Positions 1-64,000 of a DNA stretch of 64,000 nt are shown piece by piece; positions within the stretch are counted from its first letter, which is position 1; every line of letters begins with the position of its first letter. The notes beneath the pieces are model-generated. The model made no database searches. It was not told where the DNA came from and was given only the letters and a program-made list of their open reading frames with translations. A program made the position numbers and the translations under genes. The DNA lies in assembly GCA_001643675.2 (NCBI GenBank), contig LSRY02000031.1:682001-746000 (forward strand). The letters are read 5' to 3'. The DNA is from Monocercomonoides exilis PA203 (taxonomy: Eukaryota; Protista; Preaxostyla).

Positions 1-3000
1 GATGCAATTCAACCGGCTAACAACAACACATGTGTGCCTTCAAGTGACAATACATTGGATGCTTCAGAGAGACAAAGAAACAATCAACAGCCAAATTCAG
101 TTTCAATTTCAATTTCACAGCCATTGTCTTCCACAGCTTCTCGCTCTCCTTCTTCGCAGCTCATCCAACTTTTGTCTCTTTCTCCTTCTGTTTCTGCTCA
201 GCTATCATCAAACTCCTTTCAGAGAAGACCCAGTTCGCCTGCGTTGTCATTTCCTGCTTCTTCTTTTTATCCTTCTTCTTCTTCTTCTTCTTCAAATTCT
301 TCCTCATCTTCTTCTACTGCTACTGCTGTTCCTATGAATAACACTCTCAACACTTCGACAGTTTCTGCTTCTTCTTCTTCTTCTTCTTCTTCCATTCCAT
401 CATCATCATCTTCATCATCTTTACCTTCTTCTTCTTCTTCTTCTTCTTCTTCTTCTTCTGTTTCATTCACACCTGAATTGCTATCACTCACACACATTCC
501 CACACACCTCCTTCCTCCTTCTCAGGGGCCTCTTTCAACTCCTCTTGGATTGCCATTGAATTCTTCTTCTTCTTCTTCTTCCCTTCTCACTTCGCAATTG
601 CCTCAGCTTTCTGTTCAACCACAACAGATTTCTTCTCTTTCTTCTTCTTCTTCTGCTCCTTCTCTTGTTCCTTTCACTCAAACACAAGCATTTCCATCGC
701 AATCTTCTTCATCTTCTTCTCTTTCTTCTTCTTCTTCTTCTTCTTCTTCAAGGCAGTCTCTTTCAGATCCACTTCACATCTTCAAATTCTCTCCTTCGCC
801 TCCTCCTCATTCGCATTCATCACATCCAGACATTTCATCATCATCTTCTTCATCTTCTTCAACAAATCCTTCCTCTTCCTCCTCCTCTCCCTCTCCTCCT
901 CCTCCTTCTTCTTCTTCCTCTTCCTCTTCTTCCTCTTCTTCTTCCGACCTTCCCTTCGAAGAGCGCCTTCTCAGATGGGGGCAGAACAGAGATGCAGCAA
1001 ATGCGTCGTTGAGAGAGAAGATAAGAGCGAAAGAGATGGAAGAAGCAACATTTCATCCTCATCTTGTGACTGGAAGCAAACAATACAGACAAAAATATGC
1101 AAAGGGGAGAAAAGAAGAGAAGGGGGAAAAGAGGGAAAAGAGGGAAAAGGGAGGAAAAGGAAGGAAAGAAAAGAAGGAGATGAAAGGGAAGAAGGAGAAG
1201 AAGGAGACGAAGAGTACAAGTGAAGATGAAATTGAAGAAGAAGAAGAAGATGATGATGAGGAGGAGGAGGAGGAGGACGAAAAGAATCAATCTCCACAAA
1301 TTTCTCCTTCATCATCATCTTCTTCCTCTTCTTCCTCTTCCTCTTCTTTCTTCACAAAACAACCAATTGTAACTTTTTCTCCAAATGGAACTAAATCAAC
1401 AATTCCACAGTTTTCCACGCCTCAAACAACTTCTTCTTCATCTTCTTCTTTTCCTTCTTCTTCTTCCTCTTCTTCTTCTTCTTCTTCTCTTTCTCCTGCT
1501 CTTTCTGTCTATCTTTCGCAGAATCCATTTGACAGGCTGTCAAAATTTGTGTATCCAAAACAGTGTTTAATGGCACAGACAATGCAGATGACAATAAAAG
1601 GGCAAAATAAACAAGAAAACAGAGAAAACAGAGAAAATCAATATAATCAATATAATCAGGAAAATGAAGAAAACGATGAAAACAATGAAGATGATGAAGA
1701 TGATGAAGATGTGCAGCAATTCCAAAGGATTGAAAGAGGAGGAAGAGGAGAAAGAGGAGGAGGAAGAGAAGGAAGAGGTTATTTGAGCAAAGAGAAAGAA
1801 ACAGAAGATATCGAAAGAAGCAGAAACGCACAAGAAATGTTTCGATTAAACAGAGAAACGCAGCCAAATTGCTTGAAAACGCCTTCAAATGACCCAAATA
1901 CAGGAATGCTGACATCCAGAAGCAATCAATACAACACTTCTTCTTCGTCATCAACATCATCTTCTTCTTCTTTCCCTTCTTCTTCTGCTTCTTCCACATC
2001 ATCTTCTGCTGTTACCCCCCTCTTTGCTCCTGTCCCTCCTTTTGCTACACCTCCTCCTCTTCAACCTCCTCCTCCAAGTTCTTCTTCCTCTTCTTCTTCT
2101 CTTCGCACCATCAATGACTTTGCCTCTTCGCTCCATCTTCCTTCCTCTCTTTTCCCTCCCCCGTTTGTTTCTCCGATTTCTCCTATTTCTCCGAGCTATT
2201 CCACTTTGAGAACACAAACAAACACTGGGAAAGAATACAGACAGCCACAAGAGACAAGAGATGGATATGTTGATGATGATGATGAAGGAGAAAGACGATT
2301 TATTCCTTCTTCTTCTTCTTCTTCTTCTTCTTCTTCTTCTTTTCCTTATTCAGAAACACCTGCAACAGAACCACTGCGAAGAAATGAGCCATTCAATGTA
2401 AGTGACAGCAATGTCAACACAAACACATTTGCGTCCACTTTGAACTCTGACAGAAGCAGTCTAAGACATCAAAGGGGTTTTGGAATGGAAGATATCAATC
2501 AGATTCAACAAGAATCTCAACAACGATCTCAAAAGCAGTTTCAACAGTTTCAACAACAACAGATGAAATCAACACGACGCAGCATAAACGCCAAGACCTC
2601 CAGTTATCTCTCTCAGAACACCCCAAAAACGCCTTTTGGAGCATCACAACAGCAGCAAAATCAGCAAAATCAACAGCAGCAACAGTCAGTGCCTTCAATG
2701 TCCCCTTCATTCCGCTCATTCATTGAGCGGCAGGAGGATGCGCTGCAGCGGCAGATTGCCGAGCGAGAAGCGGAGAAAAGGAAAGAACTGACTGCGAAAC
2801 GAGTGCCAAGCATAAGCAGAGGAAGCCAACGATTGGCAGAAGAGAAAGAATTTCCGGAGTTTAAAGACAGGCTCGATGTGTATGTGTCTGAGTATGCAGC
2901 AGCAAGGAGAGGGTATGAGGAGAGGCTGAAGGAGTGGATGGAGATGGTGGAGAGAGAAAAGAGAGAAAGAGAAAAAGAAGGGGAAAGAGAAGGAGAGAGA

Positions 3001-3792
3001 GAAAGGGGGAAAGAAGAAGAAGAGGAGGAGGAGGAGGAGGAGGAGGAGGAAAAGGAAAGGAAAAGAAGAAATATCGAGAGTGATGAAGAAAACGATGAAA
3101 GCTCCAATGAATATGACAAAGCAGACGAATCAGACGAAGCAGAAGAGGAAGCCAAAACAGAAGCTGCAAGCAATCGCAGACGAAGTCGTGCAAAAACAGG
3201 CAAAGCGATCTCAAAGCGCCTTCGCCCGAGGACAGTTGAGCAGGAGCGCAGCATCACCCCTCCTTCCTTCGCTCTTTCGCGCAGCCGGCGAGCGTCGACT
3301 GTTCAAAGTGACAGCAACATCGATATCAGCGAATATGCAGAGGGAACAGTTGCTCCTTCTCTGCCTCCTTCTCCGCCAGTCCCTCTGCCTCCTTCGTTTG
3401 CGCCCACCATCAACAAAGCGTCCTCTCTCCGCAGTGCGCGTGGGGTGGCTGCGCTGAGCGTGGCAGATGCGCAGCGGCAGGCAGCAGAGCGGGAAAAGGT
3501 GAAGAAACAAGTGGAGGCTGAGGAGAGGAAGGAGATGACGCTCCGGCCGCAAGTGACGCCACTGGGCAGGATGAGCGCGGGGCGGCTGGGCGTGCTGCGC
3601 GATGGGGAGGAGTACATGAGGCATCTGATGGACGAGATGCTGGTGGAGGAAGAGCGGGTGAGGGCGGTGCAGGCGGAGGAAGAGGCGAAGGTGATGAGGG
3701 AGTGCACTTTTGCGCCGGCAGTGAATGCGATGCCGACGTTCCAGAAGTCGATTGCAGAGAGCTTTGCGGTGTCGCGGATGGCGCAGCTGTGA
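1..3792 (+). CDS. Large low-complexity Ser-rich/Glu-Lys-rich protein with recurring (E)xxFxP-type motifs; 5' end probably lies upstream of the window
   Basis: Frame is open from base 1 (DAIQPANNNTCVPSS...) to TGA at 3790-3792. It has poly-Ser (TCT)n tracts, charged coiled-coil segments and motifs EEATFHPHL, PSFAPTIN, EMTLRPQV, ECTFAPAVN. Confidence 0.75.
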   Translation, partial: DAIQPANNNTCVPSSDNTLDASERQRNNQQPNSVSISISQPLSSTASRSPSSQLIQLLSLSPSVSAQLSSNSFQRRPSSPALSFPASSFYPSSSSSSSNSSSSSSTATAVPMNNTLNTSTVSASSSSSSSSIPSSSSSSSLPSSSSSSSSSSSVSFTPELLSLTHIPTHLLPPSQGPLSTPLGLPLNSSSSSSSLLTSQLPQLSVQPQQISSLSSSSSAPSLVPFTQTQAFPSQSSSSSSLSSSSSSSSSRQSLSDPLHIFKFSPSPPPHSHSSHPDISSSSSSSSSTNPSSSSSSPSPPPPSSSSSSSSSSSSSDLPFEERLLRWGQNRDAANASLREKIRAKEMEEATFHPHLVTGSKQYRQKYAKGRKEEKGEKREKREKGGKGRKEKKEMKGKKEKKETKSTSEDEIEEEEEDDDEEEEEEDEKNQSPQISPSSSSSSSSSSSSSFFTKQPIVTFSPNGTKSTIPQFSTPQTTSSSSSSFPSSSSSSSSSSSLSPALSVYLSQNPFDRLSKFVYPKQCLMAQTMQMTIKGQNKQENRENRENQYNQYNQENEENDENNEDDEDDEDVQQFQRIERGGRGERGGGREGRGYLSKEKETEDIERSRNAQEMFRLNRETQPNCLKTPSNDPNTGMLTSRSNQYNTSSSSSTSSSSSFPSSSASSTSSSAVTPLFAPVPPFATPPPLQPPPPSSSSSSSSLRTINDFASSLHLPSSLFPPPFVSPISPISPSYSTLRTQTNTGKEYRQPQETRDGYVDDDDEGERRFIPSSSSSSSSSSSFPYSETPATEPLRRNEPFNVSDSNVNTNTFASTLNSDRSSLRHQRGFGMEDINQIQQESQQRSQKQFQQFQQQQMKSTRRSINAKTSSYLSQNTPKTPFGASQQQQNQQNQQQQQSVPSMSPSFRSFIERQEDALQRQIAEREAEKRKELTAKRVPSISRGSQRLAEEKEFPEFKDRLDVYVSEYAAARRGYEERLKEWMEMVEREKREREKEGEREGERERGKEEEEEEEEEEEEEKERKRRNIESDEENDESSNEYDKADESDEAEEEAKTEAASNRRRSRAKTGKAISKRLRPRTVEQERSITPPSFALSRSRRASTVQSDSNIDISEYAEGTVAPSLPPSPPVPLPPSFAPTINKASSLRSARGVAALSVADAQRQAAEREKVKKQVEAEERKEMTLRPQVTPLGRMSAGRLGVLRDGEEYMRHLMDEMLVEEERVRAVQAEEEAKVMRECTFAPAVNAMPTFQKSIAESFAVSRMAQL

Positions 3793-4585
3793 GCGGCTTG
3801 GGATGGAGAAACAGAGGCGTAGAGGAGGAAGAAGAGGATGGATAAGAAGAATAGAGGAAGAGGAAGAAGGGAAGAGGAGAGGAGGAGAAGAAAAGAGAAT
3901 GAGAGAAAGAATTTAACAGTGAAAAATGAAAAAGGATGAAGAGAGGGAGTATGTGTGTCATTTAAATGTTTTCATTAAGAAGGGAAAAAGAGAAAAAGTT
4001 CAAGTAAAGAATTATTCGGTGTAGTTTATATTTGATTTCGTCTTGAAGAGAAAAGGATATTTGAAGTGTGAAATGAACTGGAGTGAATGCAACATGAATG
4101 GCGTTGTTGTGCTAAATGAAATGGTGAAGTTTGGTTCAGAAATTAATACACACTATGTATTTGGAAACATTCTTTTCAGCAATAAGCCTCATAATTTTTA
4201 TTTTGTTTTTAATTTTTAATTATTTAATTCTATTAACACGTTTTGTGATCTTATTAATTTTGTTAGAAAATAAAAGCGAGAAAGTGCTCTTTTTCCTTAT
4301 GATCGGTAACATTCAAAGCAAAAATTTGTTGTTCTCTCTCCTTCTTTCAAAATTAATATCAATCGATTTTTTTTTTTTTTTCTCCATTTTCTTTATTGAT
4401 ATTTTTATTCAAAGATAGCTAATATATCATTTATTAACTCTACAGTTTTTAATGATTATTGAATTTTGAAAAAACAAAAACTTATAAGTCACGAAAAATT
4501 TAAATTTTTATTTTTAAACGTGGTGAAACCACGATGAAGCTGAAATGAAGAAATGAATTAATAAGACATTTTTTGAAAAAGAAAG

Positions 4586-4903
4586 TTATGCTCCAAAGCC
4601 ATAAAGTGTTCTTCCTTGGCGTTTAAGTGAGTAGACAATATCCATAGCGGTAACTGTCTTCCTTCTGGCATGTTCTGTGTAAGTCACAGCATCACGAATG
4701 ATTCCTTCAAGGAACATTTTCAAGATGATTCTTGTTTCATCATAGATAAGGTTGGAGATTCTTTTCACGCCTCCTCTGCGGGCAAGACGACGGATGGCTG
4801 GTTTTGTAATTCCTTGGATGTTATCACGAAGCTTGCGATATCCCTTTGCTCCGGTTTTTCCAATACCTTTTCCTCCTTTTCCACCTTTTCCACGTCCAGA
4901 CAT
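4586..4903 (-). CDS. H4: Histone H4 with divergent N-terminal tail
   Basis: MSGRGKGGK...[25 protein letters not shown]...[34 protein letters not shown]; intronless; TAA stop. Confidence 0.98.
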
Positions 4904-5069
4904 ATTTTATATATTAGATTTAAGATAAATAATCAATAAAGCTAAAACAACTTTATTTCTATTTATATTTCATAAAATGCGCCCATAACCTTCAAAGAGG
5001 ACAGTGACCATAATAAATTCACGATTTTTGTTTTGTTGTGGGCAAAGGTTTGATCAAACATAAAACAAA
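4904..5069. promoter_or_regulatory. Putative bidirectional promoter between H4 and proteasome alpha-2
   Basis: 166 bp between two divergent ATGs (4903 on minus, 5070 on plus). Confidence 0.55.
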
Positions 5070-6083
5070 ATGGACGACGGAAGTTATGCATATTCATTGA
5101 CAACATTTTCTCCAACTGGAAAGCTTGTACAAATAGAATATGCTTTGGAAGCTGTTAATCACGGAACTACTGCATTGGGAATTAAAGGTTTTTAATTTTC
5201 TATATTTCAATACAATGGCAATATATGTTTCAACAAATTCTAAAATGTTTCTTTCTAGCAACAAATGGCGTGGTGATAGCAACTGCAAAGAAGAATGCTC
5301 CACTTATTGATGAAACTAGCATCGAAAGAATTTCAAAAATTTCGGAGAATGTTGGATGCGTCTTCTCAGGTTTATCTCCAGATTATAGGGTGGTCGTTAA
5401 AAAGGCAAGAAAGGAGGCCGAGAAATACAAGTTAAAATTTGGGGTAAGTTTCTTTGTATATTTATTTTCAAATATGAATATTCAAATCATTCAGGAAGAA
5501 GCTTCTGTTTTGACAATATCAACTTACATCGGATCTCTAATGCAAGATTACACTCAGGCTGGGTTTGCTTGTGGATATTTCTTCAAATGACTTAGTTTAT
5601 ATACATTTTCTTTTTCAAAAAAAAATTTTTTTTGAATTAGTGGTGTGAGACCGATGGGTTGCTCGCTTTTAGTAGCTGGATACAATGAAGCAACAAAGCA
5701 ACCAGATTTGTATCAAATTGATCCAAGTGGATCGTATTGGTCATGGAAAGCAACTGGAATTGGGAAAGATTCTCAAACAACGAAGCAATTTCTGGAAAAA
5801 AGGTTTGGCCATTGATATTTGTGGTTTAATGTTCAGTTCTTATTCATGTTAATTGAAATTGAATTTTTTGTATTTCTTTAATTGATCCAGATATCGAGCT
5901 GATTCCGAATTAGATGATGCGATACACACTGCTATCTTAACTATCAAAGAAAGTTATGACGGAATACTAACGGAGAAAGGGATTGATGTTGGAATTGTTG
6001 GAATTGGAGAAGATGGGAAAATGATCCATTTTAAAACTCTCTCTGAAGAAGAAATTAAACAGTATATGCAAGAAAATGAATAA
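5070..6083 (+). CDS. PSMA2: 20S proteasome subunit alpha type-2 (5 exons, 4 GT-AG introns; first intron 5188..5258)
   Basis: Manual splice: [29 protein letters not shown]...GIK|ATNGVVIA...[17 protein letters not shown]...|...MQDYTQAG|[13 protein letters not shown]...[20 protein letters not shown]...FLEKR|Y...[16 protein letters not shown]...; TAA at 6081-6083. Confidence 0.93.
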
Positions 6084-6504
6084 AAATTAATAATTTTGCA
6101 ATTTCGAAGAAGAAATTTTGGTGAAAAGAATTATTGAATGAAACGAAAATTTCGACAAAGAAAAAATTCTCATTCTCAACAAAAGTTATTAATTGTTCTT
6201 GCTCTTATTTTGATTCAGCGTTTTAATTTCTCATTTCATTTCCTCTGCCAAAAAAATTAATTAATGAAGTTCAATGACTATGACTTATTAAACCATCAAT
6301 TATGATAAAAGTGAAAAAGATTATGATTAGAGAGAAATTTCATGAAACTTTACCAGTTATTTAATCTTCATTTATTCGCAGTATCATCTATTCATATGGA
6401 AGTTTTGAGACTTTAACCAACTTATTTTCCCCAACATTTTTGCGCCTTTGAAGGATTGATGTTTGTTCAGAGCCAGTAATATAATTTTTCTTTTTCTTTA
6501 AAAC

Positions 6505-6506
<2 letters not shown>

Positions 6507-6567
<61 letters not shown>
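6507..6567. repeat. Poly(T) tract, about 61 nt
   Basis: Uninterrupted T run. Confidence 0.9.
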
Positions 6568-6568
<1 letters not shown>

Positions 6569-7223
6569 TCTGTTTTTCAATTTTATTTTTTTATAGTTGT
6601 TGTTGTTGCAGTTTTTAAAAATTTATTTTTTGATTTCTTTTTTTTCTCACTGTGTGTGATAATTTTATATATAATCACTTTTTTCAGATTGCTAATTCCT
6701 ATCTGTTTTATTCTTTGGAGAGGAAATTATCATTCAAATGAAAAATGCAAAATGACTGTTCAAAAAGTCAATGTTCAAAATAAGTTTCAAGAATGAAGTC
6801 GTTTGAAAAAAGTTTTATCTTTTCTTCGTTCACTAGAAAATTCTCAAAGTCAAAATTCAAAATGAATTTTTGGATGGAAAAAATACGGATACAAAATAAT
6901 CACACAAAACAAATAAGGAGTATATTGGTATTTTTTGTTCGCATTGAAGGGTTTGTAAAAAAACTATGTTTAATCGAACATATGAAACATAAAATATGAC
7001 ATTAGGCATTTTTATTGAAAAATAATGAACTTTTCTTTGACTTTTTGTGATTAAAATAATTTTAATTAGTATGTTTATATTTTGAAATACGTTTGATGTC
7101 GCAAAACAAAAAGTTATTTTATCAATGATGTTTGTTTACAGATGTGAAAATCAAAATTTTTTTAAATTCTGGCAATATTAAAAAAATGTAATAAGTGTGA
7201 CAATTTTTTCATGCATTGTGCAT

Positions 7224-7275
7224 AAAAAAAAAAAAAAAAAAAAAAAATAAAAAAAAAAAAAAAAAAAAAAAAAAA
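7224..7275. repeat. Poly(A) tract, about 52 nt with one interruption
   Basis: A run containing a single T. Confidence 0.9.
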
Positions 7276-7613
7276 GATTGAAATTTCATATTTTCTCCAA
7301 TATGATATTGTTTCCTCCTTCCACACATATTACACTAGTAATTTTTAAGGAAAACTTCCTTTTGAAATTTATTCTAATTAGAAAAAGTTTTGTATTTATT
7401 GTTTCAATTCTCTGTTCCAACTCATCAAATTTATTTTGAAAGAAAGAAAAAAAGAAAAAGACAATAAAATCATATCCTTTCAGATTAATGTGTGTGCACG
7501 AAAATAAAAACTTGAAAGAAATATGTTATTTATTTTCTAACCAAAAGCAGAAAAATAAAGAATTTTTTTTTTTTGAAACAAACCTTCAGAAAATTATTTA
7601 TGTATATGTCTTA

Positions 7614-7838
7614 TTTTTTTGAAAAGTTTCTTTTGTTTAATTTTCAAATAGAACGAAAATTTCATATTTCGATCAAATTTCTGTTACCACTCACCAAATT
7701 TCTCTGTTCCAAAAACAAAATCTTGACATTGGCATTATTTCAATTTTTGTGAAGTTTCGTAAGTGGGAACAGAAATTTGATCAAAATATGAAATTTTTAT
7801 TCTTTTTGAAAATTAAACAAAAGGAACTTTTCAAAAAA
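7614..7838. mobile_element. Foldback/MITE-like palindrome, family 1, copy 1 (arms about 85 bp, spacer about 50 bp)
   Basis: Left arm TTTTTTGAAAAGTTTCTTTTGTTTAATTTTCAAA...GATCAAATTTCTGTTACCACTCACCAAATTTC matches the reverse complement of about 7752-7838 with few mismatches. Confidence 0.75.
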
Positions 7839-8576
7839 TTTTGCCAAATATATTATCAACATGAATTATTTTATATTCTGTTTTGAAAGATGACTTAAAA
7901 ATACTGTTCACCAGAAAAAATATTCATTGAAAAATACTTATTTTGTTCCATTTGGTTTATTGAGGAAAAAAATCCTTGAAAAATGTTAATTCACAAAAAC
8001 CTTCAAAAATATCGAACGGAAAAAGAAATGAGATTCTTGAAAAACATATTTGTGATGTTCAAAAAAATTTAGACATATTATTTCTTGATAAAACAAAAAA
8101 CTGAAAATTTGTGGCATCAATAAACATTAATAAAAATACACATCAAAATTAAAAACCAAAAAAATGAGAAATATATAAATAATTATAATATGGTATAAAA
8201 ATTTCATCCAGACCTTTTTTTATCAAGACTTTTTTTTTCTGTTTTATCATTATCTTTTCCCACAATTTCATCTTTTGAAAGAATTTTTTGTATATATATG
8301 AATTCAACAGATTATAATTAACACATTTTGAAACAAACCCAATTTATCATGGGGGGAGCAAGGGGGGTAAGGCTCCTTCATTGAACTTCTGTGTGGAATT
8401 GGATGGTTCCATGGGGCAAAAAACCTTCAGTTTGTTTTGAATGTTATTTTTCGAATTTTTTTTAATTTCATTTCCATAAAAAAACTAAAAATTTTATTAT
8501 CTTAATAAAATAATAAAAAAAATTAAAATCAACAGAAACAAAATTAAAAGATGGTCAGAAAAAATTACAGAGAGCA

Positions 8577-10113
8577 ATGTCTTCGCACAAGTACAGGAAA
8601 TACCACAGTCGGCTGGAGCGAATAGCTCACATCGTTGTTGATGGAGTTGTTCACAAAACGGATGCTATTAATTCCAAACAATTCAGCCGTACAGGAATAA
8701 AGAACGCAGTTAGAGTACTGAGAAAAGGAAGGCAGGTTGGAAAAATTGGCAGGCCTGCAGCAGTAGTTGGAGAAAAGGAACAAAGAGTTTTGGACATTAT
8801 TCACATTGAAGCAAAGTCTTGAACATGACTAACTTTGAAAAAAACATGATAATTGGTTTGTTTTATTTTTTTTTTTATTTGTTTTATTCATTTGTTTTTC
8901 AGATTGAAAATGTTTCAAACGACAACTATGAGGAAGATGCGCCATTTGCCGAAGTTTTTTTATCTGGGCATATGGCCTTGATAAGCATCATCCAGGGCTG
9001 AAGACTGGAACGCAGAGAATTTGCACATCAACCGACTGGCTGTTTCATACAGAAGCGTTTCAAAACCCTGGTATAAAACACTCGACAAGCTGCACGAAAA
9101 ATACCGTTCCTATCTAGCTTTAAAGTATTAACATCGACGAATCTTTAACGCGCGTTTTAACAGATTCAAAACGAATTGCAATGCACACAGCAGATATAAA
9201 AGCAGGTTTCACGAAAGAACCACCAAGAATGATTAATTCTTCATTCGTGGCAGCTTAGGCAGCGGACGGATATGCCTTTCAATCTATCATTTTGTGGCCA
9301 AGTGTCAACCTGCCAGATGAGCTGAAATGCCTATTATCTCCAACGCTTGAGATATGGGCAAATGGAAGCGGCAGAATGGGCAACGAGTGCATTTAAAGGG
9401 ATGCTCTCACCGTTCTTCTTCCTTCTGTCATCGATAGAAGAAAGCACATGTCACTTGAAAACGAACACATTCTTCTCCTTCTTGATTCGCATGCATCTCG
9501 CGCAGATCCATTGATCTGGAGAGAATTCCAAAAACAACAAGTCAATGCTCTAACCTTCGTGCCACACAGCACACACCTCTGTCAACCACTGGACAGAGGA
9601 GTGTTTGCTGTGTTCAAATCGGAACTGATAAACAGATTTGAGGCTCCATCTTCTTCTTCATCTTCATCCAAACGAGCAGCAATTTCCGACGTTCTGCTCC
9701 AAGCCATCCGCACAGCATTATCTCCTTCTGTGATTCAGAAAGCTTTTGTCTGCAGTGGTGTTCTTCACAATTCTTCTGGTCCAGTTCTTTTGAAACTGCC
9801 CGAATCTTCGATTTACCCTCTTCCATCCCGAAGAAATAGATTCAACTTTTATGGAAAAGTGATAACCGACGAAAATCTTTTTGAGAAATGGGAAAATCAT
9901 TTGAAAATGAATATTGAAAGGAAAAATGAAATGGATGAAAAGGAGAAAGATGAAGTGAAGACTGTTGTGGATGAAAAGAAAAAAATAAAAAGAAGATTAC
10001 TTCACGTCAAAAACGATGATTCAGATGATGTGATGAAAAATAATTCATTAAATCGAGCTGAAGGAAAAAGGAAAGTTATCAGAAAAATTAATTCTGATTT
10101 TGTTTTTTTTTAA
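8577..10113 (+). pseudogene. Decayed pogo-superfamily (DDE_1, DD35D) transposase, copy 1
   Basis: N-terminal HTH-like segment with GRP; catalytic motifs NIDES, LLLLDSHASR and PHSTHLCQPLDRGVF, with 35 aa between the last two Asp; in-frame stops and frameshifts at 8820-9440; probable intron around 8856-8902. Confidence 0.85.
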
Positions 10114-10785
10114 TAATGTTGTTTTTTGAATTTTGTTCAATGCAATAATGTCATATATTTTTCTCATTTTTTTTAATTTTTTTTTTAATATTTTTTGCAT
10201 AAGAACATTAGATTTATAATGATACGATTATTGAAAAAGTTTGGTCAATTCGTTGTTTGTTTCATAAATAAAAGAGTTTATTCCATATTTAATGAATAAA
10301 CATTATAAAAAAATGTTGGGGAAATAAAAATTGAAAAATGAAACATTGAAATAATTATATAGAAATAATTGAAATCACTCGGCCATTCAAAATGAATATA
10401 ATTTCATGAAACTTTAAATGAGCTTTAAAGAATCACTAGCCATCTCATTAAGAGTGATAATTCAATTGAGACATACGATTACGAGCAAAATGTTCTCGTA
10501 TACCTTGAAAATAAATTGAAATAAAACAAAATCTGTAAAAAGAGTTGTTGAACAACGTGTTAAAAAAACAACAAAATAGCTTAAAAAAATCTGAAATTAT
10601 CAAAATGTATTTTCTTTAGGCTATTTGCACAAAAGAATACACTAACACTTGCGCACACAACACAAACACACAAAAGCTTACATACACATATTCCTAAAAT
10701 ACAAAACGCTTTAAATATTTAGGAATAGCATTCAAAAAAACAAGAATATTGTTTTGAATTTTCAAAAAATTTATTGTTTTTGAGT

Positions 10786-13700
10786 TTATTCGTTTAACTC
10801 AATATCTTTTGAGTTTTCTTTCCTTTTTGATTTTTTCTCCTTTGGCTTTTTCTTTTGGCAACAGCATTTATGATGGCAGCAGCAGCAACAGCAAATGACA
10901 ATCAGAACAATTACCACAACACATCCCACACAAATACATATAACTGGCACGAGAGGGAATGGTTCATTGTCGATTGGTTTTTCAGTTCCTGTGCCATTTG
11001 TGACATTGTTTGTTTGAGACTTTGTCCAACTTGTGGTAGCAAGTTCAGCTGAATCCCAAATCGAGTTCCCGGTCAGATTCGGAGCTTTCACATACTTCAA
11101 TCTGATCATGATCGCAGGAAGATTTCCAGAATAAGTTTTCTTTTCCCTTTCTGCAAGTGGTGCTGCATCAATTTCTTCAAATGAATTCGAACCAGATGCA
11201 TTGCTGCTTTCAGGAAAATTGAACACAGCGTTGATTCTATCCATCCCGTCGAATGATATTTCATCAGCAATCACATAGTCATTTTCCGAGTCGCTTTCTC
11301 TCTTCCCTTCCACTTTAACTGCACATGAAAGAAAATCATATCCAACAATAGTAACGTCATATTTTGTTGCAGTTGTTGTATTCTTCAAAATAATGCTATA
11401 AATACCAGGATTCAAATATGACGAAGTGATCTGAGTGAGGTTCCCGCTAAATGTGCATCCTTTGTTTAGCCAATATTGAACTTCATTAACATAATAGGCA
11501 CTTGTTGCCTGAAGCTCGATTGCACCACCTCCACTACAAACAACATTTCTTTCTCCTTTCAGAGATTCATAAGAAATAGTGTTGTCAACGATTGTTGAGT
11601 CAATCAGAGTGACTTGAGCACCATCAACCTTGAGTCCTCCCCACGAGTTTGATTTGATCGTGCTGTTGTTGATTGTTGCAGTGCCTCCAGTGATAGCAAC
11701 AGTGCCTGTCTCATATTTGCACATGAACTCATCGTCGTCTCCGACATCACTTTCTGTGAGAACTCCTTTTATTCCTGTTTGAATGGTGCAAGATAAGATT
11801 GTCGTTGCTGTGTTCGTCAGTGATAACAAATAAGTGGTTCCGCTCGCTGGCGTTAAATAATCCACACTGATGCTTTCCAACTTCAGTGTTCCTCCAGTCG
11901 CCAGAATCAGCGGGTTTGTGTATTTTTTTGCAGAGTCGCCATTGATCCAGATCGATAGCAATGTGAGTTCTCCTGTTCCGCTGAGAGCAGCCATCGAAGA
12001 TTCCACATAAAGAATCTCCAGATAAAAAGTGTTCAACTTCAGCTTGCCTGCTCCGACATTGAAGAAATATTTATCAGTAGCCATCTGAGGAATTCCAAGA
12101 TAGTTTTTTCTTGTGGTGTCAAGCTTTCCTTTGATTTCCACTGCTTTTGATCCAATATCAATTCCGTTCGAAGATTCGATTCCAATAATGGAAGAAGATC
12201 CCTTGAGCTCAATATAAATTTCACTTTCAGCTGTTTTGCTTAAAAGATATCCAATAGATGAACATGAGTTGGGGAACTTGTTGCAGTTTTCCTCATCAGT
12301 TCCGGTGGACGATACACGACTTGGTGGTCCATGTTCAACAATTGGAATCCATTCTGTATGATCTTCATTGTCACCAACATTTTTAACCAAATAGACTCGA
12401 TTTTCCAAAGGAGTATCTGTTCGGCTTAAGCAGTCTGAAAACAACGCCTTAATCATATTCCAATTATCAAAAAGATATGCATCATGAGCAATTTTTCGAG
12501 AAGCAGAGCACCTGTCGAAGAAGGAATAAGATACACCTGAAGTCACATATCCATATTGATTTGTATTATAACGAAAATACAGCCCGCCTCCTTGATTTGA
12601 CGTACATTCACTAAACAGTAAATCCATCACCCTAATGCTCTTTGTTCTTTCTATTTGCATTCCTCCTCCAATATTCACAGCATCACATTTAGAAAAAGTA
12701 CACTCGAAAACTGCATTCTCGCAATCATCGTTCCCATCATTTGTCTTCTCCAAATTGCTAACTGCCGATGAAGAATACTGTGAGCAAATCCTTGATGTGC
12801 ATTCTCCACTGTAAGAAATGGAAAACCCGCCTCCGAAGCTTGCTCTGCAACCGTCAAATGTGCATCCTGAAACAACATGGCATCCAGTCACTCCTTGTGT
12901 AATAAGTCCTCCTCCATTTCCTCCATCTGTTACGCATTGATAAAACGTGCAAGAGAAAAGAAACAATGACTTTGCTGCACCAATGGCCACAGCCCCACCA
13001 TGTCCATATATATTGAAGACTGTTTTGCATTGGTTAAAATAACAATTTGTCATTTTTAATGTGACATCAGATCTTGAGCAATAGAATGCTCCTCCATCGA
13101 CTTGATATGCTTCAGATTTTTGCCAATCGCAGTCCTCAAGAATCACTTCAGTGGCTCCAGCGTCTGGTGCTCGTCTGGCATCGAATGATTCTCCAATTAT
13201 GGGTTCATTCGTTCTCTGATTTAACAATCCTCGTTGGCATTCAAAAAATGTATTGTTTCGGGCCATATACGAAATTGTATCCCCAAAATGAGGAATCACG
13301 CTTCCGTCAACCGGATCATCAACCTTATTGAAATGGCATCCACTCATCGATATTTCCTCGCAAAAGCTGCTCCTGTATTTTTTCGTGCGATCTTCTTTTT
13401 TGTTCACTGAAAAATTGCTAAAGGTGCACCGAGAAATATCCACCAATGAGGCTTGTCCGGAAAAGGCAAATGAAGAAGACAATATTCCTGCAGATCGGAT
13501 CGAACTTTCTGAAATCGAAAAACTACCACAACCATCTGAGCGGAACATGCTGCATTGAAGACTCGAAGATTTTTGTGCAGGAGAAACACTGATGTTGCCC
13601 AATTGGATAACTCCTCGAGAGAAAAATAGCGAATCCGCCTTTGCCGAATCCACAAAAATCGGAACATCCTTCAAAATACTTGTGCTTTCTTTGTCCACAT

Positions 13701-13947
13701 GCAGAATGGAGCCCGTGCTAGCAATTTCCATTGACATGCATCGCAGCTCGATTGTGCTGTTTTTTAAGCTGAAGCAGCTGCCCTTTAATATATCCTCCGA
13801 AAAGTTAACAATCGCGCTCTGCAAAAATCCGTTCTGTTCCAAGCGGGAATCCAAGCAAACACAAACAAATGCCACAATGAACGTCCATTTGATCAAAAAA
13901 CCCGATAACATCAAAGTTCTTTCTCTTTTAAATAATTTTAAATCCAT
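10786..13947 (-). CDS. Type I membrane surface protein (1053 aa) with GGA/FxxC beta-helix-like repeats, TM helix and poly-Cys juxtamembrane tail; no kinase-like domain
   Basis: Hydrophobic N-terminus; DGGAFYC, HGGAVAI, NGGGLI and QGGGLYF repeats; TM PLVPVICICVGCVVVIVLIVI followed by CCCCCCHHKCCCQKKK. Confidence 0.85.
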   Translation of the reverse strand: MDLKLFKRERTLMLSGFLIKWTFIVAFVCVCLDSRLEQNGFLQSAIVNFSEDILKGSCFSLKNSTIELRCMSMEIASTGSILHVDKESTSILKDVPIFVDSAKADSLFFSRGVIQLGNISVSPAQKSSSLQCSMFRSDGCGSFSISESSIRSAGILSSSFAFSGQASLVDISRCTFSNFSVNKKEDRTKKYRSSFCEEISMSGCHFNKVDDPVDGSVIPHFGDTISYMARNNTFFECQRGLLNQRTNEPIIGESFDARRAPDAGATEVILEDCDWQKSEAYQVDGGAFYCSRSDVTLKMTNCYFNQCKTVFNIYGHGGAVAIGAAKSLFLFSCTFYQCVTDGGNGGGLITQGVTGCHVVSGCTFDGCRASFGGGFSISYSGECTSRICSQYSSSAVSNLEKTNDGNDDCENAVFECTFSKCDAVNIGGGMQIERTKSIRVMDLLFSECTSNQGGGLYFRYNTNQYGYVTSGVSYSFFDRCSASRKIAHDAYLFDNWNMIKALFSDCLSRTDTPLENRVYLVKNVGDNEDHTEWIPIVEHGPPSRVSSTGTDEENCNKFPNSCSSIGYLLSKTAESEIYIELKGSSSIIGIESSNGIDIGSKAVEIKGKLDTTRKNYLGIPQMATDKYFFNVGAGKLKLNTFYLEILYVESSMAALSGTGELTLLSIWINGDSAKKYTNPLILATGGTLKLESISVDYLTPASGTTYLLSLTNTATTILSCTIQTGIKGVLTESDVGDDDEFMCKYETGTVAITGGTATINNSTIKSNSWGGLKVDGAQVTLIDSTIVDNTISYESLKGERNVVCSGGGAIELQATSAYYVNEVQYWLNKGCTFSGNLTQITSSYLNPGIYSIILKNTTTATKYDVTIVGYDFLSCAVKVEGKRESDSENDYVIADEISFDGMDRINAVFNFPESSNASGSNSFEEIDAAPLAEREKKTYSGNLPAIMIRLKYVKAPNLTGNSIWDSAELATTSWTKSQTNNVTNGTGTEKPIDNEPFPLVPVICICVGCVVVIVLIVICCCCCCHHKCCCQKKKPKEKKSKRKENSKDIELNE

Positions 13948-16900
13948 TATTCATGTTTTTCGAGGTGAAAATAATGTTTATGATCAGAAAGCGATATTTG
14001 TTTTGTTATTTTTCTTGCTTATCCAAAACAGTTAACGACAAATATTTTTGAACAATGCTTGTTGCTTATTTTTCTTTGATTTGGAATTGCATAATTTTTA
14101 TTCGAAATTGAACAGTTTTTGCAGTTTATTTTTTGAACTTCGGAATCATACAAGCGCACAACCGAAGAATGATAATATTTTTTTATTTGTTCAAATGTTT
14201 TTTTATATTTTCTAATTCTGTGATATTTGGTATTATAATTTCACAGCTCCAAAACAAAGTATTTTTTTGAAAAAATAGTCTAACAAAAAAACAGATCCAA
14301 CAACGTTTGGATCAAATAAGAAGTCAAACAATATTTCTTTATCATTAATTTTCAAACCTTTTTATAAAGCTTCGTTTGTTTATGTGAGTTTTCCGATTTT
14401 TTGACAGATAAAGATGATTTATCATTTTCTTGAAAGAAAAGTGAAATAATAATCAAATGACAAATTGTCTGGCAACAATTGAACAAATAACGCAACTTAT
14501 TTTCAAGAAAGAAAGAAAGTTACAAAATTGCTTTCCCACATCCTTTAATGCTACCACAAATGCCTCCTTGTCAGATTCAACCTTCATTAAACAAAAAACA
14601 AACTTTTTTGAAATTATAAAACTTCTTCGCTCAACAATAATTCATAAGGAGTCTCTGTTTTAAAGATTACGAAGAATATTTTCGTCATTGATATCAGTCT
14701 TTTCATATATCTTTAAAATTAATCATCTGGAATTTTATGAATGATGCAGAATATTTCAGAAAATATTATTCTCGAAATATCAAATGATCAAATGAATGCC
14801 TATGTTGTTGTTCTTTCAGATAAAATGCAATACATTTCTTTGTCGCCTACACTTCCAAATAATCTGTCAGCAATTCATGCTTTCCATCTTTGTTCATCTA
14901 TTTTGCGATTTTCAAATATTTCAATTACTCCGCAAAAAAGAAGAAGAAAATAAATGCAGATCCTTTGAAGAATTAAAAAAAAAATAAGAACTCTTTCAAT
15001 GGATGCAGCTTTCGATCGCCCTTTGCATGCACCTTCACTTTGAATCCAATAACAATTCTTTTTTTTATAAGTATTTTTCGAAAATTCACAAAATTTTCCG
15101 ATATCTCAATGAAGAACATGTTACGACAAATATTTCATGCATTGTTCATTGATTCTTTCCACACTAAAAAAAAGTCTCCAGCAAAAAATCAATTCTTGTG
15201 TCATTTCAATGATAATGGAATAGATCGTGCCGTTTTCACATTTAGAACTTTTATTTCGCAAATGGAAGCTTTTTGAATGGAATGCGCTCGCGAGAAGAAG
15301 CAACATAAATGGCAATGCACAAAATTATTTTGAATTACAAAGAAGAATTTGATGTTTTTTGTAGTTTCATGAATTCTGAAATGCTTTTGAAGAATCTGTT
15401 GATGCGAAAGAGGGGAAAGGCAACATGGTACATGCCTCTATTTTTATTTTTATTGTTTTTGCACATTGATATTTTTTGTGTTTGTGCCTGACTCAGAGCG
15501 TGAAAACGAATGAAAATGAATAAAAAGAGCGATGTCCGGTTGCTTTTTGTGAATACCGAATATTGATGCTACATATCTGCGACAACAATGTGTGGTGAAG
15601 GCATTTGATGGTGTTGGATACGGGTTTGTTTTTAACAAAATTCACAATTCAAGAAGCAAAAAAAGAAGGATAGGAAGAAAAAAGAGAATTTCATATTTCA
15701 CAGGAAAGTTGGAGAATCCAACATTGGGGAGCAGAAATGATATTGAAAGAACCATTTGTGAAATAGCTGACAAAAGTGTTAGAAAAAGGATGCTGAATGC
15801 TTGAGAATAATTTTTGGAAAACGACTTTTTATGCCGATTCGAAGTGCAACTTGTCGCAAATGGGAAAAAGATGGAAGACAATGAACTTAGAAGAAATAGT
15901 GAAGCAAGTGATCTTCTGGAATTGCGGTTATGTTAACTTCCTTTTCTGAAATTGGAAGGCAAGTCATAATTTTTTGTGTTGTTTGATAAATATCAGAAAG
16001 TTGCTGTGAGTCTTGAATTTGAGATGCGAAATGGGTTGACTAAGGCAACCGTCCGCTCCTTGATAGTTACATTGCCTTTTCATTTGCTATTCATTGACTT
16101 TACTAATAATGAACGAACAATCTGTTCCGTCATAATATCACTCTTCCTCCTCCTTTCTTCTTCTTCTTCCTCTTCTTCTTCTTCTTAAGCTGATTGATCG
16201 TCTGAAGCTTTATAGAAACTATTTACAAAATTTTCCTTCGTCATTCACTTGAATCATCAGACTCGGCATTAATTTCTTTGTTTGTACAGATGATAAAAAG
16301 AAATCTTTTATCTGCAAAAATAAAAAGGAATAAAAAAAAACGAAGGAATTTTTGGAGAAGGCAAAAATGCAAAGAAGTTGATAGAAACGAAGAAAGTGGA
16401 GAAATATCAGCTCTTTTCAGAAGAAGGAAGCGCAGATGACCGCCAAACAAATAACAGAAGCGAAGGAGGATTTGAAGGGAAACAAAGAAATTGAAGGGGA
16501 AAAGTGATTGTTTTGAAAAATGAAGAGAGAGAATGAAAAAGATGAAGAGGATGAAGAGGATGAAAGAGAAAGATTGAAAGAGAAGAAAAGAAATAATATG
16601 AAACAAGAAAAGATATTAATAAGGAAGAAGACTGAGACAGCAAAAATTTTGATGAAAACGATTCAACACCAAAATAGTTGAGCAGAAAAAGAAGGAAAAA
16701 GAAAGAAAAATGCAAATATGATTAGGTTTGATAATGTTTGAAGACAATGAAATCTTCAGACAATTCTCCAATTTACTATTCCGATGGGGTCATCATCGCT
16801 GAAAATGCCTTTTTTTCGATAAGATTTCTATGAAATACATTTTATTTCAGTTATTTTTCGAAAAAGACAGTTTATGCACAAGGTGGAAATGCCTTTCTTC

Positions 16901-17242
16901 CTCTCATTCTTCCTTCTCATCTCCTCATTGTCGCAAAGAAAACAATGGCGCTTCAGCCGGAAATGGCAGAGAAGGAAGCTTCCGAAAAAGCTAACGAGCG
17001 AGCGAACTCCGAATTTGAAGAGTGTTTTTTAACGAAACATTTGATGAAGGAAGCGAATTGAAGTTATTGAACAATTTGCTGAATGTTCTTTTTTTGTTGT
17101 TTGATTTCACTTGAATGAAGAGAAATGATGCACTTTTTACCAAAAATATTTTCAACAATCGATTATTTTGGATATTTTGTGAAATGATGGGGATAAAAAA
17201 AATAAAATAAAATATCTGAGTTACAAAATTCAATTCATTTTC

Positions 17243-18639
17243 TTATACATTCACAAAATAGACTGAAATGTTCGTCGGCAACTTATCAAAATAATTTTTA
17301 TTAAGAAAACAGAGCAATCCGTAAAAGCTTACGATGGTATCTTCATACCCTTCTTCTTCCATCTTTTCAAGCATCTCTTTTTTGGTTATCTTTCTCTTTG
17401 CCTCTTTCATTTTGTCATCCCCCTTTTCTTTCATTCGCCATGAAATGAAATAAAAAAAATTCAAGCATTCATATGCTGTTTTGCGATCGATTATTGATTG
17501 CTGAATTTCCTCCAAAACAGCATCAACAGCTCCACCTTTCAACAAGTCTTCAACTTTCACACCTGTGCTATCTGCTGCATTTCTCAAGGAGGAAATGCAT
17601 TGATTGCTTATTTCTCCATAACTATCCTTTGCTGTTCGAAGCACCCTAACAATGCTTTCAATAAGTCCAGCAAATTCTTCATTCCACAGCTTGCATGAAT
17701 CAAAGAAAGAGTCCAACGTTCCGAACCATCTCAATAAAACGGATTTTTCTCTTATTTCTTTTCCCCTCTTCCAATCCACACATTTCGACAGCTCTTCAAG
17801 TTCTCTCGCTGTTTCTCTCGCAAAATGAAGCTCATTCACAATGGCATCTCCCAAGCTTTTTTCCTTGAAAAATCTGCTGATCAAAAATTCCCAAGCTGAT
17901 TGACAGGCAAGTTGTGTAAGATTGCGATGCTCCTGATGATGTTGGATTATTTCTGAAATTTCATTGATAAAAATTTTTGGTTCAATTGTCTTATAAAAAT
18001 CAGAAAAAAATTCAAAAACTTCAAAAAGGAAATAGAAATGTTCACACATAATATTTCCAAATGCAACTCAGTGCCAATAATGCCACTTCCACTTCTTTTT
18101 GTATTTCCTCGCTTTCCTCTTTCTTCAAGGCAACTTTCAGGAGGCAGGGTACACAAATTGATATCAATTCATTTGAAAACCATCCATTAAGCAAAAGCCA
18201 GCATTCGTAGAGGTCAATAAGTAGATTATTATTTTCTTCCTTTTTCTTCTCTTCCTCAGAAATCATCTTTTGAACTATTATGCCCAAATATGAACAGCAA
18301 AAATTACTGTTCCAAATGCCTTTCAGCACCTCCATATATCCCATGCGTTTCAACATCAGAATGGCATTTTCCATCGACATTTTATTATCTTCAATCATCT
18401 TGTTCATTTTATTGAACTGTTCTTTTGTTAAAATGGACATAAATCCTCTTTTATCCATTCCATCAATTACTCCATTCATTTCTACGATTTTAAGCTTCTG
18501 CTCTTCCTCGTTGAAATCTTCCAACTCAGAAAACAATTCTCAAAATAAAAAACAAAGAAATAATCACATTCATCGATAATTCATATACAAAAATAGTTAG
18601 CAAACTATTGAATGTTTTCTCTGCACCATTTTCCTGCAT
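17243..18639 (-). CDS. Lineage-specific helical hypothetical protein, paralogue 1 (3 exons)
   Basis: Manual splice MQENGAEKTFN|KLFSELED...VPCLLKVALKKEESEEIQKEVEVALLALSCIWKYY|TIEPK...HQEHRNLTQLACQSAW...EKMEEEGYED; collinear with 20771..22228. The first exon is less certain. Confidence 0.75.
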
Positions 18640-20770
18640 TTTTGAAAAAAACATCACAATCAGAAAACAATGATATTGCCATTCAAATTAAAACCAAAAT
18701 GCAACAAAAGTGAAAAAATAAATGGAACAAAATCTTCGCACTACCAAAGAAATATCTTTATTCACACCATTCTTTCAATTTTTAGTTTACTTGAAGCGTA
18801 ATTGCAGAGAAAAAAAAAACGCTTTGTCTTCTTCTGTTATTTGTAATGGTTGGTCTGATCGAATAACATTTTTTGAACAAATAATGTCCATTGACCGGAA
18901 GTGAGATCGGGAAGTGGATATTTTCTGCAGAATTATATATATTATTATTTTGCATGGAGGAACGAGACAGCGACAAAGAGGCATTGATGATGGAATTGAG
19001 CGAGATCATTTACAAGAAATGCATCTTTGAAGGAAATGCATTTTCCGAAATGGCCAATGAAGACAATTGGATGTTTGTATTTTTGTAGTTCTATTTCCAG
19101 TGAAGATATTTCCATCCATCACCTTCACAGAGCTTGCAAACATGAACGATTATTGAAATGGAAAATATCTTCAAAGTTGTGGTGAGAATGAGAAACGGAT
19201 GTCGAGTGCAGATGACAACTGCGTTGACGGGAAGATTATTGACAAATATCATATTTTTCAAGAATTCTGAAAAAACTTATTATGTAATTGACTGAAAACT
19301 GTGGGCTTGAGAAAGAAAACAAAATTCTAACTTTTCTTTTTCAAAAGAGCAAGAAATCTATGCATTTGAGGTTGAAAAGATTGTTGGAAATGATGGTGAA
19401 CGAGTCTGGTGTTAAAATGGATAAAAACGGATGGAATAATGAAGTTATTTTGAGGAAAACGAACATTTCCAATTGAATAAGACACATGAAATGAATTAAA
19501 AATTCATATTGAAAGTTTGGTATATTTTTTTGGTATTTTTTCATTCAGGCTATCGAAAGAATGAGGGATCAGATGACTTTGAAGAATAAAGAGAAGAAAA
19601 AAATTTTCACTATAGCAGCAAAGATGCACCAATTCTTAGAACTTCAGCTTGGATGTGAATGACAATTTTTTGAGAAGGCATTTCATTTTTTGTTTGTGAA
19701 CCCAGATCAAACCGACTGAGAAGTCAAAGGGATGAAAGAAGCGAATGAAAATTGCATGTTCAGATGAATCTACAAGAAACCTTATGGAAATTCACATACC
19801 AAAGATTTATCTGCATCAACATCATTTCATCTGATGGTGTGCCAGTTGCAGCAGAAACATCTCAATAGCCAATTATTGTTTCATGATGCACACAATTTGT
19901 TTTTACTGATTGCACAATTAATTATTGGTGATTCATCTTTGAAGAATTTTCTGCCAGAGGTGCAACAGATCTCTTCTAGTTTGACTCAAATTAACAGAGG
20001 AAAGCCCCAACAGAGAGAAGTGCTTCATTTCCGAAGTCTTTTCATCATCTTCTTCATATTTTGTCACAAATAACCGTTTTTAACCATCTTCTTCAGCTTC
20101 ATCTTCTTCCTTCTTTTGGTTACGTAATGAGCGAAAACTGAACGAATGAGATAAAAAACCATTCTTTTTGTGCGTTGATCGATAATCCATCGTTTTTGGA
20201 GATTCTTTTTTGGAAATCGTTTATGACATTCACATTAATTCAGGCGAAGGAATCAACATCAGAGAAAAATAGAAGAAACAGGAAGAATTCTGTGAATTAC
20301 TCGAAAGAAATGAAATAAGGATATGGGAAGAAATTTTTTTCTTTATGAATTTTGCTCCACTCAAATATTTCTTATATTTTTCTTTATAATTCATTATTTT
20401 CTTTATAAAAATACATGAGAATATGAGACTAATAGTAATCAAATAGAGAAAAAGTTTGGAATAAAACACGGTTTTTTTCAAAAAAGAAAATATTTCGCCC
20501 CATATGAAAGAGATGAATAACTGAATTATTTATTGTATTTTGTATTTGGAAACGATAATTCATTTATTGTTGGTTTTTTGATGAGGGAAAGAAAAAGAAA
20601 GAATTGAAATTTGTGTTTTTCTTATTTTTTACCCACAAATTGCGTTTTATTCATCTAAAAAAAAAGACTTTTAAAAATACTTTATACAATTGTTTGTTAA
20701 ACGGTGAAATGGCATTCAAGAAAAACATAGGTTTTGAGTAAGGGGAAAAAATGAAATGGATAATATTTCT

Positions 20771-22228
20771 TTAAATATTCACAATGTAATCTTCAAAATT
20801 TGCTGAAATAAAAGAAAACATACAAAAGTTATAAAAATCAAATTTTGTTTTAAAGCACTCAACAATATCTTCGTATCCTTCTTCTTCCATCTTTTCATGC
20901 ATTTCCATTTTGATTGTATTCCTTTTCACTTTTTCCATTTCATCTTTCTCCTTCTTTTTCAATCTGAGTGAAATATTCATAAAGAATCCCAAGCACGACC
21001 CTATTCTTCCTTCATTCAATGTTGTTGACAGAATCTCCTCTAAAATCAAATCAACAACTCCTTCTCTCAACAGAGTATCGATTCTCACATTCTTCAACGA
21101 TGCCATATTACGAAAATCATTTATACACTTTCGATACATTTCTCCTTCATTCTTTTTTGCTTCTTTGCACACCCCGACAATACATCGAATAAGTACACAG
21201 CATTCATCATTCCACAATTGGAAACAACACAGAAAATCTAAAATGCCGTTAATCCACTTCAAAATCATGATCTGAAGTCCTTTCATTCTTTTCGTCTCTC
21301 TGGCTTTTTCATTCCAATCCACACATTCTGTCAGCTCTTCCAGTTCTCTTGCTGCCTCTCTTTCGAAATGAAGCTTACTCATAAAATCTTCTTCCAAGTT
21401 TCTTTCACTCTGAAATCTATTTAGCAGAAACAACCAAACAGACAGATACGCCAGCCGTGTCAAGTTGTGATGCTCTTGATGATATTCGATGATTTCTGTG
21501 ACCTCATTTAAATCCAGATCGAAATCTTTTAACTAACATTAATTAACACAACTGTAATTAAACCATCAAAAAAATTAAAATTCATTCACACGTTATCCAC
21601 TTTTATCAAGCTCAAAGCCAGCAAAGCCATTTCGACTTCTTTTTGCACTTCTTCGCTTCCCTCTTTGTTCTGTGCAATTTTCAAGAGACAAGGAACAATC
21701 GCCAAAAGAACATCTTCTGAAAATAAGAAATAATTGCAACGCAGCATCACATAGCATTCAAAAATGTCGACAATAAGCTTTTCGTTTTTTTCAACGAACA
21801 TCTTTGCGAAATTTATCGAGCTTTCAAATCTTTCACCCAGCAAAGAATAATCAAAATCGCCTTTTTCAACAAGCGTAAATGTTTTGCGATGCCCCATGCT
21901 CTTCAACAGCACTGACACATTTTCCAATCGCAATTTACCAACTTCAATCATTTGTGCTATGCGGTTGAACAGCTCTTTTGTGAAAATCGATAAAAATTCT
22001 TCTTCGTTCATTTCTTCCATTGTTCCGTTCATTTCTTCAATTTTCTGTTTTTGCTCTTCTTCGTTGCAACCTTCAAGCTCACGAAATAATTCTGCAAAAA
22101 TCATTAAAAAAAATAAAATGATGAATTTAAAAATCAACGAACAGAAAAATGAAAAAACTTAAAAACTTATCAGAATTGGACACCACTTTGAATTCGCTGT
22201 TTGATTTGCAGTTCAACGATTCTTCCAT
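20771..22228 (-). CDS. Lineage-specific helical hypothetical protein, paralogue 2 (3 exons)
   Basis: Manual splice MEESLN...SDKFL|KLFRELEGCNEEEQ...VPCLLKIAQNKEGSEEVQKEVEMALLALSLIKVDN|LKDF...HQEHHNLTRLAYLSVW...EKMEEEGYED; introns at the same positions as paralogue 1, both second introns starting GTGTGA. Confidence 0.78.
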
Positions 22229-25200
22229 TCTAAAAATTACAAAATATATTCAATTTTCAAATTGCATCATCAATAAAAAAAAGAAATCGATAAATATGAA
22301 CATTTTCATTTATCTTACAAAGGGTAATATCAACAGTGCCACAAACAATCGGTTTTGGTTTATAATAATTCCGTCCAGAATGTAGTATCAACAAAGTGTA
22401 TGATCTTATCCAGAAAAGCTGGAAAAGTCAATCTTTTTCTTCTGTTTGATCTAACCATAAGTTATTAAATTTTCGTTTAAATTTTTTTCTATTTCAGAGT
22501 TCTAATCAAATAATATTGGAATTCAGTTCAAAGAGGAATATATTGAAATGGAATTTAACAAACTACAAAAGAAACGCTATCAAAACTTCCAAATTCTTGT
22601 TAAGAAAAAATTTTAATTTTTTGCTTTGTTCTTGGATTCAGGAAGACAAGGATAATAATGTATTTGCAAACTTGACGTGATTTATTGGATGTTTATTTGT
22701 GTGCTTTTTGATATCGCTCAAAACTTATCGTAGCGTTGAAGAAAATGAAAGAATATAAAAATCAAAAAATGAAAAGATCTGGGCTAATAAAAGATTTGTT
22801 ATGTTAATCAATTGAAAGGGAAGGAAAAAATAATTGTCCGTATGATTAAATCACCAAAATTGTTGAAAGAATCGAAAAGATAATCATTCAAAGTTTTTCA
22901 AATTTCCAGTTCTTATGAAACAAAAACATCTCAGATTATTTTTGAACAATTTCATGAAGTTTTTGTAAAGTCAAAGCCATTTGATTTCAGTTGAATGGAG
23001 ATGAATTTGGAATGTTGCAAAGTCAACAATTGCACTGAGAATTATATTGAATAAATGCAGCTGAATCATCTTCATTTCTTTTAAAAATGGAAGATCATCA
23101 TTCAGAGAGAAGAAACTGATACGATAATTCAGATTATTTGTGATCAGAAGAAAGGGATCGATAAATATCTTATCACTTCTATGAAGATTCTTTTGCAATA
23201 TTTCTTTCCTCTTTGACAATCAATTTCATAATCTGAAAAAAAATACAATGTTCTAATGACTGGACATTTATTCAGATAGACCACAAACCCTTCGTTATTC
23301 TTTTATCCTCCTGTTTTCGACAAAAAATATTCTTAAACCCTGTCTATTTGTCAATTCGAAGAATTCATCACATTCTGCTTCGTCTTTGCTGAACAAACGT
23401 TCAGTCATACATAGGGCTCTGCAGTTGACGAATTTGTCAAAAAGTCTTCCAATCACAGTTCCAACATTTGAAGTTGATCCCCATTTGTTTCATCTCGATT
23501 TATCAATCATTCACACACACAAAAAAAAAGAAAGAAAGGAAAAAAAATTACTCATTAAATTGATATTTAGCTGAGATATTTGAATTGCATTCAATTTTTT
23601 CAACCATTATAGATGATTTGATTAATGTAAATACCAAATAAAACCTTGTTTTTGGAAAAGCATCGTTAAAGAAAGTGAAAGAACTATTTTGCCATTTCTT
23701 TGTGATGGAGCTACAGAATCAAAAAGGATTTTTAGAGGTGGACATTTTCCAAAGGAAGGAGTATTTTCAAATCATAATTCAACCAACTCAGCTCAACGAC
23801 ACGAACAAACACCATTCGGAAGAATGACAAAACATACAACACATAGTTTTTTAATTTATCCTCTTTAATTATCCAGCCAAATTGTCGCTTACAATGGAGT
23901 AGATGTCGATTTCATCCACAAAATACAGCATTTATCAGATAGCAACAAGGATGCACTTGAAGGCTCCACAATTTTTTGGCCAACATGCACTTGATGGTTT
24001 ATTCATTTGTTTGTCTTGCTTGGCGAAGCCAAAAGGATAATAGTGATTTCGACAGTTTCACAAAAATAACATTCAATTCAATCAAAGTGTTCATTTTTTG
24101 CTGAACACGCTCTTATTTTCATTGTTATTTTATAAAATTTATTGAAAACGCATTGGTTACTCTGAATTGAAATGTTAAGTTTGGAACACCACTTATCGAT
24201 TTCTTTGCATTTGTTGTGAGGTTTGAATTCTTTTTTCATTCATGATTTTCAATTAACTTTCACAATATCTTTCCATTTTTAGGCATTTTTGAACGATGCT
24301 TTTTGAAGTTGTATCATTATTTATTGAAATACATACAATTTTGTCAGAAAAGCGCTGACTTTGGAGAGATTCTGCGTTGGAAGGATTTGCTTGAGAAGAA
24401 CAGATAACATTAGAGTGCAAGGAAGAGAGCGAAGAACTAAAGAAGAAAATTGAAAAGAAAGTGAAAGGATAAGGTTCATGAGAAGAAGGAAAAGATGAAG
24501 GCAGGGCTAACGCAGAACAGAAAGCGAATAACAAAAGATTGGGAAAGAAGAAGAGTCAAATGGGGTAATTAGTATTTTGCAATGAGAATGTTTGGCTAGC
24601 AAAGAAGGGCTAATTGTGTTTGTGCTTGTTTGCAGATTAAAATTGATTTTTTTGAATGAAGAAAAATTTGAAGAAATGTGAAATATGAGAAATGATAGAA
24701 ATTGTTTTAATTTAAATTTTGGAAAATGCGTTTTTGAGTTTTAATTACAACACATTTTATTCTTTCATTTGGCTTTTTTAATCTTTTGTAATTTCTTCTT
24801 TCCTTTCTTTTTTAAAGAAAGTTCACATTGCATGTCCTCTCAACCGGAACAAAGGATTTCTTTGAAGGCATCTTTTCTCTGAAAAAAAAGCAGATGAGTA
24901 TTTTTGAATAACAAACATTGGCTGTTTGCATCAATTGGATAAATATGCAAAAATGAGAAGGAGCAAGAAAGAAGGGGACGAAAAAAGGAGAGGAACTCAT
25001 TCATATGCTTGGAAGGAAGAAGATAGAGAAGCTGAGTGAAAAGATGAAACAGAGGAGCATGTGAAAGGAAGAATGAAGAGGAAAAACGAAGAAGAAAAAA
25101 GTAAAGGGAAACGAGAGAGAGAGAAGAAAAGGAAGTGAAATTGTGGAATAGGAAGGAGGAAAAGATTAGAAATCTGTCAAAGGAGAAAGAGCAAATGAAG

Positions 25201-25969
25201 AGAAGATGAGAAGAAGAGGGAAGAGGAAGAAGAAAGAGAAGGTGGATGAACACTCGAAAGAACAAAAACAGAACGATGAAGAAAGATTGTCACCTTAATT
25301 TTTTTAAGTGAAGATTCTCACAACTGGCGAAGAAGGACTTGCCATTTAATTGTGTTGGGGGAGGAGACATTTGATAATTCAAAACAACACATTTTCAAAG
25401 AGTAATTTTTGAGGGTATGTATTTTGGTGTGGCATTTATTGTCTTTTGTGCATCAATTGGATAGATATTTCTGTTTGATGAGTTTCTTTTTTCATGTTCA
25501 ATATGATCTATGCCACAAACATTAGGAATACAACCTTTTCTGAGTAATGAAAGCTCTGTCTGATAAGATAATATTTGATTATTGATTCACAAGTGACGCA
25601 AGATTGATTATTATCTTTTTGTGCAATTTTGATTTAAACATGTTCCATATCTCCAGATTTTGCTTTTATTTTTGTTTAATATTTTACATTTTTTTTTCAA
25701 ACTTCACACTTTTGATTTTTTATTTTCTATTTTTTGTTTTTTGATATGAATTATTATCAATACTTCAGCAAATACCGATTCATACCCTGCAAGAACTGAA
25801 GAAATTGCGTGCCATGGAAGTGTCTTTGATGTTTTCCAGACGCTCTCAAAATGATTTCAGAAAGAAGAATTTTTTCTTTTTCAATTTGTGTTTGAAACAA
25901 TCATTAAGGGTCATTTTGATCATCCGGAAAAAAATAAAAGTTTTAAATCAAAATTGACTTTCATTCCGC

Positions 25970-28900
25970 ATGAGAATAGTTTTGTTCCTTTTTGCATGTT
26001 TGATTCTTGAGAAAACATTTGAATCACAAGATATCCGTGGAACAACCACATTTCAAAACAAAGGTATTCATTCGAATTGTTATTTTTTCAATCTTTTTCT
26101 TTATTCGGGTTCAGGCTATTCAAATGATGCACAATTTCAATCAAAGGACGATTACAATTACTTATTTGAACAGAAAACTTTGCCTAAAGCGAAAAGATTA
26201 CAGTCAGGAATCTCAACAGTGATTAATGCATTTTTTGGGTTCTCCAATTCTTCAATTGAACTCAAGAATTTGGCAATTGAACGTTCTTCCTCACAATTTT
26301 TGCTTATAACAGAAAAGTCGAGGATTATACTGGATTCCTGCATTTTACACCAAAATTATGTTTCACCGTTTCATCTTCAAAGTGGGTCAGTCTGTTTCAC
26401 AAACTTAAGTTTGATCATCCAAAAGAATCTTTGCCCTTCAAGCCTCATATTTTCATCTGATGATTCGAATTCTGCCATTTTAAGAGAATCCATGCTCTCA
26501 GACCTGATCGTTTCTTCTTCAGGTTATTTTCTGCTATCTGGAAAGAGCAGAATTGAACAGATAAATGGATGTGCCTTCAGAAATATGTCTGTGAAGACAT
26601 TCAAGAACATTGATGATCGAATGGAACATTCATGTTTTCGAAGTTCAATGGAGAACAACCTCATTTATTCGTGTGTGAATGTATTTGAAGGAGGGATCTC
26701 GAGTGGATCTTATTCTTCACACGAATTTGTCTGCAGAAACACGACAATAAGCAACGTGAAAAGAGAAAGAAATGTTCTTAAACCAGAAGAACAAAAGAAC
26801 ACAACAGAAAGTCAATCCTTTTCATTGTGTGAATGGGAAGATTGCACAGCCGAACAAGGAGGTGCTCTCTATGTTCATGACAATGAAAATGCGACTTTAA
26901 CTGTTGAAAATTGTTCGTTTTTAAGATGCAATGCTTCTTTAACAAGAGGAGGAGGAATATATGCCTTGAAAGTTGCTGAATGTACTGTGCTCCATTCAAC
27001 ATTCACCGAATGCACTGCAGCAGGAACAACAAATTACGGAGGAGGAGGAATTCAAAATGAACATGTTTATGTTCAATCACTTGTTGATGATTGTTCATTT
27101 TCAAATTGCTCGTCTGGAGAAGATGGAGGGGCAATTGATATGCGTCCGACAAAGACCGAAAAGCAAAAACCATGCATTATTAATTCCATTTTTATTAATT
27201 GCAGATGCAATTCTTCTAACTCTGGCACAGGCGGTGCAATTGAACATTGGGATTGCTTGGATCAAGTTATTGTCTCTAATTGTTTATTCTGCAATTGCAA
27301 TTCAATGTGTGGAGGAGGTGCTATTTCACAGTTAATAAATTCAGATAACAATGGGGTATTGTTATTTTACTGCTTTTTCCACAACAACACATGTGTAAAA
27401 GGTGGAAATGACGTTGCTCTCCACGACTCTTCTGAAAACAACATTGATTCAAGTTGCTACACAACAAGGAAAACCGAAAACAGAGTGACTACAAGTTACT
27501 ACTCTGTAATGGATAAAAGTGAATGGCTTCGAAATGAAGGTGGAAGAGTGAGATATGTTTCTTCAACTGATACAGAACCAAATTCCATTGACACATATGC
27601 ATGCGGGCTGAATGAAAGCTATCCATGCAGAACAATCAGCCATTGTCTCACTCAACTTATTCCAGACTTCGTGAAGGAAATAGAGATACTCACAGGTGCA
27701 ATCACAGAGGCAAAAAGTGTTGATTGTGGTGCAATTTCTTTCACAATATATGGCCAAGATGGTTTAAGCACAACAGTGCAGACAGAATTAGAGGCACCTG
27801 GCTTGTCTCTTTTTTCAATATCATCAGGTTCATTGACTCTCAGGGATTGTATTCTTGTGCATGATCTAACACGCTCAAATAATCGTGGGTCAAGGCTGTT
27901 TGAGATAAGTGGAGCAGGAAAAATACATATTAGAAGATTGAACATATCAACAGGAAGTGGGCAATCATCAGAAACAGCATTCACAACAGAACTGATAAAT
28001 ATTCAGAATGGTGTGCTTCAGATGGAAAATGTGAACTGGGCAAAGACGATTTCCACAAATTCATTGTTTTCGCTTTCTTCAACAAATGAGATTTCATTGG
28101 AACTTTCTGAGTGTACATTTGATGGGATTGAGAGAACAACGAGCGGAGCAGCAGTGATATCGTTTTCCAGTGACAAGGCAAGCATCGATTTGAATTCGAG
28201 CATATTTGCAGGATGCGGAAGCACAACATCAGCCAACGGAGGATCAGCGATGCTGAACGTTGGAGAAGCGAATGAAGTGAAAGTGAAAGGCGGGTCTTTT
28301 GACGGGTGTTTTTGCTCTGCATCGTACGGACTAGGTGGAGGAATTCTTCTTCAATTCTTGAATGAAAATCCTGACTTCCTGATCTCCTCTTCATTTGGAT
28401 CAAACACAGCCAAGTGGGGAAGAGATATCTTCGTCTTATCACCAAATCTGGAAACAGTTGCGCAATTCAGAAAAATATCATCAGTAAATGCATCGTTGGA
28501 TTCATTTGACAAAGTGCGAGGATATGACAACGGAAATACGAGCGTGGCCATTCCTCTGTGCATCTATCTCCTTCCCAATCCAACAGAAATATATGTGAGT
28601 AATTCCGAAGCATCAAACCATTCTCACTGTGGAATTGTCCAATTCCCTTGTTTGACCTTAAAGCATTCTCTTTCAAGGTTATCAGGAACAAAGAAAGTTG
28701 TTGTGAATGGAATGATTCAGATGAGCGATGAATTAGTTTTTGCTGAACAGAAGCATGAAATCCGAGGAAATGATGAACAGAGTGGTTGGACAGTCTCTGA
28801 TTCAAGTTCATCGTTAAACTCAGCGATAATTTCAGCAAGTGTTGAAACAGCCTTATCGATTCTTATCTTCTCTCTCCCATCTTCCCTTCCTCTTCACTCA

Positions 28901-31900
28901 ACTTTCATTTCGTCTTCTTCTTCGTTGAAGCTTTCTCAGTGTTCTCTTTCTCTTCAAGATCCTTCATTTGAATTGGAATTGACATTCTTGTCTGAAGAAT
29001 CTGGGATCTTAACGATTGACACATTCTTGGTTTCATCAGTTATTTTTGGAGGAAGCCCATTGATCTCTGTATCTGGAGGCAACACAGAAGCGAAATTGAA
29101 AAGAGCTCGGCTGAATGAAATTGAAACCAGATGTTCATCGGGATTGATTGAAGTGAAGAACAAGGCTTCTCTTCAAATGAGTGATTGTGTTGTTTCTTCG
29201 GTTACTCCATCTGAAAGAACAACATCATCACGTTTGATCTCTTCCACAAGTGCCAAGAAAATAGAAATCATTCGAACAGACATTTCAAACTTTGCAGTCA
29301 AAGACAAAAATGGGGGAGCAGTTGAATGCACACTTGAGAGTGGTTGTTCTTTTGTGTTTGAAGAAGGAAGCATGAGCTCGTGCAAAAGTGAGGAAGGGAG
29401 TGGGGGAGGGTTGTGGGTGCAAATGAAAAGTGGATCATCTCTCAGCATTGGCAATGTGACAGAATCCCTTTCAAACAATGATTTTGGAAATGAAGAAGAG
29501 AAAAAAGCGTGTTTTTCTCATTGTGAGGCAACATCAAGCGTTGATGGGAGGAAAGGATTGGGAGGAGGGATATATATGTGTCTGGATGATGGAGCATCAG
29601 ATTTTGTTTTGAAGAGGGTGCAATTTGAAGGATGTTCGGGAAGGAAAGGAAAAGATGTGTTTCTGGAAGCCGATGATTTGAGTGTTGTGACAAACTCAGA
29701 GACATTTTGTTTCGATATTGATGTGAATGACTTCCAAAAGTTGAATGGGTTTGAGCGATCAACAACGAATGAAGAGTTTGAAATACCGCTTGTTGTGTAT
29801 CTGTGGAACAACTTCACCACTCCTTGCCATGTGGGTGGGCAAGAGACACATGACTTCAGTGGATGCGGGCATGTTCAGATTCCGTGCAATACAATCACCA
29901 AAGCAGTTGGGTTCAGATTTTCAAACAAAAAGAAGTCGATCAAACTGGTTTCACCGTTTTCATTTGGAGAAGAGTTGAAAATGGAAACAGATGAGTGGAG
30001 TGTGATTGGAGAAGGAAATGCCACAAATTATGGAGTTGCTGAAGGAATTGCGGGAGCTCAAAGAGGGTTGTTCGAGACGCACATTCAAACCGCATTTAGT
30101 GAAGTGGTTTTTTCTCTTGAAGAAAGGATAGGAACATACGAGTGTGTTTTCCATTGTGTTTCTAATAAACTGACAATTCGGGATTGTGGGATTGTTGGAT
30201 GTGAAAATGAATTGAGTGTTTCGTTTGTGAAAGTGGAAGGAGGTGAGGCTGTGATGAACAATCTGTTTGGGAATGCAATAAGATGGCAGACAAGTGCAAT
30301 CATTGCAGAAGGAAGAAGCGGAGGTTTCTCTTCAGTTGAAATTGTGGAAAGCAATTTCTCAGGAAGTGGGGAGCAGAATGGATGTTTGGTTGAAAGCAGA
30401 AATGCAAAGTGTTTGAGCCTGACGAAGTGTAAGGCAACATCATTTGTTCGATCAACTGGAAATGGAGGAAGTATTAGTGTTGACAACAGCAATAATGAAA
30501 ACGAAAACACACAAATAAATATTGAAGAGTGTGATTTTGATGAGTGCTCAGTGTTGGCTGATGGAGGCAGGGGAGGAGCTGTTTTTGTGCAGATGAAAAA
30601 GAATACTCAAGTGAATATTAATTCTTGTTCATTCACAGGATGTGTAGCACCAGCTGGAGAAAACAAGAATGGCTTTGGAGGAGGGATGGTTTTGAAGCTG
30701 ATTGATGGCGATCCTTCGTTTGTGATCTCATCCCCCATTTTCGAGGAAGACAAGCCTAATGTTGCAAGACATGGAAATGACATTTTTATTGAATCATCCA
30801 ACTTGACAAAGAGCATCACAAATGCATCTCTTCCGTTTGTGTCTGAGAATATGAATGATATTTCCTTGGATTCATTGAGAGGATTCGATGGGAATGATAA
30901 AGAAAATGCCATTCCACTTGTGTATTTCTGGCGAGGATTTGATTCAACGATATTTGTTGGGCGAGAAGGAAAAGATGTGTGCATATGTGGGCTTTCAGAT
31001 TATCCCTGCCTTTCAATCGATCATTCGTTGGACAGGTTGTCCAAAGGAAACGAAAGAATGATCAGCATCATTGAGAAGGCTGTTCTTCAGAAGAGTGTTG
31101 ATCTCAATGGAATCTGGATAAAATCTGAAGATACAGGAGAGTGCTCTTTGGAGTGCCTTTCTTCGATTGAAGGGGCTGAGGAAGCAGTGATGAAGATCCG
31201 AGGAATCACCAAGTTCGAGCTGATTAACTTTGTTGTTCCATCTTCATTCTCAAATGAAGCCAATGTTTTAATGTATATTGGCTCAAGTGAAGGATTGCTG
31301 ACTCTGAAAGACTGCTCGTTTGCAAAAAAGGAAGACGATGGAGAAGATGCGATTAACTTTGGGCTGATCAAGGCAGATGGAGGAAAAATTGTTTTTGACT
31401 TGGTGTCTGTCCAGTTTTTATGCTTTTCACAAGACGTTGTTTCAGTTCTATCATCGGCATGTGCAACAATCAAAAACCTGACGATGAAGAATGTTGAGCT
31501 GGAAGGAGCAAGCGGGTTGACCATATCAAAGAATTCAAGCAGAGAAAGCAGAGAGAAAAATGAAGCTGAACAAGATGTTGTTATTGAGTGGAGCATATTC
31601 GAAGAAGTTAATCAGAACACAACAGATGACATTCCCATCATTCGAAATGACGGTGATGAGCCATTGAAAATGGTGATGCGAAACACAACGATGAAGAGAT
31701 GTGGAGGGTTGAAGTGTGGAAAGGGAGGTGCGATGTTTCATGCGTTGAATGAAGGAGGAAGCTTTGATTGCTCGTTTTCGACAATTTCTGAGTGCTTCTG
31801 CTCAACCACAGGAAGAGGTGGGTGGCTGTTTCTGGAATGCACCTCGACAGCTGAGCAGCCTCTGAACTTTGTGTTATCAAATATCACATTCAAAGACAAT

Positions 31901-34900
31901 TTTGCATTGAGAGGGAGAGATGTGTATGTGAGATGTCACTCAATCGAAAAGCAAATAGTTGATGAACAATTCTTGCTGGATTTCAGGGCACCATTTGTCA
32001 AGGAACTGGCAATGTGGGGATGCACAACAGACTCGTTTGAAGGAGAAGAGGATCTTTTATTGAGAGTGAAGATATTTCGGAGTGAAACGATATTTGTGTC
32101 AGCTGTTATTGACAACCATGAAGACAGCAGGGAGTGTGGTGTGTTTGAAGCGCCTTGCCGGTCATTGAGTGAAGGGATGCACCACATCATTCCATCACTG
32201 TTCTCACAGCTATTGATCTTGAGGCAAACGGAAATTGTTGGAAAATGTGCTGCACACGATGTGATAATCCGCTCCCTGGAAGCTCCTTCAACTGCCTTAG
32301 TATTTTTGAACTCAACAATTGTTGATGATAATGATGATGGAAGTCTTATCGCAGCCTCGGAGAATGTTCGGATTGAAAGATTGAAGTTCAACTTTGGCCA
32401 GTCGTTTTCATATTCAGGCAATTCTATCATTCATGAAGCAAATGGACAGCTTTCTCTTTCATATGTTGATTTCTCTTTTGTTGGAGAATCAGAAAACATT
32501 GAAGCTATTGTTCTCAATTCAACATTGTTGAGCATTGAAAAGGGGATTCTGCATGTTGATAACTGCACGATAACAATGCTTTCATTCAAGAAGCCTTCCT
32601 TTCTGTTGGGAGGAGATGAGATAAATATCAATAATGTGAGACTGGAAAAAGTTGAGGCAATTTCAAATGTGTTTGAGACTGGCAATTGTGGAAGAATTGT
32701 GTTGAATGGAATTGATGTTGATGGAGTGAAGCTGTCTGAAGGTTGCATCATTTCAATAAACAGTTCAACTTCAGGAACACTATCTGTTGGAAGCTCCTCA
32801 TTCAATAATTGTTCAAGAAAATCTGAAGGACCTTCTATTTTATCTGCTTTTACAACTTCGACAAAAATTATTCTTTCCAATTGCTCTTGCTCAAACTGCA
32901 ACTCTCAATCTGACAAAGGAAGTGCAATGGAAGCGAACAATGCGACGAATGTTCTCATGAACTTGTGTGAATTTGAAGGAATGGTTATGAAAGGAAGTGA
33001 AGATGATAATATGAATACAATAAAGGATATCTGTCTGTGGAATGGATCGCTTGTCCACTCAGAAAATGCTTCATTGATGATGAAGGATGTTTCAATTTCG
33101 AATTCTTCGTCAGGAGGATTATCAGTATCTTCCAGCAATGTGACTGTCGAAAAAGGAGAATTCCTTCACAATAATCCATTCATTGATAAATATCCCTCTC
33201 TTCGTCGAAATATTATTTGTTCTGATTCTGGAGCATTGAATGTTGTGAGTTTGAAAGGAGGAGATGGAGTGAAAGATAATTCTTCACTTTGGATTCTGAA
33301 TGAAGGATGCAATTTTGAGGGAATTATTTCCGAGAGGGCATCTCCATTCTTCATTCCAGTGCTGGAGAGTGTTGAAACAAAGGAAGAGGGAGAAGAAGTG
33401 GAGATTGTGTTCAAAGGGAAGGAGCTGCTGCCATGCGACTTGTCATTCATGGTTGTGAGGCAGATGGGAGAAGAAAAGCAGATTGAGAAGCATGAGTTTG
33501 ATGAAAGTGGATATGTGTCAGAGACCGAAGTTGAAGGAAGACAGCCAAAAGAGATGATAACGGAAGCAGGAGAAGAGGTGGAAGTGAGTGTGTGCATTCT
33601 GTTTGGAGAAGGAAATAATCCATCATCAACAGATTCTTTCATTCTGAAGAACAAGAGCGAATCAAAAACAAATGGAGAAGGAAAGCTTACTGAAGGAGGA
33701 AAAGAAGGGAAATCGTATTGGTTATTGATTGTTATTATCATGGCATTTGTTCTTCTAATCATTCTAATTGTGGCAGTGATATTGGCTGTTAGATGGAGGA
33801 GACAAAAGAGAAGAACAGAAGAATTGGAAGAGATTGTGAATGACACAGTGAAAAAGGATCCAAAGGCATTTGAGATGGTGACGATGGAGATGTCACCTGA
33901 AGAGCAATGGAGGAGAGCAGAGAGGGAAGCAGAGAAGAAGAATGAAGAGAGGATAAAGAAGAGGGTGTATGAGAAAAGCTTGGGACATTCAGAGTCATCG
34001 GAACATCTTCTTTCTGAGAGTGGCTCAACAGAATACATTCTTGGAAGAGATTCAGACAAGATTCCTGATTGGGCTCTTGAGAATGTTGAAGAAGAAGAGA
34101 TTCTAAAGAGATCACCTTCGCCTTCCATTTCATCCACTTCAACAACTGATTCAGATTCAACATTTGTCCGAGGGGAGGATCTGTGTCCGACCACCTCATC
34201 GATGTCAAACCTGGTGGATGCCATGGCCTGCTCGTCTCCTCATGAGAAGCTGATTGTGGATCTGAGGGATTCGCTGTTCATGCTGCTTCATGGAAGGAAT
34301 GCGAAGAAGGAGATGGCGATTGGCTCGTTGAAGGAGAGGGAGCAAACAGCAGCACAGGTGTTGTTCTGGGTGGCGAATGGAGCACTCCACTCGTTTGACG
34401 AGATGGAAAACCCACTTCAGTCATTGGCCAATCTGAGCCCACACATTGTTCTGTTCTCAGAACACATGGTGATCTGTATTGTGATGCACTCTGACTTATT
34501 GTCAGATGATGATTCAGATTCATCCTCCATCTCGTCATCAACAGTTGTGACATCTGCCAGTGATGGTGATGATGATGATGATGATGACTCCCTTCCCTCA
34601 TCAGCATTTGAAGAGGATGAGGATGCCTTCAGAAAGGAGTGCCTGAGGTGGAAGGCACCCGAGCTGCTGATGAACAAGAAGATGGGGGCGAGGAAGGAGT
34701 CGGTTGTGTTCTCGATTGGGATGATGTTGTGGGAGTGTGTGACGCTGGAGATCCCGTTTGGGGAGTATGAGGGAGTGGTGGCAGGGCAGAAGATAGTGAA
34801 AGGGGAGCGGCCGAAGGTGGAGAAGATGGGAGGGAGCAGTCTTCGGGAGTTGGAGGAGAAGTGTGTGGTGCAGGGGTGGGATGAGCGGGTGACATTGGGG

Positions 34901-35044
34901 GATGTGAAGCGGGAGCTGTTCATGAAGATGCCGATGGGGTCGATGTTTGTGACGGCATCAGACGCGTTGGACATTGGAGATGGATCGAGATGTGAAGAGG
35001 CAGACAGCGAAGACACAGATGGGAGCTTCAGTCGGATGGAATGA
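25970..35044 (+). CDS. Giant receptor-like protein A (3024 aa): signal peptide, five Cys-capped beta-helix-like modules, TM helix, cytoplasmic TKL-like pseudokinase C-lobe
   Basis: 9-kb ORF; GGA(L/I/V) repeats; module caps (Y/F)V...CG...PCx(T/S); TM WLLIVIIMAFVLLIILIVAVILAV-RWRR; LRWKAPEL...VVFSIGMMLWE...IPF...GERP. Possible in-frame 51-nt intron at 26064..26114. Confidence 0.9.
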   Translation: MRIVLFLFACLILEKTFESQDIRGTTTFQNKGIHSNCYFFNLFLYSGSGYSNDAQFQSKDDYNYLFEQKTLPKAKRLQSGISTVINAFFGFSNSSIELKNLAIERSSSQFLLITEKSRIILDSCILHQNYVSPFHLQSGSVCFTNLSLIIQKNLCPSSLIFSSDDSNSAILRESMLSDLIVSSSGYFLLSGKSRIEQINGCAFRNMSVKTFKNIDDRMEHSCFRSSMENNLIYSCVNVFEGGISSGSYSSHEFVCRNTTISNVKRERNVLKPEEQKNTTESQSFSLCEWEDCTAEQGGALYVHDNENATLTVENCSFLRCNASLTRGGGIYALKVAECTVLHSTFTECTAAGTTNYGGGGIQNEHVYVQSLVDDCSFSNCSSGEDGGAIDMRPTKTEKQKPCIINSIFINCRCNSSNSGTGGAIEHWDCLDQVIVSNCLFCNCNSMCGGGAISQLINSDNNGVLLFYCFFHNNTCVKGGNDVALHDSSENNIDSSCYTTRKTENRVTTSYYSVMDKSEWLRNEGGRVRYVSSTDTEPNSIDTYACGLNESYPCRTISHCLTQLIPDFVKEIEILTGAITEAKSVDCGAISFTIYGQDGLSTTVQTELEAPGLSLFSISSGSLTLRDCILVHDLTRSNNRGSRLFEISGAGKIHIRRLNISTGSGQSSETAFTTELINIQNGVLQMENVNWAKTISTNSLFSLSSTNEISLELSECTFDGIERTTSGAAVISFSSDKASIDLNSSIFAGCGSTTSANGGSAMLNVGEANEVKVKGGSFDGCFCSASYGLGGGILLQFLNENPDFLISSSFGSNTAKWGRDIFVLSPNLETVAQFRKISSVNASLDSFDKVRGYDNGNTSVAIPLCIYLLPNPTEIYVSNSEASNHSHCGIVQFPCLTLKHSLSRLSGTKKVVVNGMIQMSDELVFAEQKHEIRGNDEQSGWTVSDSSSSLNSAIISASVETALSILIFSLPSSLPLHSTFISSSSSLKLSQCSLSLQDPSFELELTFLSEESGILTIDTFLVSSVIFGGSPLISVSGGNTEAKLKRARLNEIETRCSSGLIEVKNKASLQMSDCVVSSVTPSERTTSSRLISSTSAKKIEIIRTDISNFAVKDKNGGAVECTLESGCSFVFEEGSMSSCKSEEGSGGGLWVQMKSGSSLSIGNVTESLSNNDFGNEEEKKACFSHCEATSSVDGRKGLGGGIYMCLDDGASDFVLKRVQFEGCSGRKGKDVFLEADDLSVVTNSETFCFDIDVNDFQKLNGFERSTTNEEFEIPLVVYLWNNFTTPCHVGGQETHDFSGCGHVQIPCNTITKAVGFRFSNKKKSIKLVSPFSFGEELKMETDEWSVIGEGNATNYGVAEGIAGAQRGLFETHIQTAFSEVVFSLEERIGTYECVFHCVSNKLTIRDCGIVGCENELSVSFVKVEGGEAVMNNLFGNAIRWQTSAIIAEGRSGGFSSVEIVESNFSGSGEQNGCLVESRNAKCLSLTKCKATSFVRSTGNGGSISVDNSNNENENTQINIEECDFDECSVLADGGRGGAVFVQMKKNTQVNINSCSFTGCVAPAGENKNGFGGGMVLKLIDGDPSFVISSPIFEEDKPNVARHGNDIFIESSNLTKSITNASLPFVSENMNDISLDSLRGFDGNDKENAIPLVYFWRGFDSTIFVGREGKDVCICGLSDYPCLSIDHSLDRLSKGNERMISIIEKAVLQKSVDLNGIWIKSEDTGECSLECLSSIEGAEEAVMKIRGITKFELINFVVPSSFSNEANVLMYIGSSEGLLTLKDCSFAKKEDDGEDAINFGLIKADGGKIVFDLVSVQFLCFSQDVVSVLSSACATIKNLTMKNVELEGASGLTISKNSSRESREKNEAEQDVVIEWSIFEEVNQNTTDDIPIIRNDGDEPLKMVMRNTTMKRCGGLKCGKGGAMFHALNEGGSFDCSFSTISECFCSTTGRGGWLFLECTSTAEQPLNFVLSNITFKDNFALRGRDVYVRCHSIEKQIVDEQFLLDFRAPFVKELAMWGCTTDSFEGEEDLLLRVKIFRSETIFVSAVIDNHEDSRECGVFEAPCRSLSEGMHHIIPSLFSQLLILRQTEIVGKCAAHDVIIRSLEAPSTALVFLNSTIVDDNDDGSLIAASENVRIERLKFNFGQSFSYSGNSIIHEANGQLSLSYVDFSFVGESENIEAIVLNSTLLSIEKGILHVDNCTITMLSFKKPSFLLGGDEININNVRLEKVEAISNVFETGNCGRIVLNGIDVDGVKLSEGCIISINSSTSGTLSVGSSSFNNCSRKSEGPSILSAFTTSTKIILSNCSCSNCNSQSDKGSAMEANNATNVLMNLCEFEGMVMKGSEDDNMNTIKDICLWNGSLVHSENASLMMKDVSISNSSSGGLSVSSSNVTVEKGEFLHNNPFIDKYPSLRRNIICSDSGALNVVSLKGGDGVKDNSSLWILNEGCNFEGIISERASPFFIPVLESVETKEEGEEVEIVFKGKELLPCDLSFMVVRQMGEEKQIEKHEFDESGYVSETEVEGRQPKEMITEAGEEVEVSVCILFGEGNNPSSTDSFILKNKSESKTNGEGKLTEGGKEGKSYWLLIVIIMAFVLLIILIVAVILAVRWRRQKRRTEELEEIVNDTVKKDPKAFEMVTMEMSPEEQWRRAEREAEKKNEERIKKRVYEKSLGHSESSEHLLSESGSTEYILGRDSDKIPDWALENVEEEEILKRSPSPSISSTSTTDSDSTFVRGEDLCPTTSSMSNLVDAMACSSPHEKLIVDLRDSLFMLLHGRNAKKEMAIGSLKEREQTAAQVLFWVANGALHSFDEMENPLQSLANLSPHIVLFSEHMVICIVMHSDLLSDDDSDSSSISSSTVVTSASDGDDDDDDDSLPSSAFEEDEDAFRKECLRWKAPELLMNKKMGARKESVVFSIGMMLWECVTLEIPFGEYEGVVAGQKIVKGERPKVEKMGGSSLRELEEKCVVQGWDERVTLGDVKRELFMKMPMGSMFVTASDALDIGDGSRCEEADSEDTDGSFSRME
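33170..34812 (+). repeat. About 1.64-kb conserved cassette; inverted repeat with 52245..53887
   Basis: From NNPFIDKYPSLRRNIICSDSG to VAGQKI..GERP the two genes are near-identical in protein and DNA; the flanks are divergent. Confidence 0.9.
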
Positions 35045-35619
35045 AACGCTGATTTTATTTATTTATTTATTTATTTTTTTCATTTGAGAAATGCATTTGA
35101 GAAGCCTGGGGAATTGAAAAGTGGAGATGGGAGAATGTTGGATGAGAAGAATTGAATGCTTGCTTGAAAGCAATTCCTTCCTTTGCTTGTGCCTCGTTGG
35201 GAAGAAAAGTGCATTGCCATATCAGATTCATGCTTTCGGGAGGGGATTGTCATTCGCTGCATTCTTCGTCCCGAGCCATGATGAGGCTTTCACTTTCTTC
35301 CTTTGGACAACTGGAGTTTTCCCAATCGGCACACACCTGGTGATTTCTGTTTCAAATTCAGCATCATTGGGATATTCTTTTTTCGTTCTCATTTGTCATT
35401 TTCAACAGTTTATTTTTCTTTCACACAGTGAGAATGCAGAATGGGAGGATGGCAGTCATCTCTGTTATCTGTTAGAAATTGAGTTTGATAAAAGGAAGAG
35501 TGAACAATGCATCATTCTCTTGTTTTTTGTTTGCGGAATTGTTTTGATAATCTTTTTTAACAATGATTATAAGTTGTTTTTATATTTTTATGTATGTTTG
35601 CTTGTATTTTTAAAATATA

Positions 35620-37664
35620 TAGGGTGATTTATAAGCCCGACCTTTTTTTTAATTTTGGTTTGAAATAAAAAAATTTTTTTTTCAAGCAATCATGTTTTTA
35701 TTTTGAAAATTGAAATGATCAATAATACACATAATCAACAAGTTCTCTTTTTACAATTTTTCTGGAATTTTTCTACTTTGATTCATCATCCAAAATATCA
35801 TCTTTCAAAATGTGGGATTTATTAAATCTTCTTTTTTGGGGCTTTTCAGCTGCGAAAAGAATTTTTTCTTCTTTTTCATCATTATTATCTTTTCTTTTCT
35901 TATCTTCTTTCATTTTCCTTTCTTTTTTCCATTCTTCAAGAAATTTTTGTTCAGTTATAATTTAACCAAAAAAATCAAACCTATGAGTTCTATTTTTCAG
36001 TGTAACTGAGAGTTCCTTTCGAAGTGTTGATAGTACTGAATGCCACTCATTTGAAAGCACGCCGCTTTTCTTGAACGAAGAAACAACAGTTGCAGGAAGG
36101 AATGCTGTCTGAAGAGCTTGTGGAAGAACGTTGGAGATGTCCTCACGTCGAAGAGAAATGGAAGAATCTGGAGGCACATAGTAAAGAGAGTTGATGCATT
36201 TTTTGAAGACTGCAAACACACCACGATCAAGAGGTTATGTGATGTGTGAACTGTGAGGAATAAAAGTGACGATGTTAATGTTGTTGTCAGCAAATTTCTG
36301 TCATACGTCAGGCTGAGCCCGAGAAGAGAGAGAATCCAAAAGAAGAAGGCATCTTTCATGGTTCTTCATTATAATGTCCCTTCTCTGATGATTTATTTCA
36401 GTAAAACCTGTTCTGCGTATCTTTGAAATATGCTTTCCGTCATCCATCCATCGTTGTTATCCCAAACATCGATGTGTGCACTCAGCAAAACTCGCATTTC
36501 CTTTGGTAATTTGTGGCATGGCCACAATACAACGCTTTTGAGAGAATATCTATCTGCAGCAGCTGCGACAACCAAAGTGGCATTTAGCATGTTTGTGGGT
36601 GTTGTATGAAATCCAGCTGGAACTCCTGTGGGGTGAATCACAAGAGTTTTGAAGGAATGCGATAAGCGGAGTGAAGATTCATCGGTGTTAAAGATTAAAG
36701 AAGGTGAATTATAATGTGAATCATGAAGATTTTACAGAAGCTCGCAGAAAGGAAGAAGAGCATGTTGGTTGGATACAGAAAGACGTTGGATATCCACATT
36801 TCTTGGCATTGAGGTTTTAAGCTCAGAATTCCTTTTTGCAAATAGATATGGATATGATTTGGACACACTGGTGTTTTCATCAACATCAGTTTCTGATCGT
36901 CTTTTTTTGTAGGAAAAGACGGATTCCATCTGAAAATTATTTATTATTAAAAACTGAAGAGATATAAAGATGAATATAAATTAATTCTCTTGTTCTCTTG
37001 GCATTAAAACTTGTTCCGGATAAACTTTCGATTTTAATAACTCCAACAATAATGTTTTTGTCCTCTTCATTGAATAGTTCTGGCCTGCCAGGTTTTGAAA
37101 CAGCTCTGCCGCTTTCAATTGCTGAAACTGCTCTAATTACTGCTGAACGAGAGAACTCTTTGGTATTTATTGCATCAACGATTCTGACATGTCCATCAAC
37201 GACAATACGTGCCATGCGTTCTAATTGATTTTCAATTCTTCGATATTCAAATGACATCATTTTTTCTCGAAGAATTAACTGTCCACGTTCTTTTTTATTT
37301 TTAACAACACTCATAACAAAAAAATTCTGGTGATGATCTAATTCTTATTTTAAAAAAATTTTTTTTTGGAATGAAAAAAAATAAAAAAAATATTTTCGAT
37401 TAAATTCCAACTTAGTCAGCCCCGTTGCTATGACTTAATCTCCTCAGGGGAGGCACAAATCAGAGATGGAGGAGCTAGCCTTCCCATCGTCTCCCCCATC
37501 AGAGATTAGGTATTGTAATTTGATGTTAATTTCTGACTTCTGACTTTTCCATATATACTCAAAACAATTTTTAAAAAATATTAAACATGAGAAAAATCAA
37601 CATATTGTTAAAAAAAAAAAAAGACCGGGTTTTAAAAAATAGTTAAGGTTAAAAAATCACCCTA
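35620..37664 (-). mobile_element. Decayed pogo-type DD35D DNA transposon, copy 2, with degenerate terminal inverted repeats
   Basis: Ends TAGGGTGATTT at 35620 (preceded by TA) and AAATCACCCTA at 37664. Internal transposase fragments: ...LERMARIVVDG...KPGRP, NTDES, LLLLDS, PHSSHIT*PLDRGVFAVFK, with stops and frameshifts; homologous to 8577..10113. Confidence 0.82.
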
Positions 37665-39229
37665 TGTTTTTTAATCTCTTTATTATTCCCAATTTTTCAA
37701 CAATAAAAATTTATGTTCATCTCAGTTGATTTTTTTTTCTTGCAAAATTTGAAAATTCAAATAATAAAAAAGTCTTCTGTATATGTTTTATAGATTCGTT
37801 ATTAATCTATCTATCATTTTGAACACATTTCAAATATCGTTTCACTTGAAAATCAAATCGTCTTTCTTAATGATGAGTCTCCGAGTTTTTCTGGTTCAAC
37901 TTCAACTTTTAAGAATTGTTTTTGTTTTCCTCAAACTTCATCTTTGTGTCAAAAATATCATAAAGTGATTTCTTCAAATTTCCAATAAACCAAAATTTCT
38001 CCTATTCTTCTTTCAAAAGTGCTTAAACTGTATTGCTAAAAAATTCGTTCACTTCTGGAGCAAACAAATCTTATTCAATGATGCTTAATTTCTTTGAAAT
38101 TGTAGAAATTGTCGAGAAATAACTTTTTTGGTTTTTAATTAATAGCAGTTTTTTCATTTAACAAATAACAAAATCTTTTCAATAAATATTATTATTGCAT
38201 TATTGCAATAAAAATTATTTTATTCTTCGATTTTTTTAATAAAAAAAGAATTTTTTAATAAATTTTTCATAAAAGTTATGTTTTAACATAATCGAATGAC
38301 ATTTTTCCTTTCAATAAAAACTTCCCATTTGTAAGTCGAAAAACTTGTTCAAGACATCAACTTCTCAATCTAATCTTTTATTCAAAATAAAAAGGAACAT
38401 AATTGAAAAATTAATAAAAAGTTATCGTTTGTGAAAAAAAAAAAAGATATTTTGAAAATCCTTGCAAAGATATTAAAAGAGAGAGTTTGTTTGTCACAAA
38501 AAAAATATTAGAAAGAATTTTTGCATATGATTTATTCATTAATGTGGAAAACAGAATATTTTCTGTTACTGAAGACAATAATTTTTTTCGTTATTGTGTG
38601 CACAAATAATTAATGACTATTAAATATGGAACAAAATTTTTGCTTTAAAGAAAAAAACAACGATATGTTCCAAACTTTTTCCACTTTCATATCATAACAA
38701 AGTCAAACATTCTCATTCAAAAATGTTTTGAAAAATATAAAAAAATGAGAAAATTGTTCGAAAACTCTGAATGAAACAAAATTCATGAAGCAAAAAATTT
38801 CGTCCCATATAACCATTTTTAAAAGATACAAGATATGTATTGTTCTGTTTGAAACCATAACTTTTTTCGCGGTGTTTATTATTATGAAAATACATCGTCA
38901 TTTGTTATTAAATTTTCATTCAAATTTCAAATGTTAATCTTTCGTTTCAAAAGCTTTTGTTTAACTAGAAAAAAAACAGGAGAGGAGTCATGAATAGATC
39001 TTTTTCTTTTCATTGAACATTCAAAAAATATTCATAACAAATGTCAAAACCAAAATTTTTGACAGGAAAAATTTGATTTCAAAAATGATCGCCCATATCT
39101 TTTATTTTTCCATCGAATTTTTGTTTTGAATAATGAAAATATCGATTGAACAAAAAATTAAAAAAAACTTAGCAAGATAGATTACTTAATAACTGTTAGA
39201 GAAATAATGCTGATAAAAATTTTTAAAAA

Positions 39230-39430
39230 TACGTCTTATCCATTCTAACTCTTTTGGTCACAAGACTTTTATTTTCATATCGACTGAATGCAATGAATAT
39301 TATTTTGGAAATATCGGAGAAACTCAAAATCCTATTTGTCCGATATTTCAAAAATTAAATTTTTTTTATTTTCAATCTTCATGATAATGAAAGTCTCGTC
39401 TAACAACTGAGTTAGGATTGTAAAGATATG
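39230..39430. mobile_element. Degenerate copy of the family 2 foldback element (central part)
   Basis: The 39301-39356 hairpin (GGAAATATCGGAGAAACTCAAAATCCTATTTGTCCGATATTTC) matches the reverse complement of the centre of 49976..50372; GAAAGTCTCGTCTAACAACTGAGTT matches its arm. Confidence 0.6.
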
Positions 39431-39822
39431 TGCATTTATTTTAGAATTAATATTGTTTCATGCAAGAATTTCGGTGCAAAAATATTTCTTGAATATCAAC
39501 AACAATAATAATAAACTGAAAAGGGTTATTGAATGCATTTTTGTCTTTGATTCGGAAAAACCATTTGTTTTTGAAAACAATTATCATGATTTTTTTTTTT
39601 CTGAATTACTAATTTTTTTCAAAAAATCAACAGACTTATAAAAATCTTCACCTCGAAAAAAGAAATGATTGAAAAAATAATCACTCAGATATTTAATGAA
39701 AATTTGTCAGAATATTTCCTCTTGCAGTTAAAGAAAAATAGATCTTGCCTAGAATGTTGCGCTCGTTTTTTTATTGCATTTCGAATTATGTTAAAAACAA
39801 AGCTTTCAAATACTCTTTTCAA

Positions 39823-39843
39823 CCCCCCCCCCCCCCCCCCCCT
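39823..39843. repeat. Poly(C) tract, 21 nt
   Basis: Uninterrupted C run in very AT-rich intergenic DNA. Confidence 0.9.
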
Positions 39844-40462
39844 ATAATTTTAACATGAAAATAGAAGATTTATAATGTTATGATAGAAGAAAAAGTTTTG
39901 AACGAATCGTCGATTACTATCATCAATGCAATAATTTTGATCCAATTTTGATCAAAGTCCCATAAAAAAGTATACAGAAAAAATCAATTGAGCAAGTTGA
40001 ATTGCGAGCGTTAATAGTCTTGTTCAACATTCATTTATAAAGGCAAATGACCAACATACAAAAAGAAGGAAAGAACTGGAGGAAATGTGTTAGAGTCTGA
40101 AATTCTAAAAAGGAAACAATAAAAACTATCTTTATTTATGCTATTTTTTGTTTCAATTTTTGTGTGCCATCCTTTATAAATGAAGAAGAAATAACAGCCA
40201 AAATGATAGCACCACAGAAAATTATAGTCTTTGCAATTGGAACCGGAAAAGCTAATAAAGACAAAAGATGTGGCAAGACAATAGACAAAATTGCGCTGAT
40301 AAGATATACCTAGATTTATTTCAGAAAGAAAATTTGCAGTTAAAAGTGAAAAAAAAAAAGATAGAAATATCATTTCAAAAAAGAAATATGTTTTCGAGGA
40401 AAAAACAAAAGATGAAATCATTTTATGTTAAATACAATCAAACTGCAATTAGAAAAACAAAA

Positions 40463-40499
<37 letters not shown>

Positions 40500-40594
40500 A
40501 TTCAATTTCTTCTTATTTTAACTCATTTTCCTTTTTCAGTTCAATGCAAAAATCTCACTCATCCACTCTCTCTCTCTCTCTCTCCGCAAATTCC

Positions 40595-42169
40595 TTAAAA
40601 GACAAAACAAACCGATGCAAACAGCCAAACGGAGCCTGACTGTATCAAAGAAGTGAATTGGCTGTTGAAGACAGAAACTGGAGCTATGTACGACAGAAGA
40701 GCTCGACACACAGATAACACAAAAATGGCTAAAAATACAACACTCAAGCTGCTCAGTATAAAGCCAATGCTAACCTGTAATAAAAATATGTTTTGATAAT
40801 TCGTATTAATTCAATGGTTGAAAGAAAAGGAAAGGGGAAAAAAAGAAAGAAAGAAAAACTTTAATTTTGCAAAGAAAATCCAAAAAAATACAAACTGTGC
40901 TCCAATTTGATTCCACAAGCTCCTTTCCCAAATTAATTCCCCATTTGGCCAAAAATGTCGAAATGAAATATCCGGCACATCCACAAATAATACCCATAAT
41001 CAAAAAGAAAAACGCTCCTACGAACTCTTTCAAAAGCGCACCAGCTTTGCCTCCTTTCCCTCCCATTGCTCCGTTTATCTCCGACTTCCACCGGCTTATG
41101 CTTCCAAAGCAGATCACCAGAAAGCAGTTCCCCACCGCAGCATAAAGAGCACTCGGGACTGATGGCAGAGGCCCAGGCAGCTTGCGGAATATCGCTGAAA
41201 TGTGCTGAGTGAACTCCTTGTAAAACATAATATCTTTGCCCAATAAGCTGCCGTTTGCGATGACTGGTCGCATAATGGTAAGTATAAACGAGGTAATTAC
41301 AGGAAACAATGACCCCATTTTTTGTGTAGCCATGAGGATGGGACAAATTAAGCGAATTATTAACAGCGAAAAATAAATATTTCCAGATGGATTTTCATCT
41401 TCGTCAGGAGTGTTGATTGACTAGATAAGAATTCGTTAAAAAAATTGAAAGAAAATAAATTTTAATAAATGTGCACACTAAATATTTTGAAAGCAAATTT
41501 CTTAAAATTCCAAGTAGCAAAATTGTTCCATAATGATTAACAATGGTTCTCACATCAAATTTTGTTTCAGTTGAAGCAGTCAGAGCCGCCGGAACGGAAT
41601 CTAATGATGTAATAGCCAAAAATAATGCAATTGAGAAGTGTTCCTAAAACGAACAAAAAAAGAATAAGTTTAAAATTATTGAAAAATAATAATTAACATG
41701 AAACCAAAGTAATTCCAAAGATTTTTGTTTTCAAAAAAGGCAGTGATTCTTTACAGCTAGCAGAAAGAATTGACAGAAGGGAGAGAAGAACTGTTATAAC
41801 TCGTAGATCTCTAACTGAATCCTGAAATGAATCATTTATTCTTCTTATGATTGATGGGCCTGAAACATTTATTCGATTTTTTATTAAATGACTGAAAAAG
41901 CTCATTTTTCATAAAAAATTTGATTCACACTTGATAATAATAGCTATAGTTATTAGATAATTTATTGATAAAAATAATTGCGCATAATATGCAGTTGGCG
42001 TCAAAAATTGGATTGAAAATGGAACAACAAGCAATAACAATTCAAAAAGATTTTGCAAAGAATGATTGTTAATTTGAATAAGTGAAGCAATATTTTGTGA
42101 ATTAAAAATGGATGCATATGCGACAGTTCCTTGTCGCAAAATATCAATGAAAGCTTTGGAAATTTGCAT
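40595..42169 (-). CDS. Unknown polytopic membrane protein (5 exons)
   Basis: Four GT-AG introns join the ORF pieces in frame: MQISKAF...IIIK|CPSIIRR...FGITL|EHFSIALF...SKYL|SINTPDED...MATQKMG...SNWST|VSIGFILSS...VCFVF*. Many hydrophobic helices; no family recognised. Confidence 0.7.
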
Positions 42170-42375
42170 TTAATTTTTATTATGGTCAAAAATTTCATGT
42201 GGTCAGATTAGATCTTGATTCGTTTCAACTCAATATCAGCAAAATTGACTTCATTGATTTTCCGGTGTTGACCAAATGTCAAATGACTGAAAAACACAGT
42301 TTTGACACGTTGAGAACGAAATCCACCCATATTTAAAGTTTTTGATACATATAAACTTTATTTTCGATTATTGAG

Positions 42376-44692
42376 ATGATTCCTGCTTTACCGAAATGTA
42401 TGCTTTTTATCTTTTGCAATAGAAATTGTCAGATCATTGTTAAATGTTTTGTTTCCCTTTTATTATTCGTTTACTTCAGGCATGCTTCCTTTGACATGGG
42501 ATTCTCCATCTCTGGGATTAGCAAAGGAATTTATTGAATACGCTGTTTCTGTGTGCAAACCAGATGAAGTCATGGTGTTTGATGGTAGAAGAGAATCATG
42601 GATTCAATCATGTGAAGATTTGGTGAAATCAGGATCATTTTTAAAATTAAATCCTTATATTTGGCCAAATTGCTATCTTTCTCGCTCAAATCCAGTTGAT
42701 GTTGCTCGGAGCGAGGATAGAACGTTTATGTGCTTGAAGGATGGTGAAACATTATACAGAAAGCCACATAATCAAATCCCTCCACAACTTGGATTCAAAT
42801 GGGGATGCAGAGCCGGAGAGTATGATCCAGAAAAAAAGAGAGAGCTTTCAACTGAAGAAATGAGGCAATGCTTGCTGAAACGATTTGAAGGGTGCATGGT
42901 CGGAAGGACTATGTACGTTATTCCATTTTCGATGGGTCCAGTTTCATCAGAGTTTGCAAAATTAGGAATTCAAATTACTGACTCTCTCTATGTTGTGGCG
43001 AACATGTACACAATGACTCATACTGGAATGGGAATTATTTCCAAAATTGCTGAAGGATCACCTTTTGTTCCTTGCTGGCATTCAACCGGATTTCCATTAG
43101 AAGCTGGAGAAAAGGATGTTTGCTGGCCATGCAGATTATTGCCATCAGATCGATATATTGCACACTTTACACAACCAGATCCAGCACATCCAAGATTGGG
43201 TGAATACTCGATTATGTCATATGGTTCTGGATATGGAGGAAACGCTATTCTGGGCAAGAAATGCTATGCATTGCGTATTGCATCGAACATGGCAAGGAGA
43301 GACAAAGTTAAGTGGATGGCCGAACACATGCTGATTCTGCATGTGACATACACTCCATGCATTGGAATCGACGAAGTGACGAAAAAGAAGAAATACGGCC
43401 CAGCTGAATATTTCACAGTTACAGGAGCATTCCCATCTGCATGCGGAAAGACGAATCTTGCTATGCTGCAGGTGCCTAAGGAATTCAGCGATGAATGGAA
43501 GGTCAGCTGCGTGGGTGACGATATTGCCTGGATTCGCTTTGACTCAAAGGGAAGAATGTGTGCCATTAACCCCGAATCCGGCTTCTTTGGCGTTGCGCCA
43601 GGAACAAGCGACTATACCAACAGAAATGCGATGGAGACATTGCGTGGAGGAAACACAATCTTCACGAATGTGGGAGTGACAGTGGAAGGAGACGTGTGGT
43701 GGGACGGGCTGACTGAGGATCCGCCAAAGGGGCTTGTTGACTGGAGAGGGCACAGAATGCAGGATGATGCATGGAGAGACGAAGACAAAGAGAAAGAAAA
43801 AATGAAGAAGAAGCAGTTCATCAAGTCTGCTGCACACCCGAACTCTCGTTACACCACCCCCTGCGCCCAGTGCCCGATCATCGATCCCGAGTGGAACACC
43901 GGAAAAGGCTTCCCGATTGATGTGATGCTGTTTGGCGGGCGCCGAAGCCAGCTGATGCCACTCGCTGTGCGCACACGCGACTGGAACCAGGGTGTGCTTG
44001 CTGCGGCCACACTGCGCTCAGAAGGCACAGCTGCTGTGCAGGACAGAGTGGTTGGGACATTGTCATTTGACCCAATGGCAATGCGTCCATTTATTGGGTA
44101 CAATGTGGGCGACTACTTCAACCACTGGATTGAGATGGGCAAGATGGCTAGCGACCAGTACAGACCCGACATTTACGTTGTGAACTGGTTCAGAAAGGAT
44201 GCTGAGGGAAGATTTTTGTGGGAAGGCTTTTCGGAGAACTTCCGTATTGTGCGCTGGGCGTGCCTGCAGGCGAAGGAGAGGAGAGAAGGGAAAGAATGTG
44301 CTTCATCCTCTTCATGCACTCCAAGCAGTTCTTCTTCGTGTGCTGCCTCGAAATGCTGCGGAGCCGAGACGCCGTTGGGCTATGCGCCATCACCATGTGC
44401 ATTGGGATTGGATCTGAAGTCAGAGGAATCGAAGCATGTTCTGAAGGACCCATCGATTCTGTCTGTGTGTGAGTGCAAATGCGAAGACGGGAAATGTGTT
44501 GTGGGCAAATTGCTGGATGATGGGTGGTTCAATGAGCTGAAGGAGAGGAAGGCGTTTTTGGAGCTTCTTGAGGAAGATCTGGGAAAAGAGCTGAAGAAAG
44601 AGTTCAATGAGCTGGTTGACAGATTCGCAAGTGCGGGAATGAAAGCTCCAGCAGAAATGAAGATTGAAGACCTGCATTTTCAATTAGAGTAG
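42376..44692 (+). CDS. PCK: Phosphoenolpyruvate carboxykinase, GTP-dependent type (one intron, 42398..42479)
   Basis: GSGYGGNAILGKKCYALRIAS, WMAEHMLIL, FPSACGKTNLAML, VGDDIAW, AINPESGFFGVAPGT, HPNSR, FGGRR, DPMAMRPFIGYN, VNWFRKD. Spliced start MIPALPKCMLPL. Confidence 0.96.
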
Positions 44693-45581
44693 AAAGAAGC
44701 GGATAAATAAAGGAATAAAAGCAAGCCATTGGTAAATAGTTGCAAATATATGGCTCTTTGCTTCCAATGACGAAGAATGAGACTTTAAATGAATAATAAA
44801 GAGAACAAGCTTGTGAATGTATGATAGATTATAAATGAATTTATCAATGGAAAATTTTATTTTTATTTTAAATGATTTTATTTCTGATAGTTTTTAGACA
44901 CAAATACATCGTGATAATTATAAAGGAATGTTATATACTTCAATTAAAAGTGTTTGAAATTTTCAAAAAAAAAACAATTAAAACTTGAATATATTCACTT
45001 GTTTTTAAAAATATGTTTTTCTCATTCTTTTTTCTATTTTTTTTCTTGTTCTTTCTTACCTGCTTTCTTTTCTTTCTTTCTTTTTATATATTGGCAACGT
45101 GAATGTTTTTGTTTATTGGTTCTAGGAAATATCTTTGATACTTTTTTTTCTGAAATAATTAATTTTGCTGAATGAACATTATTTTTGGATGTTTTTATCC
45201 AAGATTGATGACATTTCATTGGCAATTTGATTATTTTCTTCTGATTTTCTCTTCTGTCAACAGAAAAAGTTAAACCTTTCTTTTTTTAATTTCGAAAGAG
45301 TCTTTTATTTATTTTTAATTTATTCTTTAAATTCATTTTCTCAGTTTTTGGGCCTATCTGTTCTTTATTATTCACAGATATTCATTTTTATTTTCTATTA
45401 ATTAAAAAAAAAAGCATTCACAAAATAATGATTTATTTTTTTAAAGAAATAATAAAGATAGTTGAGTGCAAAATCTATATTTTCCAATTTCTTACATTTT
45501 GTAATTCTTTTAAGATACACTTCATTTTTGTTTTTGAAATATCTTTGATCACAAATTGATCAATAACCTTTATTCCGAGAA

Positions 45582-46535
45582 ATGTCCTTAGAAAACGAAC
45601 TTGGAGCAACTCCTGGTTCTTCAGATTTGGATTGTATGTGCTACATTGCTTATTTTTGATGTTATCGTTAATATTTCATGTAATATTGTATTTGTAATTC
45701 GTCGCAATATATTTTTCAGTATCACTTCATCCAAGTGGAATAGTACCCAAGCTTCAAAATGTTGTTGCTACGGCTTTTCTTGGGATCAGACTTAATCTTC
45801 GTACAATTGCTTCTAGGATAGCAAATGTGGCTTACAATCCAAGACGTTTTCCTGCTGCTGTTCTTCGAAGCAAAGAGCCCAAAGCAACTGTTTTAATTTT
45901 TGAAAGCGGAAAAATTGTTTGTACAGGTGCACGAGACGAAGATATTGCGCGGGCAGCATCACGAAAAGCAGCAAAATCGATACAAAAAATTGGTTATTTC
46001 ATTTTTAATAATGACTGATAAATGTTTTGCTCATAATGAACTCAGGAGACGCATTAGGAGGGAAAATATCGTTTCAAAGATTTAAAATTGAAAATATAGT
46101 GGGTTTGTCTTTATATTTTCGTTTATTATATGTTATTCGAATATTTTAATTGATTATTGTCAAATTAAATATTTCGCAGCTTCGTGCGATGCAAAGTTCA
46201 AGATACAACTTGATAGGCTTGCTAGAAATCAAGCACAATTTTGTAGAGTGTGCTTTTGAAACATTCAATATGAATGATTGTGATTTGAATATTGATGCAA
46301 TTTTTTAATTAAGTATGAACCTGAAGTTTTTCCTGGTGTTGTCTATCGTCTTTTGGAAGCGGATATAACTTTCATGGTTTTTGCAAGCGGAAAAATTGTT
46401 ATTACAGGAGCGAAAACCAGAGATAGTATGTACAAAGGGTTTGAAGATATCTATCCAATCCTTTTACAATTTGCCAAAGTTCAAAGTGATGGAGAAGGAA
46501 AGGAAAAGGAAAAAAGAGGAAGTAGAACAGGATGA
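45582..46535 (+). CDS. TBP: TATA-box binding protein (5 exons)
   Basis: Manual splice: ...HPSGIVPKLQNVVAT...YNPRRFPAAVLR...ATVLIFESGKIVCTGA...IQKIG|...FKIENIV|ASCDAKFKIQLDRL...FCR|YEPEVFPGVVYRL...MVFASGKIVITGAK...IYPILLQF. All four intercalating Phe are present. Confidence 0.93.
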
Positions 46536-46831
46536 AATGTTTAAAATTTAAGTTGTTTAAAATTTAATTCAAATTAAAATTATTCATTGTAAAATAAATT
46601 ATGCAAAAAGCAAAACAAAACAAAAGGGAAGCACTTCGCTTCGTGCTAGTAATTCAAGATTTTGCGTTATTTAGCAGTTTTTTGAGCAAAGCGTCTTTTC
46701 AATATATCCTGTTTTCTTTCTTTCTATATTTTTCTTTTTCTTTTTTAATTTTCACCTTTATTTATTTTCCCAAAATCAAATATATTTTTCTGAAATGTCA
46801 ATAAGGGAATTTTAAGGATAAATATTGTGAA

Positions 46832-47562
46832 ATGGCATTTCCTTTAGGGAAATTGGGGCAGTCGTCTCCAACTCCGGAGATTACAGAAAGTGAATGTGAT
46901 CTCTTGCCTCATATTGACATCGATAAAGTTATGTGTTTGAATGAGAAACGATCAGGATCCGGAAGATCTGTTATTGCTTCGATATCACGCTTGGAAAGCG
47001 ATTGCGATGAGCAACTCATAGTTGTTGTCCCATTTAAAACAAATGTGAAATTAAGTCAGATATTGTTAACAGTTACATCGTTGGGTATTCATTGTTTTTG
47101 TCTGTTTATTCATTTTATATTATTTCTCAAAAGAAAAATGCCCTTCTGTAATGAAACTTTTCATTAACAAACCAGACTTGAACTTTGATGATGTATCGGA
47201 AATAAAGCCAATTCAAACAAGTTTGAATATTTTTTTTGATAAATATTCAATTTGCTGAACGATTTTCTCAATTGTAGTTAAAATTGATCCGTCTCAGTTA
47301 GCGGGCCATAAAGAAGGAGGAGCAACAAAAATTAATTTGCCTATTGACAAATTAAAATTCCAGGATGTTGCATTTCTCACAATTTTTGTTGAATCAAACA
47401 TTGGCGAAGGAGAAGTGAGCGAGATAAATCATCTTGCGCTAATCGGAATTCCAAAAATGACGATGAAACTACAGAATTGGTTTTATTTTTATTTTAACAA
47501 GGCTTCTTATCAAATATTAATTTATTTTTTCAAAAAATATTTATAGGGAGCCTTCAGGCTGA
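46832..47562 (+). CDS. PITH-domain protein (4 exons)
   Basis: DLLPHIDIDKVMCLNE, LESDCDEQLIVVVPF, P.VMKLFIN, LNFDD, KFQDVAFLTIFVESN...INHLALIG; spliced end ...MKLQNWEPSG* with TGA at 47560-47562. Confidence 0.85.
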
Positions 47563-47576
47563 TGTCCTCGTAGGCG

Positions 47577-49107
47577 TTAAGCATACGTATTTTCTTCAAT
47601 TTCTACTTCAAATCCTCCTTTTCCGACTTTTGAGCGATGTTGATCATTCCTTTCTCCCACTTCTTCTTCCGCTTGTTTCTCAAACTGCTTCATGAATCTG
47701 ATTAAGTGAGAATGTTCGAGATTCAACAATGAAGAAATGTGGGTATGGGGGGAAAAAAGAAGTCTTTCATTTGCTCAATGACAGGGGAAAAAATGGGGAG
47801 GAAAATGAAGCAGAGCGGAGAGAACGCGGATTCTTAGCGCTATTTGCGAAGTGCCGGCAGCACAGCGTGCTTCTCCCACGTTTTATTCTTTCCTTCTTTC
47901 TATCTTTTAAACTTTGCTTCTTTCCTTCTTTCCCTTTTATTCGGTTGCATCGAACGAACACCCTCGTTTCTGCAGTCAAAGCGATGAAGGCATCTGCAAA
48001 TAGAAATTCCTGTGTGATGAATGGGAATACATGAAATTAATGCGGATTATGATGATAATGATGATGATAATGATATGCCTTCATTATGATCATTTAATGC
48101 GGATGCTTATAGAAAAAACAGCATTTTTTGTTGTTTTTTTTTTGGATTTTGCCTGCAAGATGAGCTGTTGCATTTATAAGGGAAAAAAGGAAAGGAAAGG
48201 AAAAGAAAAGTTAAGATAAGATAAGATAAGAAAAAATAAACGTGTAGATGAGTTCGAGGAATCGTGAAAAGAGAAGAGAAAGAGAAGAAGAAAAAGAGAA
48301 GAAATAAATGGATGAGACATAATTGGTTGAAGCAATCAAGTATGCTTATGTTTTTTTAACTGTTTTCCAATTAACTTCTTATTTTTATTTCTTTTTAATT
48401 AAGTTTAGCGTTTCTTTATGTCTTTCTTCACTGTTTTCTTCTTCTTCTTCTTCTTCTTTCATCATCGTCTTCTTTTTTCAGCTTCTTCGACTCATCGATC
48501 AAATTTTTACAAATGAGGAGTGCTGCTTGTACTTCATCTTAATTTATATTTATTTTTATTTGACGCTATTGTCAATGTGCAATTAATTACTTATCATTGC
48601 TTCTTTTTCTGCTTCTTCAAATTCATTTTATTCTTCTGCTTCTTCAAATTCTTCTTCTGCTGCTGCTACTTCTTTTACTACGGCTATTTCTTCTATTATC
48701 TATCATTTGAAGAACTGCTTTATCTTTTGATTTTCTTCAAATTCTTCTTCTGCTGCTTCAAATTCCTCTTCTTCACCTCCTTCTCCTTCAACTACTACTT
48801 TTTCTTCTTTTTCTCCTCCTCCTTCTTAGTTCAATTAATGAATTTCTTTCTTATCCTTCATGTTATTTCTTTGAAAATGTGAAACTTGATAATTTTTTTA
48901 TTCTTCTGACCGATTTTTATTCATTTTTTTTTGTATGATATTTTTTTTAACGAAATGTTTTTGCGGCTGAAAGGGAGAGAAAGAGTGAGGACGAGTGAGA
49001 GAAAGAAAGGATGAAAGAAAGGACGGAAGGACGAAAGAGAGAGAAAGAGAAAGAAAGAAAGAAAGAAAGAAAAAGAGAAAGAGAAAGAAAGAAAGAAAGA
49101 AAGAGAA

Positions 49108-49150
<43 letters not shown>

Positions 49151-49600
49151 AAGATTAATCAAGAAATTCATTTTTTTGCTGGAAATAAAAAATGCTGACA
49201 ATTTGCTTTGGGCCTGCTCCTTCTGTTTCTGTCTGACGAGACTCCACGAAACCTCTCTGAGGAGTGGACAATGCTGCTGGCAGCAGCCGTCTCCGATTAG
49301 CAGACTGCCACTTCGCACAATTTTTTTTTCTCTGATCTTTTTTTTCTTCTTCTTCTTTTCTTTTCTGCTTCTTTGTGTTTTTTATTTATTATTTTTTTTT
49401 ATAATAATAATTTTTATTATTATAAAGAGAAATAAAAAAGAAAAAAGAAAGAAAGAAAAGAGAGATTGAGAGAGAGAATTGTGCATTTTTGGAGAAGCAC
49501 ACCAACCAACGTCCCTTTCCTCATTTGGAAGGTTGCTGGCCCCTGCAAACTCAGAAGATTCAGCAAAGAAATGAAATTGGCTGCAAAAGTTGAAGGAAAT
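47577..49600 (-). pseudogene. Possible decayed multi-exon gene with a Glu/Lys-rich segment
   Basis: Exon-like GC-richer patches (about 47577-47690, 47800-48000, 49200-49320, 49480-49585) and a Glu-rich minus frame at 48520-48862 interrupted by stops; cannot be assembled into an intact gene. Confidence 0.3.
49035..49148. repeat. (GAAA)n/(GA)n microsatellite
   Basis: Purine-only tandem repeats. Confidence 0.85.
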
Positions 49601-49975
49601 GAAGATAATAATAATTTGATGCTAATTTATTTTTGCTATTTTCATTTGATAATTTTTTTTTCCAAATTTCAAAAAGAAATGATGTTTAGAATGTTCAAAG
49701 CAGAATGCATTCGTTTCGCTTTATCGCATTTCTAATAATAATCCTAATAAATATTTTTAAAAGCTAGTATGAATTCTGAAACTTTTTCTGCTTAAATCAT
49801 TTATTTTTGAAATGTTTATTAAAATGTTGTTGCTCGTTCTGTTTATTATCCTGTTGTTGAACAACATTAACGTTTTCAAAAATATTATTGAAGCAAAAGT
49901 CAATTTCATATTCACATCATGAACCTTTAACTGTTCAAAATCAGTCTTTTTTCGCACAAAGCATTAATTGATATA

Positions 49976-50372
49976 CAGTTTGCGCAAAGAATTCCGGATA
50001 TCGCACAAAATGCCGGACAAGATCGATATCTCAATAGCAGCAAGAGGAATAATTCTGACAAATTTCCTCAATAAATATCTCAACAATGCAAACTCAGTTG
50101 ATAAACGTGACTTTTAAAACAGCTTCATTTATGCTCAGAAATAAATAATTATTAAAATTTCGGAGAAATAGGATATTGAGTATCTCCGAAATTTCAAAAA
50201 TTGATATTTCTGAGCACAAATGAAGCTGTTTTGAAAGTCTCGTTTATCAATTGAGTTTGTATTGAAGAGATATATTTTGAGGAAATTTGACAGAATTTTT
50301 CTTTTTGCTGTAATTGAGATATAGATCTTGTCCGGTATTTTTTGCGATGTCTGGTATTTTTCGAACAAACTG
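49976..50372. mobile_element. Foldback MITE-like element, family 2 (arms about 190 bp, very short loop, TA|CAG terminus)
   Basis: CAGTTTGCGCAAAGAATTCCGGATATCGCACAAAATGCCGGACAAGATC... pairs with ...GATCTTGTCCGGTATTTTTTGCGATGTCTGGTATTTTTCGAACAAACTG; the left end is preceded by TA. Confidence 0.82.
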
Positions 50373-51024
50373 AACAACTGACCATCTTTTTTTTATTTCA
50401 TAAAAAATTCGAAAAACAATGTTTCCCATTTAAATCCATATTAAAACAGAATTGAAATAAACTTTATTTTTTAATAAAAGTTTGTTCTGAATTATCTTTT
50501 TTTTTTTTTTAACAATTAATAATAATTTATTGGGTTTTTGTTTTTGTTGTCGAACTTTTTTCAATCAAAAATTTCGCAATGAATATTTGGAAGGAATATT
50601 ATTTATACGATCACAATAAAGTGATTCATTATAAATTATTCAAATTCGAAATATAACAATTCGAATACGAAAAATAATTATTTGATTTTTTCTGAAAAAA
50701 TTGGGGGTGTTTTTTCCTCATCGTGATGATGGATTTCAAAAAATAAAGTTTTGTTTGGTGATAATTTTTGGAATCATAACTTTTTTCTGGGTGCTAATAA
50801 TTCAAAAATTTTGTTTCTTCGAAAAAAGAATAATTAATTAAAGTGAAAAATGCTTTATTACAGTTTTATAAATACTATTTCAGATAAGATTCATGAGAGA
50901 ATTATCGTTGAAAGGAGTTTTAACTTTTCAGTGTTCATTTTTCAGTTCTAAAAGTTTATTCACTTGCAGAGATTTTTTATTAAGAATATTTAAATCTCAA
51001 AAATTTTTATTCATATTATGTGAA

Positions 51025-51253
51025 ATTCTTTTCGAAAAGTCGTAATTGTTTGATTCAATTAATAATAAAAATTTGAATATCTTGATCTAATTTCTGTTCC
51101 TGCTCACGAATTTACACACTATTGTATGCAATAGCATTGGAAAGAAATAGATACCAAATTAATGAAGTTTCGAGAGCGTGAACAAAAATTTGATCAAAAT
51201 TTAATATTATTAAAATTTTTTCAATTAAACATTCACGACTTTTCAAAAAGAAT
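51025..51253. mobile_element. Foldback/MITE-like palindrome, family 1, copy 2
   Basis: CTTTTCGAAAAGTCGT...GATCTAATTTCTGTTCCTGCTCACGAATTT and GAAGTTTCGAGAGCGTGAACAAAAATTTGATC...ACGACTTTTCAAAAAG; same core and similar size as 7614..7838. Confidence 0.7.
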
Positions 51254-52001
51254 AACTAATATGTTCCAACAACTGAAATTGAAATTGCTGATAGAAAAAA
51301 GAAATGAGAAAAACAAATAACTGAATAACAATAATTCTGGTGAGGTGCATGAATATACACAAATAAGATGAATAAAATATAGACATAAAAACTTTCTAAT
51401 AAGAATAGAAAATCAAAGCTAAAACAAAGAGTGATGATAATAAAGATAATGTCTATTTCTACACAAAATTAAAACACTTTTTATATTAAACTGATTGTGA
51501 AAAATGATGAATATTTCAATATTTGTTACTGCACAAAGCAGTCGAAAACACAAAAGTCGGAGTTACAATAAAAAAAAACAAAATCACAGAAAATGAACTG
51601 ATACCGAGTGTGCATTTCCCCTTTGCTCAAACACTCGCTAAGTTAGCAAGTCGCTCCTCATGCAAAAACAAAGTGTCAGTCATTTTCCCTGAATCGATTA
51701 ATCTTTTCATTATTATTGAATGTTAGTCTTTCTGAAAGAAATATCTCAATTTGGCAGTTTGTTTTTTTTTTTTTGATTATTTGCCAATGAGGAATAAGTC
51801 TTTGTCTTTTCTGGCTTTTCATTTTTCATGTCCCATCCAATAATTCTCTTTGAAACAATTTCTTTATGCAAACTCTTGTGCTTTACAGCCAACTTCAATT
51901 TCCACTTCCTTTGTCCTTCTTTCTGCTTCACTTTCCTCATCTCCCAATTGTTGCTCTATTCATTCATCGTTCTCTTCCCTTTCTTGTTTTTTCCGCTGTT
52001 T

Positions 52002-55000
52002 TTATTCAATTTTCATATTTTCAGACTCGCCTTCCGTTCCAATTTCCTTGGATTCTCTTTCATTGCCTTTGCTCTCTTGCATCAGCCCCAATGCATCCGT
52101 CACTGTGAGCATCGCTGCTCCTGGAGGAAAGTTTCCAATCAGCTCTCTCTTCACATCTCCCAGTGATATGCGATCCTCACTTTCTGTCCGAGTGCACGCA
52201 ATGATCAATCCACCCAGATTGCTCCCTTCAGTCTTCAAAAAGTCTGGTCGCTCCCCATTCGCTATCTTCTGCCCTGCCACCACTCCCTCATACTCCCCAA
52301 ACGGGATCTCCAGCGTCACACACTCCCACACCATCATCCCAATCGAAAACACCACTGACTCCTTCGTCGCCCCCATCTTCTTGTTCATCTGCAGCTCTGG
52401 CGCCTTCCACCTCAGGCACTCCTTTCTGAAGGCATCCTCATCCTCTTCAAATGCTGATGAGGGAAGGGAGTCATCATCATCATCATCACCATTATCACTG
52501 GCAGATGTGACAACGGTTGATGATGAGATGGAGGATGAATCTGAATCATCATCTGACAATAAGTCAGAGTGCATCACAATACAGATCACCATGTGCTCTG
52601 AGAACAGAACAATGTGTGGGCTCAGATTATTCAATGACTGAAGTGGGTTTTCCATTTCATCAAACGAGTGGAGTGCCCCATTCGCCACCCAGAACAACAC
52701 CTGTGCAGCTGTTTGTTCTCTTTCTTTCAACGAGCCAATCGCCATCTCCTTCTTCGCATTCCTTCCATGCAACAGCATGAATAGTGAATCCCTCAGATCC
52801 ACAATCAGCTTCTCATGAGGAGATGAGCATGCCATGGCATCCACCAGGTTTGACATTGATGAGGTGGTTGGACACAAATCCTCCCCTCGAACAAATGTTG
52901 AATCTGAATCAGTTGTTGAAGTGGATGAAATGGAAGGCGATGGTGATCTCTTTCGAATCTCTTCTTCTTCAACCTTCTCAAGAGCCCAATCAGGAATCTT
53001 GTCTGAATCTCTTCCAAGAATGTATTCTGTTGAGCCACTCTCAGAAAGAAGATGTTCCGATGACTCTGAGTGTCCCAAGCTTTTTTCATAAACTCTCTTC
53101 TTTATCCTCTCTTCATTCTTCTTCTCTGCCTCCCTCTCTGCTCTCCTCCACTGCTCCTCAGGTGACATCTCCATCGTCACCATCTCAAATGCCTTTGGAT
53201 CCTTTTTCACTGTGTCATTCACAATCTCTTCCAATTCTTCTGTTCTTCTCTTTTGTCTCCTCCATCTAACAGCCAATATCACTGCCACAATTAGAATAAT
53301 CAATAATATCACAATAAGCACAATAACAATCAACAACAAATACGATTTCCCTTCTTTTCCTCCTTCAGCAAGTTTTTCTTCTCCATTTGTTTTTGATTCG
53401 CTCTTGTTCTTCAGAATGAATGAATCAGTGGATGATGGATTATTTCCATCCCCAAACAGAATGCACACACTCACTTCCACCCCTTCTCCTGCTTCTGTTA
53501 TCATCTCTTTTGGCAGTCTCCCTTCAACTTCGATCTCTGACACACATCCACTTTCATCAAACTCATATTTTTCAATCTGCTTTTCTTCTCCAATCTGCTT
53601 CACAACCATGAATGACAAGTCGCATGGCAGCAGCTCCTTCCCTTTGAACACAATCTCCACTTCTTCTCCCACTTCCTTTGCTTCAACACACTCCAACACT
53701 GGAACGAAGAATGGAGATGACCTCTCGGAAATAATTCCCTCAAAATTGCATCCTTCATTCAGAATCCAAAGTGAAGAATTATCTTTAACCCCATCTCCTC
53801 CTTTCAAACTCATCACATTCAATGTTCCAGAATCTGAGCAAATAATGTTTCGACGAAGAGAGGGATATTTATCAATAAATGGATTGTTGTTCTCAAATCT
53901 TCCATCTTTGATAATTATTGTGCCTCCACTCACACTCAACCCTCCCTTCGATGAGTTGCAAATCGTGGTGTCTCTCACAACTGCTTCACTCTTCGACAAG
54001 TCAACAATTGACCCATTCCATTTGCAAACTTCATCAGCAACTCCATTCCCTTCTGTTCCTGTTTCCAGATTCCCCTCAAACACGCACAAATCGATTAACA
54101 TTTTGTTTGCATTTGTTATCGTTACCTGGCTCCCCTTTGATGATTCTGATGTGCACTCATGAAAAGAGCAGTTGCACATCTCAAATCCACTCATCGGCTG
54201 ACTTGTGCAAACAATGCAAGACCCATCACTCGATCGGCTGATGTTTCTGAATGAAGACAACACCAATGACAAAACGAGTGATGAGTGGATGTTTTCAAGT
54301 GAGATCAGGCTTCTCTCTTCCAACTCAATATTTGTGGCTGCAAGCTTCGAAACACTCACTTTCTCACTTTTCCCACATTCAATCAACGAACTCTTGCATT
54401 CCACATCATCCACTCCCACATCCTCAAATGTTACCCTTTCTGAATGCAATATCATGAACACAGGCTTCGAGAATTTCAAGTGGCCAATACTGCACTTTTC
54501 TGCCTCAAACAACCCTTCTTCAACAACAATCAGAGAAAATTCAAAAATGGTCTGTGTATTTTCTGCTGTTCTGCTCTCTGACAAGAATGAAACAGATTCC
54601 AGAATGAGAGATCCATTCAGCTGGTGTATCAAGCACGAGCAGACAACATTCCCCATTCCACCAAAAACAAATGATACCTTCTCAATTCGAACAGATTCCG
54701 AGGTTCTCACAGCTCCCTCATTCCCAACCTCAATCTCTCTCACTTTTATCTCCCCATTCCTGCTCGCCTCCATCGACTTGATCGTCACCTTCTCAGCTGA
54801 ACACGAACCAGTCAATTCTGTTTCATTCCAAACAAACAGCTGCGAATAATCCGATGGGATGATGTGGCTCACCCCAACATTCAGCGATGAGCATGTGCTC
54901 TTCATCTCCCCACACTGCTTGCTGTCGCTGCTGTTCTCCACAATCGATGAAACAAATATGAATTCGCTCCTGAACACAAACACCCTCCTCAGAAGATCCT

Positions 55001-58000
55001 CTTCATCCCCATAATTGTCTGCTGTGCACCCCCATATCGCCAGCTCCCTCACAAATGGCTCCCCAAAATTTATCAGGAACTGTGACTCACTTATCTGCGA
55101 GTCAAGATCTGTGCACTTCACAAACACATCTCTCCCCTTCGATGCAACATTCTGAAGGAATGTGATGTTCGACAGCACAAATGGCAAAGTCTTCTGTGAG
55201 ACACTCTGTGATTTCAAAAACAGTCCTCCACCTCTCCCAATATTCGAGCAGAAACACCCTGTCACATTTGTGTGATTCACTTCCAGTCTCCCCCTCTCAT
55301 TGAGAAGGAAAAACACCCCTCCTCCTTCATTCGAGCTTGTCGATCCACAATTGTCAATCGTTGAATTCTCCATTCTCAATCTCACTTCATTTGAAATATC
55401 ACAACAAAGCAATGAGGGGTTGCTTGACACATTGTGCTTCACATTCACAAATGTGCATTGTTCAAATAGAATATTCCATATTTCTCCTTCATTATCATTC
55501 CCAATTCCAGGAATCACACTTTCACTCATCGCAATTGCACTTTTCCCACTCAATGAAATATCTTCAAATGTCACGTTGTTTATGGTTGTCACGCAACCAG
55601 CTGATATGCTCATTATCTCATGCATCGTTGAGAATCCAGCTATTTCTGTCTTTTCAATCGAAACAATTCCTTTCAATGCACCGATCAGCACAAATGACAC
55701 TTCACTTTCAGCATTGCCAATTGTGTGAATTGAGCATCCAATAACACTCGTTTTGATTGCTTCTGATCCTGCTTGGATAAGGATGTTTGCTCCGTTGTCA
55801 AAGGCACTGGGAAACAGAATCCCCAATTCACTGAATTGAGCATCCCCTTTGCACTCAACAGAAGCATCCCCATTCCCTTCAATTGTTTGAGCAAATTGGA
55901 TTTTGTCTGATTCCATATTTGTTCCTTCCACCTTCATCCCATTCATCTCAATCACACTCCTCACATCACAAATCCCATGAACTGCAATTGATTCAATCCC
56001 CAAACTTCTCCCTCGCTTCACCCCATAATCAACAGATCTGCATGGATACTCCAACAACCCACACACAACCACATTGTTTCCTTCCTCTGCAATATACACA
56101 CTCGATCCAACAGATTTCCAGAAATAGATCAACGGGATTGCACACTCCTTGTTTTCTCCATCATATCCTCTCATCGAGTCTTCTGTCAGCAACTCCAGTC
56201 TGTCTTTCACAAATGGAAGTGTTTCGTTCTTGATGCTCTTGGCAAGCGATGGAGATGAAATGAACAGATCCTTCCCATATTTCGCATTGTTTGGCTTCCC
56301 AGATGAAAAAACTGGTGAGGATATCACAAACCCTGCTTTTCCTTCTTCTTCTTCTTTCAGCATTTTCAGCATTATTCCTCCTCCATATCCAACACTTCCC
56401 TCTTCATTTGGTGCTGTGCAACAATAAAACGAACACAAATTTATCAAAAGATTCGTTTTCGAAGATGCCTCACAAAAGAGTGCACCTCCTCCAATCTCAG
56501 TTCCCTCCTCTCCAGTAATAGCACACCCTTCAAATGTGCAGTCATTTATTTTCACTTTGAAATCTCTTCCATCATCATTGTCATCATCCTTGTTCGATAC
56601 GCTTATGCATCCTCCACTTCCCCGTGAACGAGTAATCGATGAAAATGTGCATCCTGATATCTTCTCTATAATCCCTTCGTGGCACTCAACAACACACCCG
56701 TCTCCAAATGTGACCACTCCAAAATTGCTTTTCGTCATATTCATCGAAGGCACACTTTCTGCATTCCCTTCAACAACAAATATCGATGAATCTCCAATTT
56801 TCATATTCTCTGATCCAAACTCACTCACCTCCACAACCCCTCCAACAGCCTTCACAAACACTGTCGAAACAGTCTCAACGCCTCCTTCCATCCCACATTT
56901 GTTCAGTGTGAGCTTCCCTGAATGGCACTCAAACACACTTTCATGAAAGGTCAGCGATTTCTTCAAAGAGAAGATAACTCCAGTCACAGACACAGAAACT
57001 GTGTTTTCAATCAATCCACTTTGAGCTCCCTCTTTCTGATCACAAACATCACACTTCATCTCATTCGCTTTGGATGCAATGCTCCATTCATGTGAAGTCA
57101 ACTCCAATTCCTCCTCAAAGCCAAATGGCTCAAGAAGAGCAACATCCTTTTTCTTCCCTTCAAAATGGATTGTGGCTGCCTTCCAAATGGATGAACACGG
57201 AAACTCTTCAAATCCACACTTCGAGAAATCATGGCTCAGTGATCCTCCTCCCACAAACGCTGGTGCTGAAAAGTTGTTCCACAAATAGACACACAGCGGA
57301 ATAGGGAACGATTCATCCCCATTTTCATATCCTTGCATCTTGCTCTTTGTTTCCAATGAAGCTGTCAATGAAGTGATCTTCTCACTTGTTGCAGTTGATT
57401 CCAGATCGATTGAGTCAACAAAAATGTCACTTCCCCATCTGGCCCTGTTCCCTTCAAATCCTGATGAAATCAGAAAGTCTGCACTTATGTCTTTCACTTT
57501 CAGCCCAATTCCTCCTCCTCTGCCTTGTGTGGCTGAGGCATAACAGTTCTTCACAATGCCTCCATTCATCTTCAATGAACCAATATTCCCCATTTCAGCC
57601 ATCATTCCCCCTCCAAACTCACAGTCTTCATTCCCACAGCCATCAATCGTGCATCCATCAAGAGTTATCGAATGTGACCCTTCACTCACACTCATCAGCG
57701 ATGATCCTGCTGTTGTTCTCACAATGTTGCTGAACACACAGTTATTTAAAGAAAATATAACTGAGGATTCTTGAGGCAGAGATATCACACTCGTGGTGCT
57801 GAATGTTTGTCCCCATTTCACATCTTGCATCTTCAACTCTCCCCCTTCCACATTCACAAGTGAGTTCTGAATGCTCCTCTCTTCCGAATGAGCTGAATCC
57901 ATCGATATGTTCATTCGCTTCACATCCATCAACCCACTTCCCTCAACCTCAAACAGTCTGCATTGCCTGTTGCTTTCATATGAGGTGTTGTGGATCACAG

Positions 58001-59780
58001 ATAGATCGCTCACAGCCAACTCCCCTGTTCCAACACAAAACAGACTCAATCCATTCGCCTCAAATTTCGTTTCAATGGCTGAACCAGCTGGCGAAGCCCC
58101 ATTCACAGTGATCGTTTTCTCCCCAACATCAACTCCTTTGCCTTCCACAACTGTTCCACTCAACACCTTGATTTCCTCCACAAACCCCACAATCATTTGG
58201 GAAAGGCAATGACTAATGGTCAAACATGCACAACTTTCATTCAATCCACAGCTGAATGTGTTTTTTGCATTTGTCTGATTCTCCTTCGAAGCAACAAATC
58301 TGCTTCTTCCTCCTTCATTTGGAAGCCAATCGCTTTTATCTCCACCTGCATAATACCTAACCCCTTCAGTTCTTGAAGAATAACAGAAAGCAACTTGGGA
58401 GTCTGTGCTATTGTCCTCAAAATTAATATCATTTCCATACGGAGCTGTATTATTGTGGAAAAAGCAAAACCACAAAAGATTTCCATTAAAACCATTTGTC
58501 AGAATACTGACTGCTCCTCCACGTAAATCTGAATGACATCCTTGAAAAAGGCAATTATGAGCAACAATTTTATCTGTTGCAGTCCAACTTATATAGCCTC
58601 CTCCATCAGAATCCCCTGGCTTATTTCCGCTGCAATTTTGGAAAAAGCAATTCAATACACAATCTTTTGTTTTGTTTGTTTTTGAACTTAAAATCATCAA
58701 TCCTCCAGCATCATTTCCAGACCATCCATCTTTGAACAAACAGTTTTCAAAAAGAACTTGAATTGCCATTCCTTCGATTTCTGCCCCTGCACCTCCAAAA
58801 TTTGTTGATGCTACACAATAACACTCAACAAATGTGGAATGTTTCACAGTGCATTCTGCAATATTCAAAGCAAATATCCCCCCTCCTCTTGTGGATGTGG
58901 CATTGCATTTCACAAATGACGAATTCTCAACAGTCAGTGTTGCACTCGAATTGTCATGAACATACAGCGCTCCGCCACATGAAGCATTGCACCCAATCCA
59001 TTCAGCATTCGTAAATGTCTGTGTCACAGTGGTTTCAACCCTTTCTGTATTTCTCATTTTCCGATTCACTCTTTCATTCTGAACAAATGTGCAATTGTTG
59101 CAGGTGAATGAACCAGATCCTTCTGTTCCGCTCACAATCCCTCTTTCAAGAACATTCATCGATCGTTCAACATTACAATCCTCCATTTTGCTCATCCTCA
59201 TCATCATCTCTTTTTCAGTTTGTATTTCCTCTGTCTCACAATATTTCTTTGTGATATTCGCAAATTTGCAGTTTTGAATGAATTCAAAACTTCCTGAACC
59301 ATCTCTCAGAAAACTGCCTCCACTCCCACAAAACACAACATCCTCAAACTCACTATTTCTCACAAACAACGAAGGCAAATCACCCCCTTCCATCTTCACC
59401 ACACTCCCCATCATTCCACATTCCTGACCATTCCCAACTCTCAAAGTCGTGTTTATCAGCCAGCATGTCCCTCCGTTCCTCACATAATTCCCATTCCACT
59501 CGTTTTTTCTCACAAACACACTTCCCTCAACCTGCAGCAACGATCCTGCTCTTATTTCAATCATCACACAATTATCTGGCTTTTCAAGCAACATCCCTTT
59601 CATTTCAACTGATGAGTTGTGCATTTCGCAGAACATTTGAACAACACTTCCCCTTTCCAAAATTCCACTCTTCTCCATTCCACGAACATGGAAAGAATCA
59701 TATTCATTACTCAATCTGTCGTTTCTATCTATGCCACAAATGGCTGACAACAAACACACAAGATAAACGAAGAGAATCAT
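52002..59780 (-). CDS. Giant receptor-like protein B (2592 aa): signal peptide, four Cys-capped beta-helix-like modules, TM helix, cytoplasmic TKL-like pseudokinase C-lobe
   Basis: 7.8-kb ORF; signal MILFVYLVCLLSAICG; same architecture as 25970..35044; TM LLLIVIVLIVILLIILIVAVILAV-RWRR; LRWKAPEL. Confidence 0.9.
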   Translation of the reverse strand: MILFVYLVCLLSAICGIDRNDRLSNEYDSFHVRGMEKSGILERGSVVQMFCEMHNSSVEMKGMLLEKPDNCVMIEIRAGSLLQVEGSVFVRKNEWNGNYVRNGGTCWLINTTLRVGNGQECGMMGSVVKMEGGDLPSLFVRNSEFEDVVFCGSGGSFLRDGSGSFEFIQNCKFANITKKYCETEEIQTEKEMMMRMSKMEDCNVERSMNVLERGIVSGTEGSGSFTCNNCTFVQNERVNRKMRNTERVETTVTQTFTNAEWIGCNASCGGALYVHDNSSATLTVENSSFVKCNATSTRGGGIFALNIAECTVKHSTFVECYCVASTNFGGAGAEIEGMAIQVLFENCLFKDGWSGNDAGGLMILSSKTNKTKDCVLNCFFQNCSGNKPGDSDGGGYISWTATDKIVAHNCLFQGCHSDLRGGAVSILTNGFNGNLLWFCFFHNNTAPYGNDINFEDNSTDSQVAFCYSSRTEGVRYYAGGDKSDWLPNEGGRSRFVASKENQTNAKNTFSCGLNESCACLTISHCLSQMIVGFVEEIKVLSGTVVEGKGVDVGEKTITVNGASPAGSAIETKFEANGLSLFCVGTGELAVSDLSVIHNTSYESNRQCRLFEVEGSGLMDVKRMNISMDSAHSEERSIQNSLVNVEGGELKMQDVKWGQTFSTTSVISLPQESSVIFSLNNCVFSNIVRTTAGSSLMSVSEGSHSITLDGCTIDGCGNEDCEFGGGMMAEMGNIGSLKMNGGIVKNCYASATQGRGGGIGLKVKDISADFLISSGFEGNRARWGSDIFVDSIDLESTATSEKITSLTASLETKSKMQGYENGDESFPIPLCVYLWNNFSAPAFVGGGSLSHDFSKCGFEEFPCSSIWKAATIHFEGKKKDVALLEPFGFEEELELTSHEWSIASKANEMKCDVCDQKEGAQSGLIENTVSVSVTGVIFSLKKSLTFHESVFECHSGKLTLNKCGMEGGVETVSTVFVKAVGGVVEVSEFGSENMKIGDSSIFVVEGNAESVPSMNMTKSNFGVVTFGDGCVVECHEGIIEKISGCTFSSITRSRGSGGCISVSNKDDDNDDGRDFKVKINDCTFEGCAITGEEGTEIGGGALFCEASSKTNLLINLCSFYCCTAPNEEGSVGYGGGIMLKMLKEEEEGKAGFVISSPVFSSGKPNNAKYGKDLFISSPSLAKSIKNETLPFVKDRLELLTEDSMRGYDGENKECAIPLIYFWKSVGSSVYIAEEGNNVVVCGLLEYPCRSVDYGVKRGRSLGIESIAVHGICDVRSVIEMNGMKVEGTNMESDKIQFAQTIEGNGDASVECKGDAQFSELGILFPSAFDNGANILIQAGSEAIKTSVIGCSIHTIGNAESEVSFVLIGALKGIVSIEKTEIAGFSTMHEIMSISAGCVTTINNVTFEDISLSGKSAIAMSESVIPGIGNDNEGEIWNILFEQCTFVNVKHNVSSNPSLLCCDISNEVRLRMENSTIDNCGSTSSNEGGGVFFLLNERGRLEVNHTNVTGCFCSNIGRGGGLFLKSQSVSQKTLPFVLSNITFLQNVASKGRDVFVKCTDLDSQISESQFLINFGEPFVRELAIWGCTADNYGDEEDLLRRVFVFRSEFIFVSSIVENSSDSKQCGEMKSTCSSLNVGVSHIIPSDYSQLFVWNETELTGSCSAEKVTIKSMEASRNGEIKVREIEVGNEGAVRTSESVRIEKVSFVFGGMGNVVCSCLIHQLNGSLILESVSFLSESRTAENTQTIFEFSLIVVEEGLFEAEKCSIGHLKFSKPVFMILHSERVTFEDVGVDDVECKSSLIECGKSEKVSVSKLAATNIELEERSLISLENIHSSLVLSLVLSSFRNISRSSDGSCIVCTSQPMSGFEMCNCSFHECTSESSKGSQVTITNANKMLIDLCVFEGNLETGTEGNGVADEVCKWNGSIVDLSKSEAVVRDTTICNSSKGGLSVSGGTIIIKDGRFENNNPFIDKYPSLRRNIICSDSGTLNVMSLKGGDGVKDNSSLWILNEGCNFEGIISERSSPFFVPVLECVEAKEVGEEVEIVFKGKELLPCDLSFMVVKQIGEEKQIEKYEFDESGCVSEIEVEGRLPKEMITEAGEGVEVSVCILFGDGNNPSSTDSFILKNKSESKTNGEEKLAEGGKEGKSYLLLIVIVLIVILLIILIVAVILAVRWRRQKRRTEELEEIVNDTVKKDPKAFEMVTMEMSPEEQWRRAEREAEKKNEERIKKRVYEKSLGHSESSEHLLSESGSTEYILGRDSDKIPDWALEKVEEEEIRKRSPSPSISSTSTTDSDSTFVRGEDLCPTTSSMSNLVDAMACSSPHEKLIVDLRDSLFMLLHGRNAKKEMAIGSLKEREQTAAQVLFWVANGALHSFDEMENPLQSLNNLSPHIVLFSEHMVICIVMHSDLLSDDDSDSSSISSSTVVTSASDNGDDDDDDSLPSSAFEEDEDAFRKECLRWKAPELQMNKKMGATKESVVFSIGMMVWECVTLEIPFGEYEGVVAGQKIANGERPDFLKTEGSNLGGLIIACTRTESEDRISLGDVKRELIGNFPPGAAMLTVTDALGLMQESKGNERESKEIGTEGESENMKIE
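52245..53887 (-). repeat. Second copy of the 1.64-kb conserved cassette
   Basis: Reverse complement is near-identical to 33170..34812. Confidence 0.9.
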
Positions 59781-62700
59781 TGATTTTGTGATGATTATGG
59801 GTTCATGATCCCATATTTCTGGTTATATCCCATTATCTTTAAGAACAATAAATAAATATAATTTCCTGCATTGATTCCATTTTCTGAAACCAATTCTCTG
59901 AATTTATTTCCATTTTTCATCTTCATTTTATTGTAAATATTAATTCAGAGAAACTGCCTTCTTCAATTGATTTCCTCTTTTTTTCTTCAACTTTTTGAAT
60001 TTCATCTTTCCCAATAAATTCTGTTTGAATGAAATTCTTCATCCGCTCAGCTCCTTTTACATCTCTGGGCATCTTCATTAAAATATTGGCTTTCATCTCG
60101 AATCTTTTTGTTTTCTTCACTTGATTTTAAATTTTCCTGAAAATACAAATAAAGATATAAAAATATCAAAAGATGAAATGAAATAAAAATAAAAATACCA
60201 AGAAATAATTCCGAATGCTCAAAAGCCGCACATTATTGCTTTTGCTTCATTCAGTAAAAATTGCACCAATTCTTCACCGTGCCTTCAAATTCACCTTTTC
60301 TGGCACGTCTTTCCATGGAATTCCTTTTTCCTGTTTTTCAATGTATAAATTGATTTTTAATTTATTATCCTCTGTTTTTTCTCTTTTCTGATTTTTCTTC
60401 ATTTATTCCTTTATGTGATCCTCGTTTTGCTCTCTTCTATTTCTAATCAACTGTTTTTCAAGTCTTCTTCTTCTTTGAGGCATTCAATATTTTCCGTAAA
60501 TATTTGAATTCTCCTTTAAATTCAAATTGCATATTTATTTTTTGTTCAATCTCGTTTCATGTCATTCTTGAATAGTTATCCAATGAAATTCTGCCTTTTT
60601 CAGATATTTTCTTGTTCCTTCAAAATGCCTCTATCCATCCTTTTCTTGCATTTATTGAACATTTACTGTTTTTTGATGAATAAGAGGAGATTTAGAGATT
60701 GCTCAATCTTGATAACTGCTTTTCCAAGAAAATAATTTCCATATTCCCATTTTCGCTATTGTGTTGTTATGTTATTCACATCTTTGTGCAATCGGAGAAG
60801 GATTTGAATGTCTCTGTGATTAATGATCAAAATAATCCATTTTTTTGATGATTGAATAAAACGTTCCTAAAATACACATATAAAAAATTGTTTTGTTAAA
60901 AGAAAACCTCAAACCTTCAATTCATTTGGCACTTCCGTTGTTTTTGTTCTTGGTCTGTTTTCTCTTCAGATTCGAGTCTGACAAAGCAATCATTTTTTTT
61001 GCATTTTCGGGCTTAATGCAGCATTTCTGAGGCAAATGAAATTGGTCATAAAGAACAAAAAATAAAAGCAAACGGTTATTCCAAATATGACAATTTTGCT
61101 CAGGAATCACTTGGAATGAAATTGAATGAATCTTTTTTTGATAAGCAATCCATTCTGTCATTGATATCATAAGGTTTAGGTGTAAAAGCAGAGTTTTTGT
61201 AATAATACAAATAATAGAGCAGGAAGGAAAGTGAATAAAAATATTTGTGCTTCATCTGCCTTCAAAATAAGTAATTTTCTGTTTATTAAAATAACTGAAG
61301 CAAACTGGAAATTCCCGCTTCATGCACATGAAAATGAAAAATAAATAAATGTTTGTACAAGTTTCATCTTGAAACAATCTTCAACAAATTCAAAAAACTC
61401 CGGAAAACGGAAAAGAAAAAGTGCAGGAATTCTAATGTTATTATGGTATCAAAAATATTTATTTGAACATACGGGACAAAATATTTTGCTTTATGAATTT
61501 TGTTCCATTCTTCTCTAACAAATATTTATCTCAATTCTTGAATTTTTCTGTAATTATTTGCTTTGTTAAGGTTGATTTATAATGATATAATTGAAGAAAA
61601 AGTTTAGAAGAAATCTCAGTTTTTTTCATAATTTCTAAAATTTTGCCCCATATGAAAAAATGATTTCTTTTTTCTGAAATTCCAAAAAATGAACACATTA
61701 GTTTGGATGCATTTAAAGGTAATTCCAAATATGCCAACTTTATAAATACAATAAGCAAAAGCATTTTTTATTGTTTCTCTGATAAAAGTGAAATTGTTAA
61801 AAACAAAAAATAATAAAAATATGGAAACTTGAAAATACATATATTCGATGTTTGGGTAACAAGGCAATAGACTATCATGCAAGCGTAATATATGGAGCTA
61901 ACAATTTCTTTTGAAGCGGAGGAATATAACTTTTATACACCAATTATTGATGGAAGGTGAAATAAAGACAAATAATTCAAATGTGTATTCGAAGGGCAGT
62001 AATGAAGAATTATGCTTTAAACGTTTATGCATGAATCAGAATTAATGTTTGCAAGTTGTATTAAGTGTTTATTTTCCTGAATAATGTTGAATGTGTTGTT
62101 ATGCGCATTTGAATATTCATGTTTTAATTAAGGCTGACAAAATGAAAATGCAGAACAAAATGATCGAGCAACAAACAGAGATATACCTTATAGTTTTGAA
62201 GAAGAAGAAATCTGTTTTCAGCAAGATGAAGAAAAGTGAGGAAATGGTTTTTTTAAAAGAAAGAAAGACTGGTGAGAAAAAGTGGAAATACGAAAATTGA
62301 GAGTGCTCATGATTCGCAAAACTCCAAACGGTAATTCTGGTTGAGGGAATGCTTAAGTTGAAAGATATTCTTTTATCTTAGAAAAGGAATTTAAAGAGGT
62401 AAATGAGGAAAGGAAAAAACAGAAATTGGGAATGCCATATGTTTCTTTTTTTGTTGGAAAGAGGTGAAGGGGCAAGTTGAATGTTTGAAGGATTCAGTGG
62501 AAACTCCTTGCCAGAAGAATGTGCAACCAAAGAAGAATAATTCAGATTCACACGTGTTTCAACAAGAGTCCTTGTATTTGTTATCGTTAACCTTCATAAT
62601 TCTAAATATCAAATAATCTCATCTATAACTTCTTCTTCTTCTTCATATCCTTCGGCTTGCAATGATCTCTTCCTGCCTTCTCATTCTCACTATAACTTGA

Positions 62701-62819
62701 AAGGATTCAACGCAGAAACACTCAAAAACGCATTTATTCTCCATCAATGAAATACAGCTGCTCACGTGTTGTAGAAAGCAATGGCTCATTTTCATCGTTT
62801 CTTCATTTTTCTTCTTCTT

Positions 62820-64000
62820 CCAGATCAAATCCCATCTTCCTTATATATTTCATCAGTCTGATCTGGAGCAGCACGCCAATCAACTTTGCCATTTTGGAGT
62901 CGGAGAAGTGAAGAGAAGAAGGCAGCGAGGGATGAAAAGCCATTGTAATCTTCATCTTCATCTTCAGCGCCTTTATTTGACCCTTCGGATGCGTCGGTGG
63001 TGGAGGCGTCATACACGTCGACAGCAGCGATGGACGACATCCAGAGGCAGCTGAGGATTGTAGTTTCTGAGGTGGCTGGGGCGTTTGCGCGGAATATACC
63101 GCTGTCGCTGCAGACTCTGCGGGGATATGTTACGGTGCGGAGGGAGGTGCTGTATGGAGGTGTTGTGTGTGCCTGCTATGTGGAGCTTTCCTCGATGCTT
63201 TCGGTTCCGCTTGTGGCACCGCTTCCGTCGCTTGCAGCGTCGGTAGGCACGAAGTCGGGGAGAAAGCGGATCTTTGCGGAGGTAGATGTGAATGCGTTCT
63301 TGGAAGTTATAATCTGTTTGATCCTTCGCTGCTGCCGTCGGCGATAGCGCGGCTGGTGTCGCGATCGCCGCAGTCGAAGCGTGTGGTGTTGAAGAAGGTG
63401 TAAGATGAAGTGATGGGGCGAGGGGTTGCAGTTTGTGAAGTGGGGGAGATTGCGGAGATGGGGTTGTCGGTAGCGGGGCTGAGGATGAAAGATGTGGTTT
63501 TGTCGCTTGCAGCGATTGAGCTGGTGGTGATGGAGGAGCGAGAAGAGGTAGATGAAGGAGTAAGGGGAGGCAAAGAGTGAGGCAAAGAGGGAGAAGAATA
63601 TGGAGGTGATGGGAATGAGGAAAAAGGCAGGTATCCGACAGCGCACAGAGAGTTTGTGGAAAGAATCAAAGAAAACCAGGGGAAGCTGGAAGAAGCGACG
63701 GCGCCGCTGGTTGTGGAGGCGCTTGGGCTGAGTGGGCTGAGGTTTGTGAAGTCTGGGGTTGGTACAGAGGATGGGGCTGAGGCGGGTTCAGACAAGCAGC
63801 GTTCTGTGGAACCAGAAGTATGCAGTTCTTCTCCATCTGATGTAATCCAACAGGAGATCTCAAGAGCAGCAGAAGAAGAAGCAGATGGGTCTTTTGACAT
63901 AACTTCAGATAGAAGTTCAGAGGGAATGGGGAAAGATGAGGAACAGGTGGAAATGTCGAAAAGTGGTTTGGAGATGAATGAGGAATCAGGGAGAGAGGGT
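62820..64000 (+). pseudogene. GC-rich decayed coding sequence of unknown family; runs off the window end
   Basis: Plus-strand frames read as protein (DDIQRQLRIVVSEVAGAF..., SAIARLVSRSPQSKRVVLKKV*DEVMG...LAAIELVVMEERE..., FVERIKENQGKLEEATAPLVVEALGL...) but contain stops and a frameshift. Confidence 0.5.

Follow-up and report, generated by a model that had tools for sequence, protein, structure and literature searches.

Two intact genes of the same family, A and B, lie within a stretch of 64,000 nt of the Monocercomonoides exilis genome (the window), and they raise the question of why their ectodomains have diverged extensively, whereas a middle segment of 1.6 kb is shared between them even at synonymous sites. 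Gene A encodes a giant, receptor-like protein, which has a signal-like N-terminus, a predicted beta-helix ectodomain, one membrane span and a putative kinase-remnant tail, and the proteins matched in its family are named MONOS_ proteins of M. exilis. The two genes are convergent, with a stop-to-stop distance of ~17 kb and a PEPCK gene in between; both are complete and are surrounded by ordinary genes. Their parts, in positions of the window, are as follows.

25970 to 35044, plus strand: gene A, intact, 3,024 codons (ORF list and translation).
25970 to 33169, plus strand: ectodomain of A, lineage X (genome matches and tree of the upstream 1.5 kb).
33170 to 34813, plus strand: A copy of the shared block (blastn, ungapped alignment and AF2).
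33761 to 33900, plus strand, in A and 53297 to 53158 in B: longest identical run of A and B, 140 nt (pairwise comparison).
34814 to 35514, plus strand: tail module of A, type 1, the last 76 codons plus ~470 nt of 3' flank.
52002 to 59780, minus strand: gene B, intact, 2,592 codons (ORF list and translation).
53889 to 59780, minus strand: ectodomain of B, lineage Y (genome matches and upstream tree).
53806 to 53886, minus strand: A-type patch of ~80 nt at the 5' edge of the B block (alignment and nearest-neighbour scan; converted from alignment positions and approximate to a few nt).
52245 to 53888, minus strand: B copy of the shared block (blastn and ungapped alignment).
51250 to 52244, minus strand: tail module of B, type 2, the last 80 codons plus ~750 nt of 3' flank (low end approximate).

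When A is compared with B by blastn, a single high-identity segment is detected (A nt 7199-8873, 93.4%). The block from NNPFIDKYPS to GERP is 1,644 nt long in both genes, aligns without gaps and is 93.7% identical (1,541/1,644); the coordinates given for it in the original prediction are right to within 1 nt. That prediction had also described the block as near-identical in DNA, synonymous sites included. The synonymous sites are indeed shared (dS about 0.2), but 103 differences make the term near-identical an overstatement. When dS is calculated by the method of Nei and Gojobori in windows of 100 codons, it is 0.16-0.29 in the block, and 1.3 to saturated over the whole ectodomain and the final ~65 codons, indicating that the block is not as saturated as the ectodomain. 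The ectodomains, expected to be moderately similar over roughly 2000-2400 aa, are 46% identical in amino acid sequence across 2,333 columns. Among 32 copies of the block (496 pairs), the dS of the A/B block (0.20) is the lowest, except for that of two near-identical inverted duplicates. Twenty-one of the 103 differences fall within the 100 nt that code for the membrane span, and this divergent segment is directly followed by the 140-nt run without differences, which is a candidate for the latest exchange between A and B. The run-length permutation test for A and B gives p <= 0.001, and a nearest-neighbour scan identifies A and B as mutually nearest copies at about +630 to +900 of the block.

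Both edges of the block are sharp, as had been claimed. Identity in 90 nt rises from 59% to 91% across ~90 nt at the 5' edge; at the 3' edge it drops from 97% to 52%, so that the renewed divergence at the C-terminal end is also recovered. The position of the 5' edge is, however, peculiar to B. The 5' patch of the B block has the sequence of A and of copy L003, from which other lineage-Y copies (L004-L007 and L013) differ at ~20 sites. In the nearest-neighbour scan, L003 and A are the copies closest to B at +33 to +108, and other B-type copies switch 45-85 nt deeper than NNPFIDKYPS. The boundary between A and B lies exactly at NNPFIDKYPS because B carries this A-type patch. Recombination signals or repeats were searched for at both edges of the block, and the search gave short matches at chance level alone.

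The block encodes the last turns of the beta-helix, a beta-sandwich stalk of ~100 aa, the membrane span (about 33719-33790 in A) and, on the cytoplasmic side, a highly conserved region with Ser/Asp tracts and a kinase C-lobe up to GERP. In the AF2 model of the block, residues 62-165 form beta strands (pLDDT 72-84) and residues 183-230 a helix; the model of block plus tail is poor overall (pLDDT 48.9), and only the beta-sandwich of the stalk and the membrane helix were taken from it. The Pfam kinase profile PF07714 is matched at 26.6 and 28.4 bits, above the cut-off of 23.1, over profile positions 164-258 of 258. Likewise, a profile of 101 sequences matches PDB kinases only over the stretch that begins near the APE motif and ends at helix I, and nothing N-terminal of the APE motif is aligned either by Pfam or by this profile. 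A kinase N-lobe and the catalytic motifs (Gly loop, VAIK Lys, HRD and DFG) were tested for and were not found, and the residues at the position of the catalytic loop, as judged by eye in the translation, are not HRD or DFG. As read from the sequence, the cytoplasmic part is a half-kinase remnant. The AF2 model of the 500 aa preceding the block in A is of high quality (pLDDT 91.8, pTM 0.85). When it was compared with the PDB by Foldseek, the top 23 matches were all beta-helix enzymes (E down to 5e-5), and the top matches were right-handed parallel beta-helix proteins throughout, with tailspikes further down the list; the TM-scores are low (0.2-0.4). The ectodomain is accordingly predicted to be a right-handed parallel beta-helix. 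No ectodomain match to Pfam, such as the Chlamydia Pmp repeat, is found at E <= 0.1 in A or B.

The family comprises at least 595 proteins at E <= 0.001 and is the largest in M. exilis, and the block is present in the genome in at least 40 copies at 78-93%. The analyses at the DNA level cover 32-38 of these at least 595 copies, picked as the best matches to the block of A; DNA trees and dS are based on the block copies with their 1.5-kb flanks, and similarities of full-length ectodomains are taken from match tables. The ectodomains reach about 3,500 aa in the family. Median amino acid identity is 74% in the core, against 29% in the 500 aa upstream and 32% in the tail, and long invariant runs are present in the block protein throughout the family, so that the constant core with variable parts proposed for A and B holds family-wide. 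The ectodomains form two deep clades, X and Y, each with copies from both contigs studied, C27, which carries A and B, and C9. The only close relative of the ectodomain of A is located on the same contig (C27:853253-860442, 91% over full length), and its next-best matches (72-77%) are on other contigs. In the tree of the upstream 1.5 kb, A and L003 are joined with eight C9 copies and L039 (100/100). The ectodomain of B is not unique: C27 carries about 13 other copies that match it at 88-92% identity over the full length.

The tail behaves as a further module. Tail and 3' flank occur as discrete types (~76-80 codons plus 0.5-0.75 kb) that reassort with the ectodomain lineages. The type 1 tail of A is unrelated to the tail of B and is common to A, L003, L005, L006 and L013 on C27 and to L039 on contig C64 (92-100%), so that it is also present in lineage-Y neighbours. 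The type 2 tail is common to B, L004, L007, L009, L010 and L015 (88-90%). Family-wide, 22 upstream types and 63 tail types are distinguished, and four quartets contain all four combinations.

Block and ectodomain trees conflict among the 32 copies. The block tree groups the C27 copies (99/99) and 12 of the 13 C9 copies (97/96). The AU test rejects monophyly of C27 on the upstream data (p = 1.9e-96) and monophyly of lineage X on the block data (p = 1.6e-7); the groups were chosen after the trees were inspected, and the lnL differences are about 670. The dS of the block is set by the contig regardless of lineage (median about 0.5 within and about 0.85 between contigs), whereas dS of the upstream region is set by the lineage (0.25-0.64 within and about 1.9 between lineages). 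Within one lineage on one contig, dS of the block (0.48) exceeds that of the ectodomain (0.25), and the block is therefore homogenised only in comparison with the old lineages, not in absolute terms. Block dS increases with distance along the contig both in C27 (Spearman 0.51, Mantel p = 0.0015) and in C9 (Spearman 0.76, p = 0.001), whereas upstream dS in C27 shows no such rise. At the protein level, contig labels change 53 times in the block tree and 65 times in the upstream tree of 109 copies, against about 90 times when shuffled; the direction agrees with the DNA data, but the difference is small, since local duplication makes both parts cluster.

Recombination is also detected within the block. 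In the PHI test, none of 500 permutations attains the observed value in the C27 block, the C9 block or the Y upstream region. In the run-length test, 42 of 78 C27 pairs are significant at p <= 0.01, against 0.8 expected, and the tracts have a median of about 90 nt and a maximum of about 360 nt. The pair L028/L040 represents the reverse of the A/B pattern. This inverted duplicate shows no difference across at least 2 kb of upstream sequence or in the tail (flank dS 0), but its block dS is 0.27; all of its 139 differences are located within +499 to +1334, in a replaced zone of about 840 nt, sub-patches of which match L030, L018, L029 and L016 at 98-100%. Breakpoints are scattered over the block according to the nearest-neighbour scan, the alignment and L028/L040. 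GC3, examined for a signature of GC-biased conversion and unpolarised here, is 0.44-0.49 in the block, 0.38-0.49 upstream and 0.66-0.70 in the type 1 tail, and dN/dS of the block is about 0.13-0.15. The block is pieced together from tracts of 50-360 nt that stem from many donors, and is not one exchanged cassette. The idea of a cassette exchanged as a unit is thus abandoned, since the tracts are short and the edges mark the end of homology between lineages.

The similarity of A and B is most probably explained by concerted evolution through gene conversion in the shared core of two old ectodomain lineages. A and B would derive from two anciently separated lineages, X and Y, on one chromosome, between which the middle 1.6 kb would be the sole part alike enough for pairing. 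Ectopic conversion and crossing-over would act in this part because only this part can pair in all lineages. The exchange would depend on homology and occur mainly between chromosomal neighbours, and the block is held in a chromosome-wide pool structured by distance, as is observed in the dS of C27 and C9. A single event transfers a short tract of tens to a few hundred nt, as the run-length tracts show. The edges of the block would be sharp because tracts cannot enter the diverged ectodomain and tail, where they would stop. The observed reassortment of ectodomain lineages with tail-plus-3'-flank modules would result from crossovers within the block. The amino acid conservation of the block throughout the family is ascribed to purifying selection on the protein, and the extra synonymous similarity of neighbours such as A and B to conversion.

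It is unlikely that the ectodomain, instead of the block, is the newcomer, with X segments copied from another chromosome or from an archive of fragments onto a resident C27 gene whose block is local. Several observations would fit such an import: C27 contains only two X-lineage genes but about 14 of lineage Y; when copies on different contigs are compared, ectodomains of one lineage (dS 0.64) have diverged less than the blocks (0.85); and the upstream region of A is mosaic, some of its windows reaching 95% identity to C9 copies. The data also fit duplication of the gene to C27 and subsequent patching by its neighbours. An import would require a tract of 7 kb or more, but the tracts observed are 50-840 nt long, and the tail module of A is shared with Y-lineage neighbours. 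Import of the ectodomain and conversion of the block are not exclusive, and recombination is involved in both.

A programmed or somatic system resembling antigenic variation, in which the block serves as a recombination handle that places ectodomains and tails on an expressed copy so that each cell displays one or a few receptors, is very unlikely. Two observations agree with it: the family of variable surface proteins is very large and keeps its membrane and cytoplasmic part constant, and patchwise exchange is pervasive. However, every exchange detected is already fixed in the assembly, the majority being old (block dS 0.2-0.5; about 0-0.04 for the youngest module), A and B are complete genes among ordinary ones, neither edge of the block is marked by a repeat or signal motif, and the scattered breakpoints have no fixed site. 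The exchange has the appearance of ordinary evolution in the germline and not of a programmed switch, and no sign of somatic switching, exclusive expression or an immune-like function is present in these genomic data.

Purifying selection alone, including synonymous constraint from codon usage, RNA structure or an antisense gene and involving no exchange of DNA, is highly improbable. The strong conservation of the block protein and the long antisense ORFs that overlap the block in both genes would agree with it, but block dS between contigs is about 0.85 at unchanged protein conservation. The synonymous sites of the block are therefore free to change, and this value rules out synonymous constraint or the antisense ORFs as the cause. 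Similarity of the block follows contig and physical distance, not lineage, and constraint produces neither mosaic runs nor the L028/L040 patch. The original preference for recombination over purifying selection alone is thus sustained by between-contig dS, conflicting trees, PHI and run lengths. A collapsed or chimeric nanopore-based assembly of a repeated 1.6-kb element can be dismissed almost entirely: the family overlaps the RepeatModeler 'unclassified repeats' of the published assembly in the available passages of PMC8767320 and the block is multicopy, but A and B differ at 103 sites, both ORFs are open through the junctions, the read N50 given in those passages (8.9 kb) far exceeds the block, and collapse is rejected since diverged paralogues show the same lineage-block-tail arrangement (L003 for A, 91-95%; L004, L007, L009, L010 and L015 for B).

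Within the preferred account of concerted evolution by conversion, a bolder extension is conceivable but doubtful: the core of the block may be maintained partly as a universal recombination handle, by which at least ~20 ectodomain lineages are combined with ~60 tail-plus-3'-flank modules, in the germline or even clonally or somatically. If so, this would be a three-module system of receptor diversification in a gut commensal with a free-living-like way of life, exposed to bacteria instead of antibodies.

Families with comparable organisation exist in other protists. The var/PfEMP1 proteins of Plasmodium falciparum have a variable ectodomain and a conserved segment of membrane span and cytoplasmic part, and frequent ectopic recombination generates mosaic genes. 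The M. exilis family shares these three properties. The var genes, however, have two exons, are largely subtelomeric and are expressed in a mutually exclusive manner in a parasite under antibody pressure, whereas the M. exilis genes are single ORFs that lie amid housekeeping genes in the genome of a gut commensal. In Giardia, likewise a metamonad, the VSPs too are a large family, in which the ectodomain varies and the C-terminal membrane span and tail are conserved. They are small and Cys-rich, have a cytoplasmic tail of five residues and are expressed one at a time, whereas the M. exilis proteins have predicted beta-helix ectodomains of 2,000-2,400 aa and a conserved cytoplasmic domain of ~420 residues. 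The transmembrane kinases of Entamoeba histolytica and the TKL kinases of Trichomonas vaginalis are expansions of single-pass proteins with a variable ectodomain and a kinase-type cytoplasmic domain, and T. vaginalis also has expanded beta-helix/Pmp-like surface proteins (Pmp/BspA-like). Unlike in these families, only the kinase C-lobe past APE is detectable in M. exilis, and the ectodomain is probably a chain of parallel beta-helix domains without a Pfam match.

Conversion between loci that is limited to a domain is described for vertebrate receptors, namely TLR1/TLR6 (PMC2077338), CEACAM (PMC7042247) and Siglec-11/16 (PMC5701461). According to the available parts of these papers, part of a receptor gene is converted between linked paralogues while the remainder diverges, with sharp similarity boundaries and conflicting trees, as in A and B. 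On the same basis, these families range in size from a few to tens of members, against at least 595 proteins in M. exilis. There, conversion affects the core made up of the membrane and cytoplasmic parts, chromosome and distance determine the structure of the pool, and tail plus 3' flank form a third module that reassorts. The available passages of PMC6759080 and PMC8767320 present a 'protein tyrosine kinase' family (332 predicted, 320 TKL) as the largest of M. exilis, and describe its overlap with 'unclassified repeats'; it consists of the same genes as the A/B family. The TKL expansion of T. vaginalis is mentioned in those of PMC6759080. The terms 'gene conversion', 'paralog', 'transmembrane' and 'surface protein' do not occur in these passages of the two papers, nor does an analysis of family architecture or recombination.

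Interlocus gene conversion is already well known as a mode of gene-family evolution. M. exilis is the first known eukaryote without mitochondria, and its largest family has been published, in the passages available, merely as a count of 'tyrosine kinases'. The A/B locus reveals how this family evolves: the ectodomain lineages stay separate, the core is mixed among neighbours by short conversion tracts, and the C-terminal tail with its 3' flank reassorts independently as a third module. Trees built from the kinase-like part of the family reflect chromosome neighbourhood, not gene ancestry, and short-read mapping and repeat-masking will mishandle its genes. The invariant cytoplasmic core suggests, at the level of sequence, that these receptors may have a common intracellular partner.

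The window contains two giant receptor-like genes, A and B, in convergent orientation. They share a single segment of high identity (1,675 nt at 93.4% by blastn). The block within it, from NNPFIDKYPS to GERP, is 1,644 nt long in both genes and 93.7% identical without gaps.

Features of the window (ORF, open reading frame)
34-3792, forward strand: ORF of 1,252 codons, reaching the window start
9448-10113, forward strand: 221-codon ORF carrying part of a DDE_1 transposase domain (E 1e-8, profile positions 74-157 of 177)
10786-13947, reverse strand: ORF of 1,053 codons
25970-35044, forward strand: gene A, intact ORF of 3,024 codons
33170-34813, forward strand: block in A (pairwise alignment)
33166-34224, reverse strand: ORF antisense to A
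34417-35016, reverse strand: ORF antisense to A
42437-44692, forward strand: GTP-type phosphoenolpyruvate carboxykinase (PEPCK) gene (PEPCK_N, E 1e-70; PEPCK_GTP, E 5e-116)
52002-59780, reverse strand: gene B, intact ORF of 2,592 codons
53888-52245, reverse strand: block in B (pairwise alignment)
51850-52641, forward strand: ORF antisense to B
53212-54162, forward strand: ORF antisense to B

The original prediction located this block to within 1 nt, and its observation that A and B are similar in the block and diverged on either side is correct. The dS value between A and B (Nei-Gojobori, 100-codon windows of the codon alignment) is 0.16-0.29 within the block, and ranges from 1.3 to saturation outside it, the last ~65 codons included. 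The mismatches are unevenly spread along the block. The membrane-span codons are a local divergence hotspot with 21 mismatches in 100 nt (A 33670-33770; B 53290-53390), and the longest mismatch-free run (140 nt) begins directly after them. B is without ~430 aa present in A. The PEPCK gene lies between A and B, indicating that the receptors are interspersed with housekeeping genes and do not form a dedicated array. The 221-codon ORF probably represents the remains of a DNA transposon of the pogo/Tigger type. The antisense ORFs (199-352 codons) overlap the block and probably result from the purine-rich composition of the sense strand (GC skew ~+0.3). The 1,252- and 1,053-codon ORFs give no Pfam match at E <= 0.001.

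A protein search with the block region of A detects 595 proteins at E <= 0.001, and the best 120 of these, 70-93% identical to the query, are M. exilis MONOS_ proteins without exception. In the genome papers this family figures only as the largest of M. exilis, "protein tyrosine kinases" with 332 predicted members, 320 of them TKL (PMC6759080; PMC8767320), and as overlapping unclassified repeats (PMC8767320). Gene conversion, paralogues, transmembrane and surface proteins are not mentioned in the passages of these papers searched (PMC6759080; PMC8767320). The Pfam match in A and B covers no more of the kinase model than its C-terminal 95 positions, and a 101-sequence profile matches solved kinases in the PDB only from the APE motif to helix I; neither search detects a kinase N-lobe or catalytic motifs. 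The cytoplasmic kinase part is therefore a C-lobe remnant. The 500 residues preceding the block give a confident AlphaFold model (pLDDT 91.8), the best PDB matches of which are all right-handed parallel beta-helix proteins. The block itself is modelled poorly (pLDDT 48.9), but a membrane-adjacent beta-sandwich of ~100 residues and a long membrane helix can be recognised. From these models and the kinase matches, the block edges appear to cut through the last beta-helix turns and the kinase C-lobe, both folded, instead of coinciding with domain borders.

At least 40 scored copies of the block are present among 1,192 first-look candidates genome-wide, and the DNA-level analyses cover 32-38 copies picked by similarity to the block of A. 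Block identity to A is 85-93% for copies on C27, the contig of the window, ~80% on contig C9, and 78-80% elsewhere. The reading frame is open in most copies over 500 codons upstream, on the ectodomain side, and ~620-630 codons downstream, with an interruption in five. Six of 38 copies (L014, L022, L023, L024, L026, L046) have an in-frame stop or frame break in the upstream 500 codons or the block, and could be pseudogenes or contain introns or residual nanopore errors. The full ectodomain of A has a sole close relative, L003 (C27:853253-860442, 91%), all others being at most 77% identical and on other contigs; A and L003 represent a separate, old ectodomain lineage. The full ectodomain of B has ~13 C27 relatives at 88-92%, which makes B an ordinary member of a local group amplified recently. 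Relatives of the A ectodomain on C1, C7, C19, C20, C55 and C61 align as two pieces (~nt 12-3108 and 4481-7193) separated in the target by only ~70 nt. These relatives are missing ~1.4 kb of A, so that one ectodomain module varies in presence between copies. Inverted pairs with a spacing of 7-27 kb are common: L020/L021 (C9:1472-1493 kb), L011/L012 (C27:296-315 kb), L028/L040 (C9:790-819 kb), L013/L014 and L022/L023. Within each pair the sequence differs little or not at all over at least 3.7 kb (dS 0-0.01). A and B likewise form an inverted pair, though of different lineages.

When the upstream 500 codons, the block and the tail following GERP are compared in 32 copies, the block flanks fall into discrete types that reassort between copies. 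A and L003 have upstream type X, and B and 11 further C27 copies have type Y. Tail type 1 occurs in A, L003, L005, L006 and L013 on C27 and in L039 on C64 (dS 0-0.04), and tail type 2 in B, L004, L007, L009, L010 and L015. L005, L006 and L013 therefore pair the ectodomain lineage of B with the tail of A. Similarity within a tail type continues past the stop codon for ~470 nt (type 1) or ~750 nt (type 2) and then ends abruptly; the reassorting module is the tail plus 3' flank. GC3 of tail type 1 (A 34814-35044 and the other five loci) is 0.66-0.70, as compared to 0.46 for tail type 2 and 0.38-0.49 for the rest of the genes. Identity across the six copies on two contigs is ~98% in tail type 1, as against 91-96% in the adjoining block and 3' flank. 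Recent spread of this tail as a module, or GC-biased conversion, may explain this. Among 118 proteins family-wide, median pairwise identity is 74% in the block, 29% in the upstream 500 aa and 32% in the tail. These proteins have 22 upstream and 63 tail types, and all four combinations are seen in four type quartets, one including the upstream types of A and B. The shared block is unlikely to reflect assembly error, since diverged paralogues show the same arrangements and the ORFs remain open.

Comparison of cassette and ectodomain trees, proposed in the original prediction along with recombination tests, reveals conflict: the block groups by contig and the upstream region by lineage. The upstream tree has two deep clades (branches ~0.6), each with C27 and C9 copies. 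The block tree unites all 14 C27 copies (99/99) and 12 of 13 C9 copies (97/96). Enforced C27 monophyly lowers the likelihood of the upstream data by 676 lnL units (AU p = 1.9e-96), and enforced lineage-X monophyly that of the block data by 669 (AU p = 1.6e-7), for groups named only after the trees were seen. At the protein level, the block tree has 53 changes of contig label and the upstream tree 65, as compared to ~90 for shuffled labels; the direction agrees with the DNA result, but the contrast is modest.

Median dS by category
Block, same contig: ~0.5
Block, different contigs, any lineage: ~0.85
Upstream, same lineage: 0.25-0.64
Upstream, different lineages: ~1.9

These medians indicate that block similarity tracks location. 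Synonymous constraint as its cause is excluded by the same medians (block ~0.85 between contigs). Block dS increases with distance along the contig (Spearman 0.51, p = 0.0015 for C27; 0.76, p = 0.001 for C9), and C27 upstream dS shows no rise with physical distance. Within one lineage and one contig, block dS (0.48) exceeds ectodomain dS (0.25), as the donor pool of the block is wider. PHI is significant for the C27 block, the C9 block and the Y ectodomains (0/500 permutations each). A GENECONV-style run-length test is significant at p <= 0.01 in 42 of 78 C27 pairs, against 0.8 expected, with a median minimum tract length of ~90 nt and a maximum of ~360 nt.

L028 and L040, an inverted duplicate on C9, show no differences in the 1.5 kb preceding the block, in its first 498 nt or in the tail. 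All 139 differences lie within +499 to +1334 of the block. In successive windows of this zone L028 matches L030 (99-100%), L018 (100%) and L029 (98%), and L040 matches L016 (99%). These donor-specific patches indicate that a very young duplicate received sequence from several donors in its block core. The membrane span also lies inside the replaced zone.

In nearest-neighbour scans through the block, the copy closest to A or B switches at intervals of 100-300 nt; A and B are mutual best matches at ~+630 to +900. At the 5' edge, B carries A/L003 sequence from ~+5 to +85, where L004-L007 and L013 retain ~20 Y-type differences; L008 and L015 switch at ~+45 to +57. The crisp NNPFIDKYPS boundary is therefore specific to B, owing to the A-type patch that it received, and the boundary with A in other Y copies lies up to 85 nt further into the block. 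Past GERP, at the 3' edge, divergence among all tail types sets in within a few nt. No repeats or signal motifs mark either edge when both are searched.

The gene conversion originally inferred is thus well supported by the conflicting trees, PHI, the run-length test and the L028/L040 patches. The proposal of one constant cassette with interchangeable ectodomains holds as a first approximation only. Nothing in these sequences demonstrates a system of programmed switching. The block core is a chromosome-wide pool, structured by distance and mixed through short tracts. The block edges would be the limits of homology between old lineages, and recombination within the core would reassort ectodomain lineages and tail-plus-3'-flank modules.
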